A stretch of DNA of 64,000 bases, from positions 26,034 through 90,033 of the forward strand of contig CAIOCT010000039.1 of the NCBI GenBank assembly GCA_903856725.1, given 5' to 3'. The translations under genes were made by a program, and so were the position numbers. Below are positions 1-64,000 of this stretch, in pieces. The notes under the pieces were generated by a model. That model had not been told where the DNA came from and did no database searches. It saw only the letters and a list, made by a program, of their open reading frames with translations. The DNA comes from an uncultured Verrucomicrobiota bacterium (lineage in GTDB: Bacteria; Verrucomicrobiota; Verrucomicrobiia; Opitutales; Opitutaceae). Numbering within the stretch: position 1 is the stretch's first letter; each line of letters begins with the position of its first letter.

Positions 1-89
1 GATTGAGGAGACATGGCGAAATGAGCGGGGCTAGTGGGCGCGGCGCTCGTGGCCAGCAAAACGGGAAGAACTAGCGCAAGAATCATCAT
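1..89 (-). CDS. 5' fragment of a secreted protein (runs off the window edge)
   Basis: Manual translation gives MMILALVLPVLLATSAAPTSPAHFAMSPQ, a signal-peptide-like hydrophobic stretch, co-oriented just downstream of the thioredoxin gene. Confidence 0.5.
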   Translation of the reverse strand, partial: MMILALVLPVLLATSAAPTSPAHFAMSPQ

Positions 90-134
90 AGTAAGTCAGG
101 GCAGGAATTTTTACAGGCAGGGCGCACCGTTCGC

Positions 135-566
135 TCATTGAGGCAGTGCGGCGATCCAGCCATCCACCATGGCGCGGGCTTCATCTCCCTCCGCTAGCAA
201 ATCGCCTTTGGGGCCGTACACTTTAAAATGGGGAATTGAGCGCATGCCGTATTGTTGAGCCACGGGTGATTGCCAATCGATGCGGTGAATTTCGGGCCGG
301 TTAATATCAACTTTGATCACGGCGACATCAGCGCGCTGTTGGTGGAGATGGAGGAGTGGCTCTGTGTAGCCGCGGCAGGGCGGGCAATATTCGCTCGTAA
401 AATCAAACACCGTAAATTTTTGCGGCACGAGAAAATCGGTGAGGCTTACTTCCACTCCTTGCGCAATGCGCAATGGCTTTTCAGTTTTGAGGTGGGTACC
501 GGTCGCCCAGGCGGTCGTGGCAAGTGCGAGGGTCAGGGCGCAGGCGAGGGTCGTAATAAATTTCAT
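135..566 (-). CDS. Exported thioredoxin-family thiol-disulfide oxidoreductase
   Basis: Signal peptide (..TAWA); DFTSEYCPPC active site; SIPHFKVY cis-Pro loop. Confidence 0.85.
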   Translation of the reverse strand: MKFITTLACALTLALATTAWATGTHLKTEKPLRIAQGVEVSLTDFLVPQKFTVFDFTSEYCPPCRGYTEPLLHLHQQRADVAVIKVDINRPEIHRIDWQSPVAQQYGMRSIPHFKVYGPKGDLLAEGDEARAMVDGWIAALPQ

Positions 567-645
567 AGACCCAAGTTGGGGAATTTCTGGTCAAGGCCAA
601 GCAAACAACCCGATTGCGCTGGCGGGTGCAGCTCAGCGCAGAGTG

Positions 646-3075
646 TTATTTCAGCAGATCGCGGAGATCTGTGAGACTTAATTTGGCGGCCGCGGCCGCG
701 CTGGCTTCGAATACATCAGCAAGGAGGGCGCGCTTGGTGTCTTGGAGTAATTGAACTTTTTCTTCGACGGTTTGAGCGCAGATGAGTCGGTAGCTCGTCA
801 CAACTTTCGTTTGGCCAATGCGGTGCGTGCGGTCAGTCGCCTGAGCTTCGGCAGCCGGATTCCACCACGGATCGTAATGCACGACCACGTCGGCGCCGGT
901 TAAATTAAGGCCGGTGCCGCCGGCTTTGAGTGAGATGAGGAAAACCGGGATGGTCTCGTCGGCTTGAAAGCGATCAACCGCGGCCTGGCGGGCTCGGGTG
1001 GAGAGGGAGCCATCCAGGTAGCAATACGCCACCCCTTGGGCTTCGAGTTCGGTCCGGAGTAAGCCGAGAAGAGAGGTGAATTGTGAGAAGACGAGCATGC
1101 GGTGGCCTTCATCAATGCTTTCGGCCAGCAACTCGCGGAAGGCTTCCAGTTTAGTACTCGAAGCCGTTTGTTCGGGAATCAGGCGTGGATCGCAGCAGAT
1201 TTGACGGAGACGGAGCAATTGCGTGAGCGCAGCGAGATGCAGTGTGCCCGCGGAAGCCCCCGTGGCGGCGAGCTTGGACAATTCCTGCTCTGTTTTATCC
1301 TGCATGCGGCGGTAGAGAGCGGCCTGATCAGGAGTTAGTTCACAATAAATAGTCTGCTCAATTTTTTCGGGCAGCTCGGGCGCTACCACGAGTTTAGTAC
1401 GACGTAAAATGTAGGGAGCCGTTTGCACCCGCAGACGCTCATCGAACCAAGTTCGATCGGTGCCGCGCACGCCGGCGGGAATGGCGGCAATAAAACCCGG
1501 CATCAGGTATTCAAAAAGAGCGCGCAGGTCATCGAGGGAATTTTCCAACGGCGTCCCCGTCAGCAGGAAGCGCCCGCGCCCCCGCAAAGTCCGTAATGAT
1601 TGCGCGGCTTGGGTGCGGCGATTTTTTAAATGTTGGGCTTCGTCAGCGAGAATAATGTCGAATTCTTGCGCTGTAAAAAGTTCGGCATCGCGGGTGAGGG
1701 TGCCGTACGAGGTGATGATTAAATCGTATAGGGCGAAAGCGGTGGCGTCTTCCGTTCGGCGGTCGCCGTGGTGGACGAGCACCGCAAGCTGTGGGGTGAA
1801 ACGCGCCGCTTCGCGCCGCCAATTTTCCATCAAAGAGGCTGGGCAGACCACCAAGGAAGGCCGGCGGGGATCAGCCGCAGGTCCACGCACGGAGGGCGCG
1901 CGGCCGTGGCGAGCAGCGAGGAGCGCGAGGGCTTGGAGGGTTTTACCTAGCCCCATTTCATCCGCTAGAATCCCGCCTAATTTCTGGCCATAGAGATACC
2001 AAAGCCAAGCGACGCCGAGTTTTTGATAGGGTCGCAATATTTCTGCGAGAGCCAGCGGTACTGGAGCTGGGCTGAGGGCGGCTAGTTGGTGCAACGCTAC
2101 GCTGCGCTCTACCCACGTGGCTGGCGGTTGGAAATGCGGCGCAGCTTCGGCGAGGATGTCCTGCACCTCAGCCACACGGGCGCGGACGATTCGGTGCGAC
2201 CGGCGGAGACCACCCATCGGTTCAGGCGCCCCGGCGAGGGCTTGATGCGCCGCTTGCAGCTGGGTGAGACGTACTGGATCGACGAGGAAAATTTCTCGGC
2301 CACTTTCGATGTAGCTGCGACTCGTGTTAACTGCATTGAGAATTTCATTCTCGGGGGCGTTGCCGGCTTGGAGACCGAGGGTGACGTCGTAATCACCGGC
2401 TTGCTCCTTGATCGCGGCGACCATGCTCACGGCTTTAATATGCGCCGTATTGCTCTCAAAGTTTTCGGTAAATTCCGCGCCGTGAGTTTCCCGCAATTCT
2501 GTGCCGTAGGTTGCGAGGAAATTGAGCGTCTTATGGCGATTGCGTAGCCAGAATTTTCCATTGGAAGGTTCGAGCGTGAAACCAGTGCGCTTGAGCAGCT
2601 CCCAAATGTCGTGATAATTATCAGCGTCGCGTGAAGGTAGGGTGATCGCTAGAAAATGTTCGGATCCGTCGACCTGCAGCGGTTTCCAGTCCGATTCGCG
2701 CGGAGTGGACGGCATTTTAATCACTGGGCTGGGTGCTGGCGCGCTGACATTTTTTTGGGGGGGCGTTGCGGCTAAATATTCTTCGACCCCCACGAGATCT
2801 GCTTCGCGCCAGGCGATGGGCTCAGTCGGATGATTCAGCCAAAAAAATACGGGCTGCCCAGCGAGGGCTTCGGTTAATTCGGCTAGCTGAGCGCGGGTAA
2901 GTTGTAGGAATGAGATTGGCGCGGGCTGGGCGCCAAGGCGTTGCAGCACGGCCAGGCCGGCGACGATTCCTGGGGCAGGCGCACTCGTCAGGTTGAGCTC
3001 GAGTCGCACCGCGATCGCGTCGCGGGGGGCGGAACTGGCTAGGTTGGGTGGAAGCAGCAGGCGGAGCATAGGCAA
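646..3075 (-). CDS. SNF2/Swi2-family SF2 helicase-like ATPase
   Basis: LADEMGLGKT, DEAQHLKN, LTGTPLENS, SLKAGGTGLNL, DPWWNPA, QATDRTHRIGQ motifs. Confidence 0.95.
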   Translation of the reverse strand: MPMLRLLLPPNLASSAPRDAIAVRLELNLTSAPAPGIVAGLAVLQRLGAQPAPISFLQLTRAQLAELTEALAGQPVFFWLNHPTEPIAWREADLVGVEEYLAATPPQKNVSAPAPSPVIKMPSTPRESDWKPLQVDGSEHFLAITLPSRDADNYHDIWELLKRTGFTLEPSNGKFWLRNRHKTLNFLATYGTELRETHGAEFTENFESNTAHIKAVSMVAAIKEQAGDYDVTLGLQAGNAPENEILNAVNTSRSYIESGREIFLVDPVRLTQLQAAHQALAGAPEPMGGLRRSHRIVRARVAEVQDILAEAAPHFQPPATWVERSVALHQLAALSPAPVPLALAEILRPYQKLGVAWLWYLYGQKLGGILADEMGLGKTLQALALLAARHGRAPSVRGPAADPRRPSLVVCPASLMENWRREAARFTPQLAVLVHHGDRRTEDATAFALYDLIITSYGTLTRDAELFTAQEFDIILADEAQHLKNRRTQAAQSLRTLRGRGRFLLTGTPLENSLDDLRALFEYLMPGFIAAIPAGVRGTDRTWFDERLRVQTAPYILRRTKLVVAPELPEKIEQTIYCELTPDQAALYRRMQDKTEQELSKLAATGASAGTLHLAALTQLLRLRQICCDPRLIPEQTASSTKLEAFRELLAESIDEGHRMLVFSQFTSLLGLLRTELEAQGVAYCYLDGSLSTRARQAAVDRFQADETIPVFLISLKAGGTGLNLTGADVVVHYDPWWNPAAEAQATDRTHRIGQTKVVTSYRLICAQTVEEKVQLLQDTKRALLADVFEASAAAAAKLSLTDLRDLLK

Positions 3076-3217
3076 AGGCAGCTAGCACAACAGCCTGCTC
3101 CGCCCACCGGAGGCAAGCAAGGTTCGCGGTCATCCCAGTGGGCCTTCGCGGCAGCGCTCACTTACTCGCGATGGCACCGTGAGGTTAATCAGAGTAAACG
3201 GCGGAAAATTTGTCGGC

Positions 3218-3361
3218 CTAGCTGGTCGTTAAATGCCAGAGGCCGCAGAGCGTGCAGCGGTAGGCTGCGCGCTGTCGTTCGACCCCGGCCAAAAGCGCAG
3301 CATCCAGAGCGTCCCCTTGCGTGCGATAGCGCCGCTTACGCGTGCACATTCGCTGTTTCAT
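3218..3361 (-). CDS. 47-aa putative zinc-binding mini-protein (below the ORF-track cut-off)
   Basis: Manual translation MKQRMCTRKRRYRTQGDALDAALLAGVERQRAAYRCTLCGLWHLTTS; C..KRRY and YRCxxCGxWHLT pattern; fills the gap between two minus-strand genes. Confidence 0.75.
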   Translation of the reverse strand: MKQRMCTRKRRYRTQGDALDAALLAGVERQRAAYRCTLCGLWHLTTS

Positions 3362-3394
3362 TTCAGGCGTGGGCTTTTTCATGAGAGGCGACGC

Positions 3395-3676
3395 CTAAAC
3401 TGGCGTTGCTGTTGGCCGTAAGATTTTCCGACAAAGGTCGCTGCCGCGCGAAAAATCACGGCAAGTTTGTGGACGCTCTTCATAAATCGTGCACAAGCGG
3501 GTAGTCAAATCCAAGGCCAGGCACGAGCCGTCACTGCGTTGATCCATACAGCGTACGCCGGCGTGTTCCACGACGAGTTCTTCGGGGACCAGGTCTCCAG
3601 CGCGAAGGGCGACGACGAGGTGGCAACATTTTCCGCAACCAGCACAAGCAGGGATATCGGGATGATCGTTCAGCAT
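3395..3676 (-). CDS. YkgJ-family cysteine-cluster (Zn/Fe-chelating) protein
   Basis: CAGCGKCC ... CLALD...CTIYEERPQTCRDF pattern. Confidence 0.85.
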   Translation of the reverse strand: MLNDHPDIPACAGCGKCCHLVVALRAGDLVPEELVVEHAGVRCMDQRSDGSCLALDLTTRLCTIYEERPQTCRDFSRGSDLCRKILRPTATPV

Positions 3677-3743
3677 GATGAGGACATCACATGCGCAGCG
3701 CAGGTGCGCGCAGGCGACCTTTGTTTTTTAACCTACGCGGGGC

Positions 3744-4760
3744 TTAGGGTTCGACGACTACCGGCAGTCCAGTCCACGCGAGTTCAACAAGGGTCCGCGC
3801 ATCCCAATTGGCGAGGCGGAAGCAACCATGGGATTCCGTGCGGCCAACTTTTTCGGGTTCGGGGGTGCCATGAATACCGTAGCCACTGCGATCTAAACCG
3901 ATCCAAGCGACCCCCACGGGGTTATTCGGGCCAGGGGGAAGAATTAATTTTCGCCCGAGCTCTTGCGCTTCGGGTGATTCCGGAAATACGACAGGATCAA
4001 AGGTGTAGTTAGGGTCAGCGATGACGACCGTCACATGTAATTCGCCTACGGGACGTTTTTCGACATTGCGCGCGATGCTGACGGGAAAGTGCAAAAGGAT
4101 GCGGCCGTTCTCATCAAGGGCCTCAAGTTCATGGGCCGCTAAGCCGATGCGTAGGCGGACGACTCGGCCGCTCGGAGTGATTTTCGCGACCGCCGGAACT
4201 TGAATCAGCGCACCCGGTAGCAGCTCGTTCCAAATGAGGTGCGGATTGAGTTTTTTTAATAAATTAGGACTGGCATGATAATGTTCCGCAATCTGCTCGA
4301 GGGCGCTTCCATGGCTCAAGGCGGCTAACTCTGATTTGCCGAGCCACGTGTCGGGCACAGGTTGAATAGCCGCTAAATCTTCGGTGCTAAAATTATGCGT
4401 GGTCAGCGGCGCGGCGGTGAGCAAAAGATTTTCGCGAGTGAGGGGATTGAGTTCGCCGGTTTCCTCAAGTCCCGCATTGCGTTGGAAAGCACGCAGAGCC
4501 GCTGCTGATTGGGCCCCGCGCACGCCATCAATGGAGCCACTGGAGAAGCCGCGCCGGGCTAATTCGATTTGGGCTTCGAGCCAATTACTGACCGGACGGA
4601 GCCCTTCGCTGCTCGCGGTTTCTGAGGAGGATTCGTCCCCTTGCGCTGGAGTATCCTCCGGCGCCAACTCCGCGGGGCGCGGGGCAGCTGGCGCTAAGCA
4701 ATGGGTCCAAGCAAACAGGCCAAGCAAGCCGGTCAGTCTAAGGAGGGGGGGCAGGAGCAT
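3744..4760 (-). CDS. L,D-transpeptidase (YkuD) with N-terminal peptidoglycan-binding domain
   Basis: GSIDGVRGAQSAAALRAFQ PG-binding motif; GPNNPVG..W, YGIHGT, SHGCFRL catalytic motifs; start moved to MLLPPLL (signal peptide). Confidence 0.9.
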   Translation of the reverse strand: MLLPPLLRLTGLLGLFAWTHCLAPAAPRPAELAPEDTPAQGDESSSETASSEGLRPVSNWLEAQIELARRGFSSGSIDGVRGAQSAAALRAFQRNAGLEETGELNPLTRENLLLTAAPLTTHNFSTEDLAAIQPVPDTWLGKSELAALSHGSALEQIAEHYHASPNLLKKLNPHLIWNELLPGALIQVPAVAKITPSGRVVRLRIGLAAHELEALDENGRILLHFPVSIARNVEKRPVGELHVTVVIADPNYTFDPVVFPESPEAQELGRKLILPPGPNNPVGVAWIGLDRSGYGIHGTPEPEKVGRTESHGCFRLANWDARTLVELAWTGLPVVVEP

Positions 4761-4868
4761 GACCCGCGCAGCCTGCGGGGGTTGTGCCGAAATGAAAATC
4801 CAAAACCACGATAACGGTGGTTGATTTCCCCCTCGCTTCCGCCGCCGCGGCTCCACTAGTTCTCTGGG

Positions 4869-5390
4869 ATGGCTACTTTGTCCACCACTCATCCTGAACC
4901 AGAACGCACTGCTGCCTGCCCCTGTGGCAGTGGGAAAAATTTGGGAGATTGCTGCGAACCAATTATCGCGGGCACACGGGTTGCGGCCACCGCTGAGCTG
5001 TTAATGCGAGCGCGTTTCACCGCGCATGTCCTGCGCGATTATCGTTTTCTGCATGAGACCCATCGGCCGACCGCTGGTAAGCCCTATGTAGCGGAGGAAG
5101 GTGAGCCCGTGATGCTCTGGACGAAATTAGTCGTGCACGCGCATGAAACGGGCAGCGATCCCGACAAAGCATTTGTAGATTTTTCAGCTTACGGAACTGA
5201 CGATGGCGTGGAGAAAGTACTGCAAGAAAAGGCCGAATTTCTCCGAATCAATGGAGCGTGGCTCTATAATCGGGAAGCTCGACTTGGCCCCGCGCCCTAT
5301 AAGGCGGCGGTGCCTAAACCCGGCCGTAATGAACCGTGTCCTTGCGGCAGCGGGAAAAAATATAAGCAGTGTTGTTTGCTGAAGGCCTAG
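4869..5390 (+). CDS. ychJ: YchJ-family protein with two SEC-C metal-binding motifs
   Basis: CPCGSG...CC at the N-terminus, [30 protein letters not shown] at the C-terminus. Confidence 0.9.
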
Positions 5391-5427
5391 GGCCTCAACG
5401 CGCTTCGCTGGGATCAGCCCGCTGAGC

Positions 5428-5625
5428 TTAGGGGTGATCGTTAGCGTTATCCCGCGCGAGTTCAGCCGTTAGCTGGCGGCGGGCCGCCGCCATATTATCG
5501 ATGAGGTTAGGGTAGCGCCGGCCGGCTTGTTTTGCCGTAGCTTTAGCCCAAGCGATGCTTGCTGGGGTCAATTTGGTTTTGCTGCCTGATTGAGGCGTCG
5601 GTTTTTTCCAAGGAGGTGTGGGCAT
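5428..5625 (-). CDS. 65-aa small basic hypothetical protein (true CDS is the 3' part of the longer ORF 5428..6036)
   Basis: MPTPPWKKPTP..KLTPASIAWAKATAKQAGRRYPNLIDNMAAARR resembles a conserved small-protein pattern (AK..AK.AGR.YPNL.DNM); the 5' extension overlaps lysS antisense and is implausible. Confidence 0.7.
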   Translation of the reverse strand: MPTPPWKKPTPQSGSKTKLTPASIAWAKATAKQAGRRYPNLIDNMAAARRQLTAELARDNANDHP

Positions 5626-5784
5626 GCGGCGAGAATGGAGCCGAATCTTTGGCGGGCTGAAGATCGTTCGGCAATAATTTGTTCGCGGATGTTGAGTAAT
5701 AGAATGTCGGGTTGGGCTACCTGCCACCCAATGAGCACTTTCCATTTGCGCCCGTGACGCGGGCGGACAATCCTGCGCAACTCT

Positions 5785-7299
5785 ATGAGCGAGATCCCTG
5801 AAGATATTTCCCACGATCAACATGCTGTCCGGTTGAAGAAGCTGCAGGATATGCGCGCGGCCGGTTTTGACCCTTTTCGCGCCAGCGTTGAGCAAACGCA
5901 TTTTTCCGCCGAGGCGATGGCCCGGCATCAGGAGGGGCAAGACAACGCGGTGACCGTTAAGGTCGCTGGTCGCCTCGTGGTCATTCGCGACATGGGCAAA
6001 AGCCAGTTTGTTAAAATCCTCGATCAGCAGGGGCACATCCAGCTGTACCTTAAAAAAGACGTCATCGGGGAAGAGGCTTACGCTGCGTTCAAGAAACTTG
6101 ATTTAGGGGATATCATTGGAGCCGAAGGCACTTTGTTTAAAACGAAAACGGGTGAAATCACCGTGCGGGTGGGGCACTATACGCTCGTGAGTAAAGCCCT
6201 GCGCCCTCTGCCCGAGAAATGGCATGGGCTGACTGATGCGGAGCAAGTTTATCGGCAGCGATATCTGGACCTCATCGTTAATTTGGAGTCGCGGGCTCGG
6301 TTGATGCTCCGCAGTCGGATTGTCGCGAGCATTCGCCAGACATTAGCTGAGCGGCAATTTATTGAAGTAGAAACGCCCGTGCTGGAAGGGGTCGCCGGCG
6401 GTGCCGCCGCGCGGCCCTTTGTGACGCACCACAATGCCTTGGGCGCAGATTTTTATCTGCGCATCGCGCTCGAATTGCGTCTCAAGCGTTTACTCGTTGG
6501 CGGCTACGATCGGGTTTTTGAGTTGGGCCGAATTTTCCGCAATGAAGGGGTTTCGCGAAAGCATAATCCTGAATTCACCATGTTGGAGGTCTATCAGGCT
6601 TACACTGATTTTCGCGGAATGATGCAGTTGGTGCGGGCGATTTTTGATGATGTCTGCAGCAAGGTGTTGGGGACTTCCGAGATTAAGCACGCCGCCAGCG
6701 GGCAGATTATTAATTTTGCCGGTGAGTGGCGTGAGGCGCGGTATTTTGATTTGATTGACGCGGCCGTGGGCTCGTCGCTCAGCGCGCTGCGAGGGACCGC
6801 TGGGTATAAGGCGGCGGCCACGGCGGCCGCGCAACAGCTCGGCCTTGAGATACATCCCGGTTGGGAGACTTTTGAAATCGTGAACGAGATTTTTTCCAAG
6901 AAGATCGAGCCCACGCTTATTCAGCCTACCTTTGTGACTCATTTACCGAAGGAGTTGTGCCCGTTGGCTAAGCTCAATCTGCAAGACCCAGGCTTAATCG
7001 ATGTTTTTGAGTTGTGCATCGGCGGCATGGAAGTTGCGCCGGCTTACTCGGAGCAAAACGACCCCCTGGTGCAGCGCGCGATGTTTGCGGCGCAAGCCGG
7101 CGAGGATCAGCAAAAACTGGATACTGATTTCTTGCTCGCGCTCGAGCATGGCATGCCGCCGGCGGGCGGCATGGGAATCGGGATCGACCGATTGTGCATT
7201 TTATTGACCGGCGCGGAAAGCATTCGAGATGTGATTTTGTTCCCTTCGCTCCGTCCGGGTCAGGCGGGGGCGGGCCTTGCGGCCGCAGCCCCTGTTTAA
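5785..7299 (+). CDS. lysS: Lysyl-tRNA synthetase (class II)
   Basis: OB-fold N-terminus, [41 protein letters not shown]. Confidence 0.98.
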
Positions 7300-7374
7300 G
7301 CTTTGGTCCCAAGGCGTCAGGATTACACGGAGGCTCGACCTGATTCCTGACTCCTGATAACTTATTTATTAGCT

Positions 7375-8604
7375 ATGCCTTGGTATTTTTATTTAGCGCT
7401 GAAGCAGCTGTTTCCCGCGGGGCGGCGGTTGCCTTTTTTTACCTTAATCTCGGTGGCGGGTGTTGGTTTGGGGGTGGCGCTAATGTTAGTCTCGATGAGT
7501 GTGATGGGCGGCTTTGGCTATCAGATCAAACGGATGATCATTGATACGCAGGGTGAGGTGCAGATTCGTGGGCGTGGGCCGATTGAGGCGACAGCGGCCA
7601 TGGAGCAAGCCATCGCACGAGTGCCTGGGGTAACTGCGGCTGCCCCTTATGCGCAGGGCGTAGTAATGTTGGAATTTAATCGGCGACCAGCATTTCCAAC
7701 CATTCAGGGCTTCTCGCTGGAGCGGATGCGCCAAGTGATTCCGCTGGAGCGTTACTTAATCGCCGGCGCTTGGAGCGAGCTTGACGATGATTCGGTGGTT
7801 CTCAGTTCGCTCTTAGCGAATTCGCTCGGAGTGAACGTGGGCGATCTGATCAGTGTATATTCGCCCCTGATGTTGGAGCGCATGAAAGCGCAAGAAGTGC
7901 TCTTGCCGCGAGCGGTGCGCGTGGCGGGAATTTTCCAGGTTGGTCATCAGCAATTAGATAGTTCAACCGTGCTTTGTTCGCTCCGGCTGATGCAAGATCT
8001 CTACGGGATGAATCAATTAATCCACGGCTATAACGTGCGCCTGCAGCCTGGGGTAGATCCCGATGCAGCGGTGGTCGCACTGAATGCCGTGCTGCCTCCG
8101 GTGGCGCGGGCCCTCACGTGGTTTGAGGCCAATGCAGATTTTCAGGCGGTCATTAGCTTTGAACGAAACATGATCTTTTTTCTCCTGACGTTCATCATCG
8201 TCGTCGCCGCTTTCTCCATCACGAGCTCGCTGCTGGTGACTGTCGTGAGAAAAACCCGTGAAATTGGTTTGTTGGGTGCGATGGGTGGGTCCGCGCGACA
8301 GGTCGCCCTTTGTTTTTGTGTGCAAGGGTTGTTGATCGGAGTTGGGGGTACGCTGGGGGGCCTCGGATTGGGTTTCGCCTTGCTGCACTACCGCAACGCA
8401 CTGGTGCAATTTATTGCTAGCCTGACAATGGGACCTGAGGTGTTTGCGAAGTTTTATCAATTTAGTTCTCTCCCCGCCCATACAGAATCGAAGGACGTAA
8501 TGATCATTATCGTTTTCTCGATTCTTGCTTCAACTTTGGCGGGCCTGATTCCCGCTTGGCGGGCGGCTAAACTCAAACCGGTGGAGGCGCTGCGTAGTGA
8601 GTAA
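7375..8604 (+). CDS. lolC: LolC/E-family lipoprotein-releasing ABC transporter permease
   Basis: ISVAGVGLGVALMLVSMSVMGGF, KTREIGLLGAMG, PAWRAAKLKPVEALRSE; adjacent to lolD. Confidence 0.9.
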   Translation: MPWYFYLALKQLFPAGRRLPFFTLISVAGVGLGVALMLVSMSVMGGFGYQIKRMIIDTQGEVQIRGRGPIEATAAMEQAIARVPGVTAAAPYAQGVVMLEFNRRPAFPTIQGFSLERMRQVIPLERYLIAGAWSELDDDSVVLSSLLANSLGVNVGDLISVYSPLMLERMKAQEVLLPRAVRVAGIFQVGHQQLDSSTVLCSLRLMQDLYGMNQLIHGYNVRLQPGVDPDAAVVALNAVLPPVARALTWFEANADFQAVISFERNMIFFLLTFIIVVAAFSITSSLLVTVVRKTREIGLLGAMGGSARQVALCFCVQGLLIGVGGTLGGLGLGFALLHYRNALVQFIASLTMGPEVFAKFYQFSSLPAHTESKDVMIIIVFSILASTLAGLIPAWRAAKLKPVEALRSE

Positions 8605-9277
8605 CCCCATTACAATTCTTCAGGCGGCGGGCCTGCGCAAAAATTATCCAAGCGGCGATCGTACTTTGGCCGTGCTGCAGGGGGTCGATTTTTCGGTGAG
8701 TGCCGGTGAGACCGTGAGTATCCGGGGTGAGTCAGGTTCTGGCAAAAGCACGTTGCTGAATATTCTGGCTGGGCTCGATCGACCTGAAGCCGGTCAATTA
8801 TGGTGGGGGGCTGAGGCCGCTCATCAGCTTAGTCTTGCCGAACTCACGGCCCGTCGTGGTCGATTTCTCGGCATGGTTTTTCAATCTTATTATCTGATTC
8901 CCGAGCTTGATGCTTATGCTAATATTCTGATGGCGGCTCGTCTGGTCGGGACGGTGGGAGCCGTCGAGAAAGCGCGGGTCACGCAGTTGCTTGAGCGAGT
9001 GGGGTTGGGCGCGCGGGGCCATCATCTGCCGAGCCAGCTTTCGGGCGGTGAGCGTCAACGCGTGGCGGTGGCGCGGGCATTGCTGAATCGGCCGGCGGTT
9101 ATTTTAGCTGATGAACCGACCGGTAATCTCGATGAAGCAACGGGCGATGGAATTATTGATTTGCTGGTGAGCGCTTGTCGCGAAGCGCAGGCGGCTCTGG
9201 TATTGGTCACGCATAATGCTGCTCACGCCAAAAAAACTCAGCGGCAACTTCACCTGCAGAGCGGGCGATTTTCCTGA
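8597..9277 (+). CDS. lolD: LolD-family ABC transporter ATP-binding protein
   Basis: GESGSGKST, LSGGERQRVAVARAL, ADEPTGNLD. Confidence 0.9.
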   Translation: MSNPITILQAAGLRKNYPSGDRTLAVLQGVDFSVSAGETVSIRGESGSGKSTLLNILAGLDRPEAGQLWWGAEAAHQLSLAELTARRGRFLGMVFQSYYLIPELDAYANILMAARLVGTVGAVEKARVTQLLERVGLGARGHHLPSQLSGGERQRVAVARALLNRPAVILADEPTGNLDEATGDGIIDLLVSACREAQAALVLVTHNAAHAKKTQRQLHLQSGRFS

Positions 9278-9318
9278 GCCGAGCGGCTCAGGATTGCCGA
9301 CTGAATTATTTTAGCCGA

Positions 9319-11343
9319 TCAGGGCTGCACGCGGATAATCCCTTTCATCACAAGGGCGTGACCAGGGAAGCTGCAGATGAAATCATAATCTCCCGGGGTC
9401 GTCGGTGCGATGAAGTAGATCGTGTCGCTAGCGCCGGGTTGGATAATCGCCGAGTGGTAGAGAACCTCTGGGCTATCCGGGACGTAATTCTTAGCAGCAC
9501 CCGCCACGCCAAGATTGAGGGCCAAAGCGCCGATCGCTTGGCCTTGGCCTGGCGTGCACAAGACGAAATTGTGCAGCATGTCATCCGCGTTGCGGAAAAT
9601 TAAACACACACGTGCCCCTGGTTTTACTGCGAGGAGCGTTTGGTCAAACTTCAGGCCGGGCAGCGTGCTGAGAATGATGGTCTGATCGCCATCATTGGAC
9701 GGGCGGTTCCAATCTTTGGGTACCTTCGTGGCGTGTTTTGGCGTGTAGGCATTGGCCTCAGCCGCAACGGGAGCCATGCATAATTCTGCATCGGCCGGAT
9801 CGATTGGAATGATGCGATCGCCATAAGGCCGACGATTGAGGGTGTAGTATGCCGTGGAGTGCAGGAGAGTTTGGCCATCGTGAGCGGCGCGCACACCGGC
9901 CGCTTTGACCTCATGAATGTAGCCTTCACGCAAACAAACGCTCGCGAGGCGGACACTGAGTCCATCCGGGGCGACCACTACCTTACGAATAGGACAGCCG
10001 AGGCGGTTGATCGGCGCACTGCCATAGGTTTCATGATAGCGGTAGGTGAAGCCCGAGATGCGGTAGCTATCGGGGTTAGCCGCGGTCATTGGATCGACGG
10101 GTTGGGTAAAAGTGAGGAGAAAGCCATCAGGCTGCGCCTTGACCTCTTTAATTTCGAACGGCATCTGGCCGCTCCAGACGAGGCGTTCGAGCCCTTGCTG
10201 TTTGGCGCCGACCGAACCCCAGCCGCGGGCCGTCTCCCCAGCAAAAAGAGAACCATCCTCGCCGAGAGCGAGGCGAATAATCCCGCATTCAAATCCTTCG
10301 CGGAAGGCATAGGCTGCGCCCTGCCAGACGCCTTTTACTTTCTCCATGGTTACGCGCATCACTTTGCTTTGTCCTTGGTCGCCTACAAAAAATTGACCTG
10401 CAAAGGGGCCGAATTTTCCGCCAGATAAATCCTCAATGATGCCCGCATTAGAGATGCCCAAAATGGTGTGAGGCAGCCAGACAGCTGGCGGCTTGATGCC
10501 GGGGATGCGTTGGGCCACTTCGTGCATCGGTTCTCCCGTGCTAGGAATATCTTCCGGGCGCAGTTTTACGGTGGAGCCGGCTAGCTTGCTCGAGCTGAGG
10601 CCGGCGGGATGACCGGCAAAATCACCGGGTTCTACGTGCGTCACGCGACCAGAACCAACCCACTCACCTTGATTTTCGGTAAAAAACCAATCGCCTTGAG
10701 ACGACACCGTAAATCCGCAAGGCGAACGCAGGCCCGCGGCGATGGGGATGAGTTGTCCATCGGGAGTAATTTCCACCATCCACCCGCGCCAAGGAACCGG
10801 CGATTGGGTAGCACCGCCGAAGGCAACATTCAGCGTGATGCGTAAATTACCATTTGGCGCCAACACGGGTCCGTAAGCGTATTCGTGGTAGCTGCCAGAG
10901 ATCGGCAGCTTGCACACCGTTTGAAAGAGATCCGCCCGTCCGTCACCATCGGTATCGGCAATGCGCGTCAGTTCCTGCCGTTGCGCGACGTAGTAGCCGC
11001 CGGGCGGAGCTGCGATAATGCCGAGGGGCTCATGCAAGCCGGACGCAAATAATGTATAACGTGGCTGGGGGTTTTCGTCATAGGCACCCTCGATCAGCCA
11101 AATCTCCCCGCGACGAGTGGTGACCATTAAGCGTTTGCCGGGTAGCGGCAAAATGCCGCTGACTTCGAGGACGATGTTAGCAGGAACCGGGAGAGGGATT
11201 CGCTTCCAGTAGCTATTCTCGCGGGCGACGAGATTATGGGATGGCTCCACAAAGCGTTCGGCCGCTGAGGGGTCGTTCGCTTGCGCGTGGGCCGTCGGCG
11301 TGAGTGAGATGAGGAGTAAGTAAGAAAGAATGAGGCGCTTCAT
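9319..11343 (-). CDS. Secreted beta-propeller (sugar-dehydrogenase-like) protein fused to a C-terminal blue-copper (auracyanin/azurin-type) domain
   Basis: Signal peptide; propeller repeats (DTDGDGRAD, GLRSPCG, DNQGEW-like TENQGEW); type-1 Cu ligands HNFVL...CSFPGHALVM. Confidence 0.8.
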   Translation of the reverse strand: MKRLILSYLLLISLTPTAHAQANDPSAAERFVEPSHNLVARENSYWKRIPLPVPANIVLEVSGILPLPGKRLMVTTRRGEIWLIEGAYDENPQPRYTLFASGLHEPLGIIAAPPGGYYVAQRQELTRIADTDGDGRADLFQTVCKLPISGSYHEYAYGPVLAPNGNLRITLNVAFGGATQSPVPWRGWMVEITPDGQLIPIAAGLRSPCGFTVSSQGDWFFTENQGEWVGSGRVTHVEPGDFAGHPAGLSSSKLAGSTVKLRPEDIPSTGEPMHEVAQRIPGIKPPAVWLPHTILGISNAGIIEDLSGGKFGPFAGQFFVGDQGQSKVMRVTMEKVKGVWQGAAYAFREGFECGIIRLALGEDGSLFAGETARGWGSVGAKQQGLERLVWSGQMPFEIKEVKAQPDGFLLTFTQPVDPMTAANPDSYRISGFTYRYHETYGSAPINRLGCPIRKVVVAPDGLSVRLASVCLREGYIHEVKAAGVRAAHDGQTLLHSTAYYTLNRRPYGDRIIPIDPADAELCMAPVAAEANAYTPKHATKVPKDWNRPSNDGDQTIILSTLPGLKFDQTLLAVKPGARVCLIFRNADDMLHNFVLCTPGQGQAIGALALNLGVAGAAKNYVPDSPEVLYHSAIIQPGASDTIYFIAPTTPGDYDFICSFPGHALVMKGIIRVQP

Positions 11344-11352
11344 GGTGAAAGG

Positions 11353-13251
11353 TTACCAGACGAGCGTGTAGACGATGGGCTGATCGAGGGTGGCTTTGGT
11401 AATGGGAGCAACCAGTTGTTGCCGGCCGTAGCGGGTCCGCAAAAAAGGCCGCACGGGGGAATGAGCGGGGAGATCGAGGTAGTAGGCGCGATCTCCGATG
11501 ATGTAACCGCGGCCATTCGGTTGCGGGGTGATTTGTTCTGCCTCAGCGAGCAGCACCCACGATTCCCAATCAGTTTTTTTGCCGGTGATGAGCAGTGTGC
11601 GGGTTAAGCCGTGGCTAGCGGTGGCGGGAGCAATACGATCGGTGGCCGTCAGCGTTGCTAGGGTGAAGTGAAAAACAGGCTGACCGTTGGGTTCAAGTTG
11701 GTAGCCTTGAGAGGACCAGAGCGGATCCGGTTGATCCGGCCAGTCGTGAGCTGAACTCTCAATCAGCGCGAGAGCAGGTTTGGCTGATAACGTCAGCGCT
11801 GGTCCCGCGGGTTTCGCTAGCTGATTCTCTCCGCGCCCATCCCACAGTTCAAAGGTGTCGAGAAATTTCCCCCGCCACACCCGAAGAATAGCGGCCGTTT
11901 CAAAGTCATAGGCGTAATGCAAACCATCCGGCGTCCCCACATTGATTGCATAGAGATGTTTTTTTGGAGTGAAGGGTACGAAACTCCGCTGGAGTCGTAC
12001 GCGATCGGCGGAGGGCTCAATCAAGAGTTCACTCAGTTGTTCTGGGGCTGATTTCGCACCAGCTAGTTTAAGAGATTTGGGAGCGGAAAGTTCCCGGCGA
12101 GATAAGCTCGGGCCTTCTGCGATCAACTTGAAGCCCGATTTGCGATTGCTGCCGTGCATATAATCGAGGCGAATCAAGTGGCGACCAGCCGTGAGCGTGA
12201 TGGGTCTGGTGTAGCCTCCTGATTGAATCGGCTCCACGACGGGGTGCCCATCGACGAACACGCTAACCGGATCAGGCCCGCGGTCCGCGGCTGCTTGAAA
12301 AGCATAGGTTCCTGTGATGGGCACGACGAGTGTGCCGGTATAGACGAGGACAAACTTTCCAGACGCAGGGACCTCTTCGCCAGAAAACTGCCGGACCGAA
12401 CCATTACCGGTTGGGGTCGTGGCCTCATAGTCGCCCATTTTCTCCTTGGGCATGGTGGTGTATAACTTGTAGGTCAGGTCCTCGATCGCCAGGCGTGCGG
12501 CTTGATCGAAAAGTTTGTAGGTGATCGCGCGCAGGGCGACTGATCCGTGATCACCCTGAATCATGAGCGGACCGAGCGGGCCTTCGTTGTTGAAAGCCGC
12601 CGAGCGCGTCGGGCCGGTGACTTCAACATTTTCATGAATCACAAAATCGTTGAGGGCTACTTTTATGAAACGAGCGTTGGCAATTTTTCGACCAGTGGCG
12701 TCAAAGCGTGGCGCTTGAAATTCAATATGCAGGTGCTGCCAAAGGCCCGGGGCCCGACTGGCGTTGGCGCGGGGCGCAATCCCTTCGTACCCCTCGCGGC
12801 CTTTGCCGCGCGCGGCATCCCAGCGCTCATAAATACTACCACAGTCAGCAGCTGTTGGGGTTTTTACTCCCCAACTATCAAACAACTGCACCTCATAGCG
12901 GCCCATCAGGTAGACGCCGGAGTTTGATCCGGCGGTCATTAAGAAATCAAGATCGAGCTCAAGGTCACCATGCTCCCAAGCGGTGAACAAGTGGCCTCGC
13001 GCAGCAGGCGTAGGATTATTTACTAAAATTCCTGTACCCGGCAAAGTCGTGAGCAATTTTTCTGTGCGGGGGTCGCCGCCGAGCGAGCGCGCCTGTTGCC
13101 AGTTAGCGGTCGGTGCGCGGAAATTCACCAATGAATCCAGCGGCAGGTCCGTCGGCGGAATTTCAGATTGAGCGACGGCGCTGATAGCTAGCATTACGCT
13201 GGCCGCCAAGGCGCACATCACCCGTGGAAGGGAGAAGCATGGGGTAGACAT
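11353..13251 (-). CDS. Secreted DUF1080 (3-keto-disaccharide hydrolase-like) + PA14-domain protein
   Basis: NSGVYLMGRYEVQLFDS, LMIQGDHGSV DUF1080 motifs; PA14-like central region; start moved to MSTPCF before the signal peptide. Confidence 0.85.
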   Translation of the reverse strand: MSTPCFSLPRVMCALAASVMLAISAVAQSEIPPTDLPLDSLVNFRAPTANWQQARSLGGDPRTEKLLTTLPGTGILVNNPTPAARGHLFTAWEHGDLELDLDFLMTAGSNSGVYLMGRYEVQLFDSWGVKTPTAADCGSIYERWDAARGKGREGYEGIAPRANASRAPGLWQHLHIEFQAPRFDATGRKIANARFIKVALNDFVIHENVEVTGPTRSAAFNNEGPLGPLMIQGDHGSVALRAITYKLFDQAARLAIEDLTYKLYTTMPKEKMGDYEATTPTGNGSVRQFSGEEVPASGKFVLVYTGTLVVPITGTYAFQAAADRGPDPVSVFVDGHPVVEPIQSGGYTRPITLTAGRHLIRLDYMHGSNRKSGFKLIAEGPSLSRRELSAPKSLKLAGAKSAPEQLSELLIEPSADRVRLQRSFVPFTPKKHLYAINVGTPDGLHYAYDFETAAILRVWRGKFLDTFELWDGRGENQLAKPAGPALTLSAKPALALIESSAHDWPDQPDPLWSSQGYQLEPNGQPVFHFTLATLTATDRIAPATASHGLTRTLLITGKKTDWESWVLLAEAEQITPQPNGRGYIIGDRAYYLDLPAHSPVRPFLRTRYGRQQLVAPITKATLDQPIVYTLVW

Positions 13252-13357
13252 GAAAGCACGGTGATGCTCACTCGCAGCGGGTGAGACCGCAATCGGGAAG
13301 TTAGCGCGATCCGTCATAGGGTGCGTGGCAGCTGCCCGCGTCATCATCGCTGCCGAT

Positions 13358-13401
13358 AAAAAATAAGGCGCGACGCCGCGTTTGACCGCTGCATCGCGCC
13401 C
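13358..13401 (-). terminator. Probable intrinsic terminator of katG
   Basis: Minus strand GGCGCGA...TCGCGCC stem followed by TTATTTTT. Confidence 0.6.
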
Positions 13402-13437
13402 GAGTTCAGGCTAGATTATCGGTGGCCGCCGTACCGA

Positions 13438-15792
<2,355 letters not shown>

Positions 15793-15903
15793 TCATACGC
15801 AAATAATAGGCAAACTATTCCCTGAGGGCCCTAAGCTTTTCTTTAATTGAGTTGTTTTTTTACCTCTGGTCACGTGGTCCGGTGGTGGCATTGTCAGCTG
15901 CTC

Positions 15904-16632
15904 ATGAGTCGCGTGATGTGTTATCGTTGCTATTGGCCGACCCGCCATTGTTGGTGCGGTTCGATTACGCCTATGCCGACGCGCACCAAGTTTGTGTTTT
16001 TGATGCACCCTTATGAACACAAGCGAGTGAAGGCAAATACGGGCCGACTGACCCACCTATGCTTGCGCGATAGTGAACTCCATTTGGGAATAAGCTTTGA
16101 TGAGCATGCGGCGGTGCAGGCCTTGATCAACGATCCACACAATTTCCCCGTCCTGCTTTATCCGGGGCGCGACTCTCGTGATCTTTCAAAAAATGAATTA
16201 CCCGTCACTGATTTGGCCGGCCGGCGGCTGGTGGTGTTTTTACTCGATGCCACGTGGCGACTCGTCCGGCCGATGCTGCGCACGAGCCTCAGTTTGCAAA
16301 AACTTCCGCGGATCATGTTTTCCAACGCCGCGCCGAGTCGCTACGTCATTAAACGCCAGCCGGAACCTGGTTGTCTCTCGACGCTCGAGGCGACGCACGA
16401 ATTGCTGGTTGCGCTGGATCGATCGGGGCTCGACGTATATTCACAGCCGGAGCAATTGCTCGATTTGTTTCAGCGGATGCAGGAGTTCCAGATTCGTCGT
16501 ACGGCTGAAAATGAGCTTCAGGGTGGTGATCGGCGACGCGGCCCGCGCGTCCCCACAGAGAGTCCCGCTAGCTCAATTCCGCTTGGGCCGAAGCGTCGTC
16601 GAATTTTTCCTGCGCCTGCGATTGAATCATAG
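15904..16632 (+). CDS. DTW-domain tRNA-uridine aminocarboxypropyltransferase (paralogue 1)
   Basis: CYRC..CWC zinc knuckle, NTGRL, LLDATW, CLSTLEA. Confidence 0.9.
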   Translation: MSRVMCYRCYWPTRHCWCGSITPMPTRTKFVFLMHPYEHKRVKANTGRLTHLCLRDSELHLGISFDEHAAVQALINDPHNFPVLLYPGRDSRDLSKNELPVTDLAGRRLVVFLLDATWRLVRPMLRTSLSLQKLPRIMFSNAAPSRYVIKRQPEPGCLSTLEATHELLVALDRSGLDVYSQPEQLLDLFQRMQEFQIRRTAENELQGGDRRRGPRVPTESPASSIPLGPKRRRIFPAPAIES

Positions 16633-16730
16633 GTATTGCCTGGCTGCCGACTTCACTCGCTGTTGCGTGGCTTGTCGCGGGGTTTGCTGGGAGAGTTGAC
16701 CTCGCGCCCAACGCGCGGCCTGATGGGTCT

Positions 16731-17411
16731 ATGGCTAGAAGTGTTGTTTTAGCAGGCACACGGCGCTGCGAAAGGTGCCGGCTTGCGCCGCGTTGGTGTA
16801 TTTGCGAAGTGGATCATGGGGTTGCCTGTCCGCTGCAGATTGACGTGCTCATTCATCAGCGCGAATATTGGCGGCCTTCGAGCACGGGGCGGCTTATCAA
16901 TCGGCTGATTCCTGCTTCTCGGCATCATCTCTTCCGCAGCGAAACACCGCCGTCGCCGGACACCATTGCGATGCCCGGGCGAGCGCTGTGGATTTTACAT
17001 CCGCGGGGCGAGCCGCTCCCCACTGGAGTTCCCCCGGCTGAGGTGCAAGTGTTGTTACTGGATGGCAGTTGGCGCGAAGCGGCCCGTATGTCATTAGTGA
17101 CGGCTTCTTGGGGGCGTTTGGTACGATTGCCTATGACCGGTCCGAGCCGGTACGGCCTACGAGAGCATCAGCAGGAAGGGAAATATTCTACGATGGAGGC
17201 CCTTCTTTTTTTGCTGACCGCCTTCGGTTTATCGACCGAGGCCAGCCAGTTGCAGCTGCAGTTTGAGTTGCACGTTTATGCTGGCTTGCGCGCCCGGGGC
17301 GCCAAAGCCGCGGCGGAGGAATTCTTAGTCACATCGCCAATTCGCGAAGCTTTTCCTGATCTATTGAAAAAGTTCGCTTCCTTAAAAATGAATGGCGATG
17401 CGCGGCGATAA
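16731..17411 (+). CDS. DTW-domain tRNA-uridine aminocarboxypropyltransferase (paralogue 2, TapT-like)
   Basis: CERC..CIC zinc knuckle, RPSSTGRLI, LLDGSW, YSTMEA. Confidence 0.88.
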   Translation: MARSVVLAGTRRCERCRLAPRWCICEVDHGVACPLQIDVLIHQREYWRPSSTGRLINRLIPASRHHLFRSETPPSPDTIAMPGRALWILHPRGEPLPTGVPPAEVQVLLLDGSWREAARMSLVTASWGRLVRLPMTGPSRYGLREHQQEGKYSTMEALLFLLTAFGLSTEASQLQLQFELHVYAGLRARGAKAAAEEFLVTSPIREAFPDLLKKFASLKMNGDARR

Positions 17412-17456
17412 ATTCCTCGGGCTTGCGCGGGGACGCTGCTTCTGGCAATTTAAGGA

Positions 17457-17978
17457 ATGCAACTTTTACGCTCGGGGCTGCTGGTTGGGGCCGCGTTAAT
17501 TTTACTGGGCTGTGGCCCCACTCAGTCGGTGGTCCCGCTGGCTCCAGTCATTGATGAAGCGGCTCTTCGCCGGTTAGAGCTTTTTGGAGAGAGTGCGCAA
17601 GCAGCGGAGATCGTGTGGCGTTCGAGTGGGCTAGGGATTCAGATCATCACGCCGGGCGAGGGGGCAGCTCCTACGCTGGCGGATCGCGTTCGGGTGCATT
17701 ATATTGGTCGGCTCAAGGATGGTAAAATTTTTGATGACTCCCACCAGCGCGGTAAACCTTCAGATTTTACGGTCAATCGGTTGATCACCGGCTGGGCCGC
17801 CGCCATGCCCGCGCTCAAGCCGGGCGGTCGGGCGATTTTTTTTATCCCACCGAGTCTCGGCTATGGTGGCATGCGCTCAGGAATCATTCCGCCAGTGTCA
17901 GGATTAATTTTTGAAGTTGAGCTGTTGGCTGTTAATCCAGAGCCGACAGTCAAAGCGGGTGGGGCGGCCGAGCATTAA
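17457..17978 (+). CDS. FKBP-type peptidyl-prolyl isomerase, probable lipoprotein
   Basis: LLGC lipobox-like motif; VRVHYIGRLKDGKIFDDS, LITGW, IPPSLGYG, LIFEVELL. Confidence 0.92.
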   Translation: MQLLRSGLLVGAALILLGCGPTQSVVPLAPVIDEAALRRLELFGESAQAAEIVWRSSGLGIQIITPGEGAAPTLADRVRVHYIGRLKDGKIFDDSHQRGKPSDFTVNRLITGWAAAMPALKPGGRAIFFIPPSLGYGGMRSGIIPPVSGLIFEVELLAVNPEPTVKAGGAAEH

Positions 17979-18037
17979 CGCCGGGTAAACTCATCCTTCG
18001 GGAGTCGAAATTGATTGGGCCACAGATCGCCCTGAAT

Positions 18038-19249
18038 TCAGCGTCCCGCTGGGAAGGTCGATTTGAAGGCAGCCAGGTCGATCTTGCGAATGCGCAGCCG
18101 GCTCAATCGGTGCTGGTCGCCTTGGCCGCCGGCACAATACGCTAGAAGCACGGACTTAGTGGTGAAGTGGATCGCGGTGTAGCAATAGCCCTCTTGGGTA
18201 GCCTCATTCTGATCGACGAGAAAGGCGGGGCCCCAGCTAGCGTCGGTGGTGCCATCACCAATCGCGCCAACGAGGGGTGTGCGGTCTCCGCCGGGTTTTG
18301 CGAGTGGTCGAGTTTGGTAGTTTGGAATGGGATTCCAAACGGCCAGCAGCAGCTTCGAGTCGGGTAGTCGCTTAATCGAGAGCGGTGAGACGGGCGAGCT
18401 AAAGCGGGAGGGTTGGGGGACCGTCCAAGTGTTGCCCCCGTCATGGGAGAAAAATTCATATTGGCGGCCAAGGTCGGTACGAGCATAGCCCCACAGCACG
18501 CCATTGGGCATTTCGACGACGCCAGGTTCTTGCAAACCGGTGGTCGTGTGGGGGCTTGGAAGGGTGCAGGTTTGCGCCGCCTCGCGCCACGTGCGGCCAT
18601 CATCGTCGGAAAGGAAAAAAGAGGCAATGCCCCGCCAGTCGAGTGCCTCTGGTTCGTTGGCATCGTGAAGTTTCCGGTGCAACGCGACTGGAATAAGTAA
18701 GCGCCCTGAGCTCAGACGAATGACGCGGTCATTGTTCATCACGTAATATTCGGAGGCAGCCATGCACTCGACGGGATCCGACCAGGTGACCCCTTCGTCT
18801 GCTGAGCGACGAAGACGCGAGCGCACATCGTGCCAGCTGTTTCGTAAAGCATAGAAGAGACCAAGATCACCGTTGCCCAAACGAAGCAGGGAGACGCTCA
18901 TTACATTCATGGCTTTGGTCTCACCTGGCGTGGCGAGAATCGTGTCGCCACTCCAGGTCTCGCCGTCATCTGACGAGGTGCGCATAGCCAATACCGCCTT
19001 CGCGTGGTCGTCAAAGGCATCTCCGACGAAATGACTATAAATCAATAACAGGCGTCCGTCTTTTAAGGTAACAAAAGAACCTTCGCTATTGCGAGCGTTG
19101 CCGGGGCTCGGCGCGAGTTCCAGCACACTGTGACTCGTGGCTAGACGGGTCGCGGTTGTGCCCGCAAGGGCTGCGGCTTGGCTAGAAGACAGAGTCGTCA
19201 GCAGGCTGAGGATCAAGGTGAGTGGCAGATAGCGGGGGAGATGAATCAT
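18038..19249 (-). CDS. Secreted BNR/Asp-box sialidase-like (GH33-related) beta-propeller
   Basis: Four SxDxGxTW Asp-boxes (SSDDGETW, SADEGVTW, SDDDGRTW, SHDGGNTW); RNSEG, LQEPG, YCYT; start moved to MIHLPRY. Confidence 0.88.
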   Translation of the reverse strand: MIHLPRYLPLTLILSLLTTLSSSQAAALAGTTATRLATSHSVLELAPSPGNARNSEGSFVTLKDGRLLLIYSHFVGDAFDDHAKAVLAMRTSSDDGETWSGDTILATPGETKAMNVMSVSLLRLGNGDLGLFYALRNSWHDVRSRLRRSADEGVTWSDPVECMAASEYYVMNNDRVIRLSSGRLLIPVALHRKLHDANEPEALDWRGIASFFLSDDDGRTWREAAQTCTLPSPHTTTGLQEPGVVEMPNGVLWGYARTDLGRQYEFFSHDGGNTWTVPQPSRFSSPVSPLSIKRLPDSKLLLAVWNPIPNYQTRPLAKPGGDRTPLVGAIGDGTTDASWGPAFLVDQNEATQEGYCYTAIHFTTKSVLLAYCAGGQGDQHRLSRLRIRKIDLAAFKSTFPAGR

Positions 19250-19421
19250 AAAAGAACAGGCAAATAATTGATCAGGGCGCGGGATGAATAAAGCCAGTTT
19301 TGGGCTGGGGATTTCGAATGAATGCAAAGAGGGCGCTAAAGCTTAAAGCGTGAGCTGCCTGTCATTTCTCCTGGCAGGCCTCCCGCTAGCTTCGTGGAGG
19401 CATTAGCTTGGCCTTCACCGG

Positions 19422-20012
19422 CTAGGGTTTTTCTGAAGCGGACTCGGTTGGCCTTGGCGTTAAGCTGGCGCGCCGAAACAGCCAGGCGGCTCCGACATAC
19501 ATAATAATAAAGAATGCATTGAGGACTAAAATTACCAGCCAGGCCGGCACTGAGGCAGGAGTGATTTTTAAAAATAGCAGCGCAATCACAGGGACCAAGG
19601 CCTGAGCGAAGGCCATTGCAGATAACGTGCGAGCCATGCCTGGCGGCTGACCGCGCGTTATGATGGTGCCGATAATTCCTACTCCAAGGACGCCCGCATA
19701 CAGGAGGTTAGCGGGATTGCCCTCATCCCCGATGATTCCCACGGCGAGGTTTACCCAGATGAGGATGAATACCGCCGCGAGAGCAACCGCGATAGCCGTT
19801 CGATAGGCTCGATTGCCAGTCGCTTGGCTGGCTAGTTCGTAGGCACCGCCTGCGCCAGCCAACATGGCGGCAAAGAGCATAAAATCAGCAAGCTCCCACG
19901 AAACTTCTGTTGTGTACTGCATCGCCAGCCACGGCAGCAGCAGCATAAATCCGGCGACGCCCCAGCGAGCTATTCGCCAGAATTTATCGCTCCTTATTTT
20001 ATTATTTTTCAT
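19422..20012 (-). CDS. Hypothetical integral membrane protein (~5 TM)
   Basis: Hydrophobic segments; LLLPWLAMQYTTEVSW and WVNLAVGIIGDEGNPANL patterns typical of a widespread uncharacterised family. Confidence 0.75.
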   Translation of the reverse strand: MKNNKIRSDKFWRIARWGVAGFMLLLPWLAMQYTTEVSWELADFMLFAAMLAGAGGAYELASQATGNRAYRTAIAVALAAVFILIWVNLAVGIIGDEGNPANLLYAGVLGVGIIGTIITRGQPPGMARTLSAMAFAQALVPVIALLFLKITPASVPAWLVILVLNAFFIIMYVGAAWLFRRASLTPRPTESASEKP

Positions 20013-20197
20013 TTTTACCGGTCAGCCCGGCATTCCCGGGTTCAGTAATTTATGAAGTGAGGCTTCATGAGAAATCTTGCTCATGGGTTGAAGGGAGAGC
20101 TTATAATTTCCGGCGGTGCAGGGTTAAATTAACCCGCACATTCTTTAACTGATGCGCACCCAGCCTAGCCTAGCCTAGCTCAAGCAAGATCGTCGGG

Positions 20198-22237
20198 TTA
20201 GCCGTGGAGCAGGTCTAATGATTTTCCCTTGAGCGGGAAGATGGGGTAACCGAGACGCTTGGAGCCGATCTCCTCGAACGTGATACTGATCATAAAGTCT
20301 TTGACTAGGAATTGCAGGAAATCGCGCTTGTTCATAAGGAGACAGCGCGCGGGGGTGCGTGCGACAATCGTCGCGGTGGCATCGCTATTTTGTAGATGGC
20401 TGATTTCTCCAAAGAAATCGCCAATTTTGAGTGCCGCTATTTCTTCTTTACGGCGCTGCACGGAAAGTTCGCCCTCGTAGAGTAGATAGAAAAATTCATT
20501 ATACTGGTTCTCAGAGGTGAGGGTGCTCCCTTTAGCGAAATCCTGGATAAATGAATTTTCGGCGAAAGCATGCATCGCGTGCGGGGCCCAATTGCGGGAG
20601 AGTGGGATCCGGTGAAGGAAGGCGATTTTCTGGATGGTGAGCTCAATCGTCTCACGAGACATTTTAGGGAACACGAGTTGTTCAAAGACCGGCCGTGAAA
20701 AAGCGAGCAGGACTGAGGGCTGAAGGCTCCGGACTGAGCGGGTGCGCAGGGTGCCGCGGAGGAGGGCAATTTCGCCGAACATATCGCCGCAGGCGAGTTT
20801 GGCGACGGATTCGAGGCGACCGTTCTCGAGCTCCCGCATTACTTCCAGGCGCCCTGTTGCTACCAAAAATATTTTATCACCTTCATCGCCTTCGCTCAGG
20901 ACGGTGGCTCCTGAGGGGTAGAGGAGAGTTTCCGCCGCCGTGGCGAGGGCGGTGCGATTTTCGGGTGGCAGGGTTTTAAAGAGCAAGGAATGGGCAATGA
21001 GGGTAGCGATTGTTTCTGAAGTAACGCTCGCCGGTTCGGGTAAGAGGGTGCGGCGGCGTTTTTCATACCACCAATCGCGGGTGATGACATAGCCGAGCCA
21101 AGCGATGGCCCCGAGCGCGCTGATGACGATCAGGCTTAAGCTTACGAGGAGTGTGAGCGCGGTGAATTGGAGTCCGCGTGCACTCAGCAGCGTTTGCCAA
21201 AGTGTGGCCGCGTGTGCATCGAGCAGCAATGTTCCGGTGGCTAGCATTAGCCCGAGCCAAATAAAAACGAGCACAGCGTGAATCCCGAAAAATCGCAGGT
21301 CGGTTTTTTTGGTGAGGGTTTTAAATGCGTACTGAAGGGTTTGATTGGGCTGGAAGGCGAAGTTACGATCGGAGTCGAGGGTCGGCACAGCATAAAGTGC
21401 GCGAATAATTTTTAATCCTGGTGACGCCCAAAAAGGGGAGATCAAAAATAACAAGGCGAAGAAGATGGGCACGACGAGCTGGGGGGCAAAGCCGGCTGAG
21501 AGCCCGAGGGCGAACAAGATCGGCGTGAGACCCGCGAGCCCTGCCGTGATGACCGTGGACTGGCCCGCCATGATTGCGTCGTCGAGATCGACCGAAAAGC
21601 GCGGAAAAAATGCCTTCCAGTGAAATTGGGGGGAGTAGATTTCCGCATGTGCGTTGCGCACGACCGCTGACGCGACCCAGGCGCCGGCGCTGATCGCAAT
21701 GCAGATGGCAGCCCAGGAGCTCAAGAGGTGGCCGATATGCTGGGGCAGCTGCGGCGGTTGGAGTAACAGGAGCGCCACAGTGCCGATGGCGATAATCAGC
21801 GCGAGACCGCGAACCCATTGACCGGCGATTTGCCATTTCCATGAGGTCGGGGGATCCTCGGTGGGAGGGGTGCCGCCTTCGCATTCTAGCACCCCGGCGC
21901 GAAACGCCTTTAAGGTCGTCTCATAAAATTCACGCAAGGGAATGCAGTCACGGTCGGAGATTAAGCGAAAAAGGATTTGCGGTACAGTCCGCCCTGGACC
22001 TGGGCCGAAAGTCTTGAGGGCCCGCCATTGACTGGGAGTTAAGGTGAGGTAATTGCGGCTGCGCTCATGTTTGATGATGATGCGGTCCGGCGAAATTGTT
22101 GTAACGCGGATGCCGGCTGCGCATTTTAATTCTACCGCAGAGAGGAGCGTGGTCTCATCGAGTTGGGTAAACTGAGGCGGGGAGGGCACCGTACGCGCGG
22201 ACTGATCGGATGGCAGGGGTGCGGATGGCAAGGTCAT
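20198..22237 (-). CDS. Membrane protein with a degenerate M50-like domain and two cyclic-nucleotide-binding domains
   Basis: C-terminal GDMFGEIALL..LRTRSV and GDFFGEISHL cNMP cassettes; central multi-TM region; cytoplasmic N-terminal domain. Confidence 0.8.
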   Translation of the reverse strand: MTLPSAPLPSDQSARTVPSPPQFTQLDETTLLSAVELKCAAGIRVTTISPDRIIIKHERSRNYLTLTPSQWRALKTFGPGPGRTVPQILFRLISDRDCIPLREFYETTLKAFRAGVLECEGGTPPTEDPPTSWKWQIAGQWVRGLALIIAIGTVALLLLQPPQLPQHIGHLLSSWAAICIAISAGAWVASAVVRNAHAEIYSPQFHWKAFFPRFSVDLDDAIMAGQSTVITAGLAGLTPILFALGLSAGFAPQLVVPIFFALLFLISPFWASPGLKIIRALYAVPTLDSDRNFAFQPNQTLQYAFKTLTKKTDLRFFGIHAVLVFIWLGLMLATGTLLLDAHAATLWQTLLSARGLQFTALTLLVSLSLIVISALGAIAWLGYVITRDWWYEKRRRTLLPEPASVTSETIATLIAHSLLFKTLPPENRTALATAAETLLYPSGATVLSEGDEGDKIFLVATGRLEVMRELENGRLESVAKLACGDMFGEIALLRGTLRTRSVRSLQPSVLLAFSRPVFEQLVFPKMSRETIELTIQKIAFLHRIPLSRNWAPHAMHAFAENSFIQDFAKGSTLTSENQYNEFFYLLYEGELSVQRRKEEIAALKIGDFFGEISHLQNSDATATIVARTPARCLLMNKRDFLQFLVKDFMISITFEEIGSKRLGYPIFPLKGKSLDLLHG

Positions 22238-22592
22238 GTGAGAGGGAGCTGGGGTGTTTTTCTAAAATTGAGCCCGGGAAGGCGCGGCTTTTAAATCTAT
22301 AGAATCAGTCAGATTGTTTATCGATTTTGACGATAGCTAATCAGCCGATAATTTATCAGAAGGGCAATTACCTAACTGAATCCCATCTTACTATATGAAA
22401 AATAGGAGTTATTACCTATCATGCATAGGCTTTATTACTTATCGTTAAGTATATATTATGAGCATGGCGCGGCGGGATTACGCGGCCGTGCTTTTTCGTG
22501 GCACGGCGCCGCCTGTGCATTTCTAGCAATGGCCATTCCGCATGAAGCCGCCTCGGAATAAGGGCGACTGGTGATAGTCTCCTCGCCGCTTT

Positions 22593-25500
22593 TTAGCTCG
22601 CAGGTTCGTAATCGAGGTAGGGGGCCAGCCACTTTTCGGTCGTGCTGGCTTGCAGCTTTTTGCGCCGAGCGTAATCGTGTACTTGATCGCGCGGTAACTT
22701 GCCGACCGCAAAATATTTAGCGTCGGGATGATTGAAATACAATCCGCTGATGCTGCTGGCGGGGAGCATAGCGCAAGACTCTGTGAGCGTGATGCCGGTG
22801 GCCGCGGGTACCGCTAGAAGTTCAAAGAGCGTAGTTTTTTCAGTATGATCAGGGCACGCTGGGTAACCAGGCGCAGGACGAATTCCGCGATATTTTTCAC
22901 GGATCATATCTGGCATCGTTAAATTTTCCGTCAAACCGTAGCCGGAGTAATCGCGCGCTTGCTTGTGTAGCAATTCAGCGAGGGCTTCAGCCAGACGGTC
23001 GCCGAGCGCTTGGGCCATGATTGCTTGGTAGTCGTCGTGTTGAGCGCGAAATTCAGCGGCAAATGCTTCCACCCCGTGACCAACGGTGACCGCGAAGCCG
23101 CCTAGATAATCTCGCCGGCCCGATTCTTTTGGCGCGATATAATCGGCCAGGCAGTGGTTGTACTGATCGGCCGGCTTTTCGTTTTGCTGCCGAAGAAAGT
23201 GAAAAGTAGTGAGGATCTTGGTTCGCGTTTCGTCAGTATAAATTTCCACGCTATCTCCGACTGCATGGGCGGGCCAGAAGCCGAGGACTGCTTGCGCGGT
23301 GTAACGTTGCTCTGCGACGATTTGCGCGAGCATTTTTTGAGCATCAGCGTAGAGTTTCGTCGCTTCTTCGCCCACGACGTGATCAGTGAGAATGTCGGGG
23401 AAGCGACCGTGGAGCTCCCACGCCGAGAAAAAAGGCGCCCAATCAATAAACTTAACGATCTGGCTGAGCTGTAATTTATGGGTCGACGCTGACTGGAGCG
23501 ACGCTGGCGCCGAGGTATAAACCCGGGGGCCAATAAATTCTGGTTGGGCGATGGCGATGGTCGACCAGTCTGTGGGTTGCCGGCGCGCGCGGGCTTCCGT
23601 GAGCGTGAGCATTTTTCGCGCCCCTTGGCGGTCCGCAAAATCGAGTCGCTGCCGTTCTTGCTTGGCTCGCAAATCTGCGCGGTAAGCGGGCTGGTGTTCT
23701 GGATTGAGCAATTGGGCGACGACGCCGATGACCCGCGAGGCGTCGAGTACGTGACAGACAGGTTCTGGGTAGTGCGGGGCAATTTTGATTGCCGTGTGGG
23801 CAGCCGACGTGGTGGCGCCTCCGATCAGTAACGGGAGTTTAAAATTAAGCCGCGACATCTCTTTCGCCACGTGGACCATTTCATCGAGGGAAGGGGTGAT
23901 GAGACCGGAAAGCCCGATGACATCCGCACTTTTCTCTTGGGCGGCCGCGAGAATTTTTTCGCAGGACACCATCACACCAAGATCGATGACCTCATAATTA
24001 TTACAGGCGAGGACCACGCCAACGATGTTCTTGCCGATGTCATGCACATCTCCCTTGACCGTTGCCATGACAATCCGGCCCTGCGCGCGGGCGACGCCGC
24101 CGGCGGCCACGAGTTGCTTTTTCTCTTCCTCCATGAACGGTTGGAGGTAGGCGACGGCTTTTTTCATCACGCGAGCGCTTTTGACTACCTGCGGCAGAAA
24201 CATTTTACCGGAGCCGAAAAGGTCGCCCACCACGCGCATGCCCTCCATGAGCGGGCCTTCAATAATGAGCAGAGGTTTGCCGTATTTTTGGCGGGCCTCT
24301 TCGGTGTCGACGTCAATGAAAGCGTCGATGCCCTTCACGAGGGCATGACTAAGTCGCGCTTCAATCGGCGCTTGGCGCCAGGCCTCAGTGTTTTCGACTT
24401 TAGCTTCTTGGTTTTTATTGGGGCCGGCGGCCGCAGCTTTTAATTCTTCCCCGAGCGTGACCAGTCTTTCAGTGGCATCGGGCCGGCGATTCAGCAGGAC
24501 ATCCTCGACGTGCGTGAGGAGAATCGGATCGATCTCTTCGTAAACCTCTAGCATCGAAGGATTGACGATAGCCATGTCCAGACCGGCTCTAATGGCGTGG
24601 TAGAGAAAAGCTGAGTGCATGGCCTCGCGCACGGTATTGTTGCCGCGGAAAGCAAAGGAAACATTCGATAAGCCGCCGCTGACTTTGGCGTGAGGGAGGT
24701 GGGCTTTGATCCAGCGGGTCGCTTCGATAAAATCGACGGCGTAATTATTGTGCTCCTCGATGCCAGTGCCAACCGTCAGAATGTTGGGATCAAAAATAAT
24801 ATCTTCCGGCGGGAAATGGAGCGCGTCGACGAGCAGGCGGTAGGCGCGCGTGCAGATGCGGATTTTTTCCGCATAGGAAGAAGCTTGGCCATTTTCATCG
24901 AAGGCCATGATGACGACCGCCGCGCCGTAGCGCTGAATGGTCCGTGCCTGGTCGAGAAATTTCTCTTCTCCCTCTTTCAGCGAAATGGAGTTCACGATCC
25001 CTTTACCTTGGAGGCATTTCAAGCCGGCCTCGATCACCTCCCACTTGGAGGAGTCGATCATGAAGGGGACTTTGGCGACTTCCGGTTCACTTGCGAGCAA
25101 GTGCAAGTAGCGGTTCATGGCGGCGACGCCATCGATGAGGCCCTCGTCCATGCAAACATCAATGACATTGGCGCCGTTGTCGACTTGTTGGCGGGCGACG
25201 GCGACGGCTTCCTCAAAATTGCCTGCTTTGATAAGTTTCGCGAATTTAGGTGAGCCGGCGACATTCGTGCGCTCACCAATCATGATGAAATTATTTGGCG
25301 CTGGGGTAAATGGCAACGAACCTGACAAGGCGAACTGGGGAGCGAGAATATTGACGCGCCGCGCGGGTTGCGGCGCGAGGGCTTGCGCGATCGCCGCAAT
25401 ATGATCGGGCGTGTTGCCGCAGCAACCGCCCGCGATGTTGAGGAGTCCGCTGGTAGCAAATTCACCGAGGTGGCGCGCCATGTCGGCGGGGCCGAGATCA

Positions 25501-26441
25501 AAGCCGGTTGCTGCGAGCGGATTCGGCATACCTGCATTGGGATAGCAGGAGATGAAGGTATCTGACTTCGTTCCCAATTCTTCGAGAAAGGGGCGCATCA
25601 GATCGGGGCCAAGCGAGCAGTTGAGTCCGACGGCGAGTGGCTGGGCGTGGCGAACCGCGTTCCAGAAAGCTGCCACCGTTTGGGCGGAGATCATCGTTTC
25701 CCCGCCGCGGCCTACTGCCGCTGAGATCATCAGCGGTCGGTGAAGCTGATCTTCCGCGAAGACCTCAGCGATCGCTACGAGGGCAGCCTTAGCATTGAGT
25801 GCATCAAAGATCGTTTCAACAAGGAGGAGATCGACGCCTCCAGCGATCAGGGCGCGGACTTGGCGGCGATAGTCAGCTTTGACTTGATCAAAGGTAACCA
25901 CGCGAAAACCGGCGTCATCGGCATCTGGCGAAACCGAAAGCGAAACCGTTAAAGGGCCAACCGCCCCCGCCACATAGCGGCGTCGACCTGTGGCATTGGC
26001 GACCCGGTCTGCCCAAGTGCGGGCCAGCCGCGCAGAGGTGAAATTAATATCGCGCGCCAGTTCAGTTAGGAAACTATTTTCAAGCACCTCGGCATAGAAG
26101 GCGGGATCTTTGCGGCCACCTTTTTCCCGCGGATCCTCAATAAAAAATTCACTCTGGCCGATGCTCGTTGCGGAAAAAGTGTTCGTCTCAATGATATCAG
26201 CGCCCGCCTCTAAAAAGCGGCGGTGAATATCACCGATTTCCGTGGGCCGAGTGAGCGAGTAGATATCACCGTTGTTTTGCAGGTCCTTCAGCGCATCCTT
26301 GAAACGTTCCCCGCGGGCCGCTTGTTCATTCAGTTGATAACTGCGAATGGTTGTGCCCATGGCCCCATCCATAATCGCGATGCGTTCAGCGATGAGCTGA
26401 CGGAGAGCAGTTTCGGCAGCAGTGGGCGGGAGCGGCTTCAT
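22593..26441 (-). CDS. metH: Cobalamin-dependent methionine synthase
   Basis: [39 protein letters not shown]12-binding motif, [12 protein letters not shown]. Confidence 0.98.
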
Positions 26442-26456
26442 GAATGGACGTATCTT

Positions 26457-26478
26457 TACATCAAGATGCGATGATATG
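26457..26478 (-). promoter_or_regulatory. Candidate transcription-factor operator upstream of metH
   Basis: Minus strand CATATCATC-gcatctt-GATGTA, 15 nt before the metH ATG; the same box precedes metF. Confidence 0.6.
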
Positions 26479-26610
26479 AAAAGGCAAGCTAGTGATTACG
26501 TGACCGTGCGGCGTGATGTTGGGCTCGGCCCAATCGGAAAAAGCAGAGTAAAACACAAAAACCGCGCAGCCTTTAAGATTGCGCTGATGGGGCGCTGGGC
26601 TGGTGCTGGT

Positions 26611-26842
26611 GGCTGTCAGTCGTTCTTTATTTTAAAAAATCTGAAGCAACAGGGAAGGCCGTGAAATTCGGCCACAGTTGCGCTGCGGTAACGCATCACA
26701 GACCCCCATTCTGCCTAAAGGCAGGAGCAAAGCCAATCGGGCAACCGGTGAAGGCGAGGGGCGAGGATGCGCGCTTGCTCACCCGGGATAACGTTACTTG
26801 GTGAGCGAGTGCGTAAGAAATGCGGAGTCCGAACATCTGCCT
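26611..26842 (+). ncRNA. Cobalamin (AdoCbl-type) riboswitch
   Basis: AACAGGGAA-GGCCGTGAAATTCGGCC-ACAGTTGCGCTGCGGTAA core; B12-box variant GCCAATCG..CGGTGAAGGC; 3' GAGTCCGAACATCTGCC pairing with 5' GGCTGTCAGTCGTTC; lies upstream of a TonB-dependent receptor. Confidence 0.9.
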
Positions 26843-27014
26843 TCAGAACTCACCGCGCTGGCGCGCTCGGCGCACTGGCGAGAAACCTTCAACGCTTATT
26901 TGAAGGGTGGGAGTGGATCAAAGTGATCAAGGTCGGTGCTTTCATTATCATAAAAGTGGAAATGAATGCGCTGATCTGACTCGCGATCTGCTCTTGCCTT
27001 AGCAGCAGCCGATC

Positions 27015-28874
27015 ATGAATCAAATCCACTCGGGCGCTTTCGCGCGCCCCCTATGTTTCGTCAGCTTATTAATGGCTAGCGCCGCCATTGCGCAAATAAC
27101 GGCCCCAGAAATTTTGCCGGTCTACGTTCTCACGGCCACTCGCACGCCCACGGCATTGACGACCACGGGCAGTTACGTGGACTCATTCAGTGCGGCTGAT
27201 CTCGCGCGCATGCAGCTGAGCAGCTTATCCTCGGCTCTCAGTGGCATCGCGGGCGCGCCAATTTTTGCCTCCGGGGCCGCCGGCGGGGTCACATCGCTTT
27301 TTCTCCGTGGGGCCAATTCCAACCAGACCTTATTTCTGGTGGATGGCATCCGTTTCAACGACCCGAATACTGATTATGGCGTCGCGCTGGGCGGAATGAG
27401 TGTTGCCGCCGGGGATAGCTTAGAGGTCGTGCACGGCCCGCAAAGCACCCTCTACGGTGGTGAAGCGGTAGGGGGTGTTTTGGCTTTGCACGCAGCGCGG
27501 GGGGCCGGCCTCGGCACGCAGAGCCGCTCGTTTGAGGCTGGAGCTTTTGGAACGTTGCAGGGGGCTATTCACGCTCAAGGAGGCGATCGGGGCTCGGCTT
27601 ACAATTTTTCGGCGATGGGGGGCAGCACGCAAAATAGCCGGCCTAACAATGATTTCACCAGTGCAACGTACGCGCTCCGCCTCGACCGACAAATCAACCC
27701 GCGGTTGGCGTTGGGCGCGACGGTGCGTGGTTTTTTAAGTCAGTATGGCTCGCCTGGTGACCGCTACACGAATGATCCCGATAATAAAGATAGTGAAAGT
27801 AACCAACTCGGGACCATTTTTTTGGAATATAATCCGACGCCGATGTGGACAACCAAAGCCGTGCTGGGTGGGCAGGACCGGCGCTTTGTGGCCCGTGATC
27901 CTGGGCCTGATGGCCTCGTTGAGACCGTCGTGAAAAATCAGCGCATCGTGTTTGATGGACAAAGCACGCTCCAGGTCGGCGAACAACATCGGGTGACGGC
28001 GGGCTTAACCACCGAGGGGCACCATACTCGCAACACGGGCTTTGGGAATATTGATCAGCGGCAGCAACTCATCGCGATTTTTGTGCAGGACGAATGGACG
28101 CCCGTCCCTCGAGTTTTTTTAACGGCTGGTTTGCGGAGTGATGATCATGATACTTTTGGTCGAGCCACTACCGGCCGGGTGACGGCGGCGTGGTTGTCGC
28201 AAAATACTCGCTGGAAAATTCGGGCGACGTATGGAACTGCTTTTCGGGCACCGAGCTTTCTCGATCTTTATGGGCAGAGTTCCTTCTACGTGGGGAATTC
28301 TGCTTTGCGCCCCGAGCAAGCGCAGGGGTGGGACGCGGGCTTTGATTATTTTTTCCCGCATAATCGGGGTAGTTTAAGTGCGACTTGGTTTGATACCCGC
28401 TTTAATAATCTCATCACCTTTGATTTTGCAGTTTTCCCTGGCACCGTGAGAAATGTGGGCCGCGCGCTTACTCGGGGCGGGGAATTTTCGGGTAAATGGG
28501 GCTTCGAACAAGTGGTTCAAATGCGCCTGGCCTATACTTATCTTGAAGCGGACGATCTTACTCACGGCACCCGCTTGCTGCGGCGACCTCGGCACAGTGG
28601 CGCGCTCGATTTATGGCATAATTTCAACGGCGGTCTGAGTGCCGGCGCCGGTTTGACTTGGCAGGCACAACGTGAAGATGTCGATGCGGCCACTTATGCG
28701 ACGATTCGCGCAGAAGATTATGCGATCGCGCGAATTTATACCGCTTGGCAGGTCAGTGCGCGGGTGACGCTTAAAATGCGGATGGAGAATATTTTTAATA
28801 AAAAATATGAAGAGGTGAATGGTTACCCTCAACTGGGACTGGGGTTCTTTGGTGGCTTGGAGATTAAATTTTAA
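27015..28874 (+). CDS. btuB: TonB-dependent outer-membrane receptor, BtuB-like (probable corrinoid uptake)
   Basis: VLTATR TonB-box region, LRGANSNQTLFLVDG plug, GPQSTLYGGEAVGGV, ENIFNKKYEEV, terminal F; preceded by a B12 riboswitch. Confidence 0.85.
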   Translation: MNQIHSGAFARPLCFVSLLMASAAIAQITAPEILPVYVLTATRTPTALTTTGSYVDSFSAADLARMQLSSLSSALSGIAGAPIFASGAAGGVTSLFLRGANSNQTLFLVDGIRFNDPNTDYGVALGGMSVAAGDSLEVVHGPQSTLYGGEAVGGVLALHAARGAGLGTQSRSFEAGAFGTLQGAIHAQGGDRGSAYNFSAMGGSTQNSRPNNDFTSATYALRLDRQINPRLALGATVRGFLSQYGSPGDRYTNDPDNKDSESNQLGTIFLEYNPTPMWTTKAVLGGQDRRFVARDPGPDGLVETVVKNQRIVFDGQSTLQVGEQHRVTAGLTTEGHHTRNTGFGNIDQRQQLIAIFVQDEWTPVPRVFLTAGLRSDDHDTFGRATTGRVTAAWLSQNTRWKIRATYGTAFRAPSFLDLYGQSSFYVGNSALRPEQAQGWDAGFDYFFPHNRGSLSATWFDTRFNNLITFDFAVFPGTVRNVGRALTRGGEFSGKWGFEQVVQMRLAYTYLEADDLTHGTRLLRRPRHSGALDLWHNFNGGLSAGAGLTWQAQREDVDAATYATIRAEDYAIARIYTAWQVSARVTLKMRMENIFNKKYEEVNGYPQLGLGFFGGLEIKF

Positions 28875-28955
28875 AGTACCTTACAAGTAAGCGCAGCCTC
28901 CAGCACTCCACGCTTGCGGCTTTTTTGCGGAGTGAGAAACTGGATCATCCCTATT

Positions 28956-30743
28956 ATGAAGTTATCTATCCCGTCACTTGTTTTGGTGTTCTTTTTCGGC
29001 GCTTCATTTTTACAAGCGGAAGATTTGCGTCACGGTCAGCCGAAGCAGGCGCAGCGGCCTGCGGCTGTTTATGTTCCTGCACTCAGTGCGCTGGTGCCGC
29101 CGGTTGCCAGTGAACTCCGCGAATTGGTTGAACGTTTCAAAACCGACCGAGAATCCCTGCTCCGAGTTTATTCTGTGCCAGGCTCAACGCTGCAGCTACG
29201 GCGCTTGCGGGAATTTTATCAGAGCTGGCAGCAGCAGTTAGATGCACTGCCGTACGCCGCTTTGGGTAATGAGGGGCGCATTGATTGGCAGCTCATGCGA
29301 CTCCAGCTCCGCTATGAACTCGGGTTGATCGCGCGTACTGAAAAACGCCACGCGGAGATGGCCTCCTTCATGGGCTTCGCGGACGACATTGCGACCTTGC
29401 AGGAAACTCGCCGTGAATTCGAACACGTCGCGGCAGCGTCAGCCGCCATCACACTCGGAAAAATTCGCCAGGAAATCGAAGATGCGCAGCGTAAATTGAC
29501 GGGGGCAGCGGCTCTGCCGAATAAAATTTTAGCCTATCGGGCGGCGAGCCGACTGGGCGATTTAAGCAAGACGCTCAAAGATTGGTTTGAATTCTATGAC
29601 GGCTATGATCCGCAGTTTAGCTGGTGGAATCGCGAGCCTTATAAGAAGACTGCCGCCGCCTTAGACGAGTACGCTAAGTTTTTACGCGAGAAAATTGTCG
29701 GGGCCAAAGCGGGAGAGGATGCGCCGATCATCGGTGATCCGATCGGCGCGGAGGGCTTGGCCTTAGATTTGGAACATGAGATGATGCCGTACACCCCGGC
29801 CGAGTTGATTGCCGTAGCGGAAAAAGAATTCGCGTGGTGTGAGGCTGAATGGCAGAAAGTCGCTCGCGATCTGGGCCTCGGGAACGATTGGAAAGCCGCT
29901 CTAGAAAAAGTGAAACATGATTCCGTCGCGCCCGGCGACCAACCGGCGTTGATTGCTAGCATGGCCTACGAGGCGACAGATTTTATTATCAAACGCGATC
30001 TGCTGACCATTCCGCCATTGGCGATTGATGATTGGACGATGACGATGATGTCACCCGAGCGGCAAAAAACTAATCCGTTCTTCTTAGGGGGAGATCGTAT
30101 TATCGTCTCTTTCCCCACGGACACGATGGATCAGGCGGAGAAACTGAATAGTCTGCGGGCAAACAATACGCATTTTTGTCACGCGACAGTTTTCCATGAA
30201 CTTATTCCCGGCCATCATCTCCAGGGCTGGTATGCAGACCGCTTTAATCAGCACCGAGATTTGTATTATACCCCCTTTTATGTCGAAGGGTGGGCCTTGT
30301 GGTGGGAATTTCATCTCTGGGATCTTGGCTTTCAACAAACTCCGGAAGATCGCGCGGGAGCGCTTTTCTGGCGGACGCATCGCTGCGCGCGCATTATTTT
30401 CTCACTCAACTTTCATCTCGGGCGATGGACGCCGCAGCAATGCATCGATTTTCTTGTGGAAAAGGTTGGTCACGATCGCCACACCGCGACGGGTGAAGTG
30501 CGACGGTCATTTAATGGCGATTACTCGCCGCTCTACCAAGTCGGTTATATGATGGGGGCGATTCAGTTGCGCACGCTTTATGCGGATCTCGTCAAAACCG
30601 GTAAGATGACGGAGAAGAATTTCCACGATAGTATTCTTAAGGGTGGCATTATGCCCATTGAGATGGTGCGCGCGCATGTCACCGGCACCGCTTTGCCGCA
30701 GGATTATCGCTCGTCATGGAAATTTGCCGGCGAAAAACCTTAA
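28956..30743 (+). CDS. DUF885-family secreted protein (putative metallopeptidase-like)
   Basis: Signal peptide; HELIPGHHLQ, VEGWALWWE, QVGYMMGA motifs; start moved to MKLSIP. Confidence 0.85.
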   Translation: MKLSIPSLVLVFFFGASFLQAEDLRHGQPKQAQRPAAVYVPALSALVPPVASELRELVERFKTDRESLLRVYSVPGSTLQLRRLREFYQSWQQQLDALPYAALGNEGRIDWQLMRLQLRYELGLIARTEKRHAEMASFMGFADDIATLQETRREFEHVAAASAAITLGKIRQEIEDAQRKLTGAAALPNKILAYRAASRLGDLSKTLKDWFEFYDGYDPQFSWWNREPYKKTAAALDEYAKFLREKIVGAKAGEDAPIIGDPIGAEGLALDLEHEMMPYTPAELIAVAEKEFAWCEAEWQKVARDLGLGNDWKAALEKVKHDSVAPGDQPALIASMAYEATDFIIKRDLLTIPPLAIDDWTMTMMSPERQKTNPFFLGGDRIIVSFPTDTMDQAEKLNSLRANNTHFCHATVFHELIPGHHLQGWYADRFNQHRDLYYTPFYVEGWALWWEFHLWDLGFQQTPEDRAGALFWRTHRCARIIFSLNFHLGRWTPQQCIDFLVEKVGHDRHTATGEVRRSFNGDYSPLYQVGYMMGAIQLRTLYADLVKTGKMTEKNFHDSILKGGIMPIEMVRAHVTGTALPQDYRSSWKFAGEKP

Positions 30744-30795
30744 GTCAGGCGCAGCTGGTTTGTAATATAATACGTTACAAACCGGCACTCGGGTG

Positions 30796-31539
30796 TTAGC
30801 GGGCGAGCGCGATTAAGCGTTCGAGCAGGTCGGAGGTGGTGAGGTAGTTGGACCAGCCATAAGCGGCAGTGGCTGCGGTGGCAAGTTGCTCGGGATCATT
30901 GCTGCGCGCGGCACGGGCGAGGTTCAGGCGTTGCTCTTCTTGTTGCCGCGTCAAAGAACTCAGGAGGGTTCGGGGCGGCCAGGGAAAGGGAAAGGCGGCG
31001 ACGCGGTCGATGGGCGATAAGCTGGCAAAGTGCTGCCACCAGCTTGAAAATAATGGCGAACTCAGCAGCCCATGGGTGAAATCATCGTCTCGAGCCACGA
31101 CGAGAAAATGGGTATCGGGGAGCACCTCGCTGTCGATCCAAGTCCAGGTGAGTTCGGTCGCTGCGAGAGGCGTGACGAGGGAGCGTTCGAGTCGAGCGAG
31201 CGAGGTGCGGAGCTCGATTTTAGCGTGGGGGTTTCGCCACCATTCGCCTGTGGTCACTGGTTGGTTGGATTTTAGGTGGCGGCTAGGACCCGTGTAGAGA
31301 TTGGCTTCGGACTCGGTGCCATGGAACGGAAAATTTATCTGCCAGTGTTCGCTGGGGTGACCGGATTTTAAGCTAAGGCAGCGTTGGATGACATCGCTAT
31401 TTAAACGACCCGTGGGATTGATCGCACCCGCAAAGTGCTGGGCTTGATCTGCCGTGAGGCGGGCGGGTGGCCAGAGCTGTTCGCCGATAAAAATGAGGCC
31501 AGTATTTTCTGGGCGGGGTGCGGGCGTGGGCGCAGTCAT
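30796..31539 (-). CDS. Stand-alone, diverged target-recognition domain of MmeI-like type IIL restriction-modification enzymes
   Basis: NPTGRLNSDVI, WQINF, ANLYTGP, WWRN, LARLER..VTP, PDTHFLVVARDDDFTHGLLSS, FPFP, AAYGW recall the C-terminal half of MmeI-like enzymes; no methyltransferase motifs; start moved to MTAPTP, 4 nt after the recQ stop. Confidence 0.7.
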   Translation of the reverse strand: MTAPTPAPRPENTGLIFIGEQLWPPARLTADQAQHFAGAINPTGRLNSDVIQRCLSLKSGHPSEHWQINFPFHGTESEANLYTGPSRHLKSNQPVTTGEWWRNPHAKIELRTSLARLERSLVTPLAATELTWTWIDSEVLPDTHFLVVARDDDFTHGLLSSPLFSSWWQHFASLSPIDRVAAFPFPWPPRTLLSSLTRQQEEQRLNLARAARSNDPEQLATAATAAYGWSNYLTTSDLLERLIALAR

Positions 31540-31543
31540 GGGC

Positions 31544-33415
31544 TTAGTCCGAGAAGGCCATCCGTGAATTGGTCTGTAAATATTCAGCAATCGTCCGAGT
31601 GAAAATCCCCCCAAATTCAGCGCGCTTCTTTTCGCCGACGCCAGTGATGCCTTCCAGCGTTTTTAGCTGAACGGGATAAGCGCGCGCCATTTGGCGGAGG
31701 GTGGCATCGCCAAAAATAATATAAGCGGGTACCTGGCGTTCGTCGGCGAGTCGCTTGCGCAGGGTGCGGAGGCGTTCGAAGAGGATTTCATCGCAGGTGA
31801 TGTCGCCTTCGCGGCGCGCGCTTCGCTTTGCTTTCGGTAAGTCCATTGGCTTGGTGAGCGTGATGGGGGTGCGGGCCAGCAGGACGGTGCGGCCGGCTGG
31901 AGTGAGCTCGAGCGTCGCAAATTCGCCTTCCGTGACGGCGAGGTAGCCGAGGCGCATTAACTCACGCCCGATGTGGGCCCAGTGCGGGCGGCCCAAATCC
32001 TTGCCGATCCCGTAAGTGGTTAGGCGATCATGACCCCATTTGCGGATTTTTTCAGTGTCGGCACCAGTCAGCACCTCGGTGAGGTGGTTCATCCCGACGC
32101 TAAAGCTGCTGTTTTGGGCGATGCGGTAGACGCAGGAGAGGAATTTTTGGGCTACGAGAGTGCCGTCGTAGGTTTCGCGTGGCTCAAGGCAGTTGTCACA
32201 GGCGCCGCAGTTATCGAGCGGAAATTTTTCACCAAAATAATCCAAGAGCTCCGCGCGGCGGCAACTGCCACTCTCGGCGTAGTGGACAATTTGGCGGAGT
32301 TGGGCGCGGGCGATCGTTTGTTCGTGCGCGTTCGTGATCTCGTCGAGGAAGTGGGTTTGTTTCGCAATATCGCCGGCGCTGAAGAGGAGCAGGCAATCGC
32401 CAGGCAGGCCATCGCGGCCCGCGCGGCCGGTTTCCTGATAATATCCCTCAATGTTTTTGGGCAGGTCATGGTGGATAACCCAGCGAACGTTTGGTTTGTT
32501 GATGCCCATGCCGAAAGCGATCGTCGCGCAGATGATCCGCGTTTCATCGCGGAGAAAAAGTTCTTGGTTGCGCGAACGTTCCGCGGCGTCGAGTCCCGCG
32601 TGGTAGGGACGGGCGAGGAAGCCGCGACCAGCCAGTGATTCGGCCACGCGTTCTGCGGTGGCTCGACTCGCGCAGTAGATGATGCCGCTTTCGGTTTCCC
32701 GCGTCCGGACGAAATTGATGATTTGTTTCGCTGGCTGATCTTTGGGGATGACGCGGTAAGACAAATTGGGGCGGTTGAAACTGGCGACAAAGGTGTGCGG
32801 TCCGGTCAGGCGGAGATGTTTGATGATATCATCGCGCACGCGGCCGGTGGCGGTCGCCGTGAGGGCCATAACAGGTACACCCGGTAGCAGGTCGCGCAGC
32901 TTAGCAATTTGGCGATATTCGGGGCGAAAATCGTGACCCCATTCAGAAATGCAATGGGCTTCATCGATGGCTAGAGCGGTGACATTCCAGCCCTTTAGGT
33001 TGGCTTGCCAATTGTCGAGCATCAGGCGTTCGGGTGCGACGTACAGCAGGCGCCATTCGCCACGGTGCAAGCCGCTCAGGCGGGAGCGGGCTTCATCTGC
33101 GCTGAGGGTGGAGTTCAGGTAGGTGGCGGCAACACCGGCGGCTTGCAACTGATCAACTTGGTCTTTCATCAACGCGATCAGCGGTGAGACCACGACCGTC
33201 AGGCCTGGGCGAAGGAGGGCCGGCAGTTGAAAGCAAAGCGATTTACCACCCCCGGTGGGCAAGAGGGCAAAAACATCCTGATCAGCCAGCGCGGCCTCAA
33301 TGATCTCGCGTTGCAGTGGACGGAAAGCTCCGTAGCCGAAGGTAGTTTTAAGGGTGAGGAGAAGGTCATCCACAGGAAGAGGAGTGTGGATGGGGGAGCA
33401 ATCGTTAGCCGGCAA
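31544..33415 (-). CDS. recQ: ATP-dependent DNA helicase RecQ
   Basis: PTGGGKSLC, DEAHCISEWGHDFRPEY, YYQETGRAGRDG, Zn-binding RQC, HRDC (RQVPAYIIFGDATL). Confidence 0.97.
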   Translation of the reverse strand: MPANDCSPIHTPLPVDDLLLTLKTTFGYGAFRPLQREIIEAALADQDVFALLPTGGGKSLCFQLPALLRPGLTVVVSPLIALMKDQVDQLQAAGVAATYLNSTLSADEARSRLSGLHRGEWRLLYVAPERLMLDNWQANLKGWNVTALAIDEAHCISEWGHDFRPEYRQIAKLRDLLPGVPVMALTATATGRVRDDIIKHLRLTGPHTFVASFNRPNLSYRVIPKDQPAKQIINFVRTRETESGIIYCASRATAERVAESLAGRGFLARPYHAGLDAAERSRNQELFLRDETRIICATIAFGMGINKPNVRWVIHHDLPKNIEGYYQETGRAGRDGLPGDCLLLFSAGDIAKQTHFLDEITNAHEQTIARAQLRQIVHYAESGSCRRAELLDYFGEKFPLDNCGACDNCLEPRETYDGTLVAQKFLSCVYRIAQNSSFSVGMNHLTEVLTGADTEKIRKWGHDRLTTYGIGKDLGRPHWAHIGRELMRLGYLAVTEGEFATLELTPAGRTVLLARTPITLTKPMDLPKAKRSARREGDITCDEILFERLRTLRKRLADERQVPAYIIFGDATLRQMARAYPVQLKTLEGITGVGEKKRAEFGGIFTRTIAEYLQTNSRMAFSD

Positions 33416-33566
33416 GCTCTCAACCTACGTAATTTGGGGCTATGCCGTTTTGATCGCAGATGAGTGGCGGTGCCTCATCGGATAATTTTCTAGTTATCGA
33501 TCAAAACTGTGACACCTCGTCTCATTTCCCGTTGACCGAAGGGAGCACTCTTAGAAAGATGGCCGC

Positions 33567-34940
33567 ATGGTCCCCAGTGTTCTAATCGTCGATGACGAAA
33601 AGCATACCCGCGAAGGTTTGCAGCAGGCTTTGCAGGAACATTACGACGTGTCGGTGGCTGCCAGTGCCGATGAAGCCTTTAATTTAATGGAAGCGCAGGA
33701 ATTCGAGGTCATCTTGACCGATTTGCGGATGCCGGGGAAAAGCGGGCTAAAGGTCATCGATAAGGCGCTGACGCTCGTGAACAAGCCGGCGGTATTGATG
33801 ATGACGGCTTACGGTAATATTGAGTCCGCCGTAGAAGCGATGAAGCGTGGGGCGGTAGATTTTCTGACCAAGCCGGTCCAGATAGAGCGCTTGGAAATTC
33901 TGATTCAGCGGGCCTTGAAAACCAAAACCTTAGAGGTGGAGGTGAAACAGTTGCACGAACGGCTCGACCATAAATTTAATATTGAAGGCATCGTCGGGCA
34001 TTCCACCAAATTGGTTGAAGTGATTGCGCGCATGAAGCTGGTCGCGCCATCGAAGGCGACGATTTTAATCGAAGGCGAGACGGGCACGGGCAAAGAATTA
34101 ATTGCGCAGGCAATTCATCAGGCGAGTCCTCGGGCGCGGGCACCCTTTGTGCCGGTGCACTGTGCTGCGTTGCCAGCGGCGCTGCTGGAGAGCGAATTAT
34201 TCGGACATGAGCGGGGCTCTTTTACCGGCGCCACGGAGCGCCGGGAGGGACGGTTTGAAAGTGCCGATGGGGGGACGATATTTTTAGATGAAATCGGGGA
34301 GATTGGCCCAGAAATTCAGGTCAAATTACTCCGCTTCATCGAAACTAAAAGTTTTGAGCGCATTGGTAGTACCAAGACGATCACGGTTGATGTCCGATTG
34401 GTGGCGGCGACCAACCGCAATCTTGAGCAGATGGTGAAGGAAGGAAAATTTCGAGAGGACTTATTTTTCCGACTCAATGTGGTGCGCATCACCATGCCGC
34501 CATTGCGGGAACGGACCGATGATATTCCGGTGCTGCTGGAGCATTTCATTAAAATGTATGCGGCTGAGAATGCCTACGAACCGGTCTTAATTGAGTCGGG
34601 GGCCATGCAGCATCTCCAACGCTATCCGTGGCCAGGTAATATTCGCGAGCTGCGCAATTTTTCTGAGAACGCCGTCGTATTGCGCCGGGGCGGCAAAATT
34701 ACGGAGTTCGATCTGGAGCCTAAATTTCGGGGAGAAGTGGCCCCGCCCCCTTCCTTGCAGACGCCGAGCCCAGCGAATCCCTATTCCGTGGAGGCTCATG
34801 CTAAAATTTTGTTACGGGAGGCGCTGATGAAAGCCCGCGGTAATCGCACGAAAGCCGCCCAATTGCTCGGTATCAGTCGCCGGACTTTACACCGTAAGTT
34901 GGCGCAGTCACCTGAGCTCGATGTGCTCGATCGGGGATGA
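33567..34940 (+). CDS. NtrC-family sigma-54-dependent response regulator
   Basis: Receiver domain (VDDE, TDLRMP), [26 protein letters not shown], Fis-type HTH. Confidence 0.95.
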
Positions 34941-35001
34941 GGCTTTTTATTCTGAGTCGATTAGCTCGGTCCAGTTGCTCCTTTAGCTTTGGCTTGCACG
35001 C

Positions 35002-36765
35002 ATGAAATCGAGTCAGGAATTTATTCATTGGCTTGAGCAAGGGCGTGGCGGGCGGTGGCTCCGGCGGGCGGCGGTGATTGTGGCCGCATTATTGCTGACC
35101 ACAATTTATGCGTGGAAACAGTTTCATGGTATTCCCAGCGAATTTGTGATGCAGCAAGCGGTGCTGGGGCGGCAGTTGGCCCAGGGTAAAGGATTCACAA
35201 CGCTCGTTAACTACCCCCAAACTTATGCGGTGCTGCAGGCCCAAGGTCAGCCCTTTGCTGAGGGGCGCGTTTATCCGGAGCTGCAGCATGCGCCCCTTTA
35301 TGCGCTGACGTTGGCTGCCGTTTTTAAGCTGTTGCCTGCAGCCAGTTGGGCCCATCGACCCGTCGCGCCCGATGGCTGGGGGCCCGATTATGGCGTGCTA
35401 CTGATTAATCTGATTTTATTCTGGGTGGCCGTGGTGCTGGTCTGGCGACTGGCGGCTAAATTATTTGATGAGCGGGCGGCTTGGCTAGCGGCACTGGCTA
35501 CGGCAATTTCGGTGACCCTTTGGCAGCAAACGGTGGCCCTGACCGGTCTGCCATTGTTCATGGTGCTCGTTTTGGCTGTATTTAATGTGCTTCACCGTTT
35601 CGAAGAACAGTGGACAGAATCACCCCAATTTAATCTGCAGCTCGCTAGCCGCAGTGCTTGGCTCGGTGGGCTGGGGGCGCTCCTATTTTTAACAGAATAT
35701 TCTGGCGGATTGGTGGCGTTGGTGATCGGCGGTTATTTGGCGCTCCGTCTGACGGGACCGAGGCGCTGGGCTTTGCTGGGAATATTTGGCTTAGGGCTAT
35801 TATTGCCAGTGGCGCCCTGGTTGGTGCGAAATACCTTGGTGGTCGGCCATCCCCTGGGGTTGGCTGGACAAAATTTGGCCTTAAAATCGGGTGATCTGAT
35901 GGCGGAGCCCGCCATGCAACGGAATCGGGCGACCGTTGAGGCGCCAGTCTTAGATTTAAAAAAATTGGGCAACAAGGGCTTGACCGGTATGGAGCTGAAT
36001 TTGCGCGAGCGGATTTGGTCGGGAGGAGGGCTGATGCTGACAGCCTTTTTTATCGCGGGATTAGCCTATCAATTTCGGCACGGTCCCGTGAATCGCGTGC
36101 GTTGGTGTTTTGCCGCTGTGCTCTTGGTTTTGATGGTGGCCCAACCTTATTTAAATTCGGGCGAGAGCCCGCGCCTGCCTGCCTATTATTTGGCGCCATT
36201 GATCATCATTTTCGGGTCAGGCTTTTTCTTTGTGCTGGTGGATAGCCAAGTCCAGTTGCTCGGGCCGTGGCGCGTGGTGGTGGTCGCCTTGTTGCTATTA
36301 CAGGGTTTGCCCTTGGTGCGGGACTGCCTAGAGCCGCGGAAAATCCATTTTTATTATCCGCCTTATTACCCCAATCTATTTATGGAATTGAAGCGTGATA
36401 TGCAGAATCGATTTCTGGCAGGCACGGGGGTGGCGACTGATGTTCCGGCGGGCACGGCTTGGTATGGGCAGCTCCGAGTGTGGGCTAAGCCGGAACGATT
36501 GCGGGATTTTTCGCAAATGATCGTGGAGCAGAATATTGGCGCCTTGTTATTGACGCCCGTAACTTTGGATCGGCCATTTTTTACTGAGCTAGCGGCCCGC
36601 ACCGGTGAAGCGATTAATTTGAGTGACGCGGGCGGTTGGGGGGGGGTCTATGGGGGGCTCGTGACTCGGCGGATGCCAGCTAATTTTCCGCTGAATCTGC
36701 CGCCCCAAAAGCTGACTGAAAACATGGTTCTGTTGGTCAATCCGCAAACGCTTCTGACGCGGTGA
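35002..36765 (+). CDS. Polytopic GT-C-fold (ArnT/PMT-like) membrane glycosyltransferase
   Basis: ~11 TM segments, HAPLYALTLA loop motif, PWLVRN; heads a polysaccharide export cluster. Confidence 0.65.
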   Translation: MKSSQEFIHWLEQGRGGRWLRRAAVIVAALLLTTIYAWKQFHGIPSEFVMQQAVLGRQLAQGKGFTTLVNYPQTYAVLQAQGQPFAEGRVYPELQHAPLYALTLAAVFKLLPAASWAHRPVAPDGWGPDYGVLLINLILFWVAVVLVWRLAAKLFDERAAWLAALATAISVTLWQQTVALTGLPLFMVLVLAVFNVLHRFEEQWTESPQFNLQLASRSAWLGGLGALLFLTEYSGGLVALVIGGYLALRLTGPRRWALLGIFGLGLLLPVAPWLVRNTLVVGHPLGLAGQNLALKSGDLMAEPAMQRNRATVEAPVLDLKKLGNKGLTGMELNLRERIWSGGGLMLTAFFIAGLAYQFRHGPVNRVRWCFAAVLLVLMVAQPYLNSGESPRLPAYYLAPLIIIFGSGFFFVLVDSQVQLLGPWRVVVVALLLLQGLPLVRDCLEPRKIHFYYPPYYPNLFMELKRDMQNRFLAGTGVATDVPAGTAWYGQLRVWAKPERLRDFSQMIVEQNIGALLLTPVTLDRPFFTELAARTGEAINLSDAGGWGGVYGGLVTRRMPANFPLNLPPQKLTENMVLLVNPQTLLTR

Positions 36766-38006
36766 AATTAAATTGCAATAACTGGGGGGCTGGGGCTTAT
36801 GTGCGGCGAATAAAAGCCTCAGCCTTGCTCCTAAAATTACGTCGGTGTTCATTTTTTTTGGCCGCGCTCATGCCTTCTTTGGTGTGGGCCGTTTATGCGC
36901 CCATTCCCGAGCAGGAGCAAGGGAAGGCGCTGACTTATCGCCTCGGGTCAGCCATCTACCAAGATAGTAATATTTTTGGCGGTGCCACCGGTGAGATTAG
37001 CAGTCTCGTTTACAATTTTAATGGGGCGCTCTCTTATAATGGCTCCCTGTCGGATCAGACTTTTGCCTCCGCCGCTTATGAGCTCAATAACGACCATGTT
37101 GTGGATCGGCCAGGTAAACAAAATCTCACGAGCCATATTTTAAATGCGCGGCTTGCCCATGCTTTCTCGCCGGCGACCAGTTTAGATTTAGCGGGTGCTT
37201 ATAATATCGCGAAGAATCCTCAATCGTTACTGGCGGGGGTGCCGTTGAATACGGACCAGTCTAATGATCGCGGGCAAATGGATATTCGTTTTCTGACAGC
37301 GGCTAGTCAGAAGCTGAGTGTCGCGGCAAAGTATCGCTTGATCACTTATCGCTACGATAACCCCACGCTAGCGGCTGATCTCGATCGCACCGAAAATTTA
37401 TTGGGCGGCGAGCTGGGGTACGCCTTGTTGCCTGAAACCAAGCTGCTGGCTGAATATCGCTATCAAGCGATCGGCTATCGCTCCGCGGCGATCTTTAAGG
37501 ACAAGACCTCGCATTTTTTGTTAGCTGGCCTGGATTACAACCCCAGCGAAAAGACCATGCTCGCCGGACGAGTGGGTGGGGAGGCGCGCAATCGTTCAGC
37601 GGCGCCTGAGACAACTGCACCTTACGTGGAATTAAGTGCGCGCTATACCTATGGGGAAGGCTCCTTCCTGGCGAGCGGCTATACTTATACGCTCGAAGAA
37701 CCTTCGGACGTGAATCGCTTTACCGACACCAAAGTTAATCGGATTTTTGTTAACTTGCAGCATCGGCTGTCGGGTTTGCTGACAGCTTCAGGCTCCTTGA
37801 GTTATGAACCCTCGCAGTTGCAGGGGCGCGGGCTGCAAATAAATGTTGATGAAAAAACGACGCGGGTGGGTCTCGGGCTATCCTGGCAGCCGACTAAAAA
37901 TTGGACGGCTAACCTGAGTGGCGATTTTGATCGAGTAAACTCGGATGATGCGAGCCGTGGGCAAAGCCGCAACCGCTATGGGCTCTCGGCGCGTTACACG
38001 TTTTAA
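36762..38006 (+). CDS. Outer-membrane beta-barrel protein of polysaccharide export loci (start uncertain)
   Basis: Alternating Tyr/aromatic beta-strand pattern; C-terminal RYGLSARYTF; located before wzc. Confidence 0.75.
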   Translation: MKLNCNNWGAGAYVRRIKASALLLKLRRCSFFLAALMPSLVWAVYAPIPEQEQGKALTYRLGSAIYQDSNIFGGATGEISSLVYNFNGALSYNGSLSDQTFASAAYELNNDHVVDRPGKQNLTSHILNARLAHAFSPATSLDLAGAYNIAKNPQSLLAGVPLNTDQSNDRGQMDIRFLTAASQKLSVAAKYRLITYRYDNPTLAADLDRTENLLGGELGYALLPETKLLAEYRYQAIGYRSAAIFKDKTSHFLLAGLDYNPSEKTMLAGRVGGEARNRSAAPETTAPYVELSARYTYGEGSFLASGYTYTLEEPSDVNRFTDTKVNRIFVNLQHRLSGLLTASGSLSYEPSQLQGRGLQINVDEKTTRVGLGLSWQPTKNWTANLSGDFDRVNSDDASRGQSRNRYGLSARYTF

Positions 38007-38023
38007 GCGGCCCCAGCCGGCTT

Positions 38024-40189
38024 ATGTCTTCTCTCTCACCTAGCAAAGATACGGCCTCATTAGGCGATCTAGTGAATCTGCTGCGATTGCGGCAGACTTT
38101 AATTTTTCTCATCCTTGCCTTAGTCGTACTGACGACGCTGGGGGTCACCGCCCTTTTGCCTAAATGGTATCTGGCAACCGCCAAAATTCGGGTCGAAAAA
38201 CCGGAGAGTGAAGTTAAATTATTTCAGGCGCAAAACAGCAGCTACTACGATCCGTCCTTCATTCAAGATCAGTTTGAGATTCTGCAGTCCGAGAAAATTC
38301 TCTACCCGGTTATCACTCATTTGGGGCTAAATACTATTCTCGGCCAGCAACTGAACGACGGGGTGGCCCTTCCGGCAGCCATCAGCTATCAATATCTGCT
38401 GAGTAAAATGCTGCGCGTCGAGTCGCGTCGTGGCACCTCAATCATCGAATTAAATGTTTATGCGCGGGATCCAGCGCTGGCCGCGGCCATCGCTAACGAC
38501 ATCGGGCGCGTGTACGCCGAAGATCGTATTTCGCTCGCGACGGCTGATCAACGCGAGGGTCTTGCACAATTGCGCAAAGAGTTCGTCAAGCAGGAGCAGG
38601 TGTTGGTCGCCCAGCGCGACCACGTCGAAAAATTGCGCAAAGAATTAAACGTAGCGGGGGTTGATCTCAGTCAGCGCTACACCGATATGGATGTGGAGAC
38701 GCTGCGGCAGATGCAGAATTCCTTGATCGCTTTGCGGGTTGATACGATTGGCCGCAAGACTCGCTGGGAGCGCTTTCACGGCATCAGCACGGAGGACCGA
38801 CGCAATGTGGTGAATTCTGAGCTGATCCAGGATGTGAATATTCAGAATCTATTACAGGCCTATCTCATTTCCGACCAACATGTCACTAAGCTCAAGGGAC
38901 GCCTCGGGGAGGCCCACCCCGATCTGATCGCGGCGTTGCAGAACAGCGCTAAAATCCAGCAGCAGCTGGATGATCAGTTGCGGGGTTATGAAAGCTCACT
39001 CGAGATGGCCTATAAAGAGGCAGAGGCGCGGGTGACTGAACTCGAGCGGCAATTGGCGCAGGCGAAGGTCGCGCAGATTCTTTCTGCACGCGAACGGATG
39101 CGCCCTTTCGAAGAAGCTACGACCAAGCTAGATGACGAGCAGCGTCTGCTGACTACGCTCAAGCTCACACTCCGGCAACGGGAGATTGATTTTCAGGTAC
39201 CCAAGAAAACTATCGAAATTCTTAACACCGCGGAGCCAGCCCGCTTCGCCAGCAAGCCTAATTGGGCGCTTAATATTTTATTCGCTTTCATTTTTGGCGG
39301 CCTCTTGGGCCTTGGCGCGGCAGTCTTATTTGAATATCTCGACACAAGTTTTCACAATGTCGCAGACGTGGAGCGTAAATTGCAGCTGGCCGTGCTTGGG
39401 GTGGTGCCGCATGTGGGCGAGCCGGACGAGCGACACGCTGTCAATTCACCGGAGGGCGAACCTTACCGCGTGCTCCAGACTAATATTAATCTCGCGCTGC
39501 GTGCGGGTCAGTCCACGGCTTTGGTGATGTTGTCAGCCGGCCCTGGCGAAGGTAAATCGACCACGTTGCGGCAAGTGGCGCTTTGCATGGCGGCGGCGGG
39601 CGAAAAAGTTCTCCTGATTGACTCAGATGTCCGCCGGCCGACGCAGCATCGTCTCGCTGATTTGCCGCGCGAACCTGGTTTGACAGATATTTTGCTGAAT
39701 AAAACTACAGCGGCCCAAGCCATTACGCGGGATTCCTCTGGGTTGTTTGATTTTCTGCCAGCGGGGGCGTCGGCTAACCAAGTGACCCTTGGGCTTCTCT
39801 ATGTGGGCAAGTTGCGAGAACTCGTTGGTGAATTTAAGCAGCGCTATGATAAAATTCTCTTCGATGCTCCGCCCATCATCGGCGTGAGCGATGCTTCGGT
39901 ACTCGTGAGTATCAGCGACCAAGTTATCTTACTTATCCAACATCGGCGTAACCCTGAAAGCATGGTGCAACGGGCGCGCCAGATCATCGAGGGCTTAAAG
40001 GTGCCAATTATTGGCGTGGTGCTCAATCAAGTGCCGACCGGAACCGGGGAAGATTATAGTTACTATACAAATAATTATTCTTATTACGCACACGATCCGG
40101 CCGTAGATAAGTTGTCGGAGTCAGGCACTCGGGGCAAAAAAGCTGATCGGCTGGATTGGGCAGAGCAGACTCGGCGTAAAAAAAGCTAG
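38024..40189 (+). CDS. Wzc/GumC-family polysaccharide co-polymerase with BY-kinase domain
   Basis: Two TM helices around a coiled coil; GPGEGKST, LIDSDVRRP, ILFDAPP; Tyr cluster DYSYYTNNYSYY. Confidence 0.92.
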   Translation: MSSLSPSKDTASLGDLVNLLRLRQTLIFLILALVVLTTLGVTALLPKWYLATAKIRVEKPESEVKLFQAQNSSYYDPSFIQDQFEILQSEKILYPVITHLGLNTILGQQLNDGVALPAAISYQYLLSKMLRVESRRGTSIIELNVYARDPALAAAIANDIGRVYAEDRISLATADQREGLAQLRKEFVKQEQVLVAQRDHVEKLRKELNVAGVDLSQRYTDMDVETLRQMQNSLIALRVDTIGRKTRWERFHGISTEDRRNVVNSELIQDVNIQNLLQAYLISDQHVTKLKGRLGEAHPDLIAALQNSAKIQQQLDDQLRGYESSLEMAYKEAEARVTELERQLAQAKVAQILSARERMRPFEEATTKLDDEQRLLTTLKLTLRQREIDFQVPKKTIEILNTAEPARFASKPNWALNILFAFIFGGLLGLGAAVLFEYLDTSFHNVADVERKLQLAVLGVVPHVGEPDERHAVNSPEGEPYRVLQTNINLALRAGQSTALVMLSAGPGEGKSTTLRQVALCMAAAGEKVLLIDSDVRRPTQHRLADLPREPGLTDILLNKTTAAQAITRDSSGLFDFLPAGASANQVTLGLLYVGKLRELVGEFKQRYDKILFDAPPIIGVSDASVLVSISDQVILLIQHRRNPESMVQRARQIIEGLKVPIIGVVLNQVPTGTGEDYSYYTNNYSYYAHDPAVDKLSESGTRGKKADRLDWAEQTRRKKS

Positions 40190-40268
40190 CGCGCGGCTGA
40201 GTTAAGCCAAAGGAAGCAGGCTTGTCAGGGTGGTACCCAAGGCTTTGACTGCCCGCTCATCCCGACTC

Positions 40269-42989
40269 ATGTCCTCGATCACCAAGAGCTACGAATCACG
40301 CGACGTTGAAAGTAAGTGGTATGCCGCCTGGCAACAGGCTGGCTGCTTCGCGGGTCAGCCGCACCCGACGCGCTCACCGTATTGTATTATGATTCCGCCG
40401 CCCAATGTAACGGGCGTGCTGACCATGGGTCACGTATTGAATAATACGATCCAGGACGTGCTCATCCGGCGCGCTCGCCTCGAGGGGCATGAAGCGCTGT
40501 GGCTACCGGGAACCGATCATGCGGGGATCGCGACGCAGACGGTGGTAGAGCGTGAATTGCGGAAGGAGAAGAAAACTCGCCATCATTTAGGTCGGGAGAA
40601 ATTCCTCGAGAAAGTCTGGTCGTGGCGCGAGGAGAAAGGCGGGATTATTTTGAAGCAATTACAGGCGCTGGGCGCCTCCGCTGATTGGAGTCGTACGCAA
40701 TTTACGATGGACCCGCATTATTCATCCGCGGTGCTCAAGGTGTTCGTCGATCTCTTCCAGAAGGGACACATCTATCGCGGCAAACGGATGGTTAATTGGT
40801 GCCCCGTGAGTCTGACGGCACTCTCTGATGAAGAAGTGATTATGAAGCCGGTTAAAGGTTTCATGTACCACGTTCGTTACGAGTTGGTGAATCAGCCGGG
40901 GAAGTTTATTGAAGTCAAAACCACTCGGCCGGAAACAATTCCTGGTGACGTGGCGATTGCGGTTCATCCCGATGATCCGCGTTACGCAGCGTTAGTTGGC
41001 CAGCAAGTTTGGCGGCCGCTGAATCGCGAAAAAATTACCATTATTGCGGATACCGCGGTGGATTTGCAGTTCGGCACCGGAGCGCTCAAAATCACCCCAG
41101 CGCACGACAAGGTAGATTTTGAGATTGGTCAGCGCCACCAATTGGCACCGATTGACGTGCTTAATCCTGATGGCACGCTCAATGAGTTGGCCGGTCCAGC
41201 ATTGGCTGGCCTGGAGCGTTTTGCCGCTCGTAAGCAGGCGGTCCTGTTGCTGCAGGAGGTAGGGGCGCTCGTGCAAGAAGAACCTTACGAGAATAATGTT
41301 GGTTATTCGGAGCGAGCTGATGTGCCGATTGAGCCGCGCCTTACCTGGCAGTGGTGGCTGCGTTATCCGAAAGTGGAGGAAGCTAAAACCGCCGTCCGCG
41401 ATGGTCATATTAAATTTCACCCTGAGCGTTGGTCCAAGGTTTACCTGCACTGGCTCGAAAATATTCAAGACTGGTGCATTAGTCGCCAGCTTTGGTGGGG
41501 GCATCGGATTCCTGTTTGGTATGCGAAGGGTTTTGATAAAGAGAAACTGACCGCTGCTGATCTGAATGATCCGACTAAGGTTCATGTCTCGCTGACAGGT
41601 CCCGTTGATCCTGCCAACTGGGTTCAGGAGGATGATGTGCTGGACACGTGGGCCTCGTCTTGGCTGTGGCCATTCGCGACGCTCGGGTGGCCAGACGGAG
41701 CCGCGATGAAGTCAGCCGGCTACGATTATTTTTACCCGACCACGACCCTGGTCACCGGCCCAGATATTATTTTCTTCTGGGTCGCTCGTATGATTATGGC
41801 CGGACTGGAATTTGTGCGCCCGGGCGAGTCGCTGGAGCGCCGGATACCTTTTAAGCATGTTTATTTTACCGGCATTATCCGTGACCAACAGGGGCGCAAG
41901 ATGTCCAAGTCTCTGGGCAATTCGCCTGATCCGCTTGATTTAATTGCGAAGTACGGTGCAGACGGCCTGCGCTTTGGCATTATTTCCATCGCGCCTCAAG
42001 GGCAGGATATTCGCTTTCAAGAAGACCGTATCGAGTCAGGAAAGAATTTTTGTAATAAATTATGGAATGCTTGTCGCTTTCGCCAAATGAGTGGAGCGAT
42101 GGCGGATAATTCTTCGATCGGGGCCGTGCTCGCTCGGCTAGAGCCAGCGAAATTCGACGCCGATGATCATGCGATTCTAGATCGTTTATTGGCGACCACG
42201 CACGAAGTTGATCGGTGCTTTACTGCCTTTGAATTTAGCGCGGCGGTCCAAGCCTTATATGGGTTTTTCTGGAATGACTTCTGCGATTGGTATGTCGAAG
42301 TTTCCAAGACCAAGCTGCAAACCCCAGCGACCAAAGATAATTGCTTAGCAATTCAAGATCTCGTGTTGCGGCAGATGTTGCTGTTGCTGCACCCCTTCAC
42401 GCCTTTTATCACTGAGGAGCTCTGGCAGCAATTAGGTTACGGCGCCGCCGGTACTTTCCTTATGCGCGACACTCCGCTTGGCAATTTGCCGAAGCTCGCA
42501 GCTCAGACCTTGCAACTGGATACCGCGGCGGCGGCACAGATCGGCCAATTAAAGGCGGTCGTGTCTCAGGTTCGCGCTTTCAAGGCCGAGCAGGGTGAAG
42601 CGGCGAGCAAGGTTTCAGAATTCATCGTTGAAACGACGGATGCTCACTGGACTGTCCTCGAGGTTAATTTGGGCAAGCTGTTGCGCATGATGGGGGCGAG
42701 CTCCATCGTCCGAGGAGCCATGTCTTCCGCCGCCCCGGCCATCGTAACTAATTATGGCTCATGGAATCTAATCAAACAGTTGAAGGGCGATCCCGTCGCA
42801 GAAAAAGCACGCTTAATTAAAGAGCTTGGCGCATTGGCTAAACACATAGCGGGGACAAGTGCGCGGCTCGCGAATGAGGCTTTTGTGAGCAAGGCCCCGC
42901 CAGCCGTTTTGGACGGCGCTCGCCAGCAGCTCGCTGAACAAAAAGCTAAACAAGCTGAACTGGAACGTTTATTAAAGGCGCTCGGCTGA
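40269..42989 (+). CDS. valS: Valyl-tRNA synthetase
   Basis: PPPNVTGVLTMGH (HIGH), GTDHAGIATQ, DWCISRQLWWGH, KMSKS, C-terminal coiled coil; start moved to MSSITK. Confidence 0.98.
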   Translation: MSSITKSYESRDVESKWYAAWQQAGCFAGQPHPTRSPYCIMIPPPNVTGVLTMGHVLNNTIQDVLIRRARLEGHEALWLPGTDHAGIATQTVVERELRKEKKTRHHLGREKFLEKVWSWREEKGGIILKQLQALGASADWSRTQFTMDPHYSSAVLKVFVDLFQKGHIYRGKRMVNWCPVSLTALSDEEVIMKPVKGFMYHVRYELVNQPGKFIEVKTTRPETIPGDVAIAVHPDDPRYAALVGQQVWRPLNREKITIIADTAVDLQFGTGALKITPAHDKVDFEIGQRHQLAPIDVLNPDGTLNELAGPALAGLERFAARKQAVLLLQEVGALVQEEPYENNVGYSERADVPIEPRLTWQWWLRYPKVEEAKTAVRDGHIKFHPERWSKVYLHWLENIQDWCISRQLWWGHRIPVWYAKGFDKEKLTAADLNDPTKVHVSLTGPVDPANWVQEDDVLDTWASSWLWPFATLGWPDGAAMKSAGYDYFYPTTTLVTGPDIIFFWVARMIMAGLEFVRPGESLERRIPFKHVYFTGIIRDQQGRKMSKSLGNSPDPLDLIAKYGADGLRFGIISIAPQGQDIRFQEDRIESGKNFCNKLWNACRFRQMSGAMADNSSIGAVLARLEPAKFDADDHAILDRLLATTHEVDRCFTAFEFSAAVQALYGFFWNDFCDWYVEVSKTKLQTPATKDNCLAIQDLVLRQMLLLLHPFTPFITEELWQQLGYGAAGTFLMRDTPLGNLPKLAAQTLQLDTAAAAQIGQLKAVVSQVRAFKAEQGEAASKVSEFIVETTDAHWTVLEVNLGKLLRMMGASSIVRGAMSSAAPAIVTNYGSWNLIKQLKGDPVAEKARLIKELGALAKHIAGTSARLANEAFVSKAPPAVLDGARQQLAEQKAKQAELERLLKALG

Positions 42990-43048
42990 ATGCCTAGCTG
43001 CGCAGGGCTTGCCTGTTCTGGGGATATTTATCTAGCTCCTAATCATTC

Positions 43049-44083
43049 ATGAAAAAAGCACTGATTACCGGCATCACCGGCCAAGATGGTTCTTACCTCG
43101 CCGAGTTGCTGCTCGCGAAGGGCTACGAGGTGCACGGCATCATTCGCCGAGCTTCGACCTTTAACACCAGCCGGATTGATCACTTGAATTTTGACCGTCA
43201 CGCTAACGGGGCCAAGTTAACCCTCCACTACGGGGATCTCGCGGATGCGGTGCAGATGGTGAAGCTGCTCTATGAATTGCAGCCGGATGAAATTTATAAT
43301 CTGGCGGCGCAATCACACGTGCGCGTGTCGTTCGACATTCCGGAATATACCGGTGATATCGATGGGCAGGGGGCGCTGCGTATTCTGGAAGCTATTCGCG
43401 AAGCGGGGTTGGTTAAGAAGACGCGTTTTTATCAAGCTTCGTCCTCAGAAATGTTCGGCAAGGTACAGGAGGTGCCGCAGACCGAGACCACGCCCTTTTG
43501 GCCACGTTCGCCCTATGGTTGCGCCAAGGTTTACGCCTACTGGCTGACGGTGAATTTTCGCGAGAGCTACAATCTTCATGCGAGCAATGGTATTTTATTT
43601 AACCATGAGTCGCCGCGGCGTGGTGAAACTTTTGTGACGCGTAAAATCACGCGAGCGGCCACGCGCATCAAATTGGGCCTCCAGGACTCCATTTACCTCG
43701 GGAACATCGACGCCAAGCGTGATTGGGGTTATGCCAAGGAATATGTGGAAATGATGTGGCTCATGCTGCAGCAAGATAAGCCTGATGATTACGTCGTTGC
43801 GACCAATGAGACGCATAGCGTGCAGGAATTTTGTGAAGTAGCCTTCGGTTTATTGGACTTGGATTGGGCCAAATATGTTAAGCACGACGCTCGATATGAG
43901 CGCCCCGCCGAAGTTGAATTGCTGATTGGTAATCCGGCTAAGGCGGAAAAGCAGCTCGGCTGGAAGCCCAAAGTGCTCTTTAAGGATTTGGTGAAGATCA
44001 TGGTTGAGCATGATCTGGAGCTCGCCAAACGCGAAGCGCAGATCGCTTGTTTGCCTTCGCCGCATAAGTCAGCGCACGCATGA
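43049..44083 (+). CDS. gmd: GDP-mannose 4,6-dehydratase
   Basis: [42 protein letters not shown]. Confidence 0.97.
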
Positions 44084-45015
44084 AGCTATTCGTTGCCGGC
44101 CATCAGGGCATGGTAGGTGCGGCACTCGTGCGCCGCTTCCAGCGTGACCCGGGGGTTAATTTATTGCTCCGGACTCGCGCGGAGCTTGATCTGAGCAATC
44201 AGGCTGCGGTGGCCGCTTTTTTTGCCACTGAAAAACCGGATGTCGCGATCATCGCCGCGGCTAAAGTGGGTGGCATTCACGCTAATAGTACGTATCCAGC
44301 TGAATTTTTATTTGAGAATCTCGCTATCGCCGCGAATACAATCCATGGCGCCTATCGCGCGGGAGTGCCCCGATTATTATTTTTGGGCAGCTCATGCATC
44401 TATCCTAAGCTAGCAGCTCAGCCGATGGCGGAGACCTGCCTGCTGACTGGAGCGCTTGAGTCGACGAATGAGGCCTATGCGATTGCGAAGATCGCGGGCT
44501 TAAAGCTTTGCGAGTATTATCGGAAGCAATACGGGGTGCTCTATCATGCTGCCATGCCGACGAACCTTTATGGTCCGGGCGACAATTATCATGCGCAAAA
44601 TTCGCACGTGCTCCCGGCCCTTATTCGGAAATTTCATGAGGCCAAGGTGGCCGGCCGTCCCGAAGTGGTGGCTTGGGGAACGGGCAAGCCCCAGCGGGAG
44701 TTTTTATATGTGGATGAACTCGCTGATGCTTGTGCATTCTTGCTGAAGTTGGCGAATCCGCCCGACCTGATTAACGTGGGTACAGGCTCAGATGTTACAA
44801 TCAAAGAGCTGACGGAGCTGGTAGCAGCCGCGACAGGCTTCGCGGGGAAAATTACTTGGGATGCGACCAAACCCGATGGGACTCCGCGTAAATTGATGGA
44901 TGTGGGGCGGCTGACCGCGCTCGGCTGGCAGGCGCAGATCAGTCTGCGCGAGGGTATCGCTAAGACTTATGCGAGCTTCCTCGCTGAGCAGGCGACGGGT
45001 CGGTGGCGGGGCTGA
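44080..45015 (+). CDS. fcl: GDP-L-fucose synthase
   Basis: [36 protein letters not shown]. Confidence 0.96.
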
Positions 45016-45078
45016 AAATAGGCCAGAGGCGAGTTTCCGCTTGCGGAGGGGGCGCGAGTGCCAAGCTTGAGGGTCGCC

Positions 45079-46222
45079 ATGATTGAACCTGAGACCTTTT
45101 CCCACCTTGAGAACATAAAGAAGCGTGCCGGCTACTTATGGAGGTTTCTTTGACGTCGAACAAAAGCAGCGAGAAATAGAGGCGTTGGAGGCGCAGATGG
45201 GTGAGCCAGGTTTTTGGGATGCCCCTGATCGGGCCCAAAAGCACATCGCCAAGGTCAATGGATTGAAGCGCATTATTAGCGGCTTGGTGACTTTCAATAA
45301 GCGTGTCGATGACGCCACGGTTATGGTGGAGCTAATCGAAGCCTCTTCACCTGCGGAGCAGGAGGAGTATGCTAAAGAGCTCAATGTCTCGGTGCCGGCA
45401 ATGGTCGAGGATCTGGATAAGCTCGAGATTGCCTCGTTCCTCACCGGCCAGTTCGATCGCAACAACGCTATTTTTAGTATTCAGGCCGGCGCCGGCGGCA
45501 CGGAGTCCAATGATTGGGCTGATATTTTGTTCCGGATGTTTTCACGCTGGACGGAGCGGAAGGGCTATACGATCGAGCTGATGGATGTGCAGCCGGGTGA
45601 TACGGCGGGTATTTCCAAAGCGACCATTCTCATCAAGGGCGAGAATGCCTATGGCTACGCGAAGGCTGAGCGCGGGGTGCACCGGCTTGTGCGCATTAGT
45701 CCCTTTGATTCTAATAAACGCCGGCACACCTCGTTCTGCGCGGTTGATGTCGTGGCGGAAATTACGGAGGAAGTTGCGATTGATATTCCAGAAGACGAAA
45801 TCCGCACGGATGTGTATCGTTCTTCCGGCAAAGGCGGCCAAGGTGTTAACACGACCGATTCGGCCGTGCGACTGACGCACATGCCTTCGGGAATTGTCGT
45901 CGTTTGCCAAAACGAACGTTCACAAATCAAGAACAAGGCGACGGCCATGGTCGTATTGAAAGCCCGCCTCTACGAGAAACGGTTGGATGATAAGCGCAGT
46001 GAGATGGAAAAATTTTACGGCGAGAAGGGTGAAATTGGATTCGGCAGTCAAATTCGCAGCTACGTGCTCCAGCCCTACCAAATGGTAAAAGACCTGCGCA
46101 CGGGCGTTAGCACGAGTGATACCCAGGGGGTCCTCGACGGTGATCTCGACCGCTTCATTTACGGTTGGTTGCGTGCGGGCTGCCCGCGGCATCGCAACAA
46201 AGATATTCAGATGGATGACTAA
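45079..46222 (+). CDS. prfB: Peptide chain release factor 2, translated through a programmed +1 frameshift
   Basis: ATG at 45079 gives [24 protein letters not shown], then CTT TGA C; the +1 frame continues DVEQKQ; SPF and GGQ motifs present. Confidence 0.97.
45138..45154 (+). promoter_or_regulatory. prfB autoregulatory +1 frameshift cassette
   Basis: SD-like GGAGG followed by TTT CTT TGA C. Confidence 0.93.
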
Positions 46223-46273
46223 TCTTTTTCTCGTTCCAGCTAACCAAGCGAGCGACTGAACAATTACCGTCCC

Positions 46274-47713
46274 ATGTCTGCCTTGTCCTACGAGACACTC
46301 CGCGCCGCTTTTGACGGCCAGTCGCTGTTTGAGAATAAGACCTGGCAGTTGTCCCCAGAAGCCTGGTCCTTGACGCCAGAGCAAGTTACCCAGTTGGAGC
46401 AGATCGGGGCGGCGTGTTTAGAATTCCACCAAGCGCTGGAGATTCTTTATCTCCGCTCCGTGGCCGGAAAAAATTTGCTGCGGAACAAGTCATTATTAGC
46501 GCCGTGGGTGGCTGATTACTTGGATCGCGGTAAGCCGGCTACTTTAGTGGAGCATGCGCGTGACCCCAAAAATCGGGGAGCTTTCCCCACGGTGCTGCGC
46601 CCTGACCTTTTATTGACCGATGATGGCTTTGTGCTCACAGAACTGGATTCAGTCCCCGGGGGAATTGGTCTGACGGCATTTTTAAATCGGCTGTATAGCT
46701 CAGGGGGCTCTGCGGCGACGCCGGTGATGGGTGGTGAGACGATCCTCGGTGCGGGTGATCGCATGGTGGAGAATTTTTACCAAGCCCTAGCGACGTTACG
46801 TCCTGAGTCGAGAAACCCGCTCATCGTCATTCTCGTCAGTGAGGAAGCGGCGACTTACCGTCCGGAGATGCGGTGGTTGGCCGAGCAATTGCAGCGACTA
46901 GGTCGGCGGGTTTATTGTCTGCGCCCAGAGGATGTGTTCCCCCTCGGGGGCGAATTATTTTTCGCGGTCGAGGGCACGCCGGAGAAAATTGATATTATTT
47001 ATCGTTTTTTTGAGCTCTTTGACTGGGCGAATGTGCGAATTGCGGCAGATATTTTAGAGGCCTGGCAGAGTGGGGCCGTGACGATTTCTCCCCCGATGCG
47101 GCCTTTTCAGGAGGAGAAATTAGCTTTGGCTTTATTTCATCATCATCTCTTGCCCGAATTTTGGGCGGAAAATATTAGCCGATCGCATTTGGAGTTACTG
47201 CGGAAAATCATCCCGGCATCTTGGGTAATGGATCCCGCGGTGCTTCCGCCTGGGGCGGTTTTAGATGGCCCGCGGGTCGGTGGCCGTTTGCTCAATGACT
47301 GGCGCGAGCTCAGTGGGGCCTCGCAGAAAGAGCGGGATTTAATTATCAAGATTTCTGGTTTTCACGAAACAGCGTGGGGCGCGCGCAGTGTAATTTTGGG
47401 CAGTGATTGTTCGCGCGAAGAGTGGCAAGCGGGCGTGGCACAGGCGTTGGCGTTAGCTCCGCACAATTTGCATCTGCTGCAAGAGTACAAAAAGCCGCGG
47501 CGACTCGAGCACTTGCTCTACGAGGAAAATGCACCGAATCAGGCGGCCGTAGCCAAGGCCGGCCGGCTCCGATTGTGCCCTTACTATTTTGTGGTAGCAG
47601 GGCAGGCTCGTTTATCGGGAGCCTTGGCCACGTTTTGCCCGCCGGACAAAAAAATTATTCACGGAATGGTTGATGCAGCCTTATTGCCATCGCGAGGGTT
47701 GCCCTTGGGCTAG
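46274..47713 (+). CDS. Uncharacterised glutathionylspermidine-synthase-like (circularly permuted) ATP-grasp ligase
   Basis: RPDLLLTDDGFVLTELDSVPGGIG, YRFFELFD, LIIKISG, LQEY, RLCPYY motifs. Confidence 0.7.
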   Translation: MSALSYETLRAAFDGQSLFENKTWQLSPEAWSLTPEQVTQLEQIGAACLEFHQALEILYLRSVAGKNLLRNKSLLAPWVADYLDRGKPATLVEHARDPKNRGAFPTVLRPDLLLTDDGFVLTELDSVPGGIGLTAFLNRLYSSGGSAATPVMGGETILGAGDRMVENFYQALATLRPESRNPLIVILVSEEAATYRPEMRWLAEQLQRLGRRVYCLRPEDVFPLGGELFFAVEGTPEKIDIIYRFFELFDWANVRIAADILEAWQSGAVTISPPMRPFQEEKLALALFHHHLLPEFWAENISRSHLELLRKIIPASWVMDPAVLPPGAVLDGPRVGGRLLNDWRELSGASQKERDLIIKISGFHETAWGARSVILGSDCSREEWQAGVAQALALAPHNLHLLQEYKKPRRLEHLLYEENAPNQAAVAKAGRLRLCPYYFVVAGQARLSGALATFCPPDKKIIHGMVDAALLPSRGLPLG

Positions 47714-47949
47714 AGCTCGGACCCTATTTTCAGGCTTAAATTCTGCGTTTATCCGCCGCTGCATTTGTGGATCGAGTTCAGTTTACCCCGCACACTTGTT
47801 TGCGGCCGTTCCCAATGGTTTGCGGCCCAAGATGAGTTGAGCGCATGGATGCGAGGACTCAGGCTCGGCGGCAGGGCGGGTCGCCGTGGGGCAGTCTATC
47901 CACGGGCTAGGCCCCGCCTATGCCGAGTTGAGGTGCAGGGCCTGATTGA

Positions 47950-48201
47950 TCAGGCCACTGCGACCTGACCGGCAAGCGCGGGCGCAGTGCTCTGTTTGGC
48001 CAGATGATTGAAGAACTGATCACGACGCTCGCGGGCGGTCGTGAGGCACTTAGTGCCCAAGGAGCGGCGAATGCGCTCTTTTGTAAATGGGGTCGGGTAG
48101 ACCGTGTAATGCAAAAACCACGTTCCGTTGTTATTCCAGAGGTGGTGGTTGGGGTTGGCTTCGCTGATGCGAAGGGCGGCGAGGGTGATGACGTTAGACA
48201 T
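47950..48201 (-). CDS. 83-aa conserved hypothetical protein resembling an integrase arm-type DNA-binding domain
   Basis: HLWNNNGTWFLHYTV..RIRRSLGTKCLTTARERRD; three predicted strands plus a helix; downstream of a SAM riboswitch. Confidence 0.8.
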   Translation of the reverse strand: MSNVITLAALRISEANPNHHLWNNNGTWFLHYTVYPTPFTKERIRRSLGTKCLTTARERRDQFFNHLAKQSTAPALAGQVAVA

Positions 48202-48254
48202 GATGCGTGAGCGGTTGAGTTTTAACTAATCGTTCGCGCACCAGGGTGTTCCCT

Positions 48255-48300
48255 AAAAAACGAAAGCCGCCTGAGAGCATCAGGCGGCTTTCCGTTTTTT
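48255..48300 (-). terminator. Intrinsic terminator forming the riboswitch expression platform
   Basis: Minus strand AAAGCCGCCTGA-tgctc-TCAGGCGGCTTT then CGTTTTTT, between the aptamer and the 83-aa ORF. Confidence 0.85.
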
Positions 48301-48338
48301 GAGGAGGAGTTTTTTTGTTAGAAGGTGTTACCCCTCTC

Positions 48339-48433
48339 ACATCCGGGTGACTTGCGTCACTCGAAACCACCGTGATCACTCCTAGACCCGGTTGGCAGAA
48401 CCGACTGTTGCCAGTCGATCCTTTCCTGATGCG
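48339..48433 (-). ncRNA. SAM-I-clan riboswitch (SAM-I or SAM-I/IV variant)
   Basis: P1 GCATC/GATGT; ATCAGGAA J1/2; P2 AGGATCGACT/AGTCGGTTCT; P3 GCCAACC..GGTGGT (covariant of GGCAACC..GGTGCC); P4 GTGAC-GCAA-GTCAC. Confidence 0.8.
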
Positions 48434-48794
48434 AGGCGGAGCGTGCGAATCAGCGAACGGAAGACCAGATAAATTTTATTCGAGACTTATCTTCTGATAA
48501 TTATTAATTAATAAATATATGCTATATATATACTTACGTTATATGATGTGTCGAAAAAAATTATAATTTAATGAATTCAGTGGGTAAGTGCAGGGCCTAA
48601 TAATTGCTGCGTGAGAATTATTTTTAAGTCTGCAGTCAGATCGGTCACTTCACCTGTGAGGGTGTTATGGTGACAGTTAACCGGCCTTTCACTCCGCGTT
48701 TTCCGTATCCTCCGCATTTCATTAAGATTTTTAAAATTAGCAGAGCGCTGGCGCGCTGGCATTTGCTTTTTAGCCAACTTTGCTAAGTTGGCTG

Positions 48795-49559
48795 ATGCTC
48801 CGTCTTGATGATATTCGCACCCAAATTGCCCCAGCCCGAGCTCGTTTGCTCGCTCATCCACTCTACGCGCGGATGTCCTCGCTTGATGATGTGCAGCGTT
48901 TCATGGAATCGCACGCTTTTGCGGTTTGGGATTTCATGTCGCTCCTCAAGCGACTCCAGCGCGACCTGACATGCCTTGATCTTCCCTGGGTTCCGGTGGG
49001 TGAGGCGGAGGTGCGTTTCCTGATCAATGAAATTGTGTGCGGGGAAGAGTCAGACATCGATCCTGCCGGGACGCGGATAAGCCATTTTGAGCTCTATCTG
49101 CGCGCGATGCATGAAGCTGGGGCGGTCGCCACGGCAATCAGTGGAGCCCTCGCCAGCGTGCGTGCTGGTGGAGCCACTGCAGTGGCACTGAAGAAAGCGG
49201 GAGTGCCTTTAGGTGCAGCGGAATTTTCTGCGGAGACCTTTCGGCTGGCTGCTCAGGGTAAAACGCATGAAGTGGCGGCTGCTTTCACCTTTGGGCGAGA
49301 AGATTTAATTCCGGATATGTTCATGCAACTCGTCACGCGGTTAAGCCGCGAGCATCCGGGGAAACTTGATACATTTCGCTATTATTTAGAGCGGCACATT
49401 GAGGTCGATGGTGGTCATCATGGCGCCATCGCTCTGCGGATGGTGGCGCGACTCTGTGGCGACGATGATCTGAAATGGCAGGAAGCGGCGCGCGCGGCCC
49501 TCGCGTCGATTGAGGCCCGCATTCGCCTGTGGGACGCAATCGTCGCCGCGTTGCGTTAG
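48795..49559 (+). CDS. DUF3050-family heme-oxygenase-like (HDO) di-iron protein
   Basis: FMESHAFAVWDFMSLLK, EESD..SHFELY, AFTFGREDLIP, YLERHIEVDGGHH; start moved to MLRLDD. Confidence 0.85.
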   Translation: MLRLDDIRTQIAPARARLLAHPLYARMSSLDDVQRFMESHAFAVWDFMSLLKRLQRDLTCLDLPWVPVGEAEVRFLINEIVCGEESDIDPAGTRISHFELYLRAMHEAGAVATAISGALASVRAGGATAVALKKAGVPLGAAEFSAETFRLAAQGKTHEVAAAFTFGREDLIPDMFMQLVTRLSREHPGKLDTFRYYLERHIEVDGGHHGAIALRMVARLCGDDDLKWQEAARAALASIEARIRLWDAIVAALR

Positions 49560-49583
49560 GGCGCCGCCACCATTATAGCTCAT

Positions 49584-49608
49584 AAAAAAGCCGGACGCAG
49601 GTCCGGCT
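49584..49608 (-). terminator. Intrinsic terminator of sucCD
   Basis: Minus strand AGCCGGAC-ctgc-GTCCGGCT followed by a T run. Confidence 0.75.
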
Positions 49609-49645
49609 CTTGATCCTAACGAATCTCCTGATGAAACCCTGCGGA

Positions 49646-50569
49646 TCAGGTCAGGGTCACGCCTTTAGCTTTCGCTGAGCGGAGGAGAGCATCAGCCATA
49701 TCAGAGGGGGTGACGGCGACTTCGATGCCGCATTCTTTGAAGACGGCGATTTTGGCTGCGGCGGTATCCTCGGCGCCGCCGACGATAGCGCCGGCGTGGC
49801 CCATGCGACGACCGGCAGGGGCGGTGGCGCCGGCGATGAAGCCAGCGACCGGCTTGGTGCAATTCGCTTTGATCCACCGCGCGGCTTCGACCTCAGCGTT
49901 GCCGCCGATTTCGCCGATGAGAATAATCCCGTGTGTCTCAGGATCCGCGTTGAAGAGTTTGATCACATCGAGGTGATTAGTTCCGTTGACGGGGTCGCCG
50001 CCAATGCCAACGCAGGTTGTCTGGCCAATATTTTTTGAGGTGAGCTGGAAGACCGCTTCATAGGTCAGAGTGCCTGAGCGTGAGACAACACCGACGTGGC
50101 CTTGTTTATGAATATAACCTGGGGCGATACCGATGCGGCAGCCGCCAGAGGAGTCTTTGCCATTGCCGGGGGTAACAATTCCGGGGCAATTTGGACCTAG
50201 CAGGCGAGTTTTGCTGCCCTGCATGGCGCGTTTTACCCGGATCATGTCCTTAATTGGAATGCCCTCGGTGATGGCGACCGCCAGATCAAGGCCCGCATCA
50301 ACGCACTCGAGGATGGCGTCAGCTGCATAGGGCGGTGGCACAAAAATAACGGACACGCTGGCCCCGGTTGCTTGAGCCGCGTCCGCGACGGAATTAAAAA
50401 TGGGAACCTTGTGGGTGCCGTGTTCAAAAAATTGGCCGCCCTTACCTGGGGTGACGCCTGCGACTACCTGGGTGCCGTAGTCGAGTGAGAGCTTGGCGTG
50501 ACGGCCACCGAAGTCGCCGGTGATGCCTTGGACAATAATCTTCGTTTTAGGAGTGATGAGAATGCTCAT
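49646..50569 (-). CDS. sucD: Succinyl-CoA synthetase alpha subunit
   Basis: IVQGITG, LGPNCPG, SRSGTLTYE, RMGHAGAI. Confidence 0.97.
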   Translation of the reverse strand: MSILITPKTKIIVQGITGDFGGRHAKLSLDYGTQVVAGVTPGKGGQFFEHGTHKVPIFNSVADAAQATGASVSVIFVPPPYAADAILECVDAGLDLAVAITEGIPIKDMIRVKRAMQGSKTRLLGPNCPGIVTPGNGKDSSGGCRIGIAPGYIHKQGHVGVVSRSGTLTYEAVFQLTSKNIGQTTCVGIGGDPVNGTNHLDVIKLFNADPETHGIILIGEIGGNAEVEAARWIKANCTKPVAGFIAGATAPAGRRMGHAGAIVGGAEDTAAAKIAVFKECGIEVAVTPSDMADALLRSAKAKGVTLT

Positions 50570-50630
50570 GGAAAGGTTGGGGGAGGATTAAGCGGCGGAG
50601 CAGTGATAATGCGCTGACATGCAGGGAGGC

Positions 50631-51812
50631 TTAGGCGACTAGCTTGACGATTTTCTGGGCCGCATCGGCCATGGTGTCGCCGGAGACGAGGGCGAGACCA
50701 GAAGCCGCGAGAGTTGCTTTGCCTGCAGCCACATTATTGCCCTCGAGGCGAACGACGAGGGGCAGTTTAAGGCCAACCTCTTTGACCGCGGCGACGATGC
50801 CAGTGGCAATGACGTTGCAGTCCATGATGCCGCCGAAAATATTAACCAAAATACCTTTCACGTTTTTATCGCCGAGGATGATCTTGAAGGCGGCGATCAC
50901 TTGGTCCTTGGAGGCGCCACCACCCACATCGAGGAAATTGGCGGGGGTGCCGCCGAAGTGTTGAATGATATCCATCGTGCTCATTGCGAGACCGGCGCCA
51001 TTAACGAGGCAGGCGATATTTCCATCCAAAGCGATGTAGCTGAGCGAATATTTGGAAGCCTCAATTTCTTTGGAGTCTTCTTCGTTAAGATCACGCAGCG
51101 CGACAATTTCTGGATGGCGGTAGAGGGCGTTGGAGTCGAAAGATACCTTGGCATCGAGGGCGAGGACGTCGCCGGTGGGGGTGGTGATGAGCGGGTTAAC
51201 TTCGATCATCGCCGCATCGGTTTCCCAGAAAGCCGTATAGAGATTGCGGATAAGTTTGGCGGCGTTCTTGGCTTCGATCCCCGTGAATCCTAATTTAAAA
51301 ATAAGTTCGCGAACTTGGAAATCGGCGAGGCCGTAGGCTGGATCGATGAGGATTTTAAATAATTTCTCAGGCGTCTCATGCGCAACTTTCTCGATTTCTA
51401 CGCCGCCTTCAGTGGAGGCAACGATGACGGGTCGCGAGCTGTTGCGGTCGAGGAGGATGGCGAGATAGTATTCTTTTTTAATTTCGCTCGCGACGGTGAA
51501 ATAGATCGTCTGAACCTTGCGACCTGCGGGTCCTGTTTGGATGGTGACTAAGGTATTCCCGAGCATATTGGCCGCCATGGCTTGGGCCTCGGCTTTGGTT
51601 TTACAGAATTTCACGCCCCCCTTGAAGCCGTTGGTGAAAGTACCCTTGCCGCGACCGCCGGCATGGATCTGAGATTTAACCATGGTGGGACCCTCGGGGA
51701 GTTGGTCGAGGGCGGTGATAAAGCCCGCGGGGGTGGTCGCGACGGCACCCTTCGGAACGGGTACACCAAATTTTTCGAAGATAGCTTTAGCTTGATACTC
51801 GTGAATGTTCAT
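50631..51812 (-). CDS. sucC: Succinyl-CoA synthetase beta subunit
   Basis: [43 protein letters not shown]. Confidence 0.97.
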
Positions 51813-51999
51813 GGGGAAAAGATGCAGTGATTTGCCATAAAGCTTGGGAGAATGACACGAAAAAACAGTCGGGCTGGTATTATTTACGTATCCTCATCCC
51901 TCGCTGGCCTGGGGCGGGGTAAACTAATGGGTGGCTGCTGCTCTTGAAGTGAGTGGCTCTGGGGTTGCCATGCGGGGTCGGGTACGCAACTTGGACCCC

Positions 52000-52497
52000 A
52001 TGGAATCACACGAGTTGCTTAAAGAAGTGCTAAAGAAGACGAGTGCGAAGCAGATTGCTGCGGAGATGAGTTTATCCCTCTCACTGATTTATAAATGGGC
52101 TGAGCCGCCCGTAGACGGTACGGGCAGTGGAGCTAACAATCCCCTCGATCGTATTGAGCAATTGGTCCGCATCACGGGCGATAATCGGATCGCGCAGTGG
52201 GTATGTGAGTTAGCTGGTGGATTTTATATCGCTAATCCTAAAGTTAAGCCGGATGCGCATCAGTTAATTCCTTCCACTAATAGCATCATCCAAGAATTTG
52301 CTGACATGTTGGGGGTGATCGCCCTCGCGGCCTCGGATAATCAAATTACCCCTGATGAGGCCAAAGCCATCCGCCGCCGGTGGGAAGACCTCAAGTCGGT
52401 TACTGAGGGATTTGTGCGCCATGCCGAACAAGGCGAGTTCGCTGCACTTAAAGCCCCGACAATTACTGGGGCGGAGCGATCCGGGCGTAACAGCTGA
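52000..52497 (+). CDS. Phage regulatory CII-family-like HTH protein, solitary
   Basis: AKQIAAEMSLSLSLIYKWAEP HTH; NPLDR; DNQITPDEAKAIRRRWEDLK; start moved to MESHEL. Confidence 0.7.
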   Translation: MESHELLKEVLKKTSAKQIAAEMSLSLSLIYKWAEPPVDGTGSGANNPLDRIEQLVRITGDNRIAQWVCELAGGFYIANPKVKPDAHQLIPSTNSIIQEFADMLGVIALAASDNQITPDEAKAIRRRWEDLKSVTEGFVRHAEQGEFAALKAPTITGAERSGRNS

Positions 52498-52510
52498 CCG
52501 CGGCGATTAA

Positions 52511-53251
52511 TCAGGATAAATGCTGGCGGAGAAACTCTGCTTGCAGTGCGGTTAGCTCGGTGAGGCCTTGCTGGGCTAGTCCAAGGAGGCTCTGGAGTTG
52601 CGCGTGAGAGAAGGTGGATTGTTCGCCGCTGCTCTGGACTTCGACGAAATCACCGCGCCCCGTCATCACAATATTGGCATCAACTTCCGCGTCTTTATCT
52701 TCGAGGTAATTAAGATCGAGGAGCGCCTCGCCACCGACGAGCCCAACGCTGACTGCGGCGACAGAATCGGTGAAAGGATTCTCGGTGATTTTTTTTGCAT
52801 TTAGCAGTTTCTGAACCGCGAGGCGAGCGGCAAGGTAGGCCCCGGTGATGGCGGCGGTGCGAGTGCCGCCGTCGGCTTGCAGGACGTCACAGTCGAGCCA
52901 AAGCGTATGTTCGCCAAATTTTTTTAGGTCGAGTACTGCGCGGATGGAGCGACCGATGAGACGTTGAATTTCGATGGTGCGACCATCGATTTTACCTTTG
53001 CTGATATCGCGCGCTTTCCGATCGAGCGTGCTGTAGGGCAGCATGGAATATTCCGCGGTTACCCAGCCACCGCTGACGCCCTGTTGTCGCATCCAAGAGG
53101 GGACTTTAGGTTCAATGGTCGCAGCACAGATGACGCGGGTTTGACCGAAGCCGATGAGCACCGAGCCCGCGGCGTAAGGCGCGATATTAGCCGCGAGGGT
53201 GAGGGGGCGGAGTTGGTGGGCGGAGCGGGCGTCGAGGCGAGGCGTCGGCAT
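52511..53251 (-). CDS. rph: Ribonuclease PH
   Basis: GWVTAEYSMLP, RTIEIQRLIGRSIR, DVLQADGGTRTAAITG; start moved to MPTPRL. Confidence 0.96.
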   Translation of the reverse strand: MPTPRLDARSAHQLRPLTLAANIAPYAAGSVLIGFGQTRVICAATIEPKVPSWMRQQGVSGGWVTAEYSMLPYSTLDRKARDISKGKIDGRTIEIQRLIGRSIRAVLDLKKFGEHTLWLDCDVLQADGGTRTAAITGAYLAARLAVQKLLNAKKITENPFTDSVAAVSVGLVGGEALLDLNYLEDKDAEVDANIVMTGRGDFVEVQSSGEQSTFSHAQLQSLLGLAQQGLTELTALQAEFLRQHLS

Positions 53252-53255
53252 AGAG

Positions 53256-54287
53256 TCAGGTGGCATCATCTTCAGTTTCATCATCAGTCTGAGCGCGGGT
53301 GGGCGGCAGGTGGGCTTTGAGGTTAGGGCGCTTGCCGCCCTCCGGGGCAGCCATGTGGGCGATGAGACGATCGTTAAAGGTTTTGGCGGGGTCGTGCCCC
53401 ATGTTTTTTAAGGCTTGGACGAGCGCGGCTACTTCAACCAGTCGGGCAATGTCGCGACCGGGGCGCACATAGAATTCAATATGGGGCACGCGAACGCCAA
53501 GGATATCATAATAATTTTCCTCAAGGCCGGTGCGTTCTTCCACCACCTCGGGTGACCATTCGCGGAGGGAGACGACCAGGTCGATGCGTTTTTCAAGGCG
53601 AATGCTTTTAACTCCGAACATTTCTGCGATATTAATGATGCCGATACCGCGACACTCCATGTACCCGCGGTTCAACGGACGGGAGCTAGCGGAAAGTTCA
53701 CGTTCATCGAGGAGCTTAATCACGGTGAGATCATCGGCTACTAACGAGTGGCCACGCTCGATCAGCGCGAGCGCACATTCAGATTTCCCGATGCCGCTAT
53801 CACCACGAATCATAACACCGATGCCCTTGATATCGAGAGTGGTCGCATGTTCGGTGCCCGAAGCTGCGAATTCATTGTCGATGCACAGCGTGGCGGCATT
53901 CACGAAATTCATCGTGATGAGCGGGGTGCGAAAAATCGGCAGCTTCATCTCCTCGGAGACGGCTAGCATCGGGTGGGTCGCTACGTAATTCCGGGTGAGC
54001 ACAATGCAGGGGATCCCGCGCCGCACCATTTCTTGAAAAATCTCGATTTGCTGACGCTGCGGCAGCGTCTTGAGGTAGGTCATTTCGGCCGCGCCAAAAA
54101 CCTGGATGCGTTTATTGGCAAAATATTTAAAAAAACCGGTGAGGGCCAGGGAGGGGCGATTGATCGAGCCTTCCCGGATGAGGCGATCCAAATCAACTTC
54201 TTTGGTCACTAGCTCGAGTTGCAATTTCTCACGATAGGTTTCGTAGAAATGAGCGACGGTGATGCCGGGAAAGGTTTTAGTGGGCAT
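53256..54287 (-). CDS. hprK: HPr kinase/phosphorylase
   Basis: GDSGIGKSECAL, LVADD, MECRGIGII, VRPGRDIA. Confidence 0.95.
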   Translation of the reverse strand: MPTKTFPGITVAHFYETYREKLQLELVTKEVDLDRLIREGSINRPSLALTGFFKYFANKRIQVFGAAEMTYLKTLPQRQQIEIFQEMVRRGIPCIVLTRNYVATHPMLAVSEEMKLPIFRTPLITMNFVNAATLCIDNEFAASGTEHATTLDIKGIGVMIRGDSGIGKSECALALIERGHSLVADDLTVIKLLDERELSASSRPLNRGYMECRGIGIINIAEMFGVKSIRLEKRIDLVVSLREWSPEVVEERTGLEENYYDILGVRVPHIEFYVRPGRDIARLVEVAALVQALKNMGHDPAKTFNDRLIAHMAAPEGGKRPNLKAHLPPTRAQTDDETEDDAT

Positions 54288-54377
54288 GGGCGAGTGGGTG
54301 ACGGTACGAGCTGGGCTTAGACTAAGATGTTCACGGCAACAAGCTCCTACTCGTGGCGGTTAGTCCGCCACAGTAGG

Positions 54378-55115
54378 CTACAGATTAAAATCCTGACCAA
54401 GGTAAAGCTCGCGAGCCTGCGCATCGTTGATGAGAAAATCGCCGGAGCCTTCCGTCATGACTTTGCCTTTGTGGATAATATAGCCGCGGTCGACAATCCG
54501 CAGGGTTTCGCGCACATTGTGGTCGGTAATCAAGACGCCAATGCCGCGCCGTTTGAGATCGAGAATGATTTTCTGTACTTCAGCGACAGAGATGGGGTCG
54601 ACGCCCGCAAATGGTTCGTCCATGAGCAAAAAGCGGGGACGCGTCACGAGGGCCCGCGCGAATTCCAGTCGGCGGCGTTCGCCACCCGACAGCGTGTAAG
54701 CTTTTTGTTTAGCCAAGTGGCTCAAGCTGAGTTCCGCGAGATGGTGGGCGACTAAGGCGGACCGTTCACGACTGGGGACGGGCAGGGTTTCAACAATCGC
54801 GAGAATGTTTTCAGCCACGGTTAGCTTGCGAAAGACGGAGGATTCTTGCGGTAGGTAGCCGACGCCAAGCCGTGCGCGGCGGTGCATGCGCAGTTGGGTG
54901 GCATCTTGGCCGTGAATAAACACTCGTCCGGTGGTGGCCGGAACGAGGCCGACTACCATGTAAAAGGTGGTAGTCTTGCCGGCGCCATTAGGTCCAAGGA
55001 GGCCGACGACTTCGCCAGCTTGGACGTTAATATTGACGCCATTCACGACTGGCCGTTGGCCATATATTTTAACCAAACCCTCGGTGCGAATCTCTGTGGT
55101 GGTAGCCATGCTCAC
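54378..55115 (-). CDS. lptB: LPS export ABC transporter ATP-binding protein
   Basis: GPNGAGKTTTFYM, LSGGERRRLEFARAL, DEPFAGVDP, TDHNVRETL. Confidence 0.95.
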   Translation of the reverse strand: MSMATTTEIRTEGLVKIYGQRPVVNGVNINVQAGEVVGLLGPNGAGKTTTFYMVVGLVPATTGRVFIHGQDATQLRMHRRARLGVGYLPQESSVFRKLTVAENILAIVETLPVPSRERSALVAHHLAELSLSHLAKQKAYTLSGGERRRLEFARALVTRPRFLLMDEPFAGVDPISVAEVQKIILDLKRRGIGVLITDHNVRETLRIVDRGYIIHKGKVMTEGSGDFLINDAQARELYLGQDFNL

Positions 55116-55678
55116 GGTTGCTTAGGGCTAGGGACAGTTGCTGGCGCGGATTTTTTTTCCTGATCAAAGCCCAGATCTTTAATTGCGGGGAGCGTGATTC
55201 GCGTGGGCGCACTCTCGATTCCTTCAATGACGGCGCGGCGTTCGCCCCGATAAAGCACCATCTTGGGGCCCGTGGCGGTTGCGCCGTTAGCTAAATCTTT
55301 AATGGTCGGATGATCAGTCAAAATAATCTTATCATCATCGGGTAAAACTTCGGCGCGCCCGCAGGTCGCTTCACGATCAGATTGAAGGATCTGAACGTGG
55401 CCTTCCGCGATGAGCGATTTAAACCGGGCCAGTTTGCCGATCGTCGCCGTGGGGTCGCCTTTGCGGGTGGTTGTTACGGTTAGCTGATCGCAGGTGAGCT
55501 TGAGGTTGGTGCCGCTGACCTTAACGTTTTTCGTGAAGATGAAAGTGGTCAGCGTATCCGTGCTCCGCATATCGAGTTGTTCGCTATCGATCACCGTTGG
55601 TTGAGTCTCCGTGGCTTGGGCTAACGCGCCCCAGAGGGTGGCAGATAATAAGAGGGGAAGCAGGCGGCGCAGATTCAT
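55112..55678 (-). CDS. lptA: LptA/OstA-family LPS transport protein
   Basis: Signal peptide, beta-jellyroll pattern, position between lptC and lptB. Confidence 0.8.
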   Translation of the reverse strand: MNLRRLLPLLLSATLWGALAQATETQPTVIDSEQLDMRSTDTLTTFIFTKNVKVSGTNLKLTCDQLTVTTTRKGDPTATIGKLARFKSLIAEGHVQILQSDREATCGRAEVLPDDDKIILTDHPTIKDLANGATATGPKMVLYRGERRAVIEGIESAPTRITLPAIKDLGFDQEKKSAPATVPSPKQP

Positions 55679-56154
55679 TTTAATATTTCCTTAAATTCGG
55701 CGTGGAAAATAACGCGTACATTGTGGGCGATTGTGACTTGATGTTCTTTGTAAGCGTAACGCCAGTCGCTGCCAGTTGCCTCAAATTCATCATTAATTAC
55801 CCGAATGGTTTGCGGGCCTGTAATGACGGCTTCCGTTGGTTGGATAGCGGCGCGGGGGCTGAGAATCATGGTCTGGACTTTTTCGTCTGCTTGGCCCGAG
55901 AAAATTGAAAGAGTTAATTCCTGCACTGCGATATGATTGGGATTTAGATAACGCGCTTCTGAGCCGCGCACGAGCCAAGCGCGATAGCCTTCCGGCGTAA
56001 AGTGCGGCAGGCTGAAATTAATAATGGGGCGATTGCCGGAAATTTGAGTGGTGGCCCCCATCGCCCCCGCGAGCGGGGTGAGGAGGAGAATCAAAAATTG
56101 CAGGAAAGGGATCACGCGGAGATCATTGACCTCGCTGGGCCAAGATTTGTTCAC
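55675..56154 (-). CDS. lptC: LptC-like LPS export protein (start uncertain)
   Basis: N-terminal hydrophobic segment, beta-rich body, kdsC-lptC-lptA-lptB synteny. Confidence 0.65.
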   Translation of the reverse strand: MNKSWPSEVNDLRVIPFLQFLILLLTPLAGAMGATTQISGNRPIINFSLPHFTPEGYRAWLVRGSEARYLNPNHIAVQELTLSIFSGQADEKVQTMILSPRAAIQPTEAVITGPQTIRVINDEFEATGSDWRYAYKEHQVTIAHNVRVIFHAEFKEILK

Positions 56155-56632
56155 AAATTTCGCGGACGGCCCCGTGCCCAGCAGGTCGAGTGGGGGTATA
56201 GCGTGCGGCCTCTAACGCGGTCGGCATAGCCGCAGTCGGAGCGACGCCGATGCCAGCCCAAGCAATGGCCGGCGCATCGATATCATCATCGCCCATGTAG
56301 CAAATCTGGGCGGCGCCTAAGCCCAATTGCGTCGCGAGTTCTTGGAGGGCGGCTAATTTGTCGGTGCGACCTTGGATGAGATGAGGCACGCGGAGTTCTG
56401 TCGCGCGCCGGGTCGTGGCCTGCGAGGCGCGGCCGGAGATCCAGGCGACGGCGACGCCAGCTTGGTGCAAGCGGACCAGGCCCATTCCATCGAGAATCGA
56501 GAAATTTTTTGTTTCCACGCCATCGCTAGAGATAGCCACCGTACCGTCGGTTAAGACGCCATCGACATCCATGGCGAAGAGGCGAATGGCGGCCCACTGG
56601 GCGGGCAGGGGATGAGAGGCGGGGTGCGACAT
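56123..56632 (-). CDS. kdsC: KDO-8-phosphate phosphatase (HAD family)
   Basis: DVDGVLTDG, ISGR, YMGDDDID, GHGAVRE. Confidence 0.9.
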   Translation of the reverse strand: MSHPASHPLPAQWAAIRLFAMDVDGVLTDGTVAISSDGVETKNFSILDGMGLVRLHQAGVAVAWISGRASQATTRRATELRVPHLIQGRTDKLAALQELATQLGLGAAQICYMGDDDIDAPAIAWAGIGVAPTAAMPTALEAARYTPTRPAGHGAVREICEQILAQRGQ

Positions 56633-56644
56633 GGAATGAAGGCC

Positions 56645-56671
56645 AGATTCTGGGCTAGGCTCAGAATGACA
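56645..56671. repeat. Single degenerate REP-like palindrome
   Basis: AGATTCTGGGCTAGGCTCAGAATGACA resembles the AGATTCTTCGCT.CGCTCAGAATGACA REP class; one copy in the window. Confidence 0.45.
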
Positions 56672-56710
56672 AGAGTGAAGCTCGTCGATTCAGGGGTGAG
56701 CGGTTCGCTT

Positions 56711-57649
56711 TTAAATAAGTTTGGGCAGGGCCGCTTGAATCGCGGTGCGATGGGGTTCGAGGTGGGGGGGCAAGGAGAGTCGCGTGCCGAGTGTGGTCGG
56801 TGATTCGTCAATGGTGAAGCCCGGTTGGTCGGTCGCGATTTCAAAAAGAACGCCACCGGGCTCACGATAATAAATCGATTTGAAGTAGGCGCGGTCGATT
56901 ACAGGGCTGACGGCCAAGCCGCTTGCCACGAGTACAGTGCGCGCCGCAGATTGATTGGCATCATCGTTGGCTCGAAAGGCGACGTGGTGAATGGTGCCGC
57001 TTCCATTCAAGCCGCGCGGCAGATTCGGATCGGTCAATAAGTCGACATAGGTGCCGGGTCCGCCCTGATCGACAGTGTAGCGAGTGCGGTAGCCTGCTTG
57101 AGCGATTAAACGATAGCCCATGGAGTCTGTGAGCACCGTTGCGGTCGCTGCGGCGGAGAGCAGGGCCAGCGTGGTGCTGTGGAATCCGCGAATGGCATTT
57201 TCAAGCGGCACATCCTCGGATGGTGCGGGTGATCGCAAATCAGTTTCGCTGGTGGCGATTAATTCAAGGCGGAGATCATCAGGATCGAAGAACGGGAGGA
57301 CCTCATCCGTAAAGCGATTTTCTCGCGGGAGGTGTTTGATGTTCATTTGGGCGAAACGCTGCTGCCAGAAATCCAACGATCCCAAGGGCACCGCGAAGCC
57401 TGTCGCATAAGCTTGGCCGGTGCCGGGGCGACCGCGCTTGAGCCCAGCCCACGGAAAAAATGTTAGGCAGGTCCCCGGGGAACCAAGATAATCGCCGTAG
57501 TAGAGGTGATAGGTGCCCGGGTCATCCTGATTTACAGATTGTTTTACGAAACGCAGCCCCAGCACCTTGGTGTAGAAGTGCAGATTGCGGCTGATGTCGG
57601 AAGAAATCGCCGTGATGTGATGCAGTCCGTGCGTGGTGGTCGAGTGCAT
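56711..57649 (-). CDS. VOC-family ring-cleaving dioxygenase (MhqO/A-like glyoxalase)
   Basis: GLHHITAI, VNQDDPGTYHLYYGD, HHVAFR, DRAYFKSIYYREPGGVLFEIATD. Confidence 0.92.
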   Translation of the reverse strand: MHSTTTHGLHHITAISSDISRNLHFYTKVLGLRFVKQSVNQDDPGTYHLYYGDYLGSPGTCLTFFPWAGLKRGRPGTGQAYATGFAVPLGSLDFWQQRFAQMNIKHLPRENRFTDEVLPFFDPDDLRLELIATSETDLRSPAPSEDVPLENAIRGFHSTTLALLSAAATATVLTDSMGYRLIAQAGYRTRYTVDQGGPGTYVDLLTDPNLPRGLNGSGTIHHVAFRANDDANQSAARTVLVASGLAVSPVIDRAYFKSIYYREPGGVLFEIATDQPGFTIDESPTTLGTRLSLPPHLEPHRTAIQAALPKLI

Positions 57650-57675
57650 GCCGGCTTTAATCAAATAAATTTAGT

Positions 57676-58119
57676 TCAGCGCTGGAGGCCGATTTTTTTG
57701 CAAAGCCGGCTGAGGTCGGCAAGTTCGGTGAAGGAAAGAGTATTCATTTCACGAGTCACTTTACCCACAACTTTCGGCCATAAGTTAGCGATGAAAGTTT
57801 GGCCATTTTCCGTCAATTTAACGACAACGAAGCGGCGGTCAGCGGGGTCGCGTTCGCGTAGCACGTAGCCAGCTTTTTCCAGATTATCGACCACGAGGGT
57901 CAGGTTTCCGCCGCTTTTTAATAATTTCTCCGCCAGTTCACTTTGGCAGAGCGGGCCGATATGATAGAGTGCGTCGAGGACACCAAACTGGGTAAGCGTG
58001 AGCGTTGCTGGAAGGGCTGTCTGGATGCGGACCGTGACCGACTCAGCGCTGCGCGCTAATTTAATAAAAGCATTAAGGGCATTGATTTCCTCGTTTGTGC
58101 CGCGGTGTCGAGTTCCCAT
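57676..58119 (-). CDS. MarR-family transcriptional regulator (MhqR-like)
   Basis: LTLTQFGVLDALYH, SGGNLTLVVDNLEKAGYV, DRR..VKLT. Confidence 0.92.
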   Translation of the reverse strand: MGTRHRGTNEEINALNAFIKLARSAESVTVRIQTALPATLTLTQFGVLDALYHIGPLCQSELAEKLLKSGGNLTLVVDNLEKAGYVLRERDPADRRFVVVKLTENGQTFIANLWPKVVGKVTREMNTLSFTELADLSRLCKKIGLQR

Positions 58120-58125
58120 GAAAAG

Positions 58126-58160
58126 AATGCTTTAAGCCAATGGTTTCATGTCAAAGCATT
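58126..58160. promoter_or_regulatory. Probable MarR auto-operator
   Basis: Inverted repeat AATGCTTT...AAAGCATT enclosing the imperfect palindrome TGGTTTCATGTCAAAGCA, directly before the marR start. Confidence 0.55.
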
Positions 58161-58193
58161 TATATGAAATAGCTATAAATTAACCATAACTCA

Positions 58194-58634
58194 TTAAGCC
58201 AGATCGATTTTATTAACTCGAGCTAAGTGACGGCCGCCCTCAAAGGCGGTATCAAGCCACACTTTAACAATCTTCAAAGCTTCCTCTTCCGTGACGGTCC
58301 GTTGGCCGAGGGAGAGGCAGTTGCCGTCGTTGTGGGAGCGATTCCAGATCGCGACTTGTTCATTCCAGCAGAGGCCGCAGCGGACGCCTTTAATGCGATT
58401 GGCCACGATGGCTTCACCGTTACCAGAGCCGCCTAAAATAATCCCGCGCTCAACTTCTCCGCGGGCTACCGCCACCGCTACCGGGCGAATAAAGTCGGGA
58501 TAGTCGCACGGGGCATCAGAATTCGTACCGCAGTCGCGAACCGTGTGCCCATCGGTGAGCAGCATCGCCTTAATTTTTTCCTTATAGGCAAAACCCGCGT
58601 GATCAGAGCCCAGAGCGATAGTGAATTTTTTCAT
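58194..58634 (-). CDS. rpiB: Ribose-5-phosphate isomerase B
   Basis: SDHAG, DYPD, GGSGNG, RSHNDGN, FEGGRH..R. Confidence 0.93.
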   Translation of the reverse strand: MKKFTIALGSDHAGFAYKEKIKAMLLTDGHTVRDCGTNSDAPCDYPDFIRPVAVAVARGEVERGIILGGSGNGEAIVANRIKGVRCGLCWNEQVAIWNRSHNDGNCLSLGQRTVTEEEALKIVKVWLDTAFEGGRHLARVNKIDLA

Positions 58635-58741
58635 AATAACGAGGAAGCGATTGTGGGGAAAGGGGCGACAGCCGTTATTCCTAGGCGTAGGAATGGCCGC
58701 AAACTAATTTCTATGCATGGCGCTCGTTCGCTGGGCTTTGT

Positions 58742-59428
58742 CTACCACGAGTCGATTAGTCGTAGAAATTTGGCAGTATCCGAGAAATTGGGAAATACAG
58801 CCGTTGGCTGATGAGCGGCCAATTCCGCCATGCTGTAGCGACCAGTGGCTACCCCGATAGTCTTGGCGCCGATCACTCGGCCGCATTCGATATCGTGGGG
58901 CGTGTCACCGATGATGACGGTTTGCTCGGGACGAAAATCGATGGCGTGGCGTTCTTTGGCTCGGCGCAAGGCATGGGGACCGAGGTCGTTGCGGCGCGGG
59001 CTATCATCGGCAAATGCGCCAAATTCAAAATAGGGCCACACTTGAAAGTGGGTGAGCTTGATTTCGGCCCCGCGCTTCAGGTTGCCGGTCAGTAACCCTT
59101 GGGCCACGTCGGGCCGTTGTTGCAAAATTTCCAGCAGATCGCGCACCCCGGGGAGGACTTGGCCAGGTGGGCCGTCGCGCAGTTCTTCCGGTAGGATTTG
59201 CAAATAGGTTTCCAAGTAATCGTGCGCATTCTGCGGCGTATCGGGCAAGCCGACATGGCGAAAAACTTCTCCGGTAATCCAAGTGTCGGTGCGGCCCGCC
59301 CAATCAATTTGGGTGAGATCATATATTTTTCCGAAACGTTGGGTAAGGGCCTTCTCCATCGCGCGGACGCCAGCGCCGTGGGAAACAATCATGGTTCCGT
59401 CAATATCCCAGAGGATAAGTTTTTTCAT
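58742..59428 (-). CDS. HAD-superfamily phosphatase
   Basis: WDIDGT, LLTGN, IIGDTPHDI motifs. Confidence 0.9.
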   Translation of the reverse strand: MKKLILWDIDGTMIVSHGAGVRAMEKALTQRFGKIYDLTQIDWAGRTDTWITGEVFRHVGLPDTPQNAHDYLETYLQILPEELRDGPPGQVLPGVRDLLEILQQRPDVAQGLLTGNLKRGAEIKLTHFQVWPYFEFGAFADDSPRRNDLGPHALRRAKERHAIDFRPEQTVIIGDTPHDIECGRVIGAKTIGVATGRYSMAELAAHQPTAVFPNFSDTAKFLRLIDSW

Positions 59429-59668
59429 GGGGCCGAGCGGTGGCGAAGCAGATTCATGCCAGAGGCGACGTAGGCGGGACCGTGGCGGGAGCTCAAGAAA
59501 TAAAGCGAGTACCCAGCTCCTCGTTTAACCGTGGTTCACCCGGGTCCGTGATCCTGCTTGCCTCTCAATTAGCATCATCTTCAGTCAGTAGAAATCTGCT
59601 CGCCGGCTTAATGACGAGTACATCAGATTCATTTAATTGACTGCTTATTTTTACGTCCGCTTGCCGCC

Positions 59669-59920
59669 ATGCCCGAAGCTCAAATAAAAATTGCTCTGAT
59701 CCAGCTGCATGCGGGGATTAAACAGGCTGACGGCGCCGTCATTTCACAAACGCTCGGCCAGCTTGAAGAATTATTGGCAACACACCGTGATAGCTTGCAC
59801 CCGCAGTTAGTTCATTTTTTAGCCGGACGCAGCTACGCGAAAGCGTTAGCTTATTTAGGGGGCGGCGCGGCACTCACCGTACCACCCGCCTCGCCCCCGG
59901 GAGGCTGCGGCGGACATTGA
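59669..59920 (+). CDS. Small helical hypothetical protein
   Basis: Plausible ATG; LHPQLVHFL..RSYAKALAYL; stop overlaps the next start. Confidence 0.65.
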   Translation: MPEAQIKIALIQLHAGIKQADGAVISQTLGQLEELLATHRDSLHPQLVHFLAGRSYAKALAYLGGGAALTVPPASPPGGCGGH

Positions 59921-60306
59921 TGAATGATGGGAGCAAAATTTCTGTGCAGGGCGGCCAAGCCTTGGGGCAAAATCCTTTTGGTGCGCTCAGTGCGGCCGGT
60001 TTACCCGTGGCGCCAGCTGGTGGGGTGAGTCGCCCATCGGTCTCGAATGCCGTTACGAAAAATCGTGGACGGGTCGATATACTCCGTGAAACTGCTGGGC
60101 GCGGCGGAAAGACCGTCACTGTCGTGACAAATTTTACAGGCATTGGTTTGCCCGAAAAAGAGCAACTCGCTAAAAAAATGCGCAATGCGTGTGGGGCGGG
60201 TGGGACAGTTAAAGACGGGCGAATCGAAATACAGGGAGACCGCCGCGAAATCGTGGCAAAAATTCTAACAGAGGCAGGTTTCCGTCCTGTTTTTGCCGGC
60301 GGGTAG
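59917..60306 (+). CDS. yciH: SUI1/eIF1-family translation factor (YciH-like)
   Basis: GRGGKTVT, CGAGGTVKDGRIEIQGD. Confidence 0.9.
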   Translation: MMNDGSKISVQGGQALGQNPFGALSAAGLPVAPAGGVSRPSVSNAVTKNRGRVDILRETAGRGGKTVTVVTNFTGIGLPEKEQLAKKMRNACGAGGTVKDGRIEIQGDRREIVAKILTEAGFRPVFAGG

Positions 60307-60343
60307 TCGATCATAGCCCCGCGAGCTGTCCGTCTACGAGCTA

Positions 60344-61222
60344 CTACGCCGCTAATCCTGCGGCGAGGGCGAGCGCGCTCCGTGCTCGATTCATAATATA
60401 GAGATGATACCCCGGCGCGCCGTTAGCCAGCAGTCCGCGGATTTGATCGAGCGCCCAGTCGATGCCGATCATTTCAACCACGTCGGGGTTTTCAGCAGCG
60501 ACTTCAAGTCGAGTGATGAGTGGGGGTGGGAGGTGTGCGCCGCACATTTCGGTGAAGCGGCGCACCTGCTTGAGCGAAAGTACAGGCATAATCCCAGGCA
60601 CGATTGGCACCGTAATACCAGCGGCACGGCATTTCTCAACGAATCGATAATAAACACTGTTATCGAAAAATAGCTGCGTCGTAATAAACGCGGCGCCCGC
60701 ATCGACTTTACGCCGGAGGTGTCCGAGATCGAGATCGAGGGAAAGAGCTTCCGGGTGTTTTTCGGGATAACCCGCGACACCCAAACAGAAGTCAGCGTGG
60801 CGTGATTTTAGCAGCTGCACGAGCTCACTTGCATGGCTCAATCCGTCGGGTGCCGGGCGGAACTCGGTGTCACCCTTCGGTGGGTCGCCGCGCAATGTCA
60901 TGATATTGCGAAAGCCGGCTTGGTGCAATTGGTCGGCCGTGGCGCCGAGTTCAGCCCGCGAGTGCCCCACGCACGTCAGGTGCGGCATGACCGTGAAGCC
61001 GAATTCATTTTTTAACATCGCACTGGCTTCGGCGGTGCGATCGCGCGTGGTGCCGCCGGCTCCATAAGTAACCGAGACAAAATCAGGCGCGATATGCTGC
61101 AGGCTCGTGGCGGTCTGGCGGAGGGTCAAAAGGCCGGCTGCATCCTTCGGTGGAAAAAATTCCAACGAACGTACGATGGGCTGTGTGGTCAGTAACTGAG
61201 AGATTAACCGATCGGGTGACAT
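60344..61222 (-). CDS. metF: 5,10-methylenetetrahydrofolate reductase
   Basis: SLEFFPPK, SVTYGAGG, HLTCVG, LRGDPP, YPEKH, ITQLFFD. Confidence 0.96.
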   Translation of the reverse strand: MSPDRLISQLLTTQPIVRSLEFFPPKDAAGLLTLRQTATSLQHIAPDFVSVTYGAGGTTRDRTAEASAMLKNEFGFTVMPHLTCVGHSRAELGATADQLHQAGFRNIMTLRGDPPKGDTEFRPAPDGLSHASELVQLLKSRHADFCLGVAGYPEKHPEALSLDLDLGHLRRKVDAGAAFITTQLFFDNSVYYRFVEKCRAAGITVPIVPGIMPVLSLKQVRRFTEMCGAHLPPPLITRLEVAAENPDVVEMIGIDWALDQIRGLLANGAPGYHLYIMNRARSALALAAGLAA

Positions 61223-61232
61223 TAAATATCAA

Positions 61233-61254
61233 TACATCTGTATTTGATGATATG
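61233..61254 (-). promoter_or_regulatory. Candidate transcription-factor operator upstream of metF
   Basis: Minus strand CATATCATC-aaataca-GATGTA, 10 nt before the metF ATG; matches the metH box. Confidence 0.6.
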
Positions 61255-61304
61255 TAAAGCTAAGAGTCGAGCTGAGCCGGTGAGCCGCCCAGTGCTCCGC
61301 TAGG

Positions 61305-62423
61305 CTAGGCCGGGCTGGGAGCAGCTTCGCGGGCGCGCTCGGTCTTTAAGCGCAATTGGCCACAAGCCGCATCGATGGCGTGGCCTTTCTCACGGCGCAG
61401 AGTGACGGAGACGCCGCCGTTAAAAAGAATTTTAGCAAATTTTTCCTGACGGGTGAGGCTCGGGCGTTTCCATGGCAGGCCCTCGACTGTATTATAAGGA
61501 ATTAAATTTACGTGCGCGTGGAGATCGTAGGCGATGTCACGTAATTTTTCCGCTTGTTCGAGCGAGTCATTGATTTCTTCAATCAGGATAAACTCAAGGG
61601 TGACCATCCGCCCTTTTTTATCCGAGAATTCTTTTACCGCCGGTAACAATTCTCGCAATGGCCACTTTTTATTGACGGGCATGATCTGCTCGCGGACTTC
61701 GTCGGTGGCCCCGTGTAAGCTGATCGCGAGGCGGAGGCCGAGGGGTTCATCCGCGAGTTGTTTAATGCGCGGGACGAGTCCGGACGTGGAGAGGGTGATG
61801 CGGCGGGCGCCAAACCCCAGGCCCCATTCTGCATTCAGAATGGTGAGCGCGCGCATGATCGCATCGTAGTTGTGCAGGGGTTCGCCCATGCCCATGACGA
61901 CCAGATTATCAAAAGAGGCGAGTTCGGCCCGGGCGCGGGGCGTGCGCTCATCTTCTTGTCGGCAAACTTGAATCAGTTGGTGGACGATTTCCCCCGCGCT
62001 CAGGTTGCGTTTGAGGCCTTCCAGGCCTGAGGCGCAGAATTTGCAACCCATGGCGCAGCCCACTTGGGTCGAAATGCAGATCGTTTTGCGGGAGTCTTCT
62101 TGGCCGACGCCCAATTGGGGCGCACGGATGATAACGGTTTCTATAAGGGCTTGATCGCTTAATTCGAGTAACAGTTTATCGGTCACGTCCTCTGATTGTT
62201 TGGTGAGAACGAAAGTGGTGGGATTAAGCACGAATGTTTCGTCGAGCCAGTGGCGCAGCGGTACCGAGAGATTAGTCATCTCAGACCAAGTGCTGACGCG
62301 CTTTTTATAAAGCCAATCAAGAATCTGCCGCGCGCGAAATGCCGGATGCCCATGCTCGGTGAGGAGCAGGGTGAGGGATTCGAGCGTTTCGCCGTGGAGG
62401 GCGCGCTTGGTGGTGGGCATCAT
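61305..62423 (-). CDS. rlmN: Dual-specificity rRNA/tRNA methyltransferase RlmN
   Basis: CISTQVGCAMGCKFC, MGMGEP, AISLHG, AACGQL; start moved to MMPTTK. Confidence 0.95.
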   Translation of the reverse strand: MMPTTKRALHGETLESLTLLLTEHGHPAFRARQILDWLYKKRVSTWSEMTNLSVPLRHWLDETFVLNPTTFVLTKQSEDVTDKLLLELSDQALIETVIIRAPQLGVGQEDSRKTICISTQVGCAMGCKFCASGLEGLKRNLSAGEIVHQLIQVCRQEDERTPRARAELASFDNLVVMGMGEPLHNYDAIMRALTILNAEWGLGFGARRITLSTSGLVPRIKQLADEPLGLRLAISLHGATDEVREQIMPVNKKWPLRELLPAVKEFSDKKGRMVTLEFILIEEINDSLEQAEKLRDIAYDLHAHVNLIPYNTVEGLPWKRPSLTRQEKFAKILFNGGVSVTLRREKGHAIDAACGQLRLKTERAREAAPSPA

Positions 62424-62544
62424 GACTCGCGAGGTTTGCGCTGGACGGAGCCCGCTGGCAAGCGATGAAGCGCGGCGCTCACCGCCCACATCATTAAAAG
62501 AGGGATTGCTCGCCTAGCGGTGGCTGCCCAAGTTTAGCCCAAGC

Positions 62545-63684
62545 ATGAACCTCATTCACCGGCATATTTTTGCAAACGTAGTCCTGACGTGTGCTGCCGC
62601 GGTGGGCTTATTCGCTTTTGTGCTCATGATGGGCAACGCACTGAAAGACCTCTTGCCGCTCATGTTGTCGGGGCAATTAGCATGGGATACGTCCTTGCGC
62701 TTGGTCGGGCTACTGGTGCCGTTTGTGGTCTCGTATGCGTTGCCAATGGGCATGCTGACAGGGATTTTATTGGTATTGGGACGCATGTCTGCTGAAGGCG
62801 AAATTACCGCGCTGCGGGCTTCAGGCTTAAGCGTGGCTTGGTTATCCGCGCCGATATTATTTGCGGCGATTCTTGGGGTCATTCTTTGCGGTCTGATCAA
62901 TTTTCAGTTTATGCCGGTCGCGCGGCTTACCTATCACCGTGAGATGGCGGCGGCGGTGCAGCAAAACCCGCTGAGCTTTATTGTCCCTAAAACCTTTATT
63001 CGGGATTTTCCGGGGATTGTATTGTACGCCGGCGAAAAAAAAGGAGCCGCGCTCAAGGATTTTTGGCTCTGGGAGCTGGATACGAAAAATCGGGTGAAGC
63101 GATTTGCCCGATCTGATTCCGGCCGACTCAATTTTGATGAGGCGAATAATAAATTAATTCTGACCTTAGAACGAACGTCTGCTGAGGTGCGGGATGAGCA
63201 AGATCCTGAGAATTTTACCGAGGCGCGCGGAGCTGCTGCGTGGGATCAAGCAACGTTTGATCTACCCCTCGATAAAGTCACCGGGCAGCGCACGGTTGGG
63301 CTCAAGGACAAATGGCTGACTTTCAGTCAACTCGTAGCGAAATGGCGGCGGCTGAACGTGCCGGATGCCAAATTGACGACCGCCGAGCAAGCCAAGCAGC
63401 AGATGCGCGTGCAGATCGCCTTGCATGAAAAATTTGCCACCGCCTTCTCGGTGTTATCATTTGCGCTCATTGCTATTCCACTCGGGATCAAGGCTTCGCG
63501 TAAAGAGACTTCTGCCAATCTTGGGCTGGGCTTAGCTCTCACAATGGCCTATTATTTTGGGACGATTATCGTGAGTTGGTGCGATAATTATATGAGCTTG
63601 CGGCCCGACCTTCTCATGTGGGTACCGACACTCGCTTTTCAGGCTTTGGGGCTTTGGATGTTTTACAAAATTGATCGTGCCTAG
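62545..63684 (+). CDS. LptF/LptG-family LPS export permease
   Basis: 3+3 TM layout, EGEITALRASGLS, LALIAIPLG-like motif. Confidence 0.9.
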   Translation: MNLIHRHIFANVVLTCAAAVGLFAFVLMMGNALKDLLPLMLSGQLAWDTSLRLVGLLVPFVVSYALPMGMLTGILLVLGRMSAEGEITALRASGLSVAWLSAPILFAAILGVILCGLINFQFMPVARLTYHREMAAAVQQNPLSFIVPKTFIRDFPGIVLYAGEKKGAALKDFWLWELDTKNRVKRFARSDSGRLNFDEANNKLILTLERTSAEVRDEQDPENFTEARGAAAWDQATFDLPLDKVTGQRTVGLKDKWLTFSQLVAKWRRLNVPDAKLTTAEQAKQQMRVQIALHEKFATAFSVLSFALIAIPLGIKASRKETSANLGLGLALTMAYYFGTIIVSWCDNYMSLRPDLLMWVPTLAFQALGLWMFYKIDRA

Positions 63685-63764
63685 CCCTGATGATGGCGAA
63701 ATCACGATCGGTAACCCGTCGCCGCGTAGCGCGTCTCTAGTCAGGTGTTAGTTTATCACCCTCT

Positions 63765-64000
63765 ATGGATCCAGCTGAAGCCGCTTTTGATGTGGCCGCC
63801 TGTCTTAAATTGGTGCGCCGCCGCGACCAAACAGCGGCGCGAAAACTTGTGGAGCATCTCCACCCTCTGGTTATTCGGATCGTGCGCGCTCGGCTCCCGC
63901 GGCGCGTGGCCGAAGAAGACCTCGTGCAGGATATTTTCCTGAAAATGTTTACGCGCCTCGAACAATATCAGGGTAATGTACCGTTCCCCCACTGGGTCTC
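63765..64000 (+). CDS. ECF RNA polymerase sigma-70 factor (5' part, truncated by the window)
   Basis: Manual translation MDPAEAAFDVAACL...EEDLVQDIFLKMFTRLEQYQGNVPFPHWV, a sigma region-2 pattern. Confidence 0.85.
   Translation, partial: MDPAEAAFDVAACLKLVRRRDQTAARKLVEHLHPLVIRIVRARLPRRVAEEDLVQDIFLKMFTRLEQYQGNVPFPHWV

Follow-up and report, generated by a model that had tools for sequence, protein, structure and literature searches.

A conserved palindromic operator at SAM-cycle genes of a Verrucomicrobiota genus and its probable SahR-like regulator

SahR, a repressor of the ArsR family that responds to S-adenosylhomocysteine (SAH), has reportedly been described in Proteobacteria by Novichkov and colleagues in 2014. 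In Verrucomicrobiota, almost no regulators have been characterised to our knowledge. According to Leyn et al. 2014 (PMC4239095), SahR represses genes of the S-adenosylmethionine (SAM) cycle in Proteobacteria in response to SAH; the core regulon consists of sahR, ahcY, metH, metF, and metK, and the operator is palindromic. SamR of Xanthomonadales is a distant SahR homologue (~30% identity) with a 24-bp palindrome and a regulon of methionine and SAM genes (PMC4239095). The operator of MetR (LysR family) is given as ATGAA-N5-TTCAT and that of MetJ as tandem 8-bp met boxes (PMC4239095); no likeness to either was found in the element described here, the conserved part of which reads TATCA...ATC..GAT...TGATA.

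The window, i.e., the whole stretch of 64,000 nucleotides that was analysed, encodes metH (cobalamin-dependent methionine synthase, 1282 aa, 22593..26441, minus strand; Pfam S-methyl_trans, Pterin_bind, B12-binding_2, B12-binding, Met_synt_B12) and metF (methylenetetrahydrofolate reductase, 292 aa, 60344..61222, minus strand; Pfam MTHFR, E 3e-90). Near-identical boxes upstream of both genes had been reported in a preliminary description and were indeed present on the same strand, the minus (gene) strand, where they were read as TTTTCATATCATCGCATCTTGATGTA at 26457-26482 (metH) and TTTACATATCATCAAATACAGATGTA at 61233-61258 (metF); the ends originally given, 26478 and 61254, had cut each box 4 nt too short. 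The distance from box end to start codon is 15 nt at metH (ATG 26441) and 10 nt at metF (ATG 61222). Scanning of the window with up to three mismatches returned the box pattern at these two places only, 100 dinucleotide-preserving shuffles gave 0 matches, and no other place in the whole 2.79-Mb genome was within three mismatches of the pattern. GATGTA-nn-GATA is common to both sites, i.e., the likeness extends further downstream than the box as first delimited.

The CATC-N7-GATG dyad previously seen in the boxes exists in this genome and is not kept in relatives. Among these, the inner G of GATG is G, T, C, or A, CATC is changed to CAAC, CAAT, or CATT, and no compensating changes occur; the hairpin or dyad reading was dropped as neither conserved nor covarying. 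The conserved symmetry consists of TATCA-N16-TGATA and an inner ATC-N2-GAT, its centre being 2.5 bp off that of the earlier dyad. The functional unit is a 26-bp element of two-fold symmetry, TATCAnnnnATCnnGATnnnnTGATA, at 26451-26476 (metH) and 61227-61252 (metF), with half-sites laid out as TATCA n3 wATCn / nGATw n3 TGATA, which corresponds to two overlapping TATCA-N8-TGATA palindromes at an offset of 8 bp. The metH operator (TATCATCGCATCTTGATGTAAAGATA, 26451..26476, minus strand, score 49.9 with the position weight matrix (PWM) described below) carries four wATCw half-sites (> > < <) and contains a TATCA-N8-TGATG sub-palindrome; a metH variant of five genomes, ATATCATTACATCCTGATAT, shows the corresponding TATCA-N8-TGATR (18-20 bp) most clearly within the 26-bp unit. 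The metF operator (TATCATCAAATACAGATGTATTGATA, i.e., TATCA-N16-TGATA, 61227..61252, minus strand, PWM score 52.9) is separated from the ATG by 4 nt.

Upstream of metH and metF, the 26-bp element is retained across ~40 genomes of the genus amid wholly divergent flanks. The metH operator is kept in 30/30 genus genomes, again with diverging flanks, and the metF operator in 28/30. Footprinting of orthologous promoters in relatives, as proposed in the preliminary description, recovered the box upstream of metH and metF and also of metK, the operator block being conserved at all three genes next to flanks that could not be aligned; the MetF proteins themselves are only 72-96% identical. The pattern TATCANNNNATNNNRATNNNNNGAT was found in 40 of 41 genus genomes, one to four times each (reversed control 0), and its matches in the genus map to metH, metF, and metK, with a single additional match upstream of metE. 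Two further matches (G029:C64 and G022:C606) appear to be chance. Operators at SAM-cycle genes are conserved across the genus as well as the order, and the box is a conserved palindromic operator of these genes.

A PWM derived from the genus sites gave three matches in the 2.79-Mb genome (scores 52.9, 49.9, and 28.7), and the next score, 16.8, was the metF site on the opposite strand. The third site is located on another contig and precedes metK by 48 nt, with ahcY starting 20 nt behind metK in a metK-ahcY operon; the regulon thereby comprises the complete SAM cycle. The match anticipated at metK/ahcY was thus the only further genomic site, all three sites lie at SAM-cycle genes, and the methionine/SAM-cycle regulon that had been postulated from metH and metF was supported in its gene content, with sites conserved in the orthologous promoters.

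A SahR-like regulator encoded elsewhere had also been suggested, and a single protein with an ArsR-type helix-turn-helix (HTH) domain fused to a SAM-methyltransferase domain was identified on another contig, unlinked to the targets (312 aa; C85:17096-18034 of genome G000). Its domains were assigned to HTH_5 (residues 13-58, 46 bits) and Methyltransf_11 (residues 152-246, 89 bits), the latter being accompanied by an undisrupted glycine-rich SAM/SAH motif, VADLGAGEG. It is the sole such fusion among the ArsR matches of the genome, and was found in 39/41 genus genomes at 81-98% identity. A search of solved structures yielded no full-length ArsR-methyltransferase fusion, only matches to the separate domains. 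In related lineages, both gene neighbourhood and co-occurrence connect the candidate with the operator. A homologue lies divergent from and adjacent to metK in 13/13 genomes of genus g61, which is probably Akkermansia, and in eight other Verrucomicrobiae lineages, and the spacer between regulator gene and metK contains the same operator architecture. In g61, the operator pattern was present in 12/13 genomes with the regulator gene versus 0/9 without it, counts that come from related genomes and do not represent independent events. Judged from these sequence comparisons, the 26-bp operator at the metH, metF, and metK-ahcY promoters is most likely bound by this protein, the only one of the genome to combine an ArsR-HTH with a SAM-methyltransferase fold.

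Some observations count against this assignment or speak for a different transcription factor, either a small ArsR protein or a member of an unrelated family, binding a genuine operator while the SahR-like protein has another role. The site that had been expected at the regulator gene itself was not detected in this genus (pattern search, 41 genus genomes), the genome has genes for two further ArsR-type proteins, and eight Opitutales genomes carry the regulator yet have no match to the strict pattern. Moreover, near-identical TATCA palindromes occur in a distant verrucomicrobial family without a SahR-like match; these precede thioredoxin genes and hence fall outside the SAM-cycle regulon, but they indicate that the motif type is not exclusive to the SahR-like regulator and that other factors can recognise it. 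Against such a factor stand the divergent arrangement with metK and the operator-bearing spacer in many Verrucomicrobiae, the restriction of the g61 operator to genomes with the gene, and the SAM/SAH-binding fold, which among the candidates only the SahR-like protein has; a different factor is unlikely.

Regarding promoter context, a -35-like CTTGCC (26483..26488, minus strand) precedes the metH operator by 6 nt, and a -35-like CTTTAC (61254..61259, minus strand) adjoins the metF operator; both are putative promoter elements. At metH, CTTGC is retained in the genus, also in genomes in which its spacing to the operator shifts by 3 nt. CTTTAC at metF is near-invariant in the genus and is followed in five genomes by a 2-nt insertion before the operator, which marks it as a separate element. 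Upstream of 25/42 tRNA genes of the genome, [CG]TTG[AC] was found at 36-58 nt (~7.5% expected), and this lineage now has a working -35 consensus. An attempt to read the box as canonical TTGACA/TATAAT was discarded: the -35-like part is plausible, and no convincing -10 was identified in it. From lake metatranscriptomes, four short contigs were mapped, none of them across the metH promoter, which is too thin for start sites.

With these putative -35 elements, the metH and metF operators would begin 0-6 nt past the -35-like element and reach to within 4-9 nt of the ATG, thereby covering the start site as well as the -10 region and the spacer, so that a bound SahR-like regulator would stand in the way of RNA polymerase. 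If SahR is taken as a model, the methyltransferase-like domain of the regulator may sense SAH; SAH build-up would then release the repressor, and SAH hydrolase, methionine synthase, methyl-THF supply, and SAM synthetase would rise together. In Opitutaceae, the metK operator stops 5 nt short of an invariant CTTGC on its downstream side and, with CTTGC read as the -35, has a position less typical of simple steric repression. It is conceivable, though rather doubtful, that the SahR-like protein acts in two modes from one composite operator, repressing at metH and metF and, at metK-ahcY of Opitutaceae (operator at ~-67 to -42, directly upstream of the -35-like CTTGC), activating or acting only via upstream promoter contacts. 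The four half-sites would in that case recruit two dimers offset by 8 bp, and methionine regeneration on the one hand and SAM synthesis and SAH removal on the other would respond differently to the effector.

It is highly improbable that the box is merely a shared core promoter or a 5'-leader RNA element and no protein operator at all. The leaders are very short, which places the box where a promoter must be, it abuts -35-like elements, and CATC...GATG could pair in RNA. However, conservation is as high at the supposed spacer positions as at the ends, the putative stem shows no compensatory change or covariation, and metK differs from metH/metF in where the box lies with respect to the -35-like element. 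The element is confined to three genomic promoters, all of the SAM cycle, and is missing from the tRNA promoters of the genome. Searches against Rfam, including SAM/SAH riboswitch aptamers, gave no match at either box (box-to-ATG distance 4-15 nt). The element has two-fold DNA symmetry and the metK sites match the operator pattern on both strands, as would suit a DNA-binding protein that acts as a dimer but not an RNA element.

The alternative regulator put forward speculatively in the preliminary description, an 83-aa protein (47950-48201, minus strand) that would act in a riboswitch-to-protein cascade behind a candidate SAM riboswitch, can hardly be upheld. Its open reading frame does follow directly on a sub-threshold SAM-I/IV match (36.4 bits vs gathering score 41.1, E 6e-4) and is conserved in 37/41 genus genomes, but does not co-vary with the operator, with homologues in 22/22 g61 genomes irrespective of operator presence and none in most f26 and several Opitutaceae genomes having metK operators, while 5-6 copies in some genomes suggest a mobile-element protein and the sole Pfam match is a weak, sub-threshold one to DUF6538.

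The SahR-like reading provides a testable methyl-cycle circuit in Verrucomicrobiota, made up of three operators, one candidate sensor-regulator, and a predicted effector. In g61, the presence of the regulator-operator pair in some species-level genomes and its absence in others constitute a natural experiment and, with Akkermansia as the probable identity of this genus, would give access to the system in an organism that can be cultivated and is studied in medicine. Literature searches combining SahR with Verrucomicrobia or Akkermansia gave author-name matches only.

In comparison with known systems, the candidate resembles SahR in combining an N-terminal ArsR/SmtB winged HTH and a C-terminal class I SAM-methyltransferase-like domain in one polypeptide, with a length of 312 aa that falls within the ~300-340 aa of the SahR family, in its palindromic operator at promoters, and in its core targets metK, ahcY, metH, and metF, to which metE is occasionally added (PMC4239095). 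The effector and the repressor role of SahR are provisionally extended to it. It differs in phylum, here Verrucomicrobiota, and in its operator, which has 26 bp and four half-sites versus the 20-bp palindrome of SahR (PMC4239095), the two being set apart by reported length. Unlike in most described SahR regulons, the regulator gene of this genus is unlinked to its targets and lacks an operator of its own, whereas the SahR feature of an autoregulated regulator gene beside its SAM-cycle targets would recur in other Verrucomicrobiae, which have the gene next to metK with the operator in the spacer. The Sinorhizobium meliloti regulator is encoded directly upstream of metF, heading the metF operon, and aligns over its full length (~31% identity, E 9e-29); its alpha-proteobacterial operator CACATAAACATATCTTTATGTG differs in sequence. 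Closer in operator sequence is a SahR-like gene on chromosome II of Leptospira interrogans (34% identity over 296 residues, E 2e-44), for which no publication as a regulon was found. It is the first gene of the ahcY-metH operon that it presumably controls, and the perfect palindrome at its promoter, GGATATCAAGATATCTTGATATCC, contains TATCA-N8-TGATA, a sub-palindrome of the metH operator described here; that site is a single palindrome of 20-24 bp, in contrast to the 26-bp double site. SamR likewise has a longer palindrome than SahR and controls methionine and SAM genes, but its regulon extends over the entire pathway starting at homoserine, in contrast to the regulon described here, which is limited to the SAM cycle. 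Taken together, the protein most likely to bind the operator is a SahR-like ArsR-methyltransferase repressor; this would extend the known proteobacterial regulon to Verrucomicrobiota and imply that a SahR-type operator can occur in doubled form as a site of 26 bp. The system would represent a new member, at phylum level, of the known SahR kind, with a composite operator of greater length, and no new kind of mechanism.

The genes metH (22593–26441, minus strand) and metF (60344–61222, minus strand), the identities of which were confirmed with Pfam, lie in a window whose sequence turns up in lake-water metagenomes. Read directly on the gene strand, their upstream sequences are TTTTCATATCATCGCATCTTGATGTAAAGATAcgtccattcATG (metH) and TTTACATATCATCAAATACAGATGTATTGATAtttaATG (metF), so that the box which the preliminary description had placed before both genes is real, at 15 nt (metH) and 10 nt (metF) from the ATG as described; its extents were corrected to 26457–26482 and 61233–61258, i.e., 4 nt longer than reported there. 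Allowing up to 3 mismatches, the box pattern matched only these two sites in the window (0 matches in 100 shuffles), and no further match was found at this threshold in the whole 2.79-Mb assembly, in which the window is C39:26034–90033.

MetF and the N-terminal part of MetH were located in 36–40 genomes of the source organism's genus, and the upstream regions were aligned. The flanks around the boxes were unalignable across the genus (MetF proteins are 72–96% identical), and the boxes were retained: the block CTTTACA-TATCATCnnATnCnnATGyATTGAT was found in 28/30 metF promoters and the block CTTGCy-TTTTCA-TATCATCGAATCTTGATGTAAAGATAC in 30/30 metH promoters, with the metH variant CTTGCATTATATCATTACATCCTGATATGTAGAT in five genomes. 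Footprinting in relatives thus bore out the boxes as proposed and did not bear out the CATC-N7-GATG dyad read within them, as the inner G of GATG can be any base and CATC varies without compensation. Five metF promoters carry a CG insertion between CTTTACA and TATCA, and the five metH-variant genomes a 3-nt deletion between CTTGC and TATCA. These indels set the operator itself apart from a −35-like element upstream of it.

The whole genome was scanned with a position weight matrix (PWM) derived from 33 distinct genus sites. Three matches were obtained, at metF (52.9), metH (49.9), and C62:45705–45735 on another contig (28.7); the next score, 16.8, belongs to the metF site on the opposite strand. 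The third site is positioned 48 nt upstream of metK (C62:44492–45655), which is followed after a 20-nt gap by ahcY, in agreement with the expectation of further sites at metK/ahcY. With sites at metH, metF, and metK-ahcY, each of the four SAM-cycle steps thus belongs to the regulon. The pattern TATCANNNNATNNNRATNNNNNGAT matched in 40/41 genus genomes with 1–4 matches each, which on comparison with gene positions are the metH, metF, and metK sites, and its reversed control gave zero matches across the 41 genomes. A strict match was present 40–70 nt upstream of metK in 39 of the 40 genus genomes with metK, the 40th having one base changed. In one genome of the genus, metE (cobalamin-independent methionine synthase) is also preceded by an operator (L167, G013:C233:14470–14494), and two other extra matches look like chance; in the window's own genome, operators occur only at metH, metF, and metK.

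The metK sites (e.g., TATCATCGCATCAGGATTCCATGATA) fit the pattern on both strands, which makes the unit a 26-bp element with two-fold symmetry. Its four wATCw half-sites occupy positions 1–5, 9–13, 14–18, and 22–26 (> > < <), and a near-ideal form, TATCAAgATATCATGATATcTTGATA, was found in another family of the order. The operator can also be read as two TATCA-N8-TGATA palindromes shifted by 8 bp against each other, this 18–20 bp sub-palindrome being what the metH variant displays. We infer that each operator would take two dimers.

The motif [CG]TTG[AC], frequently CTTGC, was detected 36–58 nt upstream of 25 of the 42 tRNA genes of the window's genome (~7.5% expected), often with an A-tract before it, and is probably the −35 element of this lineage. 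No clear TATAAT-like −10 element was seen in the tRNA gene upstream regions; these are often T-rich (TCTTTT, CTTCTT) 17 nt downstream of [CG]TTG[AC]. Taking this motif as the −35, the operators would span about −24 to +2 at metH and about −29 to −4 at metF, positions that would be classical for a repressor. At metK in Opitutaceae, 5 nt separate the operator from an invariant CTTGC downstream of it; on the same reading, this operator would lie at about −67 to −42, which would fit occlusion of upstream promoter contacts and leave room for another mode of action. The leaders of the SahR-like gene and of metH, metF, and metK are all very short, and none has a Shine-Dalgarno sequence. In the metK leader region (C62:45656–45703), a GC-rich stretch and then a T-run lie between the invariant CTTGC and the ATG (GGCTGCCGCGGCTTTTTTT in the window's genome); the T-run is probably the −10 region, a small attenuator-like hairpin being a less likely reading.

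Four ArsR-type HTH matches were found in the window's genome, and only one of these proteins, of 312 aa, carries a class I methyltransferase domain fused to HTH_5 (C85:17096–18034). The SahR-like regulator supposed to be encoded elsewhere thus has a candidate with SahR architecture on contig C85. Its public-record label is metalloregulator ArsR/SmtB family transcription factor, and the names given to its homologues assign the genus to the Lacunisphaera/Oleiharenicola group of Opitutae. The protein is present in 39/41 genus genomes (81–98% identity), where its gene is unlinked to the presumed targets and preceded by a conserved promoter-like CTTGTCA...CATAG; the operator match expected at the regulator gene is absent from this upstream region in the genus.

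Across the phylum, 301 genomes were scanned for pattern, regulator, and MetK. Within Opitutales, the regulator occurred in 62/63 genomes and at least one strict pattern match in 54/63, and in one other family of the order (f26) a match lay 40–70 nt upstream of metK in 20/20 genomes listed. In the rest of the class, the regulator gene and metK are divergent neighbours in 13/13 genomes with the gene of another genus (g61, probably Akkermansia) and in eight further lineages, and the short spacer carries the operator architecture. The layout in g61 is the sahR start codon, 12 nt, TATCAACGCATCGAGATTTATCGATA, and the metK ATG overlapping the last base of the operator, with about 40–45 nt from start codon to start codon (L145–L154, L164) and an invariant TTGAC 17 nt upstream of the first half-site. 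The divergent pair is present in 13 of the 22 species-level g61 genomes and absent from 9; the pattern was found in 12 of the 13 (the 13th has AATCA replacing TATCA) and nowhere in the genomes lacking the regulator gene (0/9), a split with a hypergeometric probability of about 2e-5, in which the independence of the counts is overstated because the genomes are related.

Binding of the operator by some other transcription factor appears improbable. Near-identical 26-bp palindromes, TATCAATATATCATGATTTATTGATA, found in another family of Verrucomicrobiota that has no SahR-like match, would speak for it; two thioredoxin genes are directly preceded by them (L139, G243:C4:499149–499174; L140, G243:C10:7729–7754), which looks like a separate regulon with a look-alike operator. 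An RNA element or a bare promoter is disfavoured, as the element is symmetric on DNA, confined to three promoters, and variable in position relative to the −35-like element, and the putative stem shows no covariation. The 83-aa protein encoded at 47950–48201 (minus strand), raised more speculatively as a riboswitch-controlled regulator, was rejected because its family occurs in 22/22 g61 genomes whether or not the operator is there and is missing from many operator-bearing Opitutales. This ORF has only a weak DUF6538 match and is preceded by a sub-threshold SAM-I/IV riboswitch match (48304–48437, minus strand; 36.4 bits vs a gathering score of 41.1, E 6e-4). The protein is conserved within the genus, and its family was found in 53/301 phylum genomes with 5–6 copies in some, a multicopy occurrence that suggests a mobile-element-derived small protein.

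Upstream of metH and on the opposite strand, a cobalamin riboswitch (26593–26858, plus strand, 51.9 bits), which is covered by metatranscriptome contigs, precedes a TonB-dependent receptor (27015–28874, plus strand; Plug and beta-barrel). This unit is divergent from the B12-dependent metH, so that a single intergenic region, under two different controls, serves both B12 uptake and the methionine synthase that requires B12.

SahR has been described for alpha-, delta-, and some gamma-Proteobacteria, with a 20-bp palindrome as operator and sahR, ahcY, metH, metF, and metK as core regulon, and the palindrome of SamR, a distant homologue, is 24 bp long (Leyn et al., PMC4239095). The present system has the architecture, targets, palindromic operator, and homology of the SahR family, whereas autoregulation and linkage are missing in this genus and present in its relatives. 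The SahR-like protein aligns over its full length with a regulator of S. meliloti whose gene directly precedes metF (31% identity, E 9e-29), and the operator candidate there, CACATAAACATATCTTTATGTG, is unlike the verrucomicrobial operator in sequence. A full-length alignment was likewise obtained for the counterpart in Leptospira (34% identity, E 2e-44), and in Leptospira interrogans the 18–20 bp sub-palindrome TATCA-N8-TGATA also occurs at the promoter of the SahR-like-ahcY-metH operon. At this locus on chromosome II (NZ_CP020413.2), a perfect 24-bp palindrome, GGATATCAAGATATCTTGATATCC (L166, 3825–3848), is located immediately upstream of the ArsR-methyltransferase gene heading a cluster of ahcY, a 4Fe-4S protein gene, and metH, which represents a SahR-type system in Spirochaetota. 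In full-text literature searches, a SahR regulon was not found described for either Verrucomicrobia or Akkermansia. The methionine/SAM-cycle regulon with a SahR-like regulator put forward in the preliminary description is well supported by the three conserved sites and by the linkage of the regulator in relatives. The mechanism is not new; a known regulatory system is extended to a new phylum, with its operator doubled.

Follow-up and report, generated by a model that had tools for sequence, protein, structure and literature searches.

The SAM-I/IV riboswitch was reportedly described by Weinberg et al. in 2010, and the crystal structure of one such RNA, env87, is said to have been published by Trausch et al. 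in 2014. In Listeria, the SAM riboswitches SreA and SreB are said to act in trans, with the terminated RNA serving as the relay. Time and again, genes that lie behind riboswitches without belonging to the regulon one would expect have led to new biology. Published SAM-I/IV RNAs have an unsplit P2, P4 and the pseudoknot PK-2, and they lack PK-1 (PMC6890682, PMC2864571); the architecture at the locus described here agrees with this. SAM-IV RNAs (RF00634) connect PK-2 to a 3′ hairpin, P5, and have a SAM-I-like pocket, features also common to the present RNA (PMC6890682).

The locus lies on the minus strand of the window, a 64,000-nt stretch of DNA from an uncultured Verrucomicrobiota bacterium of the Opitutaceae. 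An aptamer of the SAM-I/IV class (48437-48302, delimited by the RF01725 match and by our own model R1), made up of P1-P2-P3-P4 followed by a tail with P5 and PK-2, precedes the gene of a basic, DUF6538-like mini-protein of 83 aa (48201-47950). The ORF layout of the window bears out the earlier note in that this is the sole gene behind the aptamer and that the next gene (46274-47713, plus strand) is convergent. Upstream, on the margin of an AT-rich tract, a weak promoter-like site (TTATCA, a 16-nt spacer and TAAAAT; 48473..48500, minus strand) matches 9 of 12 consensus positions, which is not above shuffle expectation; the transcription start that it implies is at about 48466 (TCTGG). By eye, many loci show an A-rich tract and then TCTGG ahead of the aptamer, and metatranscriptome contigs end at 48419-48477. 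A sigma-54-type promoter was also considered and was dropped as not conserved across loci by eye.

The RNA is a SAM-clan aptamer of the SAM-I/IV class, not of SAM-I. The covariance search suggested by the earlier note returned a full-length match to RF01725 (SAM-I-IV-variant, model positions 1-99), but at 36.4 bits (E=2.7e-4, 501 nt searched) it stays under the gathering score of 41.1 bits. When the whole window is scanned with Rfam, the SAM match appears solely with an E-value threshold; at the gathering threshold, a cobalamin riboswitch is the sole match. The shortfall arises mainly because Rfam treats the P4 hairpin as an insertion. Among 13 related loci scanned with RF01725, 12 fall below the gathering score and only L074 exceeds it (41.5 bits); two leaders of distant family members, L087 and L091, also exceed it (46.5 and 46.2 bits). 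In the clan competition of Rfam, SAM-I/IV is retained as the best model over SAM-I. The SAM-I-like core is present (P1, J1/2 and P3 with CAACC...GGUG), with core nucleotides invariant in 68-75 sequences and the CAAC and UGG of P3 invariant among related loci. The hallmarks of SAM-I, a kink-turn in P2 and PK-1 between L2 and J3/4, are absent: P2 is straight and unsplit, and its GCAA loop, of the GNRA type, has by inspection no complement in J3/4 (UUCGA). J1/2 reads AGGAA, invariant in related leaders, where the consensus is AAGAG. Within its searchable portion, the SAM-I/IV alignment originally published in 2010 has no Opitutus entry.

The ligand of the window aptamer is presumably SAM. When SAM contacts are assigned by the SAM-I numbering that we take to apply to the present aptamer, their equivalents are conserved: AUC in P1, G-A in J1/2, CAAC and UG in P3, and the A in the P1 3′ strand. 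The list of SAM-I positions within 5 Å of SAM comes from published work (PMC6890682). Related aptamers that precede metH and metK also favour SAM as the ligand.

All elements of the aptamer are on the minus strand. P1 consists of five pairs between GCAUC (48432-48428) and GAUGU (48343-48339), the latter placed by the Rfam alignment and covariation. P2 (48398..48421) is an uninterrupted 10-bp helix with a GCAA loop and, by sequence read-out and covariation, no internal loop, kink-turn or PK-1 partner. P3 (48366..48396) joins GCCAACCGGGUC ... GAUCACGGUGGU (GCCAACC.../...GGTGGT) below the loop L3, UAGGAGU. The P4 hairpin, GUGAC-GCAA-GUCAC (48347..48360), sits within the junction, and the P5 hairpin (48320..48337) follows immediately 3′ of P1, both placed by covariation. 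PK-2 connects AGGAGU in L3 (48378..48383) with ACUCCU in the tail (48305..48310). The elements described earlier, P1 (GCATC/GATGT), P3 (GCCAACC/GGTGGT), the GNRA-capped P4 and the straight P2, all agree with the sequence read-out. The accompanying label of a SAM-I-type aptamer held for the clan and not for the class, given the unsplit P2, P4, P5 and PK-2; P5, the PK-2 pseudoknot and a second anti-P1 copy downstream of the terminator had been overlooked. An extended P1 was considered and dropped, since it is not conserved across loci by eye.

Covariation strongly supports this aptamer despite the sub-threshold Rfam score. In the alignment, 98.1% of cells are paired, and both sides have changed in 17 of 36 pairs, against 4-7 in slid controls. 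P1 and P3 are 99-100% paired (100% for P1, 99.2% for P3); four of the five P1 pairs are invariant, and the closing pair changes from G-U to G-C in four sequences. Both-side changes occur in 6 of 10 pairs of P2, in two pairs of P3, in 4 of 5 pairs of P4 and in 5 of 6 pairs of P5. PK-2 is present with 6-8 bp in every sequence and in four compensating variants: AGGAGU/ACUCCU in the main group, CGGGAGCG/CGCUCCCG in the seven divergent loci, GGGAU/GUCCC in L074 and CGGGAA/UUCCCG in L086. The covariance model R1, built from relatives with a seed alignment that excluded the seven divergent loci, scores 158.5 bits at the window aptamer and matches the excluded loci at 60-71 bits; each of the 78 loci with upstream sequence yields exactly one match, invariably a short way before the ORF. 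A chance resemblance to a riboswitch is rejected by the Rfam match, a fold z-score of -7.4, the 78/78 loci and the covariation.

Behind the aptamer, a terminator scan places an intrinsic terminator (48255..48292, minus strand) with a 13-bp GC-rich hairpin (48292-48262) and a U6 tract (48260-48255), which substantiates the strong terminator described before. It is present in all 75 full-length leaders, with a mean hairpin energy of -27.7 kcal/mol; it also scores on the plus strand and is thus bidirectional. The 8-nt GCATCAGG at 48432-48425 has its exact complement, CCTGATGC, at 48284-48277, inside the terminator hairpin. In the RNA, the antiterminator 5′ strand GCAUCAGG, made of the P1 5′ strand and J1/2, faces the 3′ strand CCUGAUGC in the 5′ arm and loop of the terminator. 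This complementarity, first noticed in the window, is kept throughout: GCAUCAGG and CUGAUG occur in 75/75 full-length leaders, and the remaining terminator stem covaries. Because both antiterminator strands are invariant, they show no covariation, and their pairing is supported by conservation and by nearest-neighbour energetics. The predicted minimum-energy fold of the nascent transcript contains the 8-bp antiterminator in all 75 leaders, about 9.6 kcal/mol better than folds with P1 forced, in a calculation that takes no account of ligand, pseudoknot or folding kinetics.

The antiterminator pairing bridges some 150 nt; this is uncommon, since the 3′ side of the aptamer is the part that antiterminators usually employ. 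The same design recurs before a methionine gene: the metH leader L103, from another organism, has an identical GCAUCAGGAA strand, a CUGAUGC in its terminator and the AGGAA J1/2. In L142, the aptamer precedes metK; this aptamer and that of L103 were picked up with the same core pattern, and the model confirmed both. A UGAGAG/CUCUCA antiterminator was considered as well and dropped, not being conserved across loci by eye. The switch proposed in the earlier note, in which bound SAM would allow termination and low SAM would permit read-through, gains support from the conservation in 75/75 leaders, the predicted preference of nascent folds and the same apparent logic in the metH leader.

A second anti-P1 copy, CCUGGUGCG, lies beyond the terminator (48237..48245, minus strand), and its motif, CUGRNGCGSGA, is found in 74 of 75 leaders. 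The full-leader fold has this copy paired to the P1 5′ strand in 73/75 leaders. The start-codon region CGCAUCAUG (48199..48207, minus strand), largely invariant, is a near-copy of the P1 5′ strand CGCAUCAGG and is predicted to be a possible sequestered site. When P1 is forced, 71 of 75 leaders are predicted to pair this region with the post-terminator copy; by eye, the helix has a central mismatch in about one sixth of the leaders. If the coding sequence is included and the fold left unconstrained, 48/75 leaders have the AUG region paired already. On these folding models, the post-terminator copy and the start-codon mimic probably provide a further checkpoint at the level of translation.

The 83-aa ORF is a genuine gene: it is monocistronic and evolves under purifying selection. 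A homology search gave 1,268 homologues; the family amounts to 945 or more clusters at 50% identity, and about 573 species-level genomes carry it. Variation concentrates at third codon positions (43/45, against 19/45 and 8/45 at the others), and on the X4 metatranscriptome contig all 10 substitutions in the ORF fall at third positions. Leader and ORF are contiguous on metatranscriptome contigs and are thus co-transcribed; many lake metatranscriptomes contain part of the leader/ORF region. The position of the gene between sucCD and prfB is syntenic, with no tRNA nearby. The family is strongly basic (mean pI 10.3, net charge +5.7) with invariant Arg residues, and its extreme conservation includes an invariant N-HH-LW-NNG-TW signature with the HH motif. 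No NCBIfam family matched the three members tested. Literature searches returned no publication on the mini-protein family and nothing relevant on DUF6538, on SAM riboswitches in Verrucomicrobia or on SAM riboswitches preceding regulators.

The AlphaFold model of the protein is a beta-beta-beta-alpha fold (E8-11, E14-24, E27-34, H40-58) with a core pLDDT of 92.5. Its resemblance to integrase arm domains, proposed on motif grounds, is echoed by this predicted topology and by consistent weak Pfam matches. DUF6538 (PF20172) matches 28 of 28 diverse members at E<=0.1 (best 3.5e-6) and Arm-DNA-bind_3 (PF13356) matches 3/28 (best 0.0026), all sub-threshold; the window protein itself reaches 20.4 bits against the Pfam arm families, below the gathering score of 27. 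The resemblance does not extend to Foldseek, hhalign or BLASTP. Foldseek found nothing significant in the PDB (best E 0.46 for a first model and 1.1 for the model with the pLDDT-92.5 core) or, for the first model, in BFVD (best E 0.044), where a few phage integrases were among the weak matches. The hhalign probability against the lambda Int N-domain was 0.1; BLASTP against lambda Int aligned residues 17-40 to its residues 14-31, not significantly; and a profile search of PDB sequences gave spurious matches only, to designed WD-repeat proteins. The integrase-arm-like label is therefore a weakly supported one. As stated before, there is no catalytic domain: the best 150 of the 945 clusters are all short and free-standing (65-159 aa), and the protein is not the N-terminus of a tyrosine recombinase. 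A tblastn search of 50,697 phage and 72,556 plasmid records found no relatives.

The RNA and the gene are evolutionarily coupled. The aptamer-ORF pairing occurs across Opitutaceae, in hundreds of genomes, and also in distant relatives; the window aptamer has no cargo but the mini-protein, as is likewise the case at two other loci whose downstream gene was inspected. Homologues not preceded by the RNA, which the earlier note had named as evidence against its reading, are four of nine deep-branching family members and none at the 78 close loci; the other five deep-branching members have a SAM-I/IV aptamer upstream. In distant family members J1/2 is canonical (AAGAG, ACGAG), and these pass the Rfam threshold; in L083 and L143, the aptamer-ORF pairing is kept and the terminator is lost. 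Judged from protein identities down to about 44% and from several expression-platform types, the pairing appears to be ancient. In distant lineages the gene can head operons, with an ADP-ribosylglycohydrolase (L083, L087), an FGase (L092) or a phosphatase, and all-against-all BLAST of the genes downstream of it in these operons found no shared partner. In a small metagenome sample, the mini-protein is the cargo of three of eight verified SAM-I/IV aptamers, these eight being the real aptamers among 80 loci returned by a loose DNA pattern partly derived from Opitutaceae leaders.

It is likely that the locus is a SAM-I/IV riboswitch that serves a single small gene as its transcriptional OFF switch; the gene product would bind nucleic acids. 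With SAM bound, P1 (GCAUC/GAUGU), J1/2 and the pseudoknot between L3 and the tail would be locked, the 13-bp hairpin and U-tract would form, and transcription would end before the ORF. When SAM is scarce, GCAUCAGG would pair with CCUGAUGC as the latter emerges in the terminator 5′ arm and loop; this pairing would block the terminator, and RNA polymerase would read into the ORF. In a read-through mRNA with P1 closed, the second anti-P1 copy, about 20 nt past the terminator, would be free to pair with the AUG region; with P1 open, the P1 5′ strand would hold that copy and the AUG would be accessible. The product, a strongly basic 83-aa protein predicted to fold as beta-beta-beta-alpha and apparently distantly similar to the arm-type N-terminal domains of tyrosine integrases, would then be a nucleic-acid-binding factor made at low SAM. 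A riboswitch-to-regulator cascade is a plausible hypothesis. Only tentatively do we suggest its strongest form, that the mini-protein is a SAM-starvation-induced master regulator which binds nucleic acids and relays the signal to met/SAM genes without a riboswitch of their own; the metH of the window genome (at 26441), which has no SAM aptamer, would be an example target.

The riboswitch might also work as described and the mini-protein act by protein contacts or as an accessory factor, not as a nucleic-acid-binding regulator; it could modulate the ribosome or an enzyme that makes or consumes SAM, or serve the variable downstream enzymes of distant operons. This is unlikely in our judgement, if well short of negligible. 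No fold or profile search gave a significant match to a DNA- or RNA-binding domain, the gene of distant relatives heads operons with enzymes, and the invariant HH motif and extreme conservation would fit a conserved protein partner. Yet the family has a strongly basic character (pI ~10.3) and invariant Arg residues, it matches arm-type DNA-binding families consistently, if below threshold, and its downstream genes are mutually unrelated, which argues against a dedicated enzyme partner. That the ORF is the decayed N-terminal remnant of a tyrosine integrase from a dead mobile element, with a riboswitch-like neighbour by chance, is barely credible: the motif-level likeness to arm domains and the non-significant BLASTP alignment to lambda Int stand against 945 clusters at 50% identity (the best 150 all of 65-159 aa), dominant third-position variation, synteny between sucCD and prfB without a nearby tRNA, and absence from phage and plasmid records. 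Family size, selection, synteny and this absence effectively refute it.

Two further readings concern the RNA. A specificity variant for another ligand, such as SAH or another SAM-derived metabolite, would explain the odd cargo and the sub-threshold score (36.4 vs 41.1), and J1/2 is invariantly AGGAA, not AAGAG; it is nonetheless improbable, as the P4 insertion accounts for the score deficit, the equivalents of the SAM contacts are conserved, the AGGAA variant also precedes metH in L103, and distant members with canonical J1/2 pass the Rfam threshold. There is similarly little to recommend the terminated leader (~180-210 nt) as the main product, a trans-acting small RNA with control of the ORF secondary. 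The ORF is always present, under purifying selection and co-transcribed with the leader, L083 and L143 retain the aptamer-ORF pairing without a terminator, and pairings within the leader fully explain the invariant motifs (GCAUCAGG, CUCCUCC), which are capable of being single-stranded and could otherwise pair with other mRNAs. The very strong, conserved terminator and the presence of part of the region in many lake metatranscriptomes would suit such an RNA, which is compatible with the OFF switch for the mini-protein gene and does not exclude it.

The OFF switch matters in that its ligand class is known and its conserved output would be a protein that nobody has studied and that is linked to the SAM level of the cell, with expression apparently linked to SAM status across Opitutaceae and more distant lineages. 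Knowing what the protein does would show how Verrucomicrobiota that abound in fresh water and soil react when methyl donors run short, and would put to the test the idea that a riboswitch can hand a regulon over to a protein. If the mini-protein is a master regulator, its family would be a major overlooked output of the SAM-I/IV class in environmental bacteria and the locus the first SAM riboswitch-to-protein-regulator cascade. The Rfam SAM-I/IV threshold misses most Opitutaceae leaders of this gene. With its three anti-P1 copies and its P1 5′ strand in duplicate, the expression platform may exert control over both transcription and translation.

Compared with SAM-I/IV (RF01725), the present RNA shares the SAM-I-like core with CAACC/GGUG, the unsplit P2, P4, the 3′ hairpin and PK-2, and relatives of it precede metH and metK. 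It differs in that the window and most Opitutaceae copies score below threshold, in the AGGAA J1/2, in the predicted use of the P1 5′ strand as antiterminator instead of the aptamer 3′ side, in the added second anti-P1 copy and start-codon mimic, and in its dominant cargo, an uncharacterised mini-protein and not a Met/SAM enzyme or transporter. With SAM-I (RF00162, S-box) it has in common the P1-P2-P3-P4 four-way junction, the ligand-pocket nucleotides and, on the proposed mechanism, terminator-based OFF switching; in SAM-I, however, P2 contains a kink-turn, L2 forms PK-1 with J3/4, and P5 and PK-2 are missing, whereas here P2 is straight and GNRA-capped, and P5 and PK-2 covary. SAM-IV has no P4 and a P2 split into P2a/P2b with PK-1; in the present RNA, P4 is there, P2 is unsplit and PK-1 is absent. 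Like the integrase arm domains (PF20172, PF13356, lambda Int), the mini-protein is predicted to have a three-stranded beta-sheet followed by a helix; a basic character, R-x-S-L-G-T...A-R after strand 3 and the consistent weak Pfam matches are further points in common, but the mini-protein is free-standing, without core-binding or catalytic domain, carries the N-HH-LW-NNG-TW signature and is chromosomal and syntenic, not part of a mobile element. Listeria SreA/SreB and other riboswitch relays are a conceptual precedent for a regulator as output; here, the output would be a conserved protein.

An 83-codon ORF on the minus strand (48201-47950), encoding a small basic protein, follows a leader that can be read with high confidence as a riboswitch working as an OFF switch. 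The leader, on the same strand, comprises a 136-nt structured element, the aptamer (48437-48302), a terminator formed by a 13-bp GC-rich hairpin and a U6 tract (48292-48255), and a 53-nt spacer before the ORF. The 5' side of helix P1, GCATCAGG (48432-48425, minus strand), has a perfect complement, CCTGATGC (48284-48277, minus strand), covering part of the 5' arm and loop of the terminator. All coordinates in the earlier note, including those of this pair, were exact on sequence read-out.

About 130 nt upstream of the leader are strongly AT-rich (about 48600-48470, minus strand) in an otherwise GC-rich genome; the tract holds a weak sigma-70-like site and differs in sequence even from the closest relatives (L001-L003). 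In other related loci (L052, L056, L064, L066, L069-L077, L083 and L084), the motif TTATGACA recurs upstream of the aptamer, ~25-40 nt before a conserved TCTGG; together these are probably the -35-like promoter element and start region of those leaders.

The aptamer's helices, as read from the sequence, are P1 (GCAUC/GAUGU), an unsplit 10-bp P2 with a GCAA loop, P3 with a conserved CAACC...GGUG core, a GNRA-capped P4 within the junction, and P5, a hairpin directly after P1. A pseudoknot, PK-2, joins the P3 loop AGGAGU (48383-48378) to the tail ACUCCU (48310-48305), both on the minus strand. This architecture exactly matches the published description of SAM-I/IV, which is set apart from SAM-I and SAM-IV by an unsplit P2, the lack of PK-1, and the presence of P4 and PK-2 (PMC6890682; PMC2864571). 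The "SAM-I-type" label of the earlier note was right as to the SAM clan; on these same four features it should be changed to SAM-I/IV. The straight P2 without a kink-turn that the note had also described is confirmed, and is the diagnostic trait. At gathering thresholds, an Rfam scan of the window reported a cobalamin riboswitch alone and no SAM element. A permissive scan of the region gave a full-length match to SAM-I/IV (RF01725; 36.4 bits, E=2.7e-4), below the gathering score of 41.1, mainly because the Rfam alignment counts the P4 hairpin as an insertion. The window RNA conserves the counterparts of the SAM-I nucleotides that lie within 5 Å of SAM, under a correspondence based on SAM-I numbering. 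The SAM-I contacts themselves are listed in PMC6890682.

Conservation of the RNA extends across the ORF family, of which 1,268 homologues are detectable and which is encoded in 573 species-level genomes. From 80 retrieved loci, a covariance model, R1, was built on 68 leaders and searched over 863 kb; it gave exactly one match per locus, always immediately upstream of the ORF, in all 78 loci with upstream sequence, and still detected seven divergent loci outside the seed (60-71 bits). Aligned to the model, the leaders are paired in 98.1% of cells, and both sides have changed in 17 of 36 pairs, vs 4-7 in slid controls; none of 500 shuffles reached the observed values. Covariation is heavy in P2, P4 and P5; P1 is constant except for its closing pair (G-U to G-C). 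Compensating variants support PK-2: the main group has AGGAGU/ACUCCU, seven divergent loci have CGGGAGCG/CGCUCCCG, L074 has GGGAU/GUCCC and L086 has CGGGAA/UUCCCG.

The proposed switch, in which a P1 strand competes for the terminator, is supported by conservation and by folding. The strand GCAUCAGG occurs in 75/75 full leaders. The terminator stem covaries (GCCGCC, ACCGAC, ACCGAU, GCCGUC and CCGGCC, each with a fitting 3' arm), and the CUGAUG within it is invariant, also where it lies partly in the loop. When each nascent transcript was folded to the end of CCUGAUGC, the minimum-energy structure was in all 75 cases the 8-bp GCAUCAGG:CCUGAUGC helix, with P1 absent and an average advantage of 9.6 kcal/mol over the P1-forced fold, in energies that take no account of ligand, pseudoknot or folding kinetics; once the terminator's 3' arm is included, the terminator is favoured. 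Ligand binding would thus stabilise P1, allow the terminator to form and end transcription before the ORF; a free P1 5' strand would instead form the antiterminator and permit read-through. The antiterminator is unusual in its 150-nt range and in being built from the 5' strand of P1, and it yields no covariation because both strands are invariant. A metagenomic metH leader (L103) carries the same GCAUCAGGAA strand, with CUGAUGC at the equivalent place in its terminator, and is independent support for the switch. The window terminator (48262-48292) is scored as one on the plus strand as well, because the upstream A-tract mirrors the U-tract, and could also halt antisense read-through from the convergent 479-aa gene (46274-47713, plus strand).

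Folding also predicts a second, translational layer. A second anti-P1 copy, CCUGGUGCG (48245-48237, minus strand), follows the terminator by about 20 nt and is found in 74/75 leaders, and the start-codon region CGCAUCAUG (48207-48199, minus strand) nearly repeats the P1 5' strand CGCAUCAGG. In unconstrained full-leader folds, the P1 5' strand pairs with the second copy and the AUG region is open (73/75); forcing P1, as a stand-in for bound SAM, shifts the second copy onto the AUG region (71/75). A read-through mRNA that bound SAM later might therefore have its AUG masked and its translation repressed. The helix between second copy and AUG region has a central mismatch in roughly one in six leaders, and unconstrained folds with coding sequence added give a mixed outcome.

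The ORF is a genuine coding gene. Of its 45 codon positions of each kind compared among 81 sequences, 43 third, 19 first and 8 second positions vary, and codon differences are mostly synonymous (1,419 vs 381 non-synonymous). Metatranscriptome contigs span leader and ORF contiguously; in one, 10/10 ORF substitutions fall at third positions. The locus is chromosomal and syntenic, between sucCD and prfB, with no tRNA found nearby, and no relatives were found in phage and plasmid collections. In the window and two other loci checked, the gene is monocistronic and the next gene convergent (the 479-aa gene here, a large Sel1/LysM ORF in the related locus L017). No Pfam or NCBIfam family matches the 479-aa neighbour, which is kept beside prfB in 57/80 loci.

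Searched as a profile against 1.8 billion representative proteins, the mini-protein falls in a family of at least 945 clusters at 50% identity, strongly basic (mean pI 10.3, net charge +5.7), with the signature N-HH-LW-NNG-TW-x-HYT-x-PT-x-T-x-R-x-R-x-SL-x-T...AR-x-RD. All 150 matches listed are 65-159 aa, and none is long enough for a catalytic domain. In close homologues, the C-terminal tripeptide A-V-A (or AA; 47950-47964) is near-invariant and follows ~15 variable residues predicted to be disordered.

The description of the protein as integrase-arm-like is weakly supported. AlphaFold confidently predicts a beta-beta-beta-alpha core (pLDDT 92.5, pTM 0.72), the same topology as arm-type integrase N-domains. 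Sub-threshold matches to Pfam DUF6538 occur in all 28 diverse members (best E=3.5e-6), and to Arm-DNA-bind_3 in three. Against this, Foldseek searches of PDB (best E 1.1 and 0.46) and of BFVD (best E 0.044) yielded no significant match, the weak BFVD matches including a few phage integrases, and hhalign and BLASTP against lambda Int were negative. Given these null searches and the lack of room for a catalytic domain in the 150 listed members, the resemblance counts as a lead and the relationship is not established. A reading of the ORF as a decayed integrase was rejected.

That the mini-protein is a nucleic-acid-binding regulator is a tentative proposal, somewhat more doubtful than probable. 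The window's metH (22593-26441, minus strand), a 1,282-aa B12-dependent methionine synthase, has no SAM aptamer in the ~150 nt that precede it, where R1 scores at most 5 bits; this is compatible with control delegated to a protein and does not demonstrate it. Its 5' region (26458-26470, minus strand) holds CGCATCTTGATGT, which repeats the P1 strand sequences GCATC and GATGT, ~17 nt ahead of the ATG. This could be a candidate operator; it may also be chance, because a given 5-mer is expected in ~14% of 150-nt stretches. metH is divergent from a cobalamin riboswitch (26593-26858, plus strand; 51.9 bits) that precedes genes for a TonB-dependent receptor (27015-28874, plus strand) and a DUF885 protein.

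Pairing of RNA and protein is deep. Nine deep-branching representatives of the family, sharing 41-57% identity with the window protein, were compared. A SAM-I/IV aptamer sits directly before the gene in five (L083, L086, L087/88, L089/90 and L091), two of these passing the Rfam threshold with canonical sequences in J1/2, the P1-P2 joiner; no aptamer lies upstream in the other four (L081, L082, L084/85 and L092/93). Expression platforms vary, from a full terminator design in L086 to none in L083 and L143, and in deep-branching lineages the mini-gene comes first in tight operons of varied content. Two unrelated distant loci have a gene for an ADP-ribosylglycohydrolase downstream of the mini-gene (L083 1147-1275; L087 1924-2889); the L083 copy, which overlaps the mini-gene stop codon, was identified by eye from its N-terminal motif GAIAGDMIG...FTDDT and not reported by BLAST. 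Upstream of family member P0182, a 418-nt intergenic region (L084 820-1238; L085 2556-2974) matches neither Rfam nor R1 and may be a different structured leader.

Other small proteins also follow such aptamers. L083 has a second SAM-I/IV aptamer (465-596, minus strand; 61.6 bits), which also carries the GCAUCAGGAA strand and is followed by a CCUGGUGCGCGAA element; it precedes an unrelated 81-aa ORF (144-389, minus strand) without Pfam match, divergent from the mini-gene, which has its own P4-less aptamer. Verified SAM-I/IV-type aptamers in L163 (141-269), L157 (1192-1311) and L136 (411-534) precede other ORFs of 70-85 aa that belong to no Pfam family. A recurrent cargo of the class may be small unknown proteins.

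A reverse search of metagenome contigs with the core aptamer pattern returned 80 loci and eight verified aptamers, preceding three mini-protein genes, one metH, one metK and three other small unknown ORFs, in a small sample and with a pattern partly derived from mini-gene leaders. The same RNA class thus controls canonical SAM genes, with the mini-protein as a frequent cargo. The window RNA belongs to a known class, mostly missed at current Rfam thresholds, and its expression platform is an uncommon variant. The novelty lies in the cargo: a large, uncharacterised family of basic mini-proteins, for which a literature search found no publication, and whose expression would be tied to SAM status.
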